DNA of 64,000 nucleotides from Rhina ancylostomus (GCA_030265395.1 JARFYF010000051.1:29014237-29078236), one strand, 5' to 3'; shown: positions 1 to 64,000, counted from the stretch's first letter. The notes: generated by a model from the letters alone, not told the origin. Translations and numbers: made by a program.

Positions 1-2399
1 TGTGCATTATGACCTGCTCCAATATTCATTTTTTACTTAATGGAAAATAGTTAAATACAGACTACAAAACTTGTAAGATTACAGTAATTATTTTTTGATA
101 ACTTGGTAACTTGGCAGAAACAAAATAAAATTTTCGCAAGCGAACTAAAGGGTCTGTTTCTTATGCAATCAATACAATTTTAGGAAACAAGGCACTGCAG
201 AACTCTATTTTGGCAGAAAGGAAATTGGATTATTTAAAATTATACCAAGACATAATGCCTGTTTTATTGCTGTTTGCATTTATCATGTTCATTATAAATA
301 AATGAGTAACAAAAGACAATGATTCATCTTTGGGAACAAAGTAATGAAACATAATACCAGTCACTGAATGGATAGTTACATTGATGTTACAGCAAGAATT
401 CAATCTCTGAAAGGTCAAAATCTGCATTGTTAATTAAGGAGTTATTCTCCATGTCTCTAATCACTAACAACAACATGTAAATACTGCTCTCCTCACATCA
501 CCATTCATTATTTTATTTACACTCATTCCTTGGAGGAGATCTTTTATGGATAATCACCTGTGCTCATAAATGATGCCAAAAAAACTGTCACATGCTGGAT
601 TCCTTCATATGCTTACTTGTAATTAATATTAATACATGATATATTCATGCAGAAATGGATTTTCCCTCCCAAAACAGTTAACAAGGAAGACCTCAAAGAA
701 TCTTAAAGGATTTTTTTTCTCAAAAACATTCAAAAGCAATTCCCTTGCATTCCAAGGGGAAAACAATTTTGTTATTACCCTAAATATTTAATATTATTTA
801 CTGCTGCATTTGCACTTCAGAGCCCCAAAAAGTCTACTTATATATTTAAAAATTACACCAGTGAGAAATTTCTCAAAAAAACTTCTCAATTTCCTAATCA
901 ATGTTTTCCTGAAATTAATCCTCCCTTATTCTTGTTGGGACTGAACCTATTTAATTGGCTAAACTATGCAGAGCAGCTTCACTTAAATGCAAGAATATTT
1001 GAACTTCAAATTAACCCAAACCACTGAACTATCATTCTCAGCAACACTCAGTAACTACACCAGTGGGGATGCTTTTAGCAGAAATCCATAGTTAATATAA
1101 TTCTTAGATTAAATCTTTAGGTTAAATTAGACCTGCACCTTTACTATGCCTTTTTCTAGCCCTATAGCTATCAACAGGCTCTTCTGGAATTGTTGTCTCG
1201 TCCACCCAATGTTCTGTAGGACGAACTTGGCCGACTTCACGCCTACCTACAACATCAACAATATAGGAAAAAACATTGAAACAATTAGCAAAAAAAACTC
1301 AACATTAAGCATCAATGTGCATGCAAAAACAAACATACACAAAGCTTAGCTATTGAACATTTTTGCAGTCTGATCATCACTCTTCATCAATCTCATACAA
1401 AGGGATCATTTCTATGCCAGAAATTAATTCTGCCTGGTTTATGAGTGGCACTAGTTCATTATTCCCTTTGTTTGATCCTTTTTGATGTCCCAGACACTTC
1501 TAATTCCTGGTAGCATGCTGTTGTTCCTGTATGCACTCTCACCCACACACACGTTCTCACCAATTTGCTGTCAATGCTAATAAATGAATTACACATGAAT
1601 TTCTGTTGTCTGATTGAATAAATAAAGAGTTAATTTATGCAGCTTTTAAAAACATTTTTAATTGCTAAGTAACTCAAATCTTCAAGCCTTTTTTTGAATA
1701 TAACATTTATGTTAAACAATGGAGGTCAAGACAAAGTTCATAAATGGAAATGCTAATCATATTACAATGATTCACATAAGGTTTTAAGTTATAAACATTA
1801 GCTGCAATTAATCAATTTATATTATGCTTTTTTAAAAATGTTACTGCTTATTTAAGAAATTGACTAATGGAATATTCACAATATATCAATAACACTGCTT
1901 TTTTGTGCTGAGAAGAAAAATATTTACTTCCACCATCTGAGATAGAGTACTTGTTACAAATCTCATCAATGCTAATATATTACTCTCCTAACCGTGCTGG
2001 ATTATATAATTAAGAATGGCCATTTGCTTCAGAATAACCATCACTAGAAATAAAATGTTGTATTCATTTATGGGATGAGGGCATTCATGGCAAACCCAGC
2101 ATTTATTCCCATCCCTCATTAACTTCAAGAAGGTTATAGTGAACTGTTTACTTTTATATGTGTGGTTGATGTGGAGAAGGGGATGTTAAGGTAGGGAGTT
2201 TTGACCTAGCAATAATAAAGAGATGGTGGTACTAATTCAAAATCAGCACCATGTATGCAACTTGGAAGTTATGTGCTTCAGTGCATGCTGGCCTTATGAC
2301 CTCTACCACCTCAAAGGATAAATTTAGGAAGTGCTGTCAAAGACTTCTGTTGTTCAACAGTCTGGACAACAGTCTAAAACTCTTCTTTTAGTACTTTCC

Positions 2400-3900
2400 T
2401 TACCCTCCTCAATTAGCCATGGATCATTGTTTTGTGGAGTTTTTAAAATCAAAAGAAAACACATTTATCAAGAATTCTGAATGTTTTCTCCAAATGATTC
2501 CTAACTTTTATTAACTGGTGAACTTTTTTTGTTATTTTATTTCCCAATCGACCTCAGCTCATGCACTACTCATTCGACAAGTTTCCAACTGATCCCAATC
2601 TCTTATGGTGCTAACAAAATGCTATCATATCGCAATCACTTTTCCTTAAAGTATCTCTTAATGAGATTCACCTTGTTTTATTACACAAAATAGCCTGCTG
2701 TCCATTTATTTCTACCAGACCCTGTTCAAGAAAATGATCTGAATTGGACTATAGGAATTTGACCTGCAAAGTATTTTAGCCAATTTGATTTGCCCAGTCT
2801 TCACAGAAATTAAATTTCCAAATCGTTTTGTTGTGTTTTTTTTTCAATTTCCTAACTCCCTTTGCAGTTGTGTGCTGTTATAAGGGGATCTTATTTTCCA
2901 TTTATTTCTATCCACACTGATGCTATGATTCTGGGCCAAGATCATTCCTTTTTGCTGTCCTTAAAGCATTCTGTATTATCAGTGCTAGCGTACCTACATC
3001 TCGTCTGTACCTTCGAAATGTCAAAAACCCTGGAATATTTGATTCCCAATTTTGGTCATCAGGCAATCACCCAGAAAATATTTGGTCAAGACCATTCATC
3101 CGTATCTGCCATTGATTTTCCTCTGTTATTATAAATGCTTTAATCATTGTGATACATTTTTAACATTTCAACCATCAATCTTTGAATTGACGTTAACTAA
3201 TGCACCATTGCTGTTAGATTCTCTGACCCTTCCTCTCTCACTCTACCTATGATTACTCGAATGCTATTTCACCTTGGAGCTTGGATACTTCCAGTCAAAT
3301 CTATAATCTTTCCCTTACCCTTAACCTGACCATCCACTTATATTAATTTAAAACCCCATCAACAGCCCTGGTATCCTCAGAAATAGATAACCAAGCTCGG
3401 CCCAGTTCAAATGGATCCTGTGGAATAGCTCTCTTTCTCTGGTAGTGAATCCAGCATCCCATGAATCAAAACCCCTTTGTCCCACAATCCCCCTTGAGTA
3501 AATAATTTCACTCTTTGACTTGTTCAAATCTATCCTAATTTTTGAATGGCTGAGGTAGCCAGTGCTATTTTCCTTGCATTTTAATTTAGTTCCTAGCTCT
3601 GTAACATCTCTCAGCAGAAACCCATTCCTACTTGGGGAACCAAAGTTCCTCAAATTGCAGACCTTTCTGGTCAACATCAACTTCCACAATGCTGCACCTG
3701 CCCTGCTATCTCTATTGATATATTTTACACCTTACAATTAATTGAGGTCTCTGTTTGACTTTAACTGATTAGTTTATCTAACCGAAAAATAATTAGTCTT
3801 TATTACTTGTAGCCACCTTTGTCTAGCTTGTTGTAGACCATTAAAGGACATGGTAAAGTTGTTTTTATTCCCCTTGTGCTAATTGTCTCACCACCTGCTG
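2400..3900 (-). mobile_element. Old CR1 LINE remnant (ORF1 esterase and ORF2 start)
   Basis: The ORF fragment ...RNGF...RERELFHRIHLNW resembles the CR1 ORF1 esterase motif (EGF...DGLHLN). Heavily decayed. Confidence 0.5.
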
Positions 3901-4139
3901 CAGACCCCATTCAGTGGTCAGTCTGCTCGCTCAGTCAGTTATCCTGCTGCTGAGCAACTCCTGTAGATGGACTGAAGATTCACAACCAGGTTCATTCTGG
4001 ACCCTTTGCTACCGAGTGCTTCTTCCAAATCTCATTCAGTACAGCGGAGGGCTGATTGTCACACTGAGTGTATGTATGTGTGTCAGTGCGTGTAACCCAA
4101 GGCCAAGAGGTCTAGACTCAGTTCTGAAGATTTCCAGGC

Positions 4140-4320
4140 TACCTTGACTCTGTACTACTGCAATGCCACCTCTGGTAGGTCTGCCCTGTTGGTGGGAAAG
4201 ACATGGCCGGAGATCATAATGGAGGAGTCTGGAACATGAGCTGAAAAGTATAATTCTGTAAATACAACAATGTCAGTTTTGCCGGGTCCCCAGATGTTTG
4301 TGAGGAGGTCAAGTGAGCTT
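4140..4320 (-). mobile_element. LINE endonuclease fragment
   Basis: KTDIVVFTELYFSAHVPDSSIMISGHV resembles the APE endonuclease N-terminus (PDIVxLTE...IxIPGY). Confidence 0.6.
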
Positions 4321-4949
4321 CGTATCCCCTTGACAAGTCTGAATTCAATGATTAAAGTCAATGCCTAACACAACAGAAACACTTCTGCAAAGGGATTTTA
4401 GCTGAAGACTATTTGGACCATGAAGCTATTTTAAGATCTAGTCCTAATATTCCAAGTAATCTTTTCCATAAGAACAATAATAAATTCTCATATTTACATA
4501 TTTAGGATAAGTATTTACATTTTTATTTGCCTTTGTCACTTTGTGTTATGGATGTCAAAGCAATAAATCGAGTATCAATTAAAACAAATAAACAGCTAAA
4601 AGCTGAATTTGCAAAATTCATAAAGGTCTAATTGTTAAGACTTCCAATGAAGTGAAATGAAACATTATTTATTTGAAAATTTACACTTCATAACGATATA
4701 GATCTTCCTCTGTCTGCTTTGTTTTGCTGCTGTCTATGTTGAGCACTTTCTGTGATGACAGCATGGCATATCTGCCAGAGCGCCAAGCACTTAACACATG
4801 ATTCTTCTAACTTGTTGCCCTGCTGAGAACAGTACTAGGCTACTCAGTCTCTCACGTCAGGTCTGTCACTAAGCTTCCTTAGTTCTACATCCCTTGATAC
4901 CGATAACATAATCGTACTGACCACAACCATTCAGTTTTATAGTGCAGTT

Positions 4950-5830
4950 TAGCTTCTCCAAATCTATCCAATCAATTTTTTTTCTGTTTTAAAGAGATTA
5001 ATCAATCTCTCATACATAGAAGAATACAAGTCGGTGTATACAATCTGTTCTCATAATTTTATCTTTTAAGCTGCAGAGTTCATGCCAAGTCCCACATACC
5101 CTTCTTACAATATACTGCCCAAAACTGAATTCAGTACCCCAGATGGAGAATAATAACAAGACTTCATATAACCAGTCCTGTGTAATACCCCCACTCGAAA
5201 TAATGGTCAACATTCTATTAACCTTTTTGATTGCTTCGTGTACCTTCCCATAATTTGGGAACTGCATTCACCAGACCCACCTTCGCAACATTACTTGCCT
5301 TTGCTCAACTTCAGTTGATCTGCCACTGAAACTTAACCTGCTAGTGTCCCTTTGGAACTTCTATTTCCATTTGCTCAGCTTACTGCTAATTTAGTGTGAA
5401 TTGCAAACAAGGCTATATGGATCCATATTCTTTCAACAGAATTACTAGTAAAACTGAGGACCCAGAACAGATCACTGGAGCACACTGCCTGCTGTATCTG
5501 GCCAAAGTAACTTCCTACTCATTATTGCCATTTTCTGTCTCCTAACTGCCAAGCTAAATACAACAAACTACTTCCAATTCTATGCAGACTCACTTTTGCC
5601 AATAATTTTTATGGAATCTGATCAGATACCATCCAGAAATCTACTTAGGCAAGTACCATCTGTGGACACATCTTTACGCTCCCTGAAAGTAAACAAAATG
5701 ATCTATATTTTGATTGAATAAAGTCACACACTGGCTTTTGCTGATCAACTCATATTATCCTCATTGCTCAATCACTATATCCTTAATGATAGATTCTAGT
5801 GGCTTGACCACAACTAATGCTAAAACTAAA
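4950..5830 (-). mobile_element. Decayed CR1 LINE RT/3' region
   Basis: Remnants such as KKVNRML...I and FSFGQY, plus the cccagaacagatcactggagcac motif typical of CR1 RT in antisense. Confidence 0.55.
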
Positions 5831-7216
5831 TTAGGAGGTGGCATTTTGGTTCATTCACAGACATAGGTTAGGTTGAGACAATTATCCTCAAGCTTATTTT
5901 TCCCAGTGTATACAAGGTATATAATGCAAACATGAATGCTTTCATAACAGAAATGACAGAATGAAGAACACTGCTCTGCTGTATTCTGTCATTCCTGTTT
6001 TGTAACACAAAGGAAAAAGTATGATTGTAAAACTAATCATATGAAATATATTTTTTTAAATTGCATATCAAGCCTTGCAAAATATATCCTGTTTGCAGGA
6101 ATTTATCAACTTTCAAGATACAGATGTGTATACATGTTCATAAAGTTGTATAATTAATCAATACTGAGTTAGCAAAAAATGTATTGAATGTATTGGGTGC
6201 ATGATTAAGTTCCAAAGATCAGAATTACTAAAGGTGCAATATTTAATTACACTGAATGGTTGTTAATCAGTTAATAAGCCTTGGATCCCTGTCATCAGAT
6301 TTTTGCCTCATCTCCTACCAGTTTTATTTCTTACTTGGAGAAAAACTCTGTGGAAACTCATTGTTATATTTTATTGATATAATTCTGACCAGCCAAAAAG
6401 ATTCTTTGTGAAGTAATAAGACCATAATCCTGAATTTTTATAAATATAAAACAATGTGGACTGTCATTAAGGGAGCCAATAAAACATCCGATCATTCTAA
6501 TTATAGGAAAACATGGACCATTTGGCACTAAACAACTGTAAACACATTGGACCACCCAGGGTCCGGGTGTGGGTTCACACTAGTATACCTGCAGAGAAGG
6601 TTTGGCATGTCAGCATCTTGCCCATTGGAGCAGGATAAAGTCAACCTGGGTTGGTTATGAGAACATCTCAGCAGCTGGCAAAACTACAGGAGCAGATTGC
6701 TTGCTTCTCTCATTGACAGAGGAACAGTAAGTAGAAGGAAAAGACACAGGAGGTGGTAAAAGGTGGTTTGAAAATGAAAAATCAGCATAAAGTAGAAAAC
6801 TATACAGCATTAGCTATTTTTAAGCAATACAGAACTATACTGCTGTAAAGCTCAATTAACAGGGCCATACTTATAAGCATATATAACATGCTAATCATAT
6901 AAAATGGTTTGAGAAGATAGAAATCTGGAACAAAAACTTGAAATAATTTCAGCAAGACAGATGCACTCAAATTTAAAATCTTTGTGATCTCTGTCCTGTC
7001 TTAAGTGGCTACTCACTTATGAAATTCTCTGTAATGACACTGAAAGTTTTCCAACTTCCACATTCACTCAGATCTAATAACATTATGATCTAGGACTTTC
7101 AAGGTCAGCCAAATTTTATGTGCAAGACAGAAGCATTAAAGCCATAGTTGCAAATACAGAAGCCATATTTTCCAAATGACAATGAAATGGTTTTGACATT
7201 AAATCTACAGTCATAC

Positions 7217-7342
7217 CTTCAAGATTCCATCCCCACATCCAAATGAAGCCAAATTAATGTCTTGATTAAGGCAGCAACAACAAATACTAGAGTCCTGGGC
7301 GTCACTCTGATGGATTACATTGCCAGTTTTTCCATTTATTAG
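7217..7342 (-). CDS. APAF1: APAF1 coding exon (human exon 21 equivalent; WD40)
   Basis: cag|LINGKTGNVIHQSDAQDSSICCCCLNQDINLASFGCGDGILK|gtatga; 126 nt. Confidence 0.92.
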
Positions 7343-8499
7343 CTGTTTTCAATACAAAATAATTGAGTTAATACTGAAGTTATCTCAGCATCTAAAAAGA
7401 CAAAATGAAGGTGTTATTTACACCCAAATAATAAACAGATACCAATAAAGTTGGAAAAATGCATGTCCCTAGCCAGACAGGAGTACTGTGAACAGATTCT
7501 ACAGACAGATGCTTAACAGAACTAGTTGCATATAACAGATTAAACTACTGAAATATAGTGATACAGAATATGAATTTTATCTGACAGCTGGTGATGGTAA
7601 GGCAACAGGACTGGAGAATAAAAAAATAGATTGATAGATGTCAATCACTTTAAAAGCGTGGGAAAAATATTGCATAGTACATCATTTATTATGGTCAACT
7701 TTATTCACCAGACTATTTTGTATTCCCATTGACTCAAGGAACTCAAGAATGCTCATATCAACTTGCACACAAGTTTTCTGTTCTTGAGGCCCAAAAACTA
7801 AATGTAAAATTCTTCTCACATTTGTTACAAGATTACGTTGAATGTCATTGAACAATCTTCATACCTGGAAGTCCATAAATGATGCTGGGAAATGATATTG
7901 CTTTATCAGCACACATTTCTGGGTTAAGGAGTCTTCTTATCTTCAAGGCAGTGTCTCAAGTTCAAAGATGACCTACTTTTACAACAGTTCTGTGGGCTCC
8001 GTAGTACCTGGTCAATCATGAGATTATGAACCTGTATTCCCCATTTTCTTTCTTTCTTCTTTCTTACTTACTGGGGTATAGTTGCTACCTGCTAATCTGT
8101 GGGAACCATTCTAGGTCCTATGAAATTTTTGGAAGGCAATAAGCAATCAGTGCATCCACCTCTTTCAAAATCTTGAGATGCAGGTCATTGACTTTCTGAC
8201 CATTATTTTCTCCAATACATGTTTTTCATGCTAATTTCTTTTAGCACCTCATTCACTCTTACCTCTTGCTCTCCATCATTTCTGAGAGGTTTTTTAGTGA
8301 AGCCAGACACAAAATATTTGTTAAAGTTCACTGCTGCTTACTTAACTTCTCCTATCACATCTTGTTATGGAACCACATTACCTTTTGCTAATCATTTCAT
8401 CTTGTATGATTTTCAATCCTCAGGCTTTCTTTCAATATTATCAGCCTTTTTCCTTTGACCTAAACCATCTTTCTTCCACCTCTTATGCAGTTCCTCAGG

Positions 8500-9728
8500 A
8501 TCAAAAATGTCTTGCTTCATTTTGAGAGCTTTGAGGTGACAGATGTGGCCCAAAGCAGGGACTGCACTCCTCCACGGAGGGCGCAGGTGATGTCTGACAG
8601 GGCAGATGGAAAGGTAGTATGTGAGGTGTTGCACTCCTTCTGACACTTACACAAGGCTTCCGTGTGCTCTCCATGCATGGACTCAAGGTTCTCAATACCA
8701 TCTTGGATGCTCTTTCTCAACTTTTAGTCCTCGGCCAGGGATTCCTTGGAGTCAATGGGGATGCTGAGTTTCTCAAGGAGGCTTCAAGTGCACCACTGAA
8801 TCTCTTCCCATGTCCAACCAATAATCTCTTCCTGTCCCAGAGCGCAGAATACCTAGGCTGTTTCAAGGTTCTGGTGCTGGGCAAGTGAGCAACATGTCCT
8901 GCCCAGTCGGGCTGACTGAGTGGAATTAGGGCCTTAATGCTGAGAGGTGTTAGCCCAGGAGGTTACAGACATCGACTCACTTACCTTTCCAGTAAATTTA
9001 AAGCATTTTGCAGAGGCAGCATTGGTTCTATCTTTCCAGTGCCTTGATGTGTTTGCTGCAGGCAATCCAGTTCTCAGAAGCATATAGGAGGGCATAGATC
9101 ACTACTGCCCTGTACACCATGAATGTTGTGTTTGGTCTGAGATCTTGATCTTCACAGAGCCTTTTCCATATCAATTAAAAGGTTATCCTAATGCACTGAA
9201 GCAAATGGTGAATTCCTACACTGATGTCCACTTTTTCAGGGAGAAAGCTCCTGAGATGCAGGAAGTAGTCCACATTTCCCAATACCTCACCACAAACCTT
9301 TATTGGCAGAGGGCAGTACTTTCTAATGGAAGCAGGTTGGTAGAAGACTAGTTTTACTGATGTGAGTGTGGGGTCCATCCTCTCATATGCTTCAATGAAT
9401 GAGTCAAGGTGACTTGGACACGGTTTCTGAGAATGTGCGGAAACTATTGTTGTCCATGTACAGCAGCTCAACTACTGAAGTTCAGGTGACCTTGGTTCTG
9501 GAGTGTACTTTATGTTTGCAATTAGGTCTGAACATTTTTCATTGCTTCATTCCTGTGGGAAGCAAGCAGCAATATTGCAGCAAGAAAGTTTGAGAAAAGT
9601 GTCAGTGCAAATATGCAGCCTTGTTTGACACTGGTATTCACTGGGATTGGCTCTATTATAGTGCCTTTGGTTGGGCTCCTAGCCTGCATATCATCATCAC
9701 CAACTATAAAATGGGACAAACTTTTGAG
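8500..9728 (-). mobile_element. RTE-clade LINE remnant
   Basis: Peptides VKQGCIFALTLFSNFL and VLGNVDYFLHLRSFL..KVDI..GIHHLLQC match RTE reverse-transcriptase motifs. Ends at an N gap. Confidence 0.8.
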
Positions 9729-10607
9729 NNNNNNNNNNNNNNNNNCCCCCCCCCCCCCCCCACCCCGAGTGATGGAGTCAGGGCTTTAGTGACAAAATCA
9801 AAAAAAGCCACGTTAGTGGTGCTCTCTGTTTTTTTCTTGGACTCGTCATGTTGTGAAGATCATGTCCACTGTGGCTCTCGATGGACTGAATCCACATTAC
9901 CTTTAACCTCTTGTTGGACCACTTCATTTTTTTTAATGCCTTCAAGGGATATATATTTGCTGTAAGCTTATGTAATAATTCTTTATATGATAACCATTGC
10001 TTGATTACGGTCATAACATCTAACGTAGCTTTCCAACTTCCTGTAGTCAATGCAGGCCTCATGCATTTATTTATAGTTTTGTTTAGATTTAAGACCCTGG
10101 TTTCAGATTGAACTAATCACTTTAAGATTGATGTAAAATTCTATCACATTAGGATAATTTATTTTTGAAATTAAATGAAAAGCTATGTGACTGAAGTAAG
10201 AGTTGTACATCTTGAGCATACCTCTAACTATATTCTGTACTTCAGTCCAGAGAGCAAACCAGCAAATGATCTGACCTTCAAACTAACCTTGCCTTCTTCC
10301 ACCTCAGCTTTCCTTTCATTACTTTTTCTCTACATTTAATATTTTTCTTTTTTGTTTACCAAAACAAAGTTTAAGTGCCACAGAGTTGAAACACATTAAG
10401 TCGATTATTTTTGTTTGAAATGATTTTAGTTGCCCTTGCTTTCTTTTTTTTAAAGATCAGCAAATGGAAAACATTGCTCAATATGTTGACTATCTGCTCA
10501 AATTTAATATATTGTCTCCTTTTGAGAAGAGCTGCTTAAATCAACAATACAGAGAGCCACTGGGACACCTAATCATAACCTTTCCATTTGAAACAAAAAA
10601 TGCTTAC

Positions 10608-10727
10608 CTGTAAACATTTTTTATTATCAGATACCAGAACAAAAATGTCATTCTTTTGGAAGATTGCATCCATGCACTGTACCAAAGAAACAGCAAAGGA
10701 ACTATGCACTTTATTGGTCTCCCATAG
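10608..10727 (-). CDS. APAF1: APAF1 coding exon (human exon 20 equivalent)
   Basis: cag|LWETNKVHSSFAVSLVQCMDAIFQKNDIFVLVSDNKKCLQ|gtaagc; 120 nt. Confidence 0.93.
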
Positions 10728-11819
10728 CTGTCAAAACAAAATGCAATTTAGATGTCATAACCAGGAGATTCATGCATTCTTTCACTCCTGTAGCCTATTA
10801 TCCATATAATACAACCAATTCACTGAAACCAAATGACATTAAGTTTAATGAAAAAGCTCAAAAGATATTAAAGTGATATTGCAAAAAATCAGCACCATCT
10901 CACCCGTATATAATCTATTTGACATCCACAAAAAAAGTCAGAGGAAAGTAGAAAACATTGCAACTTTTGAGATTACACAGATATGATGCCTCACCATGAA
11001 AAAGGTGTATGCTGTAGGGTGGAAATTGATAATAGGAGTTCAAAATTAATGAATCTGTGTATAACTGACAAAGTTGTCTGAAAAGTAATTACCAAGAGCA
11101 TCAGAAGACTTGTGAATATTATACTATTAATCAGTAAATTAGAGTACTTCATTGACTTGAAAAGGTACAAGGAAGCTCATTCACTTATTTATGTTGTTCC
11201 AGTTGCCCCTCCCCATCCGTTTAAAGGGGGAATACTTTGAAATGTAAATTTATCTTGACAAAACAATAATGCCTGTCAATACAGACAATATTTAGTCCAG
11301 GTTATGACAGAGTATATGACTAGACCTGTCCACGATATTTCATAAGAGATAAAATTAGTTTTGACATTGAATGGAGTTTAGTAACTAACAAACTCTGTTT
11401 CAATGAGCTTACTCTTCATTAAAGGTTGAACTAACACAGTGGAATATAATCAGCTTTGTCATCAGAATACAATCTTTACAAAGAAAAGCAGAAGAATTTA
11501 TTATTGCTGGAAAACTGCTGCACTGCGGATCAATTCAGAGAGGATCAAGCACTCATGGGTTACAACATGAATGAAGGTGTGATAAGAACGCTGTCTCTTT
11601 CATCTGTTCAATATGCTCATAAGGTGGAAGAGACAATGAGCATCTGTGCAACCAAACAATTTGCTCAGCTCTACTTTTAAATTGGCATGCTACAGCAGTA
11701 TAAAATATGCAGTTATATAATCGCCTCTCAAGTCATGTAGAAATTAAGAGAGGAAGTTCAAACTGTTAGTTCTTTTTCCTTTTGAAATGTTGTGGACAGA
11801 TCGAGTCATATACTTGTGA

Positions 11820-12290
11820 TAGAGGGAGTAGAATGAAGGTTCATTGAGATTAATTTCTAAGATGGCAAGGTTTGTCATATGAGAGAGCAAACAGACTGGG
11901 CCTATACTGTCTAAAGTTTAGAAGAATGAAAGGTGTTCACATTGAAACACACAAGAATCTTATGGGGCTCAGTAGGATACAGCTGATGTTTCCTCTGAAC
12001 CAGGGATCACTTTCTGAGAATATGAGGGCAGCCATTCTGAGCAGAAATGAGGAGAAACTTCTTCATCCAGAGGGGAATGAATCTTTTGAAATTCTCTTCC
12101 TAAAAGGGCTGTGAAGATTCATTCATTGAGTCTATTGAATAGAGACTAATTGGTTTTCAGATATTAAGGGAATCAAGGGACATGGAGCTAGTACCAGAAA
12201 GTGGTGCTGAGGAAAGTTCAGCCATGATCTAACTGGATGGCAAAGCATGCATGAGGAGTCAAGTGGTCTACACCTGTTTCTATTTGTATT
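11820..12290 (+). mobile_element. CR1 LINE 3' fragment
   Basis: SYERANRLGLYCLKFRRMKGVHIETHKNLMGL corresponds to the CR1 ORF2 C-terminus (RLGLFSLExRRLRGDLIEVYKI). Confidence 0.8.
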
Positions 12291-13451
12291 CCTACAGGCA
12301 TTTTCCTGGAGAAACAAAATTTCTGTGGAAAATTAGATCTTTTTGAGCAGCAATTTTCAGCTGAGCAACTATTTGCCAAGGAGAAGTTTGATTACAATAA
12401 TGAGAATACCAAATCTGAAACACTTTCAAATTATGAGTCTATTGGAGTTTAAGAAGACAATGGTGGCCTTTGAGAATGCTTTGAGGCTGGATAGACCAAA
12501 GGCAGCAATTTTAGTTGAGCTGAAGTTTGCAGTTCGGAGGACAGAGGGCTAGCAGTTCCTCCGAATAATTAAGACTGAAGGATACAGAGTCAGGAATCAA
12601 GATTTTAACAGCATGGTGTCAGAGGCAAGTGCAACGTTGGGGAATGCTACAAAGGTAAATGTATCTCTAATTTTCTGATATGCAGGATAAGTTGAAATCC
12701 TAATTCAGGGTCTAATGGGATACAGAGGCCGCAAACAGCCTGTTTTAGCTTGAGATAATGAGTGGGAAGGGGCAAGAGTAAATGGAGTAGGAGGGGAAGC
12801 TATTAACCTTAAAGGAGTGATCAATTAGTCAATTTACCACACCGGCAATATTTGAACTACACATTGAAGATAAAATCTAACACAATAATAAATTAAAAAT
12901 TTAAGTCACATTATACCCTCACATTGGATAGCATTGGATGCCACTTTGCATATCATTTACATGTGATTGCAGTTTTGACATGTCAATCTTATACATTTTT
13001 CTTGCTGTTTCTCAATCTCATAGAGATCATTGTACTCCTGAGAATGAGAAATGCTTTGCCACAAACTCACTAGGAGGAGAGGATTATACATTGCAACATT
13101 TGATATGAATCTCTTCCAAAATCAGATTTTTCCAGTGATGATATTAAAATAGATATGGTTCTCTCATATATGTCAGATAAATAGATGAAACCACATATTG
13201 ATTCACTGTTCATCTCTGTAAAATTAGAGCATAACATTAAATACAAGTGAAGCAAATAGATACCACATTGCAGGAAGGCAGAGCGAGTACCATTTGGGAC
13301 ATTTAAGATTTTAGAATTCTAGAGATGGATGGCTCTTCATTCTGAAAATATGTTTTTGCAGGAACTGAAATAATCAAAGCAACTCTGTATGTGTAGTTGT
13401 TTCTCATAGTGTCCTTTCATTCACAGAATTAGTTAATAAAATCTTACATAC

Positions 13452-13577
13452 CCTAACAGTTTGGTCATCTGAAGAGGACAATAACTTTGAACCATCACGT
13501 GAAAATTGAACACAATGAACCCAGCTCAAGTGTCCACTGCAGTCAGCCACTCTCTTCTGCAAGTCCATGTCCCATAA
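13452..13577 (-). CDS. APAF1: APAF1 coding exon (human exon 19 equivalent; WD40)
   Basis: tag|LWDMDLQKRVADCSGHLSWVHCVQFSRDGSKLLSSSDDQTVR|gtatgt; 126 nt. Confidence 0.96.
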
Positions 13578-14644
13578 CTAGAAGAAATTGAACAAAAAAT
13601 GTAACTCAATGTATTGGTTAAATTTTTTCATATCACAAGATCATGAAATAGTGATTTATTGACAGTGATTTTGAATCTAAAAATGAGATGTTCATTAACT
13701 TAATTAAATCTGCTAGAGGACTGCAATTGGTATTCTCCTTTACATTTAACTGCCACAGAGCCAGGTCTTCCTGGAATGAGGCAGAAAATTGGAAGCAGGA
13801 GCTGACATTTCAAGGCAGCAGGTGCCTTTCAGTGATTCTTGAATACCAGGAAGGGCAGATATATGCCTCACGATCCCTCAACCCACCCCAATCAGTAGAC
13901 TTTTCCCAGCTCACCAGATCACAATTTCTAGCTTCAATCCCCTCCTGGCAGAATTGATTCCACTCCTGGCAGTGTTCCCCACCAGACAACTGGCCAGTTG
14001 GAAGGTGAGATCCTGCAGTTCTCTTCAGCAGGAAATTGCCTGTTTTTTTTTCCAACTCCACTCCTGTCCTCTCTGGAAATGTTCAGGTCAGTGGATTGGG
14101 AAATGCTGCTGATATCAGATACCATGGAAAATGTTTTGATAGTTCTGTACGTGCTCCCACAAGGAATCATGGAATATAAGATGATAAATAGGCTCACTAG
14201 AAAAGTCAGAAAGGAAACAGAGTGCAGCCCTACATAAATAAATTATATAGGCTAGAAAGAGATCAAAAGAAAAAAAAATCAAGGACCATAATGAGCAAAA
14301 GTACAATGACATTCAGAAGTGCTGAGACTTTTTAAGTAAAAGACTAGGGACAGATGATTCAAGGTTGAAAAGTGGGAAGTTACAGTATAGTGTGCAAGAA
14401 AATAAAAGAAAGCATTGAATCATAACAATCATAGAAACCTGGAGAGTTAATGGACAAATCCACAGAACTATGAGCATACTACTTACAATATCAAAGTACT
14501 GATAAGATACTGGTTTTCATTAGTAGAGGGATAATGGGTCAGCTGCTGATCCAGTACAGTTAAAAAGATGCCATCTCATTAATTTTACTTTAATTTATTT
14601 TTCTCGATATATACTCCCACAACGTTTCTTACCTATAAAAACTC

Positions 14645-14965
14645 GGGTGTCACAGAGGCACTGCAGGTAGTGTGGCTATCACATGGCTCTGGCAACCCAG
14701 GTTTAATTCTGACTCTGATGTTGCCTGCATGGAATTTCCGTGGTCACAGGGTATCCCCTGTGAATTCCCATTTCCCCTCAAATCACCTGGACATGTTGGT
14801 TGGTAGATTAACTATAAATTGACCCGAATGTTGGTGAGCAAAAGGAGAATCAGGGCTAATCGATAGGCATGTGTGAGAGAACAGGTTACATGGAAATAGG
14901 TGGAGCAATATAATTGCTCTGAGAACCAGCGTAGACGCAACGGTCCTCATTCTGTGTCATTATGA
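14645..14965 (+). mobile_element. Degenerate tRNA-derived SINE (HE1/V-SINE-like)
   Basis: tRNA-like head (B-box-like ggtttaattc) and body similar to the copies at 57400 and 28310. Confidence 0.55.
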
Positions 14966-15757
14966 AATTTGAAACATGTGATGCTGTTGGGTAGGGAATT
15001 CGAAGAGTTAGACCCAGCAACAAGTGAAAAGCAATACATTTCTAAGCCAGGTGGTGTGACACTGAGGGTGGTGCTGCCCCCACAGCACTGTGTGCAGTTC
15101 TGATCAAAGGAATAGAATTTCTGCTCTTAAAGAAATGAAAGCCAATAACAAATATAATTCAAGGCAACGGAAATTTACATTATGTTGAAATACAATGGCT
15201 CAGTCTTTAGAAATGGGAATCTGAGGTGACATTCAAGTTCATGACAGGTACAGTCAAAATGCTTTCTGTGAAATTATGATGATTGAAACTGCACGGGACA
15301 GATCTTACATAAAATTAAGTATATACAAAACAAAATAATTTCCTTCTTGACTGTATTTACACCTAAACATTAGGGCCACAATAAGAAACTGGATCAGTCA
15401 GGATAATTCTTAGGAAAGCAAGAGATTTGTTAACCCNNNNNNNNNNNNNNNNNNNNNNNNNNNNNNNNNNNNNNNNNNNNNNNNNNNNNNNNNNNNNNNN
15501 NNNNNNNNNNNNNNNNNNNNNNNNNNNNNNNNNNNNNNNNNNNNNNNNNNNNNNNNNNNNNNNAATATCAAGTGCCCAAGCCTCTCACTGCCTCTGACCT
15601 CTGGTCTGCAACACCCTTCTGAACACCCATCCATTGCTCAATGCTCTTGGTGTTTAGAGATCTTCAAGCTTTCTTTTATTAAACTTGGTGTCACAGGAGT
15701 GTTTTTCTGCATTAAAGGCTGCACATGGATGCATGTTCCTCAGGACCATTCACTTAC

Positions 15758-15886
15758 CTCTAAGGAATTGTGAGATAAAGCCACAGCCAGTAATGGTCTG
15801 GTAGGAGAAATATCACAAGACTGAATAGTGCTGTAATGACTCATTGTTAATTCAGTTATCATGTCACCAGTCATTGTATCATAAAT
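15758..15886 (-). CDS. APAF1: APAF1 coding exon (human exon 18 equivalent; the extra WD40 of the XL/LC isoforms)
   Basis: cag|IYDTMTGDMITELTMSHYSTIQSCDISPTRPLLAVALSHNSLE|gtaagt; 129 nt. Confidence 0.92.
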
Positions 15887-18077
15887 CTGAAAAATAAAAT
15901 TTTCTGGAAATAACAATGTGGGAAAAGATGTGTTAATACATCAAAGTCAAAATAAATTAATAATGAAGGGGGCAAAGGTAAAAAAAAACTCTAAAATCCT
16001 TCAAACACATGCATTCAGAGATAAGAAAAACAACACAGCTAAGAAAATGGTACATTAAACAAAAACAGCACTCATCAAAAAATTCCCATGCTGGACCAAT
16101 TCTCCTTTCTGAGCTTTTTAAAAAATGTGCAAACATCCAGGTCTAAATTGTGATCCTCCACATGATGTTTTCAATCCCATTGAAATAATTTCAACTAGTT
16201 GATCCACATACCTATCTACCTGGAAACCAAAGTACACAAATTTATTAAAGAAAGTGGGTTACTAGTAATCAGCCTCGAATCTACGGTCAACTGCTGTTTC
16301 ATCATATTATCTATGCATATAGTATGATTTTATACATAAAATTAATACCAAAGGACATTTGGTCCAATTCCATTTTCTAAACAGAATGTTGCTTTTGTTT
16401 ACCTTAATATTTTTTGGGCTTCATTTAGATTTTCGTGCCCCTGTTGGCAGATGTTTCAATGATTGTGATGTTTAAGAGCAACAATGGTAGAGACTTGAAG
16501 CAAAGTTTTTTGTTTGCTTTTCTTCTCACCATTAGAACCAAAGAAAAGGGAGAAAGTAAATTTTGTGATTAAAAGGAAATTGGTTTGTCCAAATGTAATT
16601 GGATAATTTTGACCAGTAATCAAAAATCAGTATTTTAGCATAGGGAAAACTTAACATGATAAATGTGTTAGAAATTAATGGTTGATCAGTGCCAATTTCC
16701 TTTTTAAAATGAAGTTAGTTATATTGGTTTACTAAAGCAGAAAATAGTTTAAATCAGAGAAGAGTTGGTTAATTTCCAAGCAATGATAGGCCTGTGTTCA
16801 ATTGCTTTGGGCTTCAAGTCTCCATGCACTGCTTTCAGTACTGGAGACTGTTTTTCTATGCATCTTATATAGCCCCTTTTCTGATGATAACAAATGATTT
16901 CATATACACAAGTTGTAACCAAAATGCTCAGTTTTCATACAATGCAACCAATTAGTGACAGCCCAGCTGTTCACCACACTGTAGTTACTTGTTTATTAAC
17001 AAAGGGCTTTAGGCTCATGTTTTCAGGCATCTTGGGATGCTTGGCCAACGCATGAACCTAAAGCAGGAGATTAAAAAAGATAACAGCAAACCCCTAATGT
17101 TATGTCTCAGGCTGCAAGGAAATTCTGATAGTGGTTAGGAACTTCCTGATAAACTGTTATTCCATTTCTCTCTTGGTGGTTGATTTGAGTGATTGCTGGC
17201 CATTTATGAGGGAATGAAACTGGAACTGAAGTCTCCTGCCCTGGAGAAAAGTATATGGATTTAGACTCTAAGGAGCCAAGTGAGGCTCAAGATAAAAGGA
17301 GCAGTGTCAATGAGGAACACGAGACCAAGAAGAAAATGAGCATGTGGGGATAAAGCAAAAAACTGATAGTGAGCATCAATGTTTTCATAGGCCTTGAACC
17401 AAACCTGACTACTGAAACTGAAAATATCCAGGACTGTTCAGCACCAAAGGAACTCAACATAAAAGGCATTACAACACTAAACATTCTGGTTTTAATGAAT
17501 TCACAGGACAACAATGCTAACAAAAATTGGAGATGCAAAAAGGGAATTATCTGTTCAGCAATTATCTTCTAGAAGGTGCAGAAAGAATCAAAAACAATAA
17601 TGAAAGTGAGCCATGAGATTGCTTCATTAATTATCAAGGCATTAATTGCCAATGAAGATTTTGTGAAAGATTGTTTGTTAATAGCAGAGAACTGTATATA
17701 AAAAAAGTAATTCTGAATTGTTCAATGTTTTCAGTCCTGCGTGCTAGGTCCAGGAAACAACATTTTATGAGAACTGAAAGGGAGCAAGAAAATGTTTATG
17801 TACTCCCCCCAGTAGAATTTCAAACTTTGACTCAGCTTAGTTGACAGGATTTTTGTTTAGTGTGATAGATGAAATGTCTTTCAGGTTTATGATGAATTAG
17901 AGGTACTGGCATAAGTCCAAGGAAGATCAATGTGCATGGACTTGTTTATCAACCCCCAGGATAAAATTGAGTCTTTGTGATGGTAATGGGAAAAACTGAC
18001 TGGCATTTCAACAGATGGTGCACCATTAGTGAGAGGGAAACATAATGAAATAATCACACATCCCAAGCAGTATCTGG

Positions 18078-18173
18078 AAAAAAAGTGCTTTAAGAACTCA
18101 GCTGGATAAGCAGCATCTGTGGAAAGAGAAACCAGTTAATGTTTCAAGTCGAAGACCCTTCATCAGAACTGAG
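18078..18173 (-). mobile_element. Short Penelope-derived insert with 12-bp TSD, nested in a hAT fossil
   Basis: Perfect direct repeat agcagtatctgg at 18066-18077 and 18174-18185. The insert resembles the Penelope terminus at 41910-42010. Confidence 0.8.
18133..18171 (-). ncRNA. Minimal type-I hammerhead ribozyme motif (Penelope-type)
   Basis: Minus strand reads CAGUU-CUGAUGA-A-GGGUC-UUC-GACUU-GAAAC-AUU-AACUG. It has stem I (CAGUU/AACUG), an intact CUGAUGA box, stem II and a GAAA box. Stem III is loop-less, with A where the canonical motif has G (GAAACGU). Confidence 0.7.
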
Positions 18174-20289
18174 AGCAGTATCTGGGTGATTGAGGAACAA
18201 CTCTTCTTATTTCAGTGCATTATATAACAGCAAGAGGAGACACATGATGGATGCTGTTGTCTCCCTAGTCAGCTACATAATGTCTCTTGGACTCAACCAC
18301 TGTCAATGTAAAGAGCCTTCAGAAAAAATTATTGCTGTGAGTGGTTATGCATTTTATTGTGCAGAAGGTGGGTGGCTTAGTGAGGTATTGAAAAGGTTTG
18401 GAGCAATGCTGATGGAATTCAACATTTTGATAGGAAAAGGAACAATTTATGTATGGCCTCATCATCTAAATCATATCTTTTTGGACTAAACTGAAACTGT
18501 TCTAAACACACTTGCAATAAGGTGATTTCGCTCACTTTCATATTTGACAGATTCCTTTTTCAAGCACAATAGCAACTTGTGGGAAGCTTTGGTATTCATT
18601 TGAAATTTTCAGACATGTGCAGACACAGAAGAACTGAAGTTATTTGCTGATCCATTTGCAGCCTTCCCAGAAACAATAAAACTAAGCATTGTCTTTGAAA
18701 TTGTCAAACTGCAAACGCTGCACTAATGCAAAGAAAATCTACTCCATTTCTGCAATTTCCTTGACTCTAGCTTTTTTTTTAAAGAATTCAATAGGGTGAG
18801 CCACAAAGCCAAGTCCATTCATTTGCAAGTTCGCATTCTCTCTGTTGAGACTCAACAAATCAATGCAGTGCAATTGTATTTCAGATTCAAAGCCTGAAGC
18901 GATTATATATCCGGTAAAATGGAAAATAAAGCCCAATATTCCCAGAATGGTCTCCCAGACACTGTACAACATATCACGTTAATCCTGAGGTATAATCTAC
19001 CGATAAACATATATTGTTTTAATTTAATTTGGAAGGCAATGAATATCTGAAAATCTCTGATGACATCCCAGTTGTATCAAAAACACACCTTGTTACTGAG
19101 TCTCCAAGACTGATAAAGGGTGTAAATATGTTTTCATGCAAATTATACTGTCAAATATCAATAAGCACTATTCATAATGCCCTGAACTTTAAGCAACCAA
19201 ATTGTTATTAATTGTTGTTTGGCAAAAATCTTAACAAAACTTTCAACATACTTTCTGTCTTCATGCACATGACCAAAAATATTAGAATCTAATGACGTAT
19301 GATTAAAGAAAACATGTTTGATTAATAGCTCTCAGTAGAGATTCAGAATTTCAATTTTACTGCCAAAATATTGTGGATTCCTGATACAATGCTCTGCAGT
19401 TGTGACAACAAATCTGAAATACAAAGCCTAGATTGTGTTATAATGTTAAACAAGCTTACAGATGTTGGCCAACAAAATAAGGAAGAAAATTTTAGGTTGT
19501 GTTCTTTATTCCCCTCTTAAAGAAATAAAAAGCTAAAACAGAAGCAATTCATGTAATGCACAGAGAGAAATGTGCCAACCGATTATCTGAAGGTCCAAAT
19601 TTATTTACCAAACTATGATGCCAAAATCAGGAATCAGAAAAGTAATCACTTTTTGTGAAGTCAAACACTATTAGCCTTAAAGGAGATGGATTCTCTCAGT
19701 AGCTAATTACTTAGTAAATTATAGATTGTCTACTTTCCACTGCAATTACAGTCTAACGAATTGAATGATTGATATGTAGAAATGAAATCGCTCTATAAGT
19801 TCAACCATCTATTAAGACACTGTTGCTTTGCGAGAGGCTCAAACAACTTTTAAACAATTGCTTTATTACTAATCATTGTATATCAAATGGCATGATGGCA
19901 TAAAATCAACTTAAGTTGCTTTGCTTTTGCTGCAAGAGATTTTTTTAAATCATAATGGGTTTCCCTCATCTCCCAGGTCAAGCACATTGGCTCACAAAAG
20001 GAAGCAAATGGAATAATCCACTCAAATTCAGGATAAAAGGAAAATGAAATTAAATAGTATTTACTTTTATATTTATTTGTTTTATGTTTTAGGAGCTCCA
20101 GCCCCAGCCAAAGTGAAATATTGTTCAAGATTAACAGCACCGTATACAGCAGGTTAACATGAAGTTGACTCCATTATCATTCCTTATAATGGTGTACACT
20201 CCATATGGGGAGACACCAAGCATGGGTGCTCTGCAGTAAGGGAGATGACAAAGCAAGTGGCAGCTTTCTTGAAGACAGGGTCACAGTTA

Positions 20290-20880
20290 AAATCATAAAT
20301 TAGTACAGCACAGAAATGGGCCCTTCAGCCCACCACATCCACACTGACCTCTTTGCCCATCTACATTAATCACATTTGCCTACACTAGGTACATATCCTT
20401 CGAAGTCTTGTCTATGTAAGTGCCTGTCTAAAGACCNNNNNNNNNNGTAATGATTGTATCTGACTTGACCACCTCCTCTGGCAGCGAGTTCCAAATATCA
20501 ACCATTTTATGCAAAAGAAAATTACCCCTTAAATCCCCTTTAAAACTCATTCCCGTCACCTTAAACCTATAACGTTTTGTTTTTGATACCCCTGCTGTGG
20601 GAAAAGGATTCTGAGCATCTACCTCATGTATGCCTTGTACAATTTTATATACTTTCATCAGTCACCCTTCAAGCCTCTTCCACTCCAGGGAAAACAAGCC
20701 CAGCCAATCCAATCTCTCCCCATAATTGAAGTCCTCGAGTCCAGGCAACATCCTGGTGAATCTCCTCTCCATTCTCTCGAGCACAAACACATCCTTTCTA
20801 TAGTGTGGCAACCAGAACTGCATACAATACTCTAACCAGTGTTTTGTAAAGTTAAAACATAATGTCCCAACTTTTAGACA
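20290..20880 (-). mobile_element. CR1 LINE 3' fragment
   Basis: KVYKIVQGI...FKGDLRGNF...DIWNSLPEEVV, the CR1 ORF2 C-terminus plus 3' UTR. Confidence 0.85.
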
Positions 20881-21139
20881 GTTCTGCTGCAGAAGTTAAA
20901 TGGGGCAGCCTTATCGAGGAAGGTGATGGATATGCACGATGAAATGCTGGTGCAGAAACCCTTTACCCACTCATCCAACTTTCTAAATAACATTGCAACT
21001 TCATAGCAGATCCAGTAATGTGGATAAGTGTGAGGTTATCACTTTGGTTCTCGAACAAAAAGACATTATCTGAATGGTGTTGGATTAGGAAAAGAGAAGG
21101 TGTACTGAGGCCTGAGTGCCCTTGTACATCAATTGTTGA

Positions 21140-21740
21140 AATCAAGTATTCCAGTGCAGCAAGAAAGGCAAATGGTGTGTTGGCCTCCATTGCAAGAGGA
21201 TTTGAATATAAGAGCAAGGATCTCTTGCTGTAGTTGTATAGGGCCTTGGTGACATCGGGAATTTTGTGTGCAGTTTTACCATAGGAGTTCAACAAGTATT
21301 GAAGGCTGATTCCTGGGATGGTAGGACTGACAATGAGGAGAGATTGGGTCATTTAGCCCTATATTCACTGGAGTACAGAAGAATGGGAGGGGATCATGCA
21401 GAAACGTACAACATTGTTACAAGACTAGACTGGATAAAGAGTTATGTTCCTGACAGATGAAGAGTAGAACCAGGGGTCACAGTCTCGTGGTGTGAGGTAT
21501 GCCATTTAAAAAGAGAAATGGGGAAATTTATGGAATTCTTTACTAAAGAAGGCAATGGAGGACAAGTAATTTAATATATTCAACAATGAGGTAGACATAT
21601 TTCTTAAAGCCAAAGGGATCAAGGGATAAGGGACAAGGACGGGAACAAGGTCTTGAAGTGGATAACCAGCAACAATTATGTTGAGAAGTGGAGCAGGCCC
21701 GAGAAACAGAATAAGCTATTCCTGCTTCTATATTTATACA
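21140..21740 (+). mobile_element. CR1 LINE 3' fragment
   Basis: ARKANGVLASIARGFEYKSKDLLL and EERLGHLALYSLEYRRMGGDHAETYNI. Confidence 0.85.
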
Positions 21741-21789
21741 GTTATACAGTATGTTGCCGTACAAATTAAGGAAGTATCATTATGGCTGT

Positions 21790-23590
21790 TGTGAGTGTGC
21801 AAGGGCACTTACATGGCAGCAAACTGTCTTCCAGCAGCTTTGGGAATGCTGAGGTTCTGCCCCTTTGGAGTGAGAGTAGTTCCACAAAGCACAGATCTAC
21901 TGACTGCTCTCAGGAAGACAGTGCATACACTTGGGAAAGAGACGCTCTGTGAGTCAACACCAAGTCTGGACAGAATTAAGTCTCAGCATCAGGCCAAACT
22001 GAGCAAGGGAACCCCCACCTGATTACCATTGACCATCCTCCCTCCGTGACGAATAGTGCTCCTCTTTGTTGATCAATACTTGGCAATGCATTGAGAGTAG
22101 TCAGGGCACAGATGTGCTCTGGGGACTTCAACATCCTCCTGTAAGAACGGCTATGTAACACCATCGCTGGCCAAGCTGTCCGATTCCTGAAGGACATCAG
22201 GGTCAGACTAGGTCTGGAGAAGGTACAGAGTGAACCAACAGAAGGAATTAACAGATTTGACACTGTCTGCAGCTAACCAAGTTAAGGATGGTATCAAATT
22301 GAATGAAAAAGCATACAATAATTAATGGTAGGCAAGAGGAGGGAAATTTTTAGAAACCAATAAAGCAAATTATAAAGAGGAGGAAGATAGAATAAGATGC
22401 ATAGCCAACAATATAAAACATAGTAAGAGCTTTTACTGCTATACGGAAAGAGCAGCTACAGTAAATACTGGTTTCTTAGGAGATGAGACTGACTAATTAG
22501 TAATGGGAGAAAGAGAAAAGACAGAGATTCTAAAAAAAATTATTTTGCCTTGCTCTTCATTGTAGAAAACACTAAAATAATAATAGATGATCAATGGACT
22601 GCAGGGAGGGAGGAACTAAAATGATCTCTATCACTCAAGATAAAGTACCAAGCAAAGTTAAGGCTGAGAAGTCCTCTGGACGAGATGGCCTGCATCCCAG
22701 GGTCTTAAAGAAACTGGCTGCAGTATTAGCAGGTGCATTATAACCTATCAGCATTCCCTGGATTCCAGAGAGATGCCACATGATTGGAAGACCACATAGG
22801 GAATTCCACAATTCAAGAAAGGAGGGAGGCAGAGAGCAGGAAACTATAGACTTGTAGGTCTAACATTCATCATTGGAAGAAATGCTAGAATCCATTGTTA
22901 AGAAAGTAATCGCGGAACATTTAGAAAATTATAAGGCAATCAAATAGCCAGCATAGTTTTATGAATAGGAAACCAATAGATGCCGTATATTTGGATTTCC
23001 AGAAGGCTTTTGATTTTGATAAGGTGCCACATTAAAGGATGTAGACAACATTCAGGCACCGGCTGGTAAATGGCAAGTAATGCTTGTGCTGCAAAACTTC
23101 AGGCGTTGATCATCTCCAACATGTGAGGGTCTGACTACTTATGCTTGACATTCCATGGCAGAGCAGTTGCTGTGTCCCCAACCAACAACACCATGGTTGT
23201 CATCAATAACCAGAAACTTGACCAAAGCAATCACATACACAAATAAAACTCAGAGGCTCTGTATCCTGCAATGAATGGACCACATCCTGAAATCCCACAG
23301 CCTCTCCACTGCCCAGTTGGATAGAATACTCTCCACTTGTCTGCAGGAATTCAACTCCAAAAACATTCAAGAAGTTCAACAATAAGCCAACTTGCTTGAT
23401 TGACACCCGATTCATCATCTCCAGCACCAGTATACTGTGGCCGCTATCATCTAAAGAATAGTACAAAACTAATCCATCAGCACCTCCCACCCTGCAACTT
23501 CTACCACCAAACAGGTCAAAGACAAAGGCAGATGAAAACAACACCAGCAAGTTTCAATCCAAATCACAGAAGAGCTGAGGAATGGTACTA
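21790..23590 (+). mobile_element. Nested LINE fragments (endonuclease/RT pieces with a CR1 RT segment at about 22290-23035)
   Basis: GDFN endonuclease motif (ggggacttcaac); CR1 motifs DGLHPRVLKELA, FKKGGRQRAGNYR and YLDFQKAFD. Confidence 0.7.
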
Positions 23591-23784
23591 ACTGGTTTTT
23601 TCTTCCTTGCTGTACCTATTTTATGAGTCTATTATCCTAATGAATCTTTAAGCATACAAGTTCCTTTGGTGTCTCTCTTGGTGCGTAAAACTGGATTACA
23701 TTCTAACAATGAGCTGAGTGCTGAAGACTTCAGTACAGTCATAGTTACAATCAGGAGCATGGTAGCATGGTATTCATTGCCTCA

Positions 23785-23892
23785 GTGCCAGTGATGAAGA
23801 TGCTGCATACACTAAGAGTAAAGTGAAACAGGCTGGTCTGTCCTGGAGTATTAAGTTCCTTGTGGTGTATGCAACATCTTCATCACTGACAC
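23785..23892. repeat. 28-bp inverted repeat with 52-nt spacer
   Basis: gtgccagtgatgaagatgctgcatacac (23785-23812) vs gtgtatgcaacatcttcatcactgacac (23865-23892); 26/28 Watson-Crick. Confidence 0.9.
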
Positions 23893-24567
23893 ACTGATGC
23901 TGCTTTACTTCAGATGGAGTGCTGAGGCTTTGTGATAAACACTTCGTGGCTCAGGAGCAGTTCAGATGAATGACAGCAGCAGCTGAAATGTACTCGGTCT
24001 GATCCAGGGCAAGTTGTGTCCAATCTCGAACACCAGCAAAACCCAGTGTCTAACAACCACCACCTCCATACTTCACAAGCTGACTCCATGTGCTCATATA
24101 TCAGGTTTCACCCCATGGGCACACTTATCAACTTACCCCCAATAAGATGTAACACAGAAGCTTTGGGGCAGAGTAGATACCAAAGCATTTTGAAATCAGC
24201 CAATTAAGTTCCATTCCTCATTGCATCATCACTCCGTGTGGAGTTGAAGGATCAGAAACAATAAACAGAGAAATGAGGTGGCCCAACTCAAAGTGGAATT
24301 GTGGAGCAAATTTGGTCACACATAACCATGGCACAGTGAGACAGTCAAAAAGGAAGGAAATTAGGAAGCAAAATACCAGAGGGAAAAAGGAAAGTAATTC
24401 ACAGAAGAAAACAATATTCTGAAGCAAGAGTGTATGCTGGGAAAATAAAGACAACTCCACTTCCCTTCCCGATACTTCAGCAGCACACATCATCAACTAT
24501 TAATTTCTCAAAATCCACTATATATCCAAGATATTACCAGTAAACTTTACATTGAGAAAATACTTAC

Positions 24568-24723
24568 AAAGAGAGTGTTTTTTGCAGCTGCCAGAACTCG
24601 GGTGCCATCAGATGACCATAAACAGCACTTTAGTAGAACCTCCTCCTCATCATCACCATCATCTGATTTCCAGCATCGTTCCTTAACATCAAGGGATTTC
24701 CACATATTACCAGATCTCCATAG
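24568..24723 (-). CDS. APAF1: APAF1 coding exon (human exon 17 equivalent; WD40 with acidic loop)
   Basis: cag|LWRSGNMWKSLDVKERCWKSDDGDDEEEVLLKCCLWSSDGTRVLAAAKNTLF|gtaagt; 156 nt. Confidence 0.93.
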
Positions 24724-25089
24724 CTGTGAGAATAGAACATAGCATTGCTTCATTAGCCATTAACCGTCGAATATAAACACATATCACTTCAGAATGAATT
24801 ATAATTTTCAATGTATTTTTAAAAACTAAAATGAATCATTTATGAATAGAGATCCAGAATTCACAAGGTACACTTATATAGGATGTAAAATAGTTATCCA
24901 ACTGAAAATCGATTAGAATGATATCCTGTCTTATCCACAATCTTCAAACCTAGCGAAAGGGACACCATTTTTGCAGCTAATTCCAATGGTTTCCATATGC
25001 CAAGTTCCAAAGTGGAGTACAAAACAAAGTCCTACAAGATTTTGCATTTAACAAAGCGAACAACAGCCAACTTCTGCATACAATCACAT

Positions 25090-26940
25090 GGAGTCACAGG
25101 GAGCCATAGAGTCATTCAGTACAGAAAGCAGCTCTTCTGCCCACTGCGTTTACAATGATTATCAGGCACCCATCCACACTAGTCCTACACCAAAGGAGTC
25201 CTTTGACCACTAATCTGATGTAAATTAATAATTCCAGAAATCAGATGATGTCAAGCTAATCTTCTCTTTCCCCATAAATCAGCCAAAATAAACCTTTGTT
25301 GATTTCTACCTAATTCATGTTAGGAGAGCAAACTTGGGCACAATACTCCAGACATAGTCTCACTAAGCCCTGACACAAGGGAGGTGGTAGAATCAGATAT
25401 GATAGTGATATACGAGAGGCATTTAGACAGACATATGAATAGGCAGGGAATAGAGGGGCATCAACTATGTGCGGGCAAGTGGGATTAGTTTAAATTTGCA
25501 TTATGGTTGGCGCAGACAAGGTGGGCTAAAGGGCCTGTTCCTGCACTGTACTGCTCTACATTCTATGCAAGTGTAATAAAACTTTACTTTTAAACTTTTA
25601 CGATAAACATTAACATCCTACTTGCTTTCTTGATAGTTTGCTTCACCTGAAGGCTATCTTTTCTTGATGTAAGGATGCCCAAGTTGATCTGAACATCAAC
25701 ATCTCTCTGTCATTCACCTTTTAAAGATTATTTGGCTTTTCTATACTCCTTCTCAAATTTGCATTTATCGACATACTTATTCTGTCACCTTCTTGCCCAT
25801 TTTTTAACCTGTCCATATCACTTTGCAGACTCTTAGTTCCCTTTAGTCACCTATTTGCCCACCTGGCACTGACCTGTCAAAAAAAATCCGATACGTTGAA
25901 TGGTCCTTCAATTTAGGTTATACGAACATGGGAACTATTGCTATTTCGTCAATCAAGCCTATTCTGCTATTCAAGATGATCGTAATCAATCAGCAGCCAA
26001 ATTCCATTTGTGCTCCTTTCTCTAGATCCCCTAATAGCTTTGGTTATCAAAAATCCATCATTCTCACATTTGAAATTAACTAACCTAGTATCAGAAGAGA
26101 ATTCTGAATTTCTAACACTCTCTGTATATAGAAATATTTTCTAACTTCAATCTGAAGAGGCCTGGCTCTGACCTTTAAAAGATTCCTTACAGTCCTATAA
26201 TACCAACAAGCAGAAGCTGTTTCTCTCTGTGCAACTTAATAGTTCCACTTAAAAATCTTGAAAACATTCAGCAAATCATCTTTATGCTTCTTAATGCCAA
26301 GGAATACAACTCTAGGAGCCCATGTATCATACTGGTAAACCTCAAGTATACTCTCCAAGGTAAACCTAACCTTCTTAAGGTATGGTTCTCAAAGTTGCAT
26401 ACACTTCTCAAGATGTGGTTATTACATAACTGCAGCATTACTTGTATCCTTTTATACTGCTGTTCTTTAAGTCTGAAGGCCAATGTCCCATGAGACTTTT
26501 TGAATATTTTTGTCCTTATCCATGAAATTGTAATGATCTGCATCTATAGTCTCTCTGAATTTCCACTGCATCGAGCTTTTCACTTTTTAAAAAGCGCTTT
26601 ACACCATATTTGTCAGGACCCATGTGGTTTATCTCAAATTTGTCTAGAGTGANNNNNNNNNNNNNNTGTTTTGTGATCTGTTCACATCTCTATTATTTAA
26701 TGCTTCCACCCACTTGCACTGCTTACTGTGCCTTCAGTAAACTTTAATACTTGGCTTTTCACTCCATCTTCTAAGTCTTACATAAATACTTCAAATAGTT
26801 GTGACCTCAGTGCTGGCCATCACTGGTCACATTCAACCAATCCCAGTCCCTCTCCATTACCCCCTTTCTCTGTTCCCTGCAACTCAGTCAATTTCCTATC
26901 CATCCTGAAAATCCCATTTATTATCCAGGCACAGAATAGA
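25090..26940. mobile_element. Cluster of CR1 fragments (mostly minus; a plus-strand 3' end at about 25380-25565)
   Basis: CR1 3'-UTR motif gggctaaagggcctgttcctgcactgtactgctcta; antisense ORF remnants (IQVMLQLC...LRFTSMIHGL). Confidence 0.65.
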
Positions 26941-28297
26941 AACAGCATTATCCCTTTTTACACCTGCAACCTCTAAGCAGCTCTACCATGCTCTTTCCTG
27001 ATTTCTGCAATTATTTCATTTGTTAAACTACTGAAATCTTTAGTGCTAAACTTTTGCTGAGGGTGTTAAGCCTCTTGTTTTATGCCATGGGACTAATGGA
27101 GATGTGTTGGTCACCTTCTGGTCTTCATGAAATTCACTGGAATTTAACAAGTTCACCTTGTCCTAATTAAAATTTACCTCTGCTGCCTGTGTTGATGGCT
27201 AAAATTGCCATTTAAAAAAAAACTCTCTTTGCCATCTTTTCCCCATCTGATCGTTCTCTCCCAAGTTTTACCTTTGGTCTTTGTAATTTGCACTATGCTG
27301 GTCATTCTGGCAGGGGATAAGAAGAGTTCTGAGGGGGTGACGGGGTGTTGAGGGGAAGGCAGTGGCTGGGTTACAGGTGCTGATTGGATGAAGGGATGCA
27401 TGGTGGTGAGGAGAAGGTTCCAGCAAAGATGCAGGCAAATTTGAAGGATGAAATTAAGGGAGATTTAGGGTAGAAATTGCTAAAGTTTGGGCTTTGGCAT
27501 CTAAAGGTATAACCGACAATACTGAAGAAATCAAAAATGTCGAAAAGGCCAGAACTGGAAAGAGCAACATGCCTCAGGGCTAAAAAACTAGAGGGAAGAG
27601 AAAGGGAGGGGCAAGACTATGGTGCAAATTAAAAGGATGAAATTTTTTAAAATCAAGCTTCTTTTAAACTCTGAGGCAATGCAAGTCAATCTGAACAAGG
27701 TAGATGGATTAATAAGACAGTTTCATGTGAGATGACAAAGGTCACCTTGTTCTCAAACGTGACACCAAGATTGGAAGCAGTCTGTTTCGCTGGAGAGATA
27801 AAGCAGATGGCAAGTGAACATAGTTTGCAGTGGAAACTGAAGACAATAGCTCTGATCTTTATGATATTTAGCATATTTGTGCTAATTCAATACTAGAACA
27901 ATTAGGGACAGTAAAGAGTCAATGGAGATTACAGTATTATAGCTGGATATCTTCTGAGTGCCTGTGGAAATTGATGCAGTGCTTACATGCATCCTTGCAG
28001 GTCAAGGAATAAGATCTAGATGAAAAGTAACAGGCAGCCATCTTTGAGGAAAGCCAGAAGTCATGTTGGAGTTGGAATAGAAGGCACTGCAAGTGGCTCT
28101 TTGGATATGACTTGACAGATTACAGATGAGGGTGATTTCAACTAGTGTAGAGACAGTAGGACAGGAGAGTGTGGTCAACCATGTTAAAGCATGCAGATGG
28201 AATGAGGACAAAGAGAGATAGAGAACCTTCATACAGATCATTAATGGCTTTGTTCAGAGCTGTTTCAATCCTGTAGCAGTAGCAGAATATTAACTAA

Positions 28298-28475
28298 ATT
28301 TTTTATTTAAATTTTATTTACAGCGTGGTAACACACCCTTCCGACCCCATGAGTCCGCACTGCCCATTTTAAACCCATGTTAACCTACCCGTAGTATGTC
28401 TTTGGAATGTGGGAGGAAACCGGAGCACCCAGAGGAAACCCACGCAGACACGGGAGAACATACAAACTCCTTACA
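28298..28475 (-). mobile_element. Young tRNA-derived SINE (HE1/V-SINE-like), truncated by a gap
   Basis: Conserved V-SINE core tgtgggaggaaaccggagcacccagaggaaacccacgcagacacgggagaac with CpGs retained; T-rich tail on the plus strand. Confidence 0.8.
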
Positions 28476-29204
28476 NNNNNNNNNNNNNNNNNNNNNNNNN
28501 NNNNNNNNNNNNNNNNNNNNNNNNNNNNNNNNNNNNNNNNNNNNNNNNNNNNNNNNNNNNNNNNNNNNNNNNNNNGCTTGTAGCAAAACTTTGGAGAGGA
28601 AAAGGAAATTGGAGATGATGTTATCTTTTGCAAGTCAGTGAGGTCGAGCATTGTGCTTTTTTTTTTGAGGACTGTAATGATGATAAGAGAGAAAACTGTT
28701 AATGATATCACTGAACAAGGGGTGGTATAGAAAATTGGGTCAGCATCTCAGAAACAATAGGATCAAGGCTGCAGGTCACATGGATAGAATGAGCTTGGAG
28801 AAAACATGAGGGGAAATGGGAGAGAACTAGAGAAAGATGAGATGACAGCTAGGGCATTTAGAAAACTTAGATGTTCAGCCCAGTGGCAAGAGTAAGGGAA
28901 GTAATAGACAAAGTTAATTGGGTGGTGTTGGTTTGTGACAAAGAACTATGGAAAGTCCTCGCACTTGATGTTGGATGTGAATGTGCAGCACAGAAGGGAG
29001 ACTGTCTGCATTACTGCAAAAAGCTGAGGGTTATTTTTCACACAAGGATGTTAAGAAGAGTGAGCAATTTTGGCAAATGAGAACACGGTCTGATAATTCT
29101 GTTGTCCAGCCTAATCTGAAGATAAACCAAGTCTGATGCTCTTGGATACGAGAGGGCAATAATAAGGATGTCGTCAGGGTGATACAGAACAATAAATTAA
29201 GGAT

Positions 29205-29350
29205 AGAAAATCCTCAAAATAATCAGCAGATTAGCAGCATCTGTGAAAATAGAAACAGTGTTGACATTTCAGTTCAATGACCTTACATCAGAACTAGTCA
29301 GTTGCCACCTGAGCTTTGAGTGATTCAAACATTCTTTGTTACCAGTTTCC
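29205..29350 (-). mobile_element. Degenerate Penelope-terminus fragment with decayed hammerhead
   Basis: Minus strand GTT-CTGATGT-AAGGTCATTGAACT-GAAAT-GTC-AAC, followed by the acagatgctgct motif shared with the other copies. Confidence 0.6.
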
Positions 29351-29826
29351 GCAGTACTGTTGTTTGGGAGAGAGCAAAGTGATGTTAATGGGGGCCAGGG
29401 AATCAGTGGTGGAGGTTACGGTGTGGTTGAGCAAATCAATAACCAGTAGCATGGCAATGTTAGACTAATGGCTATATGGTTGAATTGGGAATGAAGTAGG
29501 AGAGACTAATCCTAAATTGTCAGGTTTCAGAAGTCTCTTTTATGGGAGAAAAAATTTCTGACAATCCACCTGATATATGCCTCTGATAACTTTGTATACT
29601 CTATCAGATCCCCCACCATCACCACCCCCCAACCCCTCAGCCTCTTCTGCTCCAAAGAAAACACATCCAGCCTATCCAATCTCTCTCCATAGCTGAAAAG
29701 TTCCATCCCACAATTGACAATGAGTTTTTTTGTTTAGATTGAAAGAACATGATAATATCATTCCCATAACAAATTTACAGTATAAAATCCAGTTTTAATT
29801 ATAAAATAATCAAAGACGGCATGTAC

Positions 29827-29952
29827 CTTCACTGTCCCATCATTGGAGCAGCTGGCTAGATATTGGTCATCAGGAGAAAAACTGCAATGGTTAACAGGTT
29901 CCCCATGGCCAAACAGAGTGTTTTTACAGCTGGTCCCCTTCAGGTCCCATGT
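29827..29952 (-). CDS. APAF1: APAF1 coding exon (human exon 16 equivalent; WD40)
   Basis: tag|TWDLKGTSCKNTLFGHGEPVNHCSFSPDDQYLASCSNDGTVK|gtacat; 126 nt. Confidence 0.95.
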
Positions 29953-31199
29953 CTATAAAATAGAACATAATAACAAGTGATTGGATTGAAAATGAAGAAA
30001 AATATCTCTTATTCCTACTTTGTACTCCATCCCTTAACCTTGAGAGACTGATCAATTGCATCTATAATCATATTTTTCTTTTTGAAATAAATTGGTCAGG
30101 CTTGCACAAGACTTGTGGTAAATTTCACGACCAGCTTACAACAGCAAGATAAAGTTGTACAATGCCCTCACAAAGATAAATTTCAGAGACAAAGTTGTAA
30201 CTGTAGCACACTTCAATGACTCAAAAGGCAAACATTGCAGTGATCTGGAAAATGCTCAATGCAACAAGCAAAATATCTCAATATTAAACTATATTTAATA
30301 TTAAAAGATGTACAACACAATGGAAACATATCAAAGATTACATGGATAAATACATCAAGCAAGTACTTGCATAACCTGGGAGTAAAAATCTCACCAACTC
30401 TCCACCAAAATTAGCTTTAATAACCAACTTCAGAGCATCTGGCTGGTACAGTAAATACCCTGTAGATATCAACACCATGTAAAGCTGAAGCAGCAACAGA
30501 CATGAAGCATTTTAGATGCATGTACCTAAAATACTCCTTTGAACACAATTTACCAAAAGTACTGTCCTATCAATCAAAAACATTGGATTGTTTAATATTA
30601 CTTTCTTGATCTATTAATTCAAACAATTGCACTGCAGGCTTTAGTGCTTTTCTATTACTCTATTTCAATTTGAATATCCATCTTGTCAGTTTAATGTCCA
30701 CATCAATTATAATAATAGTAGCTGGGGGCACACTTAAGTCATGGTTCTTGACAACATAAAAGCAGTCAATAAACATGAATTTAGAATGGATAGATCCAAA
30801 TTAAAATCCCTGATTATTTTTTATGAAAGTGGTATCCCAAAGGGATACGATTTGGTGCATTCTGATCTCAACTTAAAACTTTTAATAAAGACCATCACTG
30901 AGGATGAAAGCAGTGGGAATTCAAGGCAAAATTTGGAAGGAGATAAGATATTAGCTACAAGAAAGGCAATTGCAGGAATTTTACTGCACTTACTGGTTGG
31001 GAAGGACTGAGAGGACTGATCCCATTTCTAAACTCAGACCTCCCCTATCCCTCACCTACATTAAAGACGGGTACAAAGGCCCAATACAACTGGCTCAAGT
31101 TTTCAAAAGGTATTAAGTTAGATTGCCGACAACTTAAACTTACATATAATAGAAAAATATCCGAATGTGCTTCAAAGGTAAAAAAAAATCCAGTAAAAG

Positions 31200-33060
31200 G
31201 CACTGAAAACTTCCCAAAGCTTCAAGGCTGATAAATCAACCATGATTAATGATACCATCAACTCTGTCCTGAGGACCTAGTCTCTTAGACCAAACTCTCA
31301 TCAAACCAACAACACAAAGGAGACCTGACTACCAATTAAGAAATGAAGAGTACAGNNNNNNNNNNCATCAAATCCTGAGAGCACAACAGCCAAAGTTCTG
31401 AAGACTGAGGGGGAGAAACAATGGTAAACAAAATCTATTTGCTATTCCTTAAAATCTGGCTCACTGTAGAAATCTCATTCAGTTATGAATATCATCGTCC
31501 TTTTTAAAAAGGGAAACAAGGCTGCCTGTGACAACCATTACGTCTCCTTGTTTGTAGAAGATATGCTCTCTGGAGAAGATATACTCCCAGAGTCCCATAG
31601 TAGTTTCATGAGGCACCNNNNNNNNNNNNNNNNNNNNNNNNNNNNNNNNNNNNNNNNNNNNNNNNNNNNNNNNNNNNNNNNNNNNNNNNNNNNNNNNNNN
31701 NNNNNNNNNNNNNNNNNTAGTAGTTTCATGAGGCACCTTTACATGAGTTTCTTAGCCAGGCTGATCCAGCAGTGGTTCAAGAACAACTGAAGTTCTACAT
31801 GGTCTTCAGTGATCGGACCAAAACCTTTGACTGTTAATTTCCACAGATCCTTATGACTACATCAGAGTTTGGCTATCCAAATGGATTTATCACCATTGTA
31901 AAACTTCTCCAAGATGGCCTTCCATCTTGTACTCTACCTGAGTCCTTTGCCTCCTGAGCGGGTGAAAAACCGATTGTGTTTTGACACCCACGCTTTTCTC
32001 CAGCCATGCAAACACTGTGTAATACCATATGCTACAGGGCAACAGGATCAAATGTCAGACAAATGGCAATCCCTTCAACATCTCTCACCTCTGTGCTAGA
32101 ACTAATGTAACATTGGCATTAGCAATGGAATGCCAGTTTGCAGATGATTATATTGTAGGAACACATTCAAAGACAGACCTACAAGCAACCCTTTACTTCT
32201 CAGAAGCTTAAAAAAACCTAAGGCTAACACTGAGCATCAGCAAAACAGAAATTCGTGGCCGGCCTGTCCCTTGTCAATCATCACACCTGCAATTGCATCA
32301 AGGAATTGGAAAGTGTAGAACACTTTGACGACCTTGCAACCATCACTCCTGCAGGGTAAGTACAGATGCTTAGATTCAGCACAGAATCCATTGAGCCAGA
32401 CTTGCCTTCAGCAGTCTATCTCGTCAAGCATTCAATAACCATAAATTCAGTGCACTTTTTAGCTTATAAGCAATAAGAGTCCCAACTCTCCAATAAGGCT
32501 GCAAGACTTGGGTGACCTTTAGAACACACCTGAAACAGCTGAAATGTCACCACTAGTAGTTTCTTCAAAAGTTCCTCAACATGAACTGGGAGGTTGCTGC
32601 ACCAATGTCAGTGTGCACTCAGAACCCAAAATCTTTTTGTGTTGTATGACCCCTGATAATCCAGCATCCACTGAGATGGGGCAGACAAATGAAGCCACCC
32701 TGCTCAAAATGACTGTTGAATACCCAAAGCACCAAAGGAAACAGAAAAGCCAAACAAGAAGCTTTAAAAATACTCTGAAGACAAACTTCAAGAGATACAG
32801 CATAGATATTGCACAATGGGAGACAGCAGCCTTTATTAAACTAAGATATGTCAGAGAAGGAGCAACTCACTTAAAAGAAAAATCATCTCACTCTGGTTGC
32901 GGATAAACATGAGAATAGAAAGGAAAGATGTCCTATCTCATGTCCTAATCCTGACAAGGTCTAACAAGGTCTGCCAATGCATCTGCAGCTCCAGGAAGTG
33001 ATATCTCAGGCCTGTAAGAAAATTGCAAAAGAGATTGTCCTCCAGAGCAATTGATCGCTG
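31200..33060 (+). mobile_element. RTE-clade LINE remnant
   Basis: IIVLFKKGNKAACDNH, ECQFADD and QTRSFKNTLKTNFKRYSIDIAQWETAA match RTE ORF motifs. Confidence 0.75.
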
Positions 33061-33270
33061 TGATCAACAACTGTCTGGTTAGAACTCAGTTGATTGCTGG
33101 GTAAAAGGTCCACACAGTAACATAAAACAACACATTTACAACAGGATAATACTTGTGGTATTACATGTTAAAACACTTATTGCAAATCAGTATTTCTCAT
33201 CATGAGCAGCACTAATACAATAACAATGTGTCTTCTTTGTAAAAGACACCAAACCCAAAAAATAACTTAC

Positions 33271-33402
33271 TTTAACAAGGGTATCATTGGAGCACGTTGC
33301 TAACATCATCTTATGCTGCGAATGTGAAAACTGACAACAATTGACTTGTTCTTGATGTTCATGGTATGTGTGAATTAATTGTCCAGTTATTGAATTCCAG
33401 AT
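33271..33402 (-). CDS. APAF1: APAF1 coding exon (human exon 15 equivalent; WD40)
   Basis: tag|IWNSITGQLIHTYHEHQEQVNCCQFSHSQHKMMLATCSNDTLVK|gtaagt; 132 nt. Confidence 0.95.
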
Positions 33403-33534
33403 CTACAGAGAAAATATTTTATTTAGCTGTTAAGTAGAGAAATATCATTAATAGAAAGACTAATATGTGCCATTCTTCAAGCCACTTATTTAAATAACTA
33501 ATTGAAGATATAATACAAAAAACACATCTGCCAG

Positions 33535-33668
33535 AGACTCAAGAGACTGCTGATACTGGAATGTGGAGTGACAGACAGTCCTGACAGAGTTTCAACCTGG
33601 AACATCAACAGTTTCTTTCCCCCCCACAGCTGCTGCTTGACCTGCTGAGTTCCTCCAGCAGATTGTTG
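33535..33668. mobile_element. Short Penelope-derived insert with ~15-bp TSD
   Basis: PLE terminal motifs in two orientations, flanked by aaacacatctgccag (33520-33534) and aaacacatcgtccag (33669-33683). Confidence 0.7.
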
Positions 33669-33702
33669 AAACACATCGTCCAGTTTTGCTGATATCTCTT
33701 AC

Positions 33703-33828
33703 CTTAACTTTTGTATCCGATGAACATGTGGCAACAAGTTTGTCATCTGGTGAAAATGCACAGCACAGCACTTCATCATCATGTGCAATAACCTCCAAAA
33801 GTTTCTCACCAGACTCGCTTTTAAAAAT
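33703..33828 (-). CDS. APAF1: APAF1 coding exon (human exon 14 equivalent; WD40)
   Basis: cag|IFKSESGEKLLEVIAHDDEVLCCAFSPDDKLVATCSSDTKVK|gtaaga; 126 nt. Confidence 0.96.
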
Positions 33829-34482
33829 CTGTGAAACAATTTTTAAAAAATGTTGAAACAAAAGATTTCCTTCCCAGTATTTGTTTCAAGAACTTAACCA
33901 TGCATCACACACGACCTTTAAGGTGCACCTAGAAAAATTTGTAGGAGGCAGTTTAAAAATGTTCCAAGAATAGTTGTGGATTTTATATTCCCAACACCTG
34001 ACTGAAAAGATTAACATCCCCCGAACCAGTAGTTTTTGAGTCCTCCCATGGATAAGTGAAGTACTGTACCATTCTGAACTTGCAGATGTGATGATGAGCC
34101 TTTTATTCTATTACAACTTCCTCATGGAAGCATAAATTTCATTTTGAAAACCAGGTAAATGATAATTCAGTAGTGATCTTACGAGTGAACACTTTGATGG
34201 CATCAAAGGGAAAAAAATTCAAAAGGTTACTTTTAATTGCAGGATGGGAAGTGTAACTTCCTGCTAGTCTTTTCCTTTCTATTTTGTGACACAACTATAA
34301 ATATGGTTGGTGGTTATACAAAAGGTGATAATGATTAAAACAATAGAAAAAAATAACAAAAAGCATGATGTTTAGAAATTAAAGATATCAAAGAATTATT
34401 GTAGAATTAATATTCTGTTTCTTATACCTTTCAGCACAATAATGGGATAATTTACGGATGAAGTGTTTAACTATTTGCTTAC

Positions 34483-34609
34483 CTGTAATGTTTTATCTGC
34501 TCCACAAGAAGCAATCTTCAATCCATCATGAGAAAAACAGGCACAAAAAACGGCATCACAGTGAAGTTGAACAACAAGCCGTGATGAGTTCTGCAAGGTG
34601 GTCTTGTTT
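34483..34609 (-). CDS. APAF1: APAF1 coding exon (human exon 13 equivalent; first WD40 repeat)
   Basis: tag|(I)NKTTLQNSSRLVVQLHCDAVFCACFSHDGLKIASCGADKTLQ|gtaagc; 127 nt, phase matches the preceding exon. Confidence 0.94.
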
Positions 34610-36568
34610 CTATTATACGAAAATATTTGTTAACCTATATCCATGAAGGATAATGCTTAAAGCATATTGTTCCAGATATTTCTACATATTACAAAACAGA
34701 GCCACCTTAGTAACATAGAACATATGCAAATAAGAGTTGGATGGTTCAGAAGCATTTGCCCTCAGAAGGGCAAATGGCAAGCAAAGAATCACAACTAAGA
34801 GTGTGCTCCAGAGTTTATAAAGATTCTAGAACTATAGAAATGGAGGGTAGGGGGAGAGGAAGAAGAAAGAAAGTGCAAAAGTTGGAAAACAGAGGGTAAG
34901 CGTCAGCCCAGAGGACTGGAAGAGGTCACAGAGCAGTTGTAAAGGCATGGCTGATTTGTAGATGAATACTATGTTGGGGAGTAGCTAATGGGGTTTTCAA
35001 AGGTTGCAGTAAATGAAGAAAGATATAGGGTGAGGCAGAACAATCATAAAAGAGTTTTAGAAGTTGAAGTTTGAAAACCGGGCAAAGGAAACATTTCAGA
35101 CATCCAGTCTTCACCTGAATGGGAATTCTGGACTGAGTAGGAGGCAAAAAACAAGAAATTCTTTTATATTATTTTATATAAATCTATGAATGTCAGGGGC
35201 ATTTAAAAACTATTTAAAATCAGTTAAGGTTTTTGACAGGAGGCAAGATATGCCCAAGAATCACCTTTGATCAAAGTGTGTCTGCGTGTGGGGCTTCTGT
35301 GCTAGGCTGTCTGGGGTCTACTCGCAGCTGAGACCTTGCCATTCAGCTTGAAGGCACAGATGGACAGCAAGTTTGGCCCAATGCATCTGAACCAGGTGAG
35401 TGCAGACCTAGTCCAGGAAGATTCAGTCCAATGTTAAGGCCAGAGAGCTGCAAAATTCCCCATAAACAGATAAAGTTCTCTGGGCAATGAAAGTTTCATT
35501 GAAATAGTGTATAAACCCAGGAAGAGAATACTCACCAGAGTATAAATAAGGCAGCAAACTAAAGTTACAAGCATCTGGCTTGCACACATCAATTAAAATA
35601 TCTGATCCTTGTAGTATGTACATAAACACATAGAAATTACAGATAAAGTCACTTGTCCAGACAGTTCACATTAATGTTTATCCTTTATATATGCAGTCAT
35701 ACTAATTCCGAACAGTGGGTCTGTTCAATCAACCATCTGATCTATTTTTAATTATTGACATGTCTCTTGAGCTCACCAAAAATGTACTGTTCTCCACGCA
35801 CACTACATTATTCCCCAGCATCAATCAAAACATTGTGTAATCTCAAACTATTTGCTACAAAGTCAATTTGGCTGACATCATGCAATTCAATCATAGGAGC
35901 TGTTTTCCTCTGATGATAAAGAACAGATGCCAGGTTCAAGATATTACAACCACTTTAGATGTGCACTAGCAATATCTGATGACATCTCAACAGTCAATGT
36001 GTTACTGAGTTTAACACCCTCCAGCATGTGTGCTATTTATATAAACCTACATGCCAGACAACAACTGTTGAATGGAAAGGTGCCAGTGTATTGTATCACA
36101 ACTTATCCAATCTTAGTCAAAAACTGCAGACTATTTTAAAATAAACACAAGAGAAATACCTGCAGATGACAAGATTTCAAAATTTCAATTCACAGCATAA
36201 ACCATCACATTCATTAACAGACTGGGTAATCTTTGTTTCTGACTTAACAAGGGGATTTCATAAACAGAATATTTAGCATATTTCAAAAAAACTAAGACCC
36301 TAACCTAATGGAAAACTAATTAATTCAATTGTTACACTATTATACAATTTTCAGTTGATTAAATAGGAACGACTCAATGTTTTCAACTTATTTTAGATAA
36401 AATATAATGAAATTAAATCTCCATGGTAGCCCAAAAATACAGAAAGAAAATATATGAAGAGCAAATCCAGTAAGCCTCCATTCCACCTGAAGAATACAAA
36501 AGCAAAATCACAATGATATTAGTCGGTTAAGCAGACTTTCTGACATTATACCACTTTTGAATACTAAC

Positions 36569-36753
36569 ATCCATTCCAAGTAGACAGCTCCATTTTTGGC
36601 CTTTTCCACAGCCTTCAGTTTTGCCTGACGGTACACTTCAGAGGAGTCTGGCTGAGAAAGCCCCAACTGCACAATATCTGGAAAGGGTTTCTGCACCAGG
36701 AGATGGCCTTTCAAAGACAGGAATTCTTGAAAATTCTCCCGCACAGTACTGTT
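36569..36753 (-). CDS. APAF1: APAF1 coding exon (human exon 12 equivalent)
   Basis: tttacag|NSTVRENFQEFLSLKGHLLVQKPFPDIVQLGLSQPDSSEVYRQAKLKAVEKAKNGAVYLEW(I)|gttagt; 185 nt, ends in phase 2. Confidence 0.95.
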
Positions 36754-39700
36754 CTGTAAAAGAAATAGTACAACTTTAACTTGTGGTTCATCAGATCAAT
36801 CCATGTACAGACAGCTACTGTCATAACTGCCTGCACTTGCCATCTCAGGCCGGAAGGTATATAGATCAGCAAGATCCCTTGGATATCACCAATTTACCGA
36901 CCTTCTGACTGCTGTTCACTAGCAAAGCTGGTCCTTTGCCAAGCCACTGGGACTGAATCTTCCAGCTCTTGTGTCAATAGGTGGCCTCCTCAGTTAGTGA
37001 TCAGGCATCCACTGAGATGTGTTGGTGCACAAATCACTCAGTGGTGAGGCACCTCAGAACAGCAGGTTCAAGTCTCTACCTGATGGGATTAGAATTTGAG
37101 CTACATAATGCAAAAGGCCAGCAGCAAATACCATTTTATAAAGCATTTTAAATACTCAGCCAAAACAGCAAATCGCGAGACCCAAGTGAGACACAGTTGT
37201 GCAATCTAATGAGATCCCACACACATCCTCACGTGCAAGAAAGAGATAAGATAACATTGGAATTTCAACTTTTTTTTTCATATCAAGTATTTTAAGTCTG
37301 AATCATCAAGACCAATGAAACTCAATTTTACACAGGCAACTTAAATAATCAACTGTTTGAACTACTTTAAAACACCTCATAAATCCATGGAGAGTGAAGG
37401 TTAGGAAAGGGACCCCTATCAGAATTGCAGCTTAAACTTAGAGTCAATGAGAAGGGACGCAGACACCACCACCCAGGAGAAACTATACAAACACCACCAC
37501 CAATTTGCAGCTGCCACGCCAGGTAGGGTACGGAGAATGTCATGGGGCGGGCGTCTCAAAAATCAGAGGACGGTTATCTAATGCTTTATGGAATGCTGCA
37601 AATTTCTCACTTTTTTATTTTGCATTTGTAGCATGCATTGGAATCATTACTCTGCCAACTATGTTTGGCAGGGTCAGCCAGATGGATTTAGTTGGAATTC
37701 AGCAGGTCTGCCAAGGTTTGCTAGGTGAAACATCCTGTGGCTGCAACCATATAGTGAATGCCGGATGGACATTGGTTTGGATAATCCAGCCCAAAAGCCA
37801 GACATACTGTGATTTCCAAAATGTTAAATATTCTGTATTGCAAATTGCTATGAATGCCATATTATTAGAGATATGATTAGTATCTCCTAACAAGGCAGTG
37901 TCATAAAGTTCTTTATAACAATTTCCTCCCAACCTCTCAATGGTCCTTGCTAAATATCTGTTCACGTCCTTGTCTACCTTGCAGCTGAAACACTGACAAG
38001 AAACTTTCTATAAATAATAAACCACCATGTCAAAGGGAATGATCTGTATAAAATAAACTAAATGGATGAGACTATGGACCACTGAAAAAGATGTCTCCAC
38101 AGTTTACATTTGAAATTGCTGTTATTGGTGAAAATATTAATAAAGGATGTTTTTAAAAAGATGGAAAAGTACAAATAAAACTAATCAAAATCATATGATT
38201 GTCAAAGAGCTGGAAATATTAGCAACCTTCTTGTGAATTTAATTGTGTTCTTCTTTTAATAGATGTGTGGAATAACTTTCTACAAAACAATACATTGTTA
38301 ATCTCTTAAAAACAGGATGAATATATGGTTAAGAACATGACTGAAGTCTGTAAGTATTAACTGCAGAGGAAAAGTGAAATATTTAATTGGTATTTGGCTT
38401 TCATCTTTCAGATCCAAGCTCAAATTCAGTCAAGCCTGACAAAATCTCTCTTATATCCATGTGAAATAAATTAAGATCATTCAACTAAATTCTTAATGAG
38501 CTATGGCCCATGTCACAAAATAGCACACAACAGAAAACTGCTCCTGCACATCAATGATTATCCATTTCAGTCAGGGAGGCTATAAGATGACAAGCATTGG
38601 GAAGGAAAATTATATGGATAAATCGGAAGTCCTCTTTGGGCACTAGGGCTAGCTAAAATGTTAGGCAGATTAGAGGGAATTAAACTCACAATAACTGAAA
38701 CAGAAGCACTCATGAATGACACTGGAGACAAAAAAAAGGAAATAATCCCAATACTAATATTTTCAATTTATACAAAATTCACCAACTATACGCAATCAAT
38801 TAAATGCTCTGTGACAGAGGTGATCAATTTGTAGCTCTTGAACCACTTGGTATTCAAGCTCTGTCAATGTGGACCTTGAGACTTATTTATGCTAATACTT
38901 ATTTGTCAGGTTGATTCATTTGTCATTTGAAAAGCACTGCTTTCAGCACCACTGCCTTGCAGGCAAATAAGTACCAAATCAAAACAGATATGTTAGTATA
39001 TGCAACCTGAGACTTANNNNNNNNNNAGAGGAATATTGGTTTAAACCCTTGGTAATGATGAGGTCAAAGAAGGAGCCAGCTGTAAGAAACAACAGATTAC
39101 TTGTTACTGAGACAGACCTTGAATGAATCACAACTGAAATGCAAATTGTCAGAGAATACATTAATATCCAACAATTTTGCTTAATCGTGATCAATGCTGA
39201 GATGAACAATCACATGTAACTTCCTGAAGCATTTACTTGTGGTCAATTTTCATTCTTAGGGCAGAAAGACAACTAATTGTAGATGACCCAAAGAGGGAAT
39301 GCGATTGATTGGTTGAATGGCTTTCTTTATTAGTTATTTTATTCTTATTGTATTAGTAACCAAAGCAAATACTTACTTCCCTGATTCCAGGATGGCAGAG
39401 AAATGAAAAGCACAATGCCACTGATATTTTTAAGAATTACGGTAGTTAAAATGATGTTAGATCTTAACACTGAAAACACAGTTTAATGTTACTTAAGCTT
39501 ATAGATTAAGACATACTCTAATCATGCTTTTTTATTCAATAATTGAAAGCTATTGTGAACTGCATTTTTCAACTCTATCAGTCACTTTAGATATCAACAG
39601 CTTGCTGCATTTATATATTGAATCATAATGCAAAGAAACGTGAATATTCTAAGGAGAGTATTATCAAATAAGAAAATGTAACAAAAGCACAAAAAAAATA

Positions 39701-40859
39701 TTGGAACAGAATGCCAAAGGTTTAAGAAGCATCATAAAGGAAAGAAGAGAAGTTAGGAGACAGAGTGTTTTATGGAGGTAATTCCAGAGTTTAGGGCCCT
39801 GGCAATGGAATCACAGCCAATAATGATGGTTGTGCAAGAGATCAGAAATGGAGGAACGAAAGGCTAAAAAGTTCGTAGATCTAAAAGAGTTGAGATCAGA
39901 GCCATGGGAAGTCTTGTATTTTGTAATTGAGATTTTATAATTGCCAATAATGAAGACCAACATCAAATATCTGTGTAATTCACTTACCATCTCCTTACAT
40001 TCTATGGTTAGTTTCCCAGACCCACTTCCTATAGGACTGTTACTTGTTAACTCTTTTATTAAATATCTTTAGAAACTCATACTACTCATATTTCTTTTGC
40101 TAGCTAGCTTTGTTTCATTCCCTGGCTATTTCTTCCTTACTAATTTTTCAATCACACGTTGTTATTTTCTATATTCTGTCCATTTTTCTGACTTGCCACC
40201 TGTCCTTGCACAATTAAGTGCTATTTGACACAGCAGTTTAAAATTGGGCATCTTTGGAGCACAGCGGTGGAGCACATTGACACAGTGGCACAACTGCATT
40301 CCCGGCAATCTATAATCCCATGGCCTTTCCCGTTAAGGGGAGTGAACCGTACAGAGAATGCGGCGAACGTGCACACCTGTATACATTTGCATGCCGGTCA
40401 GTCAATCGGCCAGCGGATCAACGGCACGAATGCAGCAAGTACGCCTGCGCGCACCTATATGCACGCATGCGCCTGCCAGTCAATCGCTCAGCAGACACAC
40501 AACACCCTCCTATGCGCGGAACATCACTTTTGGCACAGGACTTCAGGCACTCGCGTGCTTCTAGGTCTCCGTCGACTCTCTCGTTGATCTACAACTGTAA
40601 ATTGCTCAGTTTCTTTACTTTGGTTAATATGCATCATTTAAGATGTTTATTCTATCATACCATTGTCATCTTGCTCTGTGCATATGTAACAGGGAGAAAA
40701 TCTGGATCAGTGAGGAGAGCAGAAGAAGCTTTTAGAAGCAGCACAAGGAAATAACTGATAAGATCAAAGTTCCACAGTGGAGAAGAAATTAAACTGTTAA
40801 CAAAAGAGAACATGTAAACATCATTAATAATGCCAGTGCCCAGCACGAATAAAAGACAA

Positions 40860-41780
40860 GAGTGAAGCATTTGTAATCATCTACAATCAAAGATCCCAAG
40901 TATCTCATTTTGTGCATCAGGTCCTCACCACCACAGAAGCCAACAGCAGACTCAAAAATATCAAGTGCACTGGATAAACCAAAGGCTACAGGTCTGACCA
41001 CATCCCAATTGAAGTGCTGAATTATGCTGCAGCAGTTGCCATAGCTCCAGTCAAGCAGTTCCTCTGCAGCTGTAGCACTAGCATCTGAACAACAATGTGG
41101 AGAAATTTTCCTGGTATCATCTACAGAACCAAAAGGTAGACAATTCAATGTGGTTGATTGTCTGACCATTGGCCTCCTTTCAATCATCAATAATGCTATC
41201 AAGTAGCACTTACCTGTACTTGCCTCACTGACATCAGTTTGGATTCTGCCAGGACCACTTGGAATAGGACTTCATTACAGCCCATCTAAATATGGTCAGG
41301 GCTGAATTGCAGAGGCAAGATAAGAATGTCATCAGAGCATCACTTGACTAAATGTGGCAACAAAGAGCCTGAGCAAAATTGAAGTCATTTGCTGAAGCCA
41401 TATTAGCACAAAGAAAGATGTCTGTGCTGTTGCAGACCAATTATTTATGCCCAGGGCAATGCTGCAGAAGTTCCTCAGGATATTGTCCAAAACCCAACAA
41501 TCTACAGCTGCTTCAAACACCTTTCTCCATCATAAAATCAATATAAAAATAAAGACATTTTTAATGACTGCCCAGTGTCCCTTCTATTTGCAACCTTGCA
41601 GAAAATGAAACAAGTGTCTGCCAGTGTGCAACAAGGTCTCGACGGTATTCAGGTAATGGCTATGACTGGCAAGAAACATTCACACTGGATGTTCTAGGCA
41701 CTGACCCTCGATCAAAAGGGCATCTTGACTTGACATTGGATGTCATTATATTGCCAATCCCCCACCATCAACCTCAATGC
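40860..41780 (+). mobile_element. Decayed LINE RT fragment
   Basis: KATGLTTSQLK and tttggattctgccaggaccact (QFGF) remnants; similar to the family at 23040-23590 and 43130-43600. Confidence 0.55.
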
Positions 41781-41909
41781 CAGAGATGTTTGCCTGGGAG
41801 ATAACACTGACATGATTTTGCGTATCATTCCAGTGGTGCTCATCTTTCAAGCACCATGAGCTTTATGTCAGGTTTGGGGTCTTGATTATGAAACATCCTC
41901 TCCACTAAA

Positions 41910-42850
41910 CGACGCAAGAGACTACAGATGCGAACTCAGCAGGACAAGCCGCATCTGCAGAAGCAGAAGGATGGTCGACATTTCAGATCGAGACCCTGCA
42001 TCAGGACTGAGGAAAGTTTGAACAGAGTGCAGAAGTGAGAGGGAGGGGGTGAGACAGAGGCTGTAAGTGATAGATAGAATCAGATGAGTGGTGAATGATG
42101 GGCAGATGGAATCAGGTGGAGGAGGGGGAGGGAGTGGGTGCGTGCTGAGATAAAGACCAGTAGGAGATAGGTAGAACCAGAAAATAGAGGGATGATGGGC
42201 AGATGGAATCAGGTGAGGGAAAAGAGGAGGAACGAAAAAGGTGAACAAAGAGAGAAAGAGCCTGGATGGACTGGTAAGAGTGGGAAAGGAACATGGGGGG
42301 AGTGGGTTACCTGAAACTGGAAAATTTAAATGTTCATAGCTTTGGGCCGTAGGCCACCCATGCAGAATACGAGGCACTGTTCTTTTAGATTTAGCCTCAC
42401 TGTGGCAATGGAGAAGGCCAAGAACAGACAGGTCAATGTGGGAATGTGAAGGGGAGTTGAAATGATGTATAACCAGAAGCTCACGATGGCCATTACGGCC
42501 AGAGCACTGATACTCTGCAAAACAGTCACCAAGTCTACACTTGGTCTCGCCAATGTAGAGGAGGCTACATCATGAGCACTGAATGCAATAGACAAAGTTG
42601 GAGTTGCACATGAATTTCAACCGCACTTGGAAGGGCTTGTAGATCACTGGATGATGGTGAGGGAGGAATTGCAGACAGGTGTTGCACCTCCTACAGTTGC
42701 AGGGTAAACTGCCAGAGAGGGGTGGGTGGGAAGCGATGAACAGACCATGGATGGAGTGGACTCTGTGGAAAGCAGAAAGGGGAGAAGAGGAGAAGGTGTG
42801 ACTGGTGGTGGGATCCCACTGGAGCTGGAGGAGGTGGCAAAATATGATAT
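41910..42850 (-). mobile_element. Penelope-like element remnant with GIY-YIG endonuclease and hammerhead-bearing terminus
   Basis: Minus-strand translation around 42330-42600 gives VYCIQCS*CSLLYIGETKCRLGDCFAE...HFNSPSHSH...KEQCLVFCMGGLRPKAMNI, typical of the PLE GIY-YIG endonuclease. It is followed by a pyrimidine-rich tract and CAGTC-CTGATGC-AGGGTCTCGATCT-GAAAT-GTC-GAC at about 41972-42009. Confidence 0.85.
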
Positions 42851-42950
42851 NNNNNNNNNNNNNNNNNNNNNNNNNNNNNNNNNNNNNNNNNNNNNNNNNN
42901 NNNNNNNNNNNNNNNNNNNNNNNNNNNNNNNNNNNNNNNNNNNNNNNNNN

Positions 42951-43110
42951 CCATGAGGAACTTTATCAAACACCTTACTAAAATCCATATAGACCACATC
43001 TACTGCACTTCCCTCATCAATCTTCCTTGTCACCTTCTCAAAGAACTTTATCAGGCTTGTGAGGCAAGACCTTCCCTTCACAAAGCCATGCTGGCTGCCC
43101 CTAATCAGAC
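42951..43110 (-). mobile_element. CR1 RT fragment
   Basis: KGRSCLTSLIKFFEKVTRKIDEGSAVDVVYMDFSKVFDKVPH, canonical CR1 RT. Confidence 0.9.
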
Positions 43111-44299
43111 TTTTGCCTTAGTTGGCCAAAGGCTGTGATGGTGAACCGAAAGCCATGACGAACTTCATCATCCATGTCTGTTTTTGGAGAGAGGTGGAAA
43201 TAGCCCACATTGGCCAGGGTCTTGCTGTGAACCTTTGATGTCAGAGGGCAGCACAACTCTCTGCTTTATAAACGCACCACAAGTGTGGAATACAAAATCT
43301 AGAAGATGCAGTGGAGTAACTCAAGATCTTCAATTGTACCACCTCAGCCAATGAGGTGTATGGGAACACAAATGCAATTTCACCACCAAGTCATACATTT
43401 GTACTATTTAGAAATATATCACTGTTCTTTGATCATCATGAGCCAACGTCCTAAAATTTCATACCTTGACAGCACTGTGGAAATACCTTCTCCATGAGGG
43501 CTTTGGCAGTTCCATCAGGCAGCTCAACACCACCTTCTCAAGGCCAATAAATGATGGCATTAAATGCTCACCTTGCCAGCATAACTCACAGCCAAATTAA
43601 GAATGAAAGATTTGAGAAGAGTAGAAGATAAAAGACTGGACAGGAGAGCATTGAAGTGGTCAAGCTCAGAGTCACAAAGCCTTAAATGATGGTTTCAGCA
43701 GGTGAGCTTGAATTAAGAATGGAACAAGACACATTTATGGAAGTGGAAGGTTTGAGTACTGGAACAATACTTACGAAAAGTCATCAACCTGAAAAAGTAG
43801 CACTTTGTCCCAGATGATGCCTGACCTTGAGTATTCCTGACATTTTATGTTTTTTTTAGTTGAAGTTCTCTTCTATTTTAAAATAGGAAAAATACAGGCA
43901 AAGTTGTTTTGTAACAAAAGTATCTCCTTTGATCTTCACAGCAATCTCAAATGCTACTTCTGCTTATGCGATCTATAGTCAGGAGTTCAAATCTCACTAT
44001 GTCAGGCTGTGAAAATGAAACCAATTATATGTGAGTTAGCATGAATAAAATAAGAAAAATGCAACCAGTCTACCCTTTGGGAAAGGATACTCATCACCTT
44101 GAATTGATCTTCAAATGGCTATAGTTCACACCATAAGGCTGATTCATGTACTTTCTGAAAAGACTGACCAAAATGGATTAGAATGCATTTACTGTTTGGA
44201 CAATAAATATGGTGGCATCAGTACCATCTACATCCTGAAAACTTCAAAAAGAAAAATGTTTCATGTTCAAATTTTACCTCTATCATTCTACTGTTGAGA

Positions 44300-45635
44300 A
44301 TTGCTCTCAGGAAGTAAATTAATTCAACTGAAAGCCAATAAATCTCTAGGATCAGATGAACTGGATCCAAGGTTTTTGAAACAGCTGGTAATGGAACTAA
44401 TGGATGCAGTGGCTGTCATCCTCCAAAATTCCATTAGAACAGAAGGTGGCAAATAGATCCCCACTTTTAAGAGAGGGAGAGGAAAAAAAGGCCAGTTAGC
44501 CCGATGTCAGTAACAGAGAAAGTGCTGGAATCTATTATTAAGGAAAGGGTAATGGAACACGAGGAAAATAATAACCTAATTGGGCATAACTAACATAGAC
44601 TAATGAAAGAGAAATTATGTTTTACAAATCTATTAGCATTTCTGAGGTTGTCACTAACAAAACATGTCAGGCTGAACCAGTGTATGTTGTGCATTTGGAC
44701 TTTCAGAAGACCTTTGCTGAGGTAGCATAGAAGTTATGAAGCAAAATTACAGCATATGGAATTGAGAATAATACTCTGGTTAACAGACAGTTAAGCAGGG
44801 CAGGAGTAAAATGGTGAAAAATCTAAAAATTGCAGATGCTGGAAACCTAAAAGTGAAAACAGAAAATGCTGGAAATACTCAGCAGGTCAGCTGCATCTGT
44901 GGGATGAGGAACAGAGTCAAAGTTTCAAATCAGAGATGAAGTTCAATTCTGACAAGGGGACTCTGAGCTGAAATGTCAACTCTGTTTCTCTTCCCGCAGA
45001 TGTGACCTGAACTGCTGAATATTTCCAGCAATTTCTGTTTCAGGATTAACAAGTTATTTTTGTGTTCGGAAGCTGTAATGACTGGAGTACAACAGGAATC
45101 AATGCTTGGGCCCCAGTGATTCACAGAATGTATCATTGATTTGGATGAGAGGGCCAAGTGCAATGCATCCAAGTTGATGATGATTCACAATTGAATGGCA
45201 GTGTAAATTGTGAGAAGGATGCAGTGAGTCATCAAGAAGATATAAATATGCTAAGTGAATCGAAGCTGATGTGGCAAATGGAATATAATACAGATAAATA
45301 TGAAGTCATCCACTTTGGTAAAAAAAAATAGAAAAATAGAGTCTTTTTTTTAAGTGGAATGAGATCGTGAAGTGTTGGTGCTCAGAGGGACTGAAGTGCC
45401 TACGCATACAAATCACTGAAATTTGATATGCAGGAACAGCAAGCAATTGGGCAAACAAGTACCCTAAATGCAGGAAGAGTGGGTATAAGTAAAGGCATTG
45501 AGTTGTATTTATGAAGCATATTGATGAGACTGCACCTGGAATATTGTGTTTAGGTTTGATCTTCCTACCAAAGGATATACTTGCAATGGAGGGCCTACAG
45601 CAAAGATTCACCAGGTTGTTTCTTGGGATGGAATA
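44300..45635 (+). mobile_element. CR1 LINE ORF2 remnant interrupted by a PLE insert
   Basis: VHLDFQKTF, EVIHFG and KDILAMEGLQQRFTRLFLGM motifs. Confidence 0.8.
44811..45040. mobile_element. Inverted (head-to-head) Penelope-terminus insert inside a CR1 LINE
   Basis: About 70-bp imperfect inverted arms at 44857-44927 and 44969-45040. Degenerate hammerhead CTGACAA...GAAAT GTC at 44945-44981. Probable TSD caggagtaaa / caggattaac. Confidence 0.75.
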
Positions 45636-46799
45636 TTTAAAATTTAACCTGATCATCCGTAGTGATCTTCATTCTAATGTTTACAGAATTAAACATCAGA
45701 ATTGAATTTAAATAAATTTATGTTTTAAATGGAAATTTCAATTCCACCTTCAGTTTGTTATTAATAAATTCTTTGTGGTAAATATACCTGCACGTTAATA
45801 GTAAGATCAGAACTATTGCAGATATAATTACTGTCCCTTTGAAAGAATAGTTACAGTCACAGTTTAAATTTAATCAGACCCATGGTTGAAATATTCAGCG
45901 GCCTAATATTAGAGATTTCTTACCAAATGTTCAGGTAATTACTATCCCATAGTCTGTGATATGCATTTACCTTTAACATTGTACAAGGACAAGTTTCATT
46001 ATAACATCGCCACAGGGGTTCTTACACTGACAACAACATTTTTGTCTGTTCTCCCTGTACAATTGTTACTGTATCAATTGTTACAAAGAAAACTGCTTAC
46101 AGGCAAAAGGGAAATGAAGGATACGTACCAAAAATCTAATTAAGAAGGTTGGTAATGCAACAATTACATCATTCACTCTTTTTTTTGCTATCAATATATT
46201 ATATGACTTTATTTCTGCTGGGATTGCGGTCTAGCTCTTCATGTCTGAGAAACACAGAAATATAATAGCAAACAGCCTTTCTGAATCAACTCCAAACTTA
46301 ACCACAATTGGGAGCTTCAGGCACCTGTCAAAATTATGGCCACTTGGTTGTTCAACAAGTTTTAAATTACTGGGACATTTACAGAACACAAAGTCCCATT
46401 ATTCCATCAAATAAGATCCAGTAAGGAAGGCATCACCAACTTCATTAACAATTTACAAAGAATGTTGCTATTCCTAAATTTAAACTTTCACCTGCACAAG
46501 TGTCAATCCTTCCTCTTTTGGTTGAATGCATTTACTGTAAGCTGAATATCAAGTTGCAATCCACACTCCTCCGGTCACTCTGACCCAAGGCTGTACCCAG
46601 CACAGCTTGGTTCGGCTGATTGCTCCACCACAGACTATACTGTGGTCTGTTTCTTAACAAAAAACTTTTTACAATTTATTCAAGAAAATAAATGGAAAAA
46701 CAGGTATCCAAACTTCAAGAATCACAAAAGCATAAGGGCAATAATATACGTAACTGTTCCCCTGTACCAGCGCTGCCATTCACTGAGATAATAGTGATT

Positions 46800-47560
46800 A
46801 TAGAACATAGAACAGTACAACACAGGATCAGGCCTTCGGCCCACGATGCTGTGCTGAACTAATCAAACGCCTAAGTAAATTAATCCCTTCTGCCTACACA
46901 ATGCCCATATACCTCCATTCTCTGCATATTCATGTTCCTATCTCAGATACTTTTAAACACCTCTTTTGTATTTGCCTGCACTACCACCTTGGCAGCACAT
47001 TCCAGGCACACACTACTCTGTGTAAAAAAAACTTGTCCCACACATCTCCTTTGAATTTACCCCCAGTCACCTTAAATGCACACCCTCCAGTATTAGACAT
47101 TTTGACTCCGGGAAAAAGATACCAGCTATCTATCTATGCCTCTCTTAAGTTTATAAACCTCTATCAAGTCTCCCTTCAGCCTCCATTGCTCCAGAGAAAA
47201 CAACCCATATTTGCCCAACCTCTCCTTATTGCACATGCCCGCTAATCCAGGCAGCATTATGGTAAACCTCTTCTGCACCCTCTCCATAGTCTCCATATCC
47301 TTCCTATAATGGGGCAATCAGAACTGAATGAAATACTCCAGATGCAGCCTAACCAGAGTTTTGTATAGCTGCAGCATGACTCTTAAACTTGATACCTTGA
47401 CTACTAAAGGCTAACATGCCATACGCCTTCTTTACCACCCTATCAAATTGTGCAGCCACTTTCAGGGAACGATGGACTTGAACCCCAAGATCCATGTGTA
47501 CACCAACGCTGTTAAGGATGCTGCCATTAACTGTGCACTGTCCCTTTACATTGATCTCCC
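46800..47560 (-). mobile_element. CR1 LINE 3' end
   Basis: PHYRKDMETMERVQKRFTIMLPGLAGMCNKERLGKYGLFSLEQWRLKGDLIEVYKL; terminal (tagaaca)n repeat at 46801. Confidence 0.9.
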
Positions 47561-47599
47561 AATGTTTTTTTTCTCTTTTTTTTTGTTAGGCCAGTGTGA

Positions 47600-48910
47600 G
47601 CTGTTGCACTTTAGGAGAAAAAGTGACCTGACTTCATATAACATCCCTTACCCCTTGGTGAATAACCTTGTCCATCAAACTCAGATTTAAAATTTACAAC
47701 CAACATGCCATCAGCTCCTGAACTTCTACTGTTCACCCATTAAGAACTACTTCCTAACCCCTACTGAAAGGCCTGGCTCCAGTTTCTAGGCTAGATCCCA
47801 AAATGCAAGATTCTCCAATCAGTAGAAATAGTTTCTCAGCATTTACCCTCATTTCTCACTTGCATTTTGGAAAGTCCCCATCAAATTACCCCTTTACAGG
47901 AACTCCACTCTTACATTCTATAATCTCTGCACTTAGTTTATCCATTGGGAAGATTTCACAATGGCCAATATATCTTCCTTAAGATATGATTCTGAGAACA
48001 GCTTCCAGTCCTCCAGGTATGGTCTAACCAATGTTTCGTATTGCTTCTCAACACTATTTCCAAAGCCTGTATTTTAATCCTACAAACAAAAAGTCTGTTG
48101 TCTAGTTTGATTACTTTCAAAACCTTATCACAATATTTTTAATGATTTATGCATGAAGATTCCAAATTCTCCATGGGTCTCTACTTCTAACTTAACAACA
48201 TTTAGAAAGGTCTATATGAATGACTTCAAATCTGCCTGCATTAAAAAGCATTGGTAACTGTTTTGTCCAAACTAATACCTTTTTGGAAGTTTCTCTTTCC
48301 ATCTACATTGCTTACAATGTTACCTATCTTGCATCATAAGCAAACTTAATACGTGGCCTTCCATCCCTTCACCCAAGTCAATTAGAACACAGCTGAAATA
48401 GATGCAACCACATTGAATGATACCACTTGCAAGATACCACTTGCCAATTTAATCACCTATGAATTATCTCTCGTTTTTGTTCCTTTCCACTCATTTAACT
48501 TCCTAACCAGGACAACAATTTGCCTTCAATTCTGGAAGTTTCAAATTTTGCAAACAATCTTTTGTGGAGATTATTATTAAATATCTTCTGGAAGTCAATT
48601 TGATTAACATCCATGGACATTTCTTGTCCACTACTTTTAGTCACTCCTTTGAAAAAATTCAACCAGGCTTACCATGCATGACCTACACTTCAGAAATTCA
48701 TGCTCTTTCTCTCTGAAAAAACTGAAAATGTTTAAGGTATTCTGTTCAATAATTGCATCATTAATTACAGACTGCAATATTGCCATGTACTAGTCATTAA
48801 ATTGGTCTATAATTCCCTGGTTCCTTGATCTCAACTTCCTTAAACAGCATAGATGACCAGCAAAAATTTTCACACTGAAACAGTGGTTGAATCAAGAGAA
48901 CTTTGGAAGG
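47600..48910 (-). mobile_element. Older CR1 LINE remnant
   Basis: Antisense CR1 RT nucleotide motifs (tatcttctggaagtcaatttgattaacatc; gcatgacctacacttcagaaattcatgct). Confidence 0.55.
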
Positions 48911-50071
48911 TATAAATATAGATCATCCTCCTGCAGCCAGCCATAACCTGGCAGCAATATGGGTTTGAGGCTGAGCACTTACTCATTTATACATATATAC
49001 TTTAAAAAACATGTGTATGCATGTGCACTGAAAATAAACTTCCCTAGCCCTACTCCTAATACCCTTAGACCTGTTTATGCACCTGACTTCATTATCCCAA
49101 TTCACCATCAAATACTGCACCCCTACCTCCAGTAACAAAACTCAAGCTACCAGGATTTTTTTCCTACTCATTTGTCTCAGACAAATCTCTTCCCTGTACA
49201 CTACATTTAAACTTATGACAAAATTGAATACGGAAAGCTTGAATGGAGTTTATGATCAAGATATAAGACACACAAAGACGAGAAGAAACTAAACTTCACA
49301 ATCTATAACAGGTTACATTTGTATCCGTGTAAGTTCTACAACATTATTGCATGGACTGTACTTTGAACTCAAACCTATATCTGGTCAATGGTAGGAAACC
49401 ACAAACTCTCTGCAGACCTACACCAGTTCTTTTTGCACCTTATCACTGGATAGCAACTGCCCATCCACCCTGAGCAAGGTAACGATGCTATCGCTACAAA
49501 CTGCAAGAGGGTGAAGTCAGCCACACGATAAACCTACGGCTAAAACCCTCTGGCAGTTCCTCAATGTGAGTGGATTGCAGATAATTGAAATGACAAAAAA
49601 AATCTGCGGTCTGCTCTTGGAAAGCTAATTCGAGTTCATCAACACCAAAATATGCTGTCCAGAAGTGAGTACAAATTAGCAATAGTCAAGAAGACAACCA
49701 GCAAGAATAAGTAAGGACAGCAATCTCTGCTGCAGGACCACTTCCTTAGTGTTTAAATAGGTTTGGGTTCCCAGAATGATGTGCATGTCGTCCTAGCAAA
49801 CACATTTTCTAAATGAAGTGTCAAATATGAGATGATCACTTGTCAAGTCCAATGAAAAAAAATCAGCATTTTTTTGCCCATTTTCCTGGTGCCAAGTTAC
49901 TGTCTTGAACATGCTGTTCCCTGGGAGCCTAGTTTAAAATAAACCATAAATCTGACAGGAGGAAGTCACTTATTAAATCCAGCAGAAATTCAACAAGGCA
50001 TTTTGACTCGGTAAACTAGGGACTGAAAAATCTGTCTTAACCCTCAGTGGCTTTCTTCCCCCTGGACTTCT

Positions 50072-51300
50072 CAAATTGCTATTTTTAAAAAAGGAAATCT
50101 GTAACAGTGCAACTAAGGCAAATTAGGGAATATACTAATGAGTCAGGGATTTGTATCATTTTGTGTAATAATTACATTAATCATATAAGCTACTTAAATA
50201 CCACTCAGAATTAAACAATACCCCCAACCATGCCAATTATATTTGAGAATGTATATTAATGAAGTTCTGTTATGGTATCAATGAATCTAAATGGTACGCA
50301 GTTATAAAATGCATACATTTGTTTCACATTTCAAGATTTTCCACTGCTCAAAAGAAATACAAGTTCCATTTAGAGTTCTGGGGCATTGTTATAAGGAATC
50401 CATCGAACCCACAGACCAATCTTGATCCAAACCCTGAAGACATGCATTTATTTCCTGTATTCCAATATGCTTCACATACAATAGAAGCTGGTTCGTTCAA
50501 AACCCTGTAAACAGTAATAAGGACAACAATCCATTAATCTGTATTTTGTAGTGGATTTACAGAGGATTGTTGGCCAGGTCATCATGCAATTTTAGCATCA
50601 TTGTATCGTTCTTGAGCCACTGAAGGTCTTGAGTTAACAAAGATGTTCCATCTCCAGTCAGCCTGCCTACCAGAAAGGAAACTACATTCTGTAATGATAT
50701 TAAACGAACAATGTTGATTTAATTCTTCCATCTGAAACAGAAGATGAGCCTTCCAGCCACAGGAAATAATTGTACATTGAACACTGCCTCTGAAAGGGTA
50801 AAGAGTTGTTCAGGGGGCATAAATTTAGGGCATAAAATATCATCAAGATGAAGGGCAAAGAAATGATGAGACAAGTGAACTAAATCTTCTTGCCAGTATA
50901 CAGAAACTGGCTTACACAAACAAGCTCACTATATTCTCATGCTTAAGTCAACAACAAAATAGAACTACAGAGTCATAGCCCTAGAGATGCTATACTGAAG
51001 GCCAAAAATCTCATCTGCTTTTCTCCTATCATCATAACAAAGTGAAAAACTAAGTATTCACAAATGCCCTGGCAAATTCCAAGATCTATGCAAACAAATT
51101 TCAAAATTGCTATTTTTTGAAAAAGAAACCTGTAACAGTGCAAATAATGCAAATTAGGGAATACTGTATAGGGAGTATACTAATGAGTCAGGAAGATTCA
51201 TAACTTTTTATGTCATAATTACATTAATTATATTAAGCTACTTAACTATCACTAAGAATTAAACAGCACCCAACCATGCCAATTATATTTGAGAACGTCA
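50072..51300 (+). repeat. Dispersed direct repeat of about 180-200 bp (copies at ~50072-50252 and ~51102-51298)
   Basis: Colinear shared blocks: aaattgctattttt, ctgtaacagtgcaa, gcaaattagggaata, tatactaatgagtcagg, ataattacattaat, taagctacttaa, agaattaaaca, cccaaccatgccaattatatttgagaa. Confidence 0.9.
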
Positions 51301-53629
51301 TGTAATTAAGCTAATGTCATTCAAATGAATGGAGAATCATTCCCTCAGTGAGCACACTTATGTTTCTGCACTGTGGCCATTTGTTTTGCAAGCTCTGCTG
51401 CGCCTCTTTTTTATTGCAGCACATTATCACCCATTTGAAAACCATTAATTAGGTACGGGCCAAAGATGGAACAAGAGAGCAGCCAGAGTCCCTCACCGAC
51501 AGCATGACCAAAACCAGGAATGCACCGAGTATACAGTCGCAGGTTACAATGCACATCTTGTGGGGTGATACTGTGCCCTAGAGAAAGAGCATGGAAACAC
51601 ACCATTCTGCCCAATCAGTCTGTGTTGGTGGAATCAAATCATTCTAACTACATTTATGCCATCTGTTCTTCAACAACCTAACCAAATGTGTCTGGAGTAT
51701 TGTAACAATTTCTACTCCAACCACTAACCCTTGAATCTAAAGGTTACTTTAATCAGCATTTTCAAATTTCATGATGTTCAACCTTTGCCATGAACTTCTG
51801 CAGCTACCAATATTCTCAATCACACATTGGCCTCGATCTTTGATTCTCCTGTCACCATTAAAACCAGGGCTTTCTTTCACCCTGGTTATTCCCCAGCATA
51901 GCTTTCAACTCAGCTCTCTTAAGGTCATGGATAACCAGAGACATTTAAAAATTACTTCTAATAGATGTAAATAATTTAAAATGTTAATTAAAATAACACA
52001 TTTACTGATAATAATAAACTCCTTTATGACTTCCATGCTGCAATGCTCAGCTGCCGAAGTCAGAGACGGACTGACTCGCAAACAGAACAAAGCTGGTAGT
52101 TTTCTAATGAACTGTTTGCCACATGTAAGCATAGTCGAGCCCAATACACCCCTTGTATCGTCTGCATCTCCTTCCTGTACTGTGGGTCCAAAATTACACA
52201 AGGTAGTTGAATGAAGGACTTAACATTTTGTGTGGGATGCAGTCTCTCTCTTGATTGTTATATTCTATATGCTGTTAAATCTTAACAGTCTATTTCCTTT
52301 CCTCACTACCATAGCAGCCTGTTTTTAATATGCTGGTTTTCTATTCTGCTGAGACCACTTCACAGTATAATTATTACAGTTTTTTTTAAACAAAATTTAA
52401 TTTCACATTTACTGATACTGGAAATCATCTGTTACTTTTTATCCATTTAATTGCATCAAATTTTAAAACTACTGTTTCTGGCCTATATTAAAATCATTGA
52501 TATACACAGCAACAAAAAACAAACACAAATGAACCCCAGGGAGACCACTACACATTTTAACCCACATTGATAAAAGCTTTCCTGAAATAGTCATCCACTA
52601 ACTGCTTTAACCGTGCTCTATATCCAACATTAATCCTCACAAGAGGGGCAGCAAGTGCTTGTTAACTTTATACTAATATCCCCAGTTCTGCCCTTGCACT
52701 GCAAGTCAATTATGTTCTTGTGATTTCATCAGTCAATTCTTCTGAAATTCCAAGAAAATGAAACAATTATTCTACTTCTTGGTGACAAATAATCTTGATA
52801 TCATTCCTGGAGTCATTCAATTCCTTCTGGTTTCTACATTGCTCACGGCTAACTAGTTAGGGTGCCAAGGTTGTACACAACAGTCAAAATTGCACAGTGG
52901 AAAACCAGAGGGACTTTAGGATACAAGTTCATAGTCCAACGATAAAGGTTAAATTTCAGCTCAGGAGATGGCAATGTAGTTCACCAAGTCTGTCCACATC
53001 TCAATCATTGATTCCAACATGGAATAATACAATAGAATAATATAATTTGTTTGATAATCAGAATTCACATAATGAGAAATGAATGTTAAGTTTCAGTGTA
53101 AAGTCAATTGTCATGGTAAGGTCCCTTTTTCATCTTTTGTTTCATGCAAATAGTTCCATATTCACATTTACATTACACTCCACTTGTTATGTGTTGCCTT
53201 CAACCCAAATTGTCTACATTTCCCTGAATGCTAATCAATCACCCCTGAAATTGCAACTCTGGCCATAACTCTTGGTGCCACAGCAATTCTACTTACTACA
53301 ATTACTAGTAGCTTCCACTTGTAAAATATGAGCGGTTTAAAGAAGCAAGGGATCCAAAATGAATTTAGGCAAAACTCTATTTGTAATAATCAAAGCTTTA
53401 AATATTTTCCCATATTTATTTTTTGAATATTGGGAAAAAGTCTACCATGTTCAAATTTTCAAATATAGTTCCTGTAATTAAGAAGCACCTTGAATGCAAA
53501 ATAGTGACTCATGGAATCAGAGAAATGCTGTCAATGAAGGCCACTATGCCTGTACTGAAGCATGGTTTCCATCAGGTGTTATTTAACCTCAATTATCCCT
53601 TCATCTCCTTTCAACGTATTTAGTTTGCA

Positions 53630-53844
53630 AAGAGAACTTGCATTCTTTTATTCATCTTTTACAACCTCAAAACTTTTCAAAGTCCTTCAAAGATAGTCAA
53701 GCAATTTTGGAATATATCTACTGTTTTAAACACAACGGCTAAATTGTTCACTTCAAACTTCCACAAATATCAATGAGATGATCTGTTTAATAATATTAGT
53801 TGAATATAGATAAGTATTAGCCAGCATACCAAAAGAACTGCAGC
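53630..53844 (-). mobile_element. Ancient Deu-domain SINE-like fragment (SacSINE1/AmnSINE-related)
   Basis: Resembles my recollection of the Deu core in reverse (acggctaaattg...cttccacaaatatcaatgagatg...tattagccagcatacc); not aligned. Confidence 0.45.
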
Positions 53845-54287
53845 NNNNNNNNNNNNNNNNNNNNNNNNNNNNNNNNNNNNNNNNNNNNNNNNNNNNNNNN
53901 NNNNNNNNNNNNNNNNNNNNNNNNNNNNNNNNNNNNNNNNNNNNNNNNNNNNNNNNNNNNNNNNNNNNNNNNNNNNNNNNNNNNNNNNNNNNNNNNNNNN
54001 NNNNNNNNNNNNNNNNNNNNNNNNNNNNNNNNNNNNNNNNNNNNNNNNNNNNNNNNNNNNNNNNNNNNNNNNNNNNNNNNNNNNNNNNNNNNNNNNNNNN
54101 NNNNNNNNNNNNNNNNNNNNNNNNNNNNNNNNNNNNNNNNNNNNNNNNNNNNNNNNNNNNNNNNNNNNNNNNNNNNNNNNNNNNNNNNNNNNNNNNNNNN
54201 NNNNNNNNNNNNNNNNNNNNNNNNNNNNNNNNNNNNNNNNNNNNNNNNNNNNNNNNNNNNNNNNNNNNNNNNNNNNNNNNNNNNNNN

Positions 54288-54347
54288 ACCCATCATGTCA
54301 GTCTTGGCCTTTATCCAATCCATTGAAAACATCAGTGAATAGAGCTC
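54288..54347 (-). CDS. APAF1: APAF1 coding exon (human exon 11 equivalent), 5' part only; the rest is in an assembly gap
   Basis: cag|ELYSLMFSMDWIKAKTDMMG, then the N run 53845-54287. Matches the APAF1 segment ELCALMFSLDWIKAKTELVG. Confidence 0.92.
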
Positions 54348-55902
54348 CTGTGAAAAATAATTTATAAAATTCAGAATACTCTCTCTTAATAAATCTGAAA
54401 GATAAATTAGAATCCGCACTCTGGAAATTACAAGGCAAACAATAAAAATACTTCACAAGAATACAACACTTTACGCACACTGAAACTATCCAGAAAGTAA
54501 GCATGCTCTTGACTCGAAGGGAGTGGAAAGGACTTGAGACAAAATTTCTGCTTAAACAAGTATATTATGCCATTAAACAAAGCATCTGTCTGCCTGCCTC
54601 ATCTTCTGGGAGGCAGAAGCAGAGACTACCAACAAGTTTATCCAATTTAACCCAACTTGTTAAGATAATCTCACAATGCTAGTGACTTGGGTCATATTGG
54701 AAATCATAGTCCAGATGACTTCATGCAACCAATTGAAGGGATGCTTGTAATGACAAATGACAAACAAAGGAGGAAACAAAAGACAAAACTTCACAGTTGT
54801 ATACTTTTCATGAATTAGTTACTATTTAAACTGGCCCTAACAAAATTACATACAAGTTATTATTCCAGTTCATTGTACTAATTCGAGGGAACATAGGAAA
54901 TGTTACTAACATTTCTCATTATTACTCAATTTCAAAAGACTATCAGCCAGATCATATCCTTAATTTCTTCAGTTATGGTTATTTGGGTAAAACTACAGCA
55001 GCTCATCTGTATGTATTATATTTTAACAGTTATGTGAAAAGTTGAAATATTTACAACAAAAGCCATTACAAATTTAACTCTTCTGCTGAAAAAAAATTAC
55101 ATTACTAAACTCCTAATAATGACAAAGCAAATTTATTAATCTATAAAATGAGAAATTTAATACACTAAGCTTATTTGAAATACTAACTCAATTTCTAACA
55201 ATTTTCTTGCAAAAATGATTTTGTGATGTAATGCTCATTACTATCTCTATTTGAGGCATGCAGATTAGTTACTCCATTAGGAAACAGAACTTTAAAAGAT
55301 TAATTATGTATAGAGCTCAGCTCGATTAAAAATCTCACCCCCTGATTAAATTACATATTCTTTCTTTAAAAAAAAGCATTTTATTCTTTCCTTTCCAACT
55401 CACTCTGGCAGTAAAAGAAGGGAGGTAATGAAAATGTCACTTAAGAATATGTAAAAATTGCTTGGCAACGCTTCATTATTCGATTATATCTCCACAGGAA
55501 AGCATAGCCACTGCCTATGAATGAATGGAAGACTTAAATCGCAGCTGCTACTTAGCATCTTCATATGTAACCTGCTTTAGATCTGAAACTCTCAGCTGGC
55601 TTCCATAATCTCCACAATGTAGTCATAATGAAACATTATTTGTATGGTCATTTTTACATATTGTTGAATTGATGTTTGCATAATTACAGCTGGAAACACA
55701 CATCTACTTATTAAATGTACAACATTCAAATATCTTTGTTATAAAATGAACACCAACTTCTAAATGGAACCACAAGAAGCAAATAGCTGTAAATTTCCTC
55801 ATGTTAACTTCAAGCCAGTTTTTGAAATTAGGCTGAGAGATAGCTTAGATGCACTAATTCATAAATGCACCTGCTTTTAAGGGACAACAACTCAAATGAA
55901 TT

Positions 55903-56047
55903 GGAGACCCAGGAGAATGCAGGTGTTGGAATCTAGAGCAAAAAAATTAAACAATCAGACCGTATGCAGAGCCTTAACCTGAAACATCAACTATCTTTCT
56001 GCCTCCACAGATGCTGCCTGACTTGCTGAGTTCCTGCAGTTTGTTTT
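55903..56047. mobile_element. Short Penelope-derived insert with ~14-bp TSD
   Basis: Same bipartite PLE-terminus architecture as 33535-33668, flanked by aactcaaatgaatt (55889-55902) and aactcaaataaatt (56048-56061). Confidence 0.7.
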
Positions 56048-57018
56048 AACTCAAATAAATTAATCACTACAAAATTAAATAAAATAATAAAAATGATCTC
56101 AAAAAATTATTTCTGTGTAACAAATTCAAAAATACAACAAAAATATTACACAGAAGTGACATCAACCTGTTAAATATATCTGGAAAGGAACCAAGAATTC
56201 CTTATCCAGGATCTTAAGAGCAGAGTGCACAAAATCCATGTGAATTTTGAAGTTACATCAGAGGAAAATGTCCAGAATTTAACTCATGAATCTACCATTT
56301 AAGAAATCCCAGATGACTTTGTCAAGCAACAAACTAGATCAAACTGAATCCAAGAGCAAGAATAACAATTGGTAATTTGTATTGCATGAGTCATGTTATA
56401 CTACAATAACTATTTCATGACATGGCCTAACCTCTGCCAGAGTTAAAACTAAAAACTTCCTCTGCACAACAAACACAAAGTATCCACTGCTGTCATGCAA
56501 AGTAAATATCATCAAGATATTCAATCTTTCAAATGTACATAATGTAACAATTGTGGTGTCTTTAAAACACACAAGGAGCCCTTATTATTAACAAGAAAAA
56601 TCCCTCATTTGTTTCATTTTTGGTTATATTTATGCCAGCTTGAAAACTAAGTAAATATAAATAGTACTCAAAAGTGACATTTTAATCTTCACAAAAAACT
56701 CAAAAATAAGGAAGAACTGAAAATAGATGGCAACAAGATAAGGTCATCAGTCCAAGGATCTGAAATTGGTTCCTGGGTGTAAAGAAGCTGTGGTGACCTT
56801 AAGAAATTTTTTTATAACCGTCTTCTTGCCCTGTAGTCTTGCTACACAACAATTAATGGAATGGCTATGACTAAACCATGACAGAGTTCCATGACCAGTT
56901 TCAGTACACTTTCCTTCTATGGTCATATATTGTCAATTTTCAGTTCTGAGCTTGGAACCATCACCTTTAAATTAGGTTTTACAGATTAAGACAATGTGAT
57001 TACAAAATGAGCACCAAC

Positions 57019-57150
57019 CTCATTCAGATTAGCTCTTGCCATATGATTCGCCAGAAAACTGTACCAATACATACTATCTTCATCAGAAGGAGATGGAAAC
57101 AGCTTTTTATATGTTTTCTGATACTGATGAACCATTTTAGCATGTAAATC
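57019..57150 (-). CDS. APAF1: APAF1 coding exon (human exon 10 equivalent; helical domain 2)
   Basis: tag|DLHAKMVHQYQKTYKKLFPSPSDEDSMYWYSFLANHMARANLNE|gttggt; 132 nt. Confidence 0.93.
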
Positions 57151-57397
57151 CTACGTAAAAACACAAATAGTAATTTAACAAATACTCTCAAGGTGTTTTA
57201 ATAATAAGTCACAATAATGCATATAAATTAGACAATCTTGCACTCAATCTTGCACTAATATACTGTTTAAAAATGAAAATTGGGAACCTGCACCAATTGT
57301 AGATCTCAACCACAATTTACATGTGCAAACTAGCAGAGCTTTCATTATACATACTCCATCTACTGATTTTGTGGGGATCCAACCAGTGACCCTGAAA

Positions 57398-57765
57398 TGG
57401 GTGGCACAGTGAGCAGAGCTGTTACCTCACAGCTCCAGTGACCAAGTTCAACCTTGACCTCTATATCTGTGTGGAGCGTGTACGTTGACCCTGCTACTGT
57501 GTGGACTTCCCCTGGCTGATATGGTTTCCTCCCACATCCCAAAGGGGTCGTGGTTGGTCGATTAACTGGCCAATACAAATTGCCGATAGTGTGGAGGTGA
57601 GTGGTGGAATCACAATGGTGGAAACAGTGAGGGGAAAGAAACTGAGCCGCCTTTGCACGCGGTCTCCCCGTTGCTGGGAATCTGAGAAAAGATTGCAGGG
57701 AAAATTAGTGAGGGGATGGGACTGTTCTATGAGCCCACATGGAACCAATGGGCCAAAATAGCCAT
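57398..57765 (+). mobile_element. tRNA-derived SINE (HE1/V-SINE-like)
   Basis: Head tggcacagtg...cctcacagctccagtgaccaagttcaacc; core ggtttcctcccacatcccaaag; CR1-like tail atgggccaaaatagcc. Confidence 0.75.
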
Positions 57766-58232
57766 CAAAGAAAATATTTCATTTGAAGTGTCCAGTGGGA
57801 CCAGGAATTGAAGAGCATAAAGTACTTCAGACCATTTCCTGGCCATCCCACAACATCCTACTCACTACTGTGTGCAAGACAACCCAACAATTGTTAGCAA
57901 ACAAAGCCCAAACCAAAAGCATTCTAAGCTCTCAGTATGGACTCAGTACAGATGGCACAGCCTCTTTACTATTTCCCGCCCTTTCTCAGCATAAAAGCGT
58001 CAGTTTTATATGCCTCTTGTTCATTGAACAAGAAAGATTGTAATCCCACATCACTATGTATAATATCCAAAGTCTCTGTTATCTCTTGGGAAATGCATTG
58101 CCCCTGTGTATATATTTACTACAAGTTATTTGGAAGTAATACTGATGCACAAAAGAAGACATGCGTACAAATTGCAGAAGAGGAAAATTATTAAAGAGAA
58201 GGAAAGAATATATTAATTGAAATAAGATCTAC

Positions 58233-58400
58233 CGAAAGCCGATCGTGATTTTGTTCAATCAGAAAGTCCAATTGCAAATCATGCAAGTAATATTGGAAAG
58301 ATCGTTTGTTTCGGTCACAGAACAGTAAAGATTTGTTGACAAACACTTGTAAAATGTCTTCCACTTCTTCCACATCCATCTCCCACAGAATACACAGAAC
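58233..58400 (-). CDS. APAF1: APAF1 coding exon (human exon 9 equivalent; winged-helix domain with LHD/MHD motif)
   Basis: cag|VLCILWEMDVEEVEDILQVFVNKSLLFCDRNKRSFQYYLHDLQLDFLIEQNHDRLS|gtagat; 168 nt, phase 0-0. Confidence 0.96.
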
Positions 58401-60889
58401 CTGTTCAAGATATAAAAATTCGCAATGATAAGTATTTGAAATTTACCACAAAACATATTACCAACTTTGTCTTTTCTTCCTCACCGCACCCCCTGCCCCA
58501 ACAAAGAAAATTACTTGCAAACATCAATCAATATATATTCCCCAATTCCTTTGATCAAGACCTTGACAATCTTTATCTGAAGTTTTAAGTGTTTAATCAC
58601 CACAGAGTGATACACCAAAACTCAGAATATCTTTGGCAAAAATTGGCAATACATGCTGTAAAGCAATTACGAGAACTCTCCTGAATTTGTTTCATTGTGC
58701 TTGCAGGGACGGCTCCAAGTCATTGAAACATAAGTTAAAAGGCAGGGCTCAGTCCAATCCAAGAGAAAGATGAATCAGGTTTAAAGATGGCAAAGATATA
58801 TAGTAAATGTGCATTCATCCAACTCCACGAAAATGCAAGCACAACATATTTTGTGTCAGTGTCTTTTTTTGATTGACTGCTATTTGAAAGGGATCAGAAA
58901 TGCCAATTCACTGAAGCTCCCTGTGGTAGTATGTAGATAGTATTCTCATATAAAATAAATATGTAGAACCAATAAACTAATAGCGTAATCAATATCTGAA
59001 CCTTGGTGGACGCATAACAAAAAGAACCTGCATTTGTTTGGTAATGAAACATCCAGGGGACTTACGGCTGTTAGCAATGAAAGTTAAGCCAGACTAAGGT
59101 CTAACATATATTCTCCTTGATGACTAAGGATAAAAGCAATACACTACTGAGCTACACTGATCACTGCTCAATTATTGTGCAAGGAAGACAACTTGTTGGA
59201 CCAAAGCTCGTGTTTTGATTTGCGAATATAAATCCAACCCATCCTTACAAGGAGAGAAGTACACGTAGGATTGAAGTGTGTATTTTATTTTAAAAATGGA
59301 CAAATAATGGCACCATTTGAGGTGAAAACAGATTAAAATTCTCAGAGTGACACAACAGTCATTAAGAAATTTCCTCTGAACACGAGTTAATTAAGTTGAG
59401 GGTGGAAGAATGGTTCCTTCTACAACATTGAAACTTTACACAAAGTACTGTTGATAGGTGGTAGTAAAATTTTATTTTTGCAGGTAGANNNNNNNNNNNN
59501 NNNNNNNNNNNNNNNNNNNNNNNNNNNNNNNNNNNNNNNNNNNNNNNNNNNNNNNNNNNNNNNNNNNNNNNNNNNNNNNNNNNNNNNNTTAGTAAACATT
59601 CATGTAATTCTGGATGTCGCATCAATTTGAAAACTATTATCAGGATAGATGTTGGTAATATTGTATTTTGTGTAAAAAGCTTATGAAGTCATACAAATTT
59701 GCTTTAGTAAATAACAAGGAACTAGTCTGGATTGTACCCATTACACTGATCATGAGTACTGTCAAAGATGTGTTTGAAGTTATCCTGTCCACATGTGTTT
59801 AGCAACCCAAGTACATGTATGAGCTTCCATTACACACACCACATGGAGGCCTTAAGCTCATAAAAAGAGATGAGAAATATTTGCTAAATTGTCATTAAAA
59901 TTGCAAATGACAATTGTACAGGGAGAAAAGGAGCATTTTTCATGAATTTTAAAATGGTGCCTTGTACTCTGTGTCACCACACTTTGCACATTTTCATATC
60001 TGAAAGGCTTTGATCCATCCAGGTGACAACTACTTCAACTCAGAATAGTATCACAAAGTTTGTGTATGTTTATTGTAACATGAGTTACTATTAACCGAGG
60101 ATATTTTGTCAAAGGTGTCTCCACATCATCCTGACATAGATTTATTGGTTCAGTTTTACAAATGTGCAAAAGGAACCATATTCAGTGTAATTCCACTAAG
60201 TTTTCATCTGAATAATTCATTATTAATATGTTTAACAAACATTTTTCTTTATACTATCCATATGTTGGATTGATTCACAACTTTCAAAAAGGCAGTCAAA
60301 TGGATTGATGTAGTCAAAGCTCCACAAGTCATGAAAGCAAAGTTTCAAAATTACTTACCAAAGAAGTGATAGATTTACATACATGTACTAATGGGAACTA
60401 ACCTGCAGATAGTTCTGTTCATCCCATAACACAGCAAATGAAAATACAATTCACTTTTCAGAGTACCTTTACAATAATCACTAACCAACCTCTAACCAGC
60501 CATCTGTAAATAACATCAGAGTTTTGTATTTACTCAAAGCTCCCTGTTAAATAATAAACTTAATATAACAAAGTGCACTCTGACTCATAACAGAAATTAA
60601 CCAACTTATTCTCATGTTTATATCTTGTACAAAAGTGACAACAATCCATGGAAATAAAAACTCTAGCTTTCTAGCAACATCTGCCAGTGTTCCAGTTGCT
60701 GAAAAACAACAAGAAGACATGCTTGGCTGCATCACCACCTGTCTCTTTTTCTTGAGCCTATGGCTCAATGGCATTACGTACAATTGCCTGTAAATATATA
60801 TTCATGTTCTCCCAGATTTGATCTGTGACCAAGGAGACCCATTATCATATTTTATACTCATCATGACAAAAGAGGTCATTCATCCACGA

Positions 60890-61152
60890 CAACTTCCAAG
60901 GGAGCAATGCATCAGTCTTATTCCCCTTCTCTTTATTCCCCGTATCCCTACAACTTGTTCTTTCTCACACATGCCCATCAAGACCCCTTCATTTCTTTTG
61001 CCATTAATCCACACTATGGCATAATTTGCAGCAGCCAATTAACCTTTGGGATGTGGGAGGGAACATGCAGACTCTGCACAGATAGAACAAGCGGTCGGGA
61101 TTGAACTCGGGTCCCCGAAGCTGTGAGGCAGCAGCACTGACTGGTGTGCCAT
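60890..61152 (-). mobile_element. tRNA-derived SINE
   Basis: tttgggatgtgggagggaacatgcagactctgcaca...ggattgaactcgggtccc...gctgtgaggcagcagcac, i.e. antisense B box and head. Confidence 0.75.
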
Positions 61153-61524
61153 CCAAAAGTCAAACTTACTGGAGATGCCACAAAAGTTCATTTGCACTCT
61201 GTGCAATTTCTCTCTGAATTGTGCAGTGTGAAGGCTCCAGGAACTGAAGCTGGAATTTTCTTTACAAATCTTTTGGTAGATCAGAGGATGCCAAGTCCTT
61301 CTGCTTCATGCTTCCTGATCCAGTTTGGCCCAAGAACTTGGCAAAGACCAAGGAGTGCTTTCAGCTAGCAAATGATCCGACACTCAGAAAGATGGGCGGA
61401 ATTGGAAGGGCAACCCCATGCAGACTGTTTCCACATAACACCACTGGGAGGCCAGTAATCAAAAATAACGGGCATTAACTTCTAAAAGCAAATTTGCCGG
61501 TTATTAGAAGGCANNNNNNNNNNC

Positions 61525-61763
61525 TTTTGTTGGTACTTTAACATCTTTTTTGAGTATGGAGAGGTCCTTGTAGTAGTCTCTATGGCTCTTCTCCAATACC
61601 TCAATGCTAATTGCCATAGCCTCATCAAGTGCCTCATAATCATAGGAGGACGACTTACGAATTCTTTTGAACTGTTTACCCTGCAGCTGTTTGAGGTAAT
61701 AAGCCCAACGATTTGGAAATTCTCGCAACAGAGCACCAATGAGGGAGACGACCAGAGGAGAAC
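61525..61763 (-). CDS. APAF1: APAF1 coding exon (equivalent to human exon 8; end of NB-ARC, helical domain 1 and start of winged helix)
   Basis: ttttcag acceptor. Translates (G)SPLVVSLIGALLREFPNRWAYYLKQLQGKQFKRIRKSSSYDYEALDEAMAISIEVLEKSHRDYYKDLSILKKDVKVPTK, near-identical to vertebrate APAF1 including the GxP motif. 239 nt. Donor G at 61524; the next base lies in an N gap. Confidence 0.96.
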
Positions 61764-63507
61764 CTGAAAAATATTAATATACATTTCCATTTAATAAAAA
61801 TTTCAGAAATGTAGCTTTACAAAATCTCAACCAGGGAAAAGGCAGTTATTATGCCGGAAAATAGTGCATCATAATATGATTAAACCTATTGTTAAATAAT
61901 CGGTGATCAATTAAATGATTTTTCCCACAATTATGAAAGCAAACTGGACCTTACATCATAGAAAGGGAGAGCGAATGGGTGCGCGAGGGAGAATAAATTG
62001 CAGGTGACTAAGTGGAAGAATGGGAAAGATGGGCACATTTGAGAGCCAGCACAGACTTGGTGGGCCAAATGGCTCTAAAAATGGCCTATGCCCTGAGGAA
62101 ATATAAAATATAATGAGGAACATAGCCAGTAGCAGGACCTTGATCACCCATCCCTCCCCCTTCGTTCAAGGAAACAATCCATCAGACAAGAATACATGCT
62201 CATAAATGCCTTCCGGTCAAGGTTTCCAGCTTTATTTAAATAAAAATGCAACAAAGAAATAAGGGTAAGCCATTCAATCCTCCGCACTGCAAAAGGTAAG
62301 CTATCCCTTTCATTTACACCACTGTAAAAAGTACACCATTACAGAAGGAAGAGAATTAACTTCCTTTAACACACACACAGATTAATGTTGAAGTAAACAT
62401 TGACCTATAAGCAACATGTTTTCTACTTGCAGGTAGTTGGCATTTGGAGTGAAATATTAAGCTACTAGGTCTAAATCAGTATGTCTGGACAAGACAATTG
62501 AATTCAGCCAGTAAAGGATATCAACACTTGGGATTTTAATAGCATGAAACACAGGACCAGGAAAGACACCCTGCATAACCTGTCTCTAAAAATTAATACC
62601 ATTCAATCATTCATTCCCTCAAGAGCAATCCACCTTTGAGTTTTCCCACATCATTTGCCTCCTCTGCTTCTCTAAATGATCCATTCAATAACCACAATAC
62701 CCTAAGAATAAACTAATTAAAACTGCAAGTGCCTGTGTGCCTTCTCTATTCTCTGCTTGAATCTGTGTTCCGTGGTGATATCATCAATCAGATCAGGACC
62801 TGTTTCCTCAAGAATACAACTCTGGTGTTTCATCTCTCCAAACTGTTCAAGACCCTTTTACAAGGTAGCAGCGAAGTGAACTGTTACCAAGCGCTCTATT
62901 CTCTTGTTATAGTTCAGCTATAACTATTGCATAGAATACACCAGATAAAGTCTTACTAGTGTCTGTATTAAATGAGTAGAAATTCTCAAGATCTGTGATC
63001 TTTCTCACCAATAAGAGATTTTACATGATTGTCTTTCTTCAGGCCACATTACTGTCTGTAGTGAACTGCCAAAGCCTCAAATTCGCGATCCTACATTATG
63101 TCCTGCAGTTCAGAGTCATTCCTTTATTCACCATTTAACATAAACATTAACCATTCACTAATTTATCTTCCCAGCCCAATCAGAGCTCCATGATTCTGGT
63201 TTAACCTTGTCCCTGTTATCTGAAATTCCCTCCTTCCTTTCTCATCTCCTTTACTTGGACCTCATCCACAAATGTCAAGACACCATAGAGTTATAATAAC
63301 TTGATTTCAAACATAATATAAATTAGTTATCAATTTGAAAGCAGCTTTACATTTTTAATAGGAATATTTTAGTAGAAAAGCATAAAATTTTTGCATAATC
63401 CTGTAGATCACAGAAGAGATTAGCATTGGGCTGTGGTGTGTAAAAGGGAAGAGCACTACAGACAGATGCTTCTCTTTATAACTACATAAAAGCATCTACC
63501 AGCATGA

Positions 63508-63834
63508 CAGTAAAACTCCAATAATCCATTATCCAATTGTTCAGAATTCTTGATGGTTCAGCATTTGGCTCACTGGGTTCCATTTACTACACTCCCTTTA
63601 AATTTACCAGGGTCCCATTTCCCTTGCTCCCTTTGAACTGACTAGGTTCTGTTTCCTGCACTCCTTTTAAATTCAACTGGCTCACTGGAAAATTTATTAT
63701 ACTTTTGTGTAACATTAAAAAGTGAATTAAAAGTGTGTTGGGATTTTAACAGGAATAACATCCAGTAGTCTGGAAAATCTCCCAACCCAGCACCATGGAA
63801 GTCCCATGGGTGCTGAATTATTGGAGTTTTACTG
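63508..63834. mobile_element. Tc1/mariner (Tigger/pogo-like) non-autonomous MITE
   Basis: Perfect 18-bp TIRs: CAGTAAAACTCCAATAAT and ATTATTGGAGTTTTACTG. TA follows the right TIR; the left flank is GA. 327 bp, non-coding. Confidence 0.75.
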
Positions 63835-64000
63835 TAATTCACTAAAGTAGACATGTCACACATGCTTCTAATTCAAATCCTTCATGTAGTTGAACTCAGC
63901 AACATTACCTTGCCACTATCTCCCAATGTCATCTGGACACATAGCTCACTTTTAAAGTGAGAGTGTCTGCCATAATCGAATCTCAGTATTTGAATCTTCA

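Follow-up and report, generated by a model that had tools for sequence, protein, structure and literature searches.

Several short non-coding inserts in this part of the Rhina ancylostomus genome carry the same terminus, which raises the question of whether they form a mobile family of their own or are what another element leaves behind. According to our analysis of the window (the whole stretch of DNA, 64,000 nucleotides), the short loci are old, dead and extremely shortened insertions of a known Penelope-type retrotransposon (PLE). There are six short loci; they and the 3' end of a PLE remnant (P) have in common a minimal type I hammerhead, now decayed, and some 60 nt of sequence that follow it downstream. 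The features are as follows.

18066..18077, no strand: left TSD of locus A (12/12; repeat tests)
18078..18173, minus strand: locus A, a single tail-less pLTR arm of 96 bp that starts 7 nt upstream of the hammerhead core (blastn, profile)
18133..18171, minus strand: minimal type I hammerhead of A, predicted cleavage after position 18138
18174..18185, no strand: right TSD of A
29205..29297, minus strand: locus B, a decayed pLTR arm with no TSD, its ends without independent definition
29298..29450, minus strand: possible upstream continuation of B, weakly like the pyrimidine-rich region of P
33520..33534, no strand: left TSD of locus C (13/15)
33535..33575, minus strand: tail piece of C, the extreme 3' end of the element, inverted relative to the arm
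33576..33668, plus strand: tail-less pLTR arm of C (C1), 93 bp; its start lies 5 nt upstream of the core
33669..33683, no strand: right TSD of C
41911..42011, minus strand: 3' pLTR end of P, made up of the hammerhead remnant, the pLTR part downstream of it and an internally deleted tail
42007..42310, minus strand: intron-like stretch of P, 304 nt, 78% pyrimidine
42311..42848, minus strand: broken C-terminal ORF of P, Neptune-type PLE
43765..43857, plus strand: locus F, a strongly decayed pLTR arm with no TSD
44801..44809, no strand: left TSD of locus D (8/9, modest support)
44810..44936, minus strand: arm D2, which begins in stem II of the hammerhead and includes the whole tail
44937..44942, no strand: inversion junction of D, 6 bases in neither arm
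44943..45040, plus strand: arm D1, a tail-less pLTR arm of 98 bp whose start lies 6 nt upstream of the core
45041..45049, no strand: right TSD of D
55889..55902, no strand: left TSD of locus E (13/14)
55903..55954, minus strand: tail piece of E, inverted relative to the arm
55955..56047, plus strand: tail-less pLTR arm of E (E1), 93 bp; its start lies 6 nt upstream of the core
56048..56061, no strand: right TSD of E

When the inserts were compared with each other by pairwise blastn, the best mutual E-values ranged from 3e-14 (C and E) to 6e-9 (A and B). With a profile built from seven arms, eight matches in the window exceeded 10.5 bits, the top score among 20 shuffles. The seven training arms score 64-78 bits in their own profile, a match by construction; a further match at 43765-43837, outside the training set, reached 19 bits (E 5e-5). 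Both methods thus show that the terminus claimed for at least five short inserts is real, and the faint copy expected near 43780-43850 is recovered as F. The terminus is shared as the original prediction stated, but it had been read in the wrong orientation and is the reverse complement of the hammerhead and the downstream pLTR. The profile detected no copy in the whole window beyond the training arms and F. The seven loci lie in 62,959 non-N bases, or about one per 9 kb; whole insertions measure 96-231 bp and lack an ORF, and pairwise identity among copies is 55-81%. The short repeats sit in introns of a shark-or-ray gene.

The hammerhead motif expected in the inserts is present, but as decayed remnants. 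The CUGANGA core is intact in one locus of seven (A) and GAAA in six, and A alone combines both intact motifs with a paired stem I. It is also the one match to a strict hammerhead descriptor in the whole window. Of 60 cells for stems I and II, 70% are paired, against 8-37% after sliding; the topology is type I. Stem covariation was not above shuffles (210/500). An Rfam scan returned three chance-level matches and no hammerhead at E ≤ 5. In arm A, 36 nt precede the predicted cleavage site and 60 nt follow it, and neither end falls at that site.

Attachment of the terminus to a GIY-YIG-coding Penelope remnant is borne out by the ORF remnant of P (42311-42848, minus strand). This ORF encodes the C-terminal part of the RT, a CxxC linker and a GIY-YIG endonuclease, contains one in-frame stop and at least two frameshifts, and ends at a 100-N gap. 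A full HMMER protein search with P gave 1035 matches at E ≤ 0.001 (best 4e-25), and the long matches carry RVT_1 and GIY-YIG, below curated cut-offs. The Cx2-5CxxC linker upstream of GIY-YIG is found in P and in 75 of the 88 matches with the full EN motif (among 150), and is described as a trait of Neptune and Nematis, not of Poseidon (PMC8557442). We prefer Neptune over Nematis, since vertebrate reports are only of Neptune and Poseidon. Pfam scored no family on the PLE frames of P, and a word-indexed protein search of P against longer proteins retained 0 of 40 candidates. No full-length elasmobranch parent was detected among 52 long relatives (best identity 49%), and no N-terminal match for an ORF start in the pLTR among 233 proteins. 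Of the relatives with a named source, those from rays were nearest. Three weak tblastn matches to short loci were attributed to chance.

The 304-nt stretch of P shows a donor-like GT at the stop codon (putative splicing), of a quality reached by 37 sites among 6499 GT. It also contains a branch-like motif and, inside the 5' strand of stem I, an acceptor-like AG that follows the pyrimidine tract and is equalled by 119 of 8039 AGs. Reading in the spliced frame from the ORF end into the hammerhead was found in 0 of 233 proteins. P is nearest to E (0.75) and has a C/E-type tail, which suggests that short forms arise in more than one subfamily. In the unrooted arm tree (about 100 columns, UFBoot 69-82), P, the one coding copy, groups with E and C at UFBoot 77.

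Flanking repeats had been proposed for four loci. Those of A, C and E beat chance: each was reached by 0/150 random placements in a loose test, and in a junction-tight test 0/1500, 1/1500 and 0/1500 placements, respectively, were as good. The repeat of D is weak and matches at 8/9 positions instead of 8/10, with 24/150 placements as good in the loose test (not significant) and 19/1500 in the tight test (modest). B and F have no TSD: 131/150 and 125/150 random placements were as good, and a wide search found none abutting. Three of the six short loci therefore have clear TSDs, one modest and two none, with lengths of 9-15 bp.

The bipartite layout predicted for C and E (33.5 and 55.9 kb) is confirmed by the strands of the profile matches. 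D, listed before as a plain copy, proved to be a head-to-head inverted pair (hairpin z -10.8). The PLE insertion signature, pLTR arms direct or inverted with a tail at one end, is thus seen in C, D and E. In the insert listed at B, homology ends at about 29297, and 29298-29350 is unmatched by the tail profile. The tail-less arms A, C1, D1 and E1 are 96, 93, 98 and 93 nt long, with starts at -7, -5, -6 and -6 from the hammerhead core; this start is referred to below as Z. Their other ends (Y), when placed on the contiguous arm D2, agree to about 2 nt. In C and E the tail piece begins about 5-13 nt upstream of Y, so that a single pLTR is divided between arm and tail. The centre of D lies close to Z.

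For four uniform ends to lie within 3 nt, p is 3e-4 to 5e-7 over ranges of 60-400 nt, in a test that the pattern preceded; the four ends are defined by an abutting TSD or inverted arm and all come from one window. Random truncation does not explain the fixed 5' ends of these four arms. Upstream of their starts, A, C1, D1 and E1 have no similarity to P, and no exon-1-like sequence there was significant (best D1, 9/188). Our best guess from these four copies is that the RT runs off the 5' end of the RNA at the arm start, in a strong-stop-like manner. An Initiator-like motif, YYANWYY, occurs at -6..+1 in 5/7 loci against a background of 1.3% per position, a post-hoc observation on homologous sequences. 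The same bases also form the acceptor-like AG, stem I and a 4-bp palindrome.

Judging from its sequence, B may continue upstream of Z, and F has no defined ends. The local score of a possible extension of about 150 nt was reached by 16/2970 windows and 3/1000 shuffles, and an anchored test gave 6/120. Three other matches to the pyrimidine stretch of P, at about 22.0, 24.6 and 62.1 kb, lack a hammerhead arm; we regard them as chance, which weakens the case for this extension. B was also considered as a third bipartite copy and rejected, the tail profile having no match in 29150-29450.

We consider it likely that the short loci are shortened integration products of autonomous Neptune-type PLEs, made from uncleaved PLE RNA by the element's own RT-endonuclease. 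A PLE origin of the short inserts, as proposed before, is supported, as is the elasmobranch context, and the earlier suggestion of a stereotyped truncation/inversion product of PLE integration fits well with a tail-less pLTR arm found alone or inverted relative to a tail-bearing arm. The GIY-YIG endonuclease would nick both strands 9-15 nt apart, as the observed TSDs suggest. By analogy with the biochemistry of a lizard Poseidon PLE, the two 3'-OH ends would then prime the RT at two fixed internal sites of the RNA, one at Y, about 60 nt past the cleavage site, the other at the end of a tail of about 35-47 nt beyond Y. The Y-primed strand would copy through the intact hammerhead and halt at Z, 5-7 nt upstream of the core. 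Z would most likely be the RNA's 5' end inside the upstream pLTR, which would make the arm a run-off, strong-stop-like cDNA. The stop of the tail-primed strand would be variable: at about Y, at the other primer, in C and E; in stem II in D; and more than 900 nt upstream in P, if primed on the downstream pLTR. As P reads through Z, Z would be no absolute block. Finally, the two cDNAs would be joined head-to-head, or one of them kept (A), and gap filling would make the TSD.

Anolis Poseidon PAc resembles the short loci in having two fixed ends that bracket the tail, both strands and an uncleaved template. It is reported to nick and extend both strands with no need of target homology, to use uncleaved RNA and to start RT at two sites bracketing the tail (PMC11167929). 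The in vitro data for PAc are from the Poseidon clade, not Neptune, which counts against a direct transfer, and a fixed 5' stop is no topic of the main text of that study (PMC11167929). The PLE architecture described so far comprises a tail at one end, an inverted 5'-truncated pLTR and TSDs of 8-10 bp (PMC8557442, PMC3846280). The start site of D. virilis Penelope lies 46 nt upstream of an intron whose end maps to helix I. This location differs from the placement proposed here and counts against our best explanation.

Other explanations start from the same ends. A dedicated non-autonomous master RNA made of a solo pLTR (about 135 nt, from Z to the tail end), mobilised in trans by PLE protein without ribozyme processing, would use the same priming chemistry on another template. 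Such a master would account for the fixed Z, Y and tail end and for the density of loci; pLTR sequences alone suffice for trans mobilisation and Adineta has solo pLTRs (PMC3846280), and non-autonomous PLE derivatives are described from Chlamydomonas (PMC8557442). We find it doubtful, as the loci contain no sequence foreign to the parent and a simple Z-to-tail unit between TSDs occurs in 0/4 TSD-flanked loci; the nesting of P with E and C weakly suggests that at least two independent masters would be needed. The by-product origin could also hold if Z had another cause than a start site. The RT might be blocked by protein bound to a 3' splice site or to a pyrimidine tract, or the short palindrome where stem I begins might fold back or self-prime, perhaps with an antisense strand as template. 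Z of P lies 3-5 nt upstream of the acceptor-like AG, the stop codon of P has its donor-like site, and the D. virilis intron ends at helix I (PMC4209133). Self-priming on an antisense template has been proposed for Adineta, with palindromes at inverted junctions discussed (PMC3846280), and the centring of D on Z would agree with it. These variants are nevertheless unlikely: Z is read through in P and perhaps in B, a second arm at Z is missing from A, and the splicing is putative, with none of 233 proteins in the spliced frame.

If the loci were dispersed monomers of a non-LTR retrozyme, cut by the hammerhead, circularised and reverse-transcribed by the PLE enzyme, the minimal type I hammerhead would be expected, and a religated circle would likewise span the cleavage site. 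Retrozymes derive from PLE pLTRs, are known from one chondrichthyan and include dispersed monomers (bioRxiv 10.64898/2026.07.22.740005). This origin is very unlikely, as a tandem array is present at 0/7 loci, all 11 TRF rows lie outside the inserts and have periods of 22 or less, no direct tail-end-to-Z junction was found, no end falls at the cleavage site and 1/7 cores is intact. Copying of a circle would give a direct orientation, and the tails of C and E are inverted. With P weakly placed among the short copies as well, the retrozyme-like mini-element of the original prediction is not upheld. Trimming of longer PLE copies after insertion, by deletion or recombination, would suit the age and divergence of the copies, the internal deletion in the tail of P and the lack of TSDs at B and F. 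It is highly improbable given that at A, C, D and E the target duplications directly adjoin the short insert, that breakpoints are shared and that C and E show a complementary partition of arm and tail.

As a repeat family the loci are ordinary: fish, coelacanth and frogs are known to have PLE ends that are truncated and inverted and carry minimal hammerheads, with thousands of dispersed minimal type I hammerheads in coelacanth and Xenopus (PMC4209133). Canonical EN+ PLEs (D. virilis Penelope, Adineta Pen2a, Neptune clade) likewise have head-to-head inverted pLTR arms, a tail of 30-40 nt at one end, short TSDs, a pLTR hammerhead and the CxxC linker before GIY-YIG that we see in the parent (PMC8557442, PMC3846280). 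Unlike them, the insertions here are 96-231 bp without an ORF, the direct copy in C and E is tail only, and the 5' end of the tail-less arm is fixed in 4/4 defined cases. Type I hammerheads of truncated PLEs also lack loop III and have a palindromic helix III and a bulged base before stem II; they are mostly single and dispersed, some forming opposite-strand pairs 100-700 bp apart (PMC4209133). Elasmobranchs, TSDs and end positions lie outside the coverage of the Results and Discussion of that paper (PMC4209133). Animal non-LTR retrozymes are likewise non-coding, pLTR-related and PLE-dependent with a type I hammerhead, but consist of tandem self-cleaving, circularising units of 150-300 bp, whereas the copies here are single or inverted with ends off the cleavage site (PMC7761336; bioRxiv 10.64898/2026.07.22.740005). 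The plant LTR retrozyme has a type III hammerhead, direct LTRs and a 4-bp TSD, unlike the type I hammerhead, absence of direct LTRs and 9-15 bp TSDs found here. In L1 twin-priming, an inverted upstream piece abuts the 3' piece with a small overlap inside the TSD, and the internal priming site is random. The layout of inverted pieces is the same here, but there is no poly(A), the priming site is fixed and the enzyme family is another.

We found no description in the open-access literature of integrated strong-stop-like PLE cDNAs, nor of Penelope/hammerhead elements of the shark/ray lineage. Tentatively, we propose that strong-stop-like cDNAs, integrated directly as minimal PLE insertions, may form a very large class in elasmobranch genomes. 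The RT would be primed at two internal sites of the 5' pLTR of the mRNA. Both target strands would be primed, with either one RNA or two as template, and synthesis of the strand without a tail would run off at the foot of hammerhead stem I, where the transcript would have its 5' end.

Open questions for PLEs include the origin of the inverted pLTRs and tails, the role of the hammerhead and which RNA is copied (PMC8557442, PMC11167929). Insertions of 96-231 bp with intact TSDs reveal both ends of both cDNAs at once, and their repeated end points may record how PLEs start and stop copying. If the fixed 5' end holds genome-wide, thousands of copies in one alignment would put two-site priming to the test for the Neptune clade, would allow sense run-off to be separated from antisense self-priming and would show that hammerhead cleavage does not set the insertion ends. 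If the strong-stop reading is true, the junctions would be a very large natural record of the PLE start site, the RT start sites and the nick stagger, and it would explain the completeness and lack of cutting of so many dispersed minimal hammerheads. A caution also follows for counts of retrozyme offspring, in which solo hammerhead 'monomers' may be PLE by-products.

All six short inserts, the five originally predicted and the faint sixth (locus F), proved to be true homologues of the 3′ end of P, a Neptune-type Penelope-like element (PLE) remnant, in blastn and profile searches. Locus F lay outside the profile training set and scored 19 bits, compared to a maximum of 10.5 in 20 shuffles; at the same profile sensitivity, no further copies were found in the window. 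Three points recur in the copies: Z, the foot of stem I, 5–7 nt upstream of the hammerhead core; Y, about 60 nt downstream of the cleavage site; and T, the end of the tail, about 35–47 nt beyond Y. The copies and the features around them are as follows.

18078–18173 (−): locus A, Z–Y alone
33535–33668 and 55903–56047: loci C and E, Z–Y inverted against a piece that begins slightly upstream of Y and ends at T, overlap about 5–13 nt
44810–45040: locus D, Z–Y inverted against stem II–T, 6 unassigned bases between the arms
29205–29297 (−) and 43765–43857 (+): loci B and F, ends undefined
About 41.9–42.8 kb (−): P, reaching from T past Z into the ORF
42007–42310 (−): intron-like stretch of P separating its stop codon from its hammerhead, same sense as the host gene
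33715–33846 (−): APAF1-like host-gene exon, best match among natural proteins Apaf-1 residues 640–678
About 29825–29900 and 36508–36795 (−): putative further APAF1-like exons (the protein search covered the 33715–33846 exon only)

Ends, orientations and target-site duplications (TSDs) of the short loci are read directly. As proposed, C and E share one bipartite layout, in which an arm (a tail-less piece with hammerhead remnant) is inverted against a tail-bearing piece. All defined tail-less arms (4/4) measure 93–98 nt. The fixed-end count excludes loci B and F because their ends are undefined: an upstream extension of about 150 nt is possible in B, and decayed tails in both. Of the TSDs claimed at four inserts, those of A, C and E are clear and that of D is modest only, arising by chance in 24/150 random placements (loose test) or 19/1500 (tight test); none was found at B and F. 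Between TSDs, the inserts measure 96 (A), 134 (C), 231 (D) and 145 bp (E). Pairwise identity among 8 arms is 0.55–0.81, the two arms of D, a single event, being 0.81 alike, and CpG is nearly lost (0–1 per arm in 5 arms). The short loci are old, dead copies. In host pre-mRNA, D is predicted to form a long hairpin (about 85 bp, −102.8 kcal/mol, z −10.8), which might be edited or processed into small RNAs.

In element sense, the copies share one block, a minimal type I hammerhead made up of stem I (5 bp), CUGANGA, a single bulged base, stem II (5 bp), GAAA and a loop-less helix III. The predicted hammerhead remnants are recognizable as this block across copies, with the full core intact in A only. 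One dinucleotide is TG in three copies and CA in three. This suggests that the dinucleotide was originally CpG and helix III palindromic, a feature described as a mark of dimer-type PLE hammerheads (PMC4209133). Stems I and II are paired in 70% of 60 cells, compared to 8–37% with slid partners. Covariation in the stems was not above shuffles (210/500), as expected of neutrally decaying copies, and an Rfam scan gave no hammerhead match.

P codes for the C-terminal portion of a PLE protein (CxxC linker and GIY-YIG domain) in a frame disrupted by a stop and frameshifts; the linker is reported to mark Neptune/Nematis PLEs (PMC8557442). With X at the stop, this protein retrieved 1035 proteins at E ≤ 0.001, the long matches containing RT and GIY-YIG domains. 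Its second match, P0002 (46% identity, 146 columns), used as query, has rays and sharks as nearest named relatives (Hypanus, Mobula, Rhincodon, Stegostoma, Chiloscyllium, Rhinoraja), which makes it likely that the host is an elasmobranch. On the 3′ side of the stop, P passes through 304 nt of 78% pyrimidine to the hammerhead, beyond which lie about 95 nt that end with the tail. A Stegostoma gene model runs from endonuclease through a similar low-complexity stretch to a peptide matching the hammerhead frame (1/233 proteins), so P is not alone in this layout. In one Hypanus gene model, the last ORF residues are followed by unrelated sequence, perhaps through use of a putative donor-like site. 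PLE RT or endonuclease sequence also lies inside elasmobranch gene models P0002, P0003, P0201 and P0210; host-gene names on PLE-containing models (mucin-2, divergent protein kinase domain 1C, receptor-transporting protein 3-like) suggest annotation artefacts or exonization. The 5′ end of P is hidden by one 100-N gap. An RT fragment beyond it, at 42951–43117 (−; RVT_1 E 0.009), is not part of P, and by motif we take it to be a CR1/L2-type LINE.

The window is vertebrate intronic DNA with 1041 N in 12 runs of 10–443 bp. Insert C lies in the intron that follows the 33.7 kb exon of the APAF1-like gene, about 30 bp in. One dispersed repeat family (20454–20851, 46966–47368, 29632–29697; 65–80% identity) probably represents LINE 3′ ends, and inverted-orientation short pairs (28400–28447/57497–57544 and 11303–11346/11779–11821; 81–84%) are possibly SINE pieces. 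The two copies of a direct repeat (50073–50252/51104–51298) lie about 1 kb apart and are 81% identical over 197 columns. MITE-like imperfect palindromes occur at 23785–23892 (108 bp; Rfam hairpin match at chance level only) and 5940–6005 (66 bp).

Animal retrozymes are defined as tandem units, each with a hammerhead, that are cut and circularized (PMC7761336; bioRxiv 10.64898/2026.07.22.740005). The original prediction put a retrozyme-like family first, beside a truncation/inversion product of PLE integration, and the retrozyme reading we abandon: no locus is tandem, no end lies at the cleavage site and the tail is inverted. Spanning the cleavage site is compatible with a religated circle, which is ruled out by tail orientation, since copying round a retrozyme circle would not invert the tail. 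A separate uncleaved master RNA for the short forms is possible, but P groups with E and C (UFBoot 77) and has their tail type, so more than one master would be needed. Most likely, the short loci are shortened integration products of autonomous PLEs. Y and T behave like the pair of RT start sites on either side of the tail in an Anolis PLE, where both strands are nicked and extended, uncleaved RNA is used and target homology is described as dispensable (PMC11167929). With enzymology borrowed from that element, the two target strands would be primed separately, at T and at Y, yielding head-to-head arms and a tail at one end only, as is canonical for PLEs (PMC8557442, PMC3846280). Were both strands primed on one RNA, the T-primed strand would run into the second primer close to Y, which would account for C and E. 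Such a meeting of two primed strands on one RNA resembles L1 twin priming. The order of these events is one that we infer, as is the cause of Z.

Four ends fall within 3 nt at Z (p 3e-4 or less under random truncation, post hoc); random truncation therefore does not explain their clustering. P reads past Z, so Z is no hard block. If Z were the RNA 5′ end, RT primed at Y on the upstream pLTR would run off after about 95 nt, and among by-product readings we prefer this run-off, with confidence and doubt about evenly balanced. An Initiator-like heptamer is present at Z in 5/7 loci, weak support for run-off as the loci are homologous. Against run-off, Z may be a putative splice acceptor or palindrome site: its bases also supply an AG that resembles a splice acceptor and follows a pyrimidine tract (119/8039 AGs are equally good), and a 4-bp palindrome starts there. 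In D. virilis Penelope, likewise, an intron ends at helix I (PMC4209133), and the reported start site lies 46 nt upstream of that intron (PMC2377424).

Dispersed minimal hammerheads of truncated PLEs, opposite-strand pairs included (PMC4209133), and solo pLTRs (PMC3846280) are already published; retrozymes, too, have been traced to PLEs, one example being chondrichthyan (bioRxiv 10.64898/2026.07.22.740005). In the open-access literature, we found no description of this family in sharks or rays, and no report that PLEs have a fixed 5′ end or form a strong-stop product. The fixed 5′ end at Z, resting on four copies, is one unexplained, testable regularity. Tentatively, and with the balance tilting against it, short elasmobranch PLE inserts may be directly integrated strong-stop-like cDNAs.
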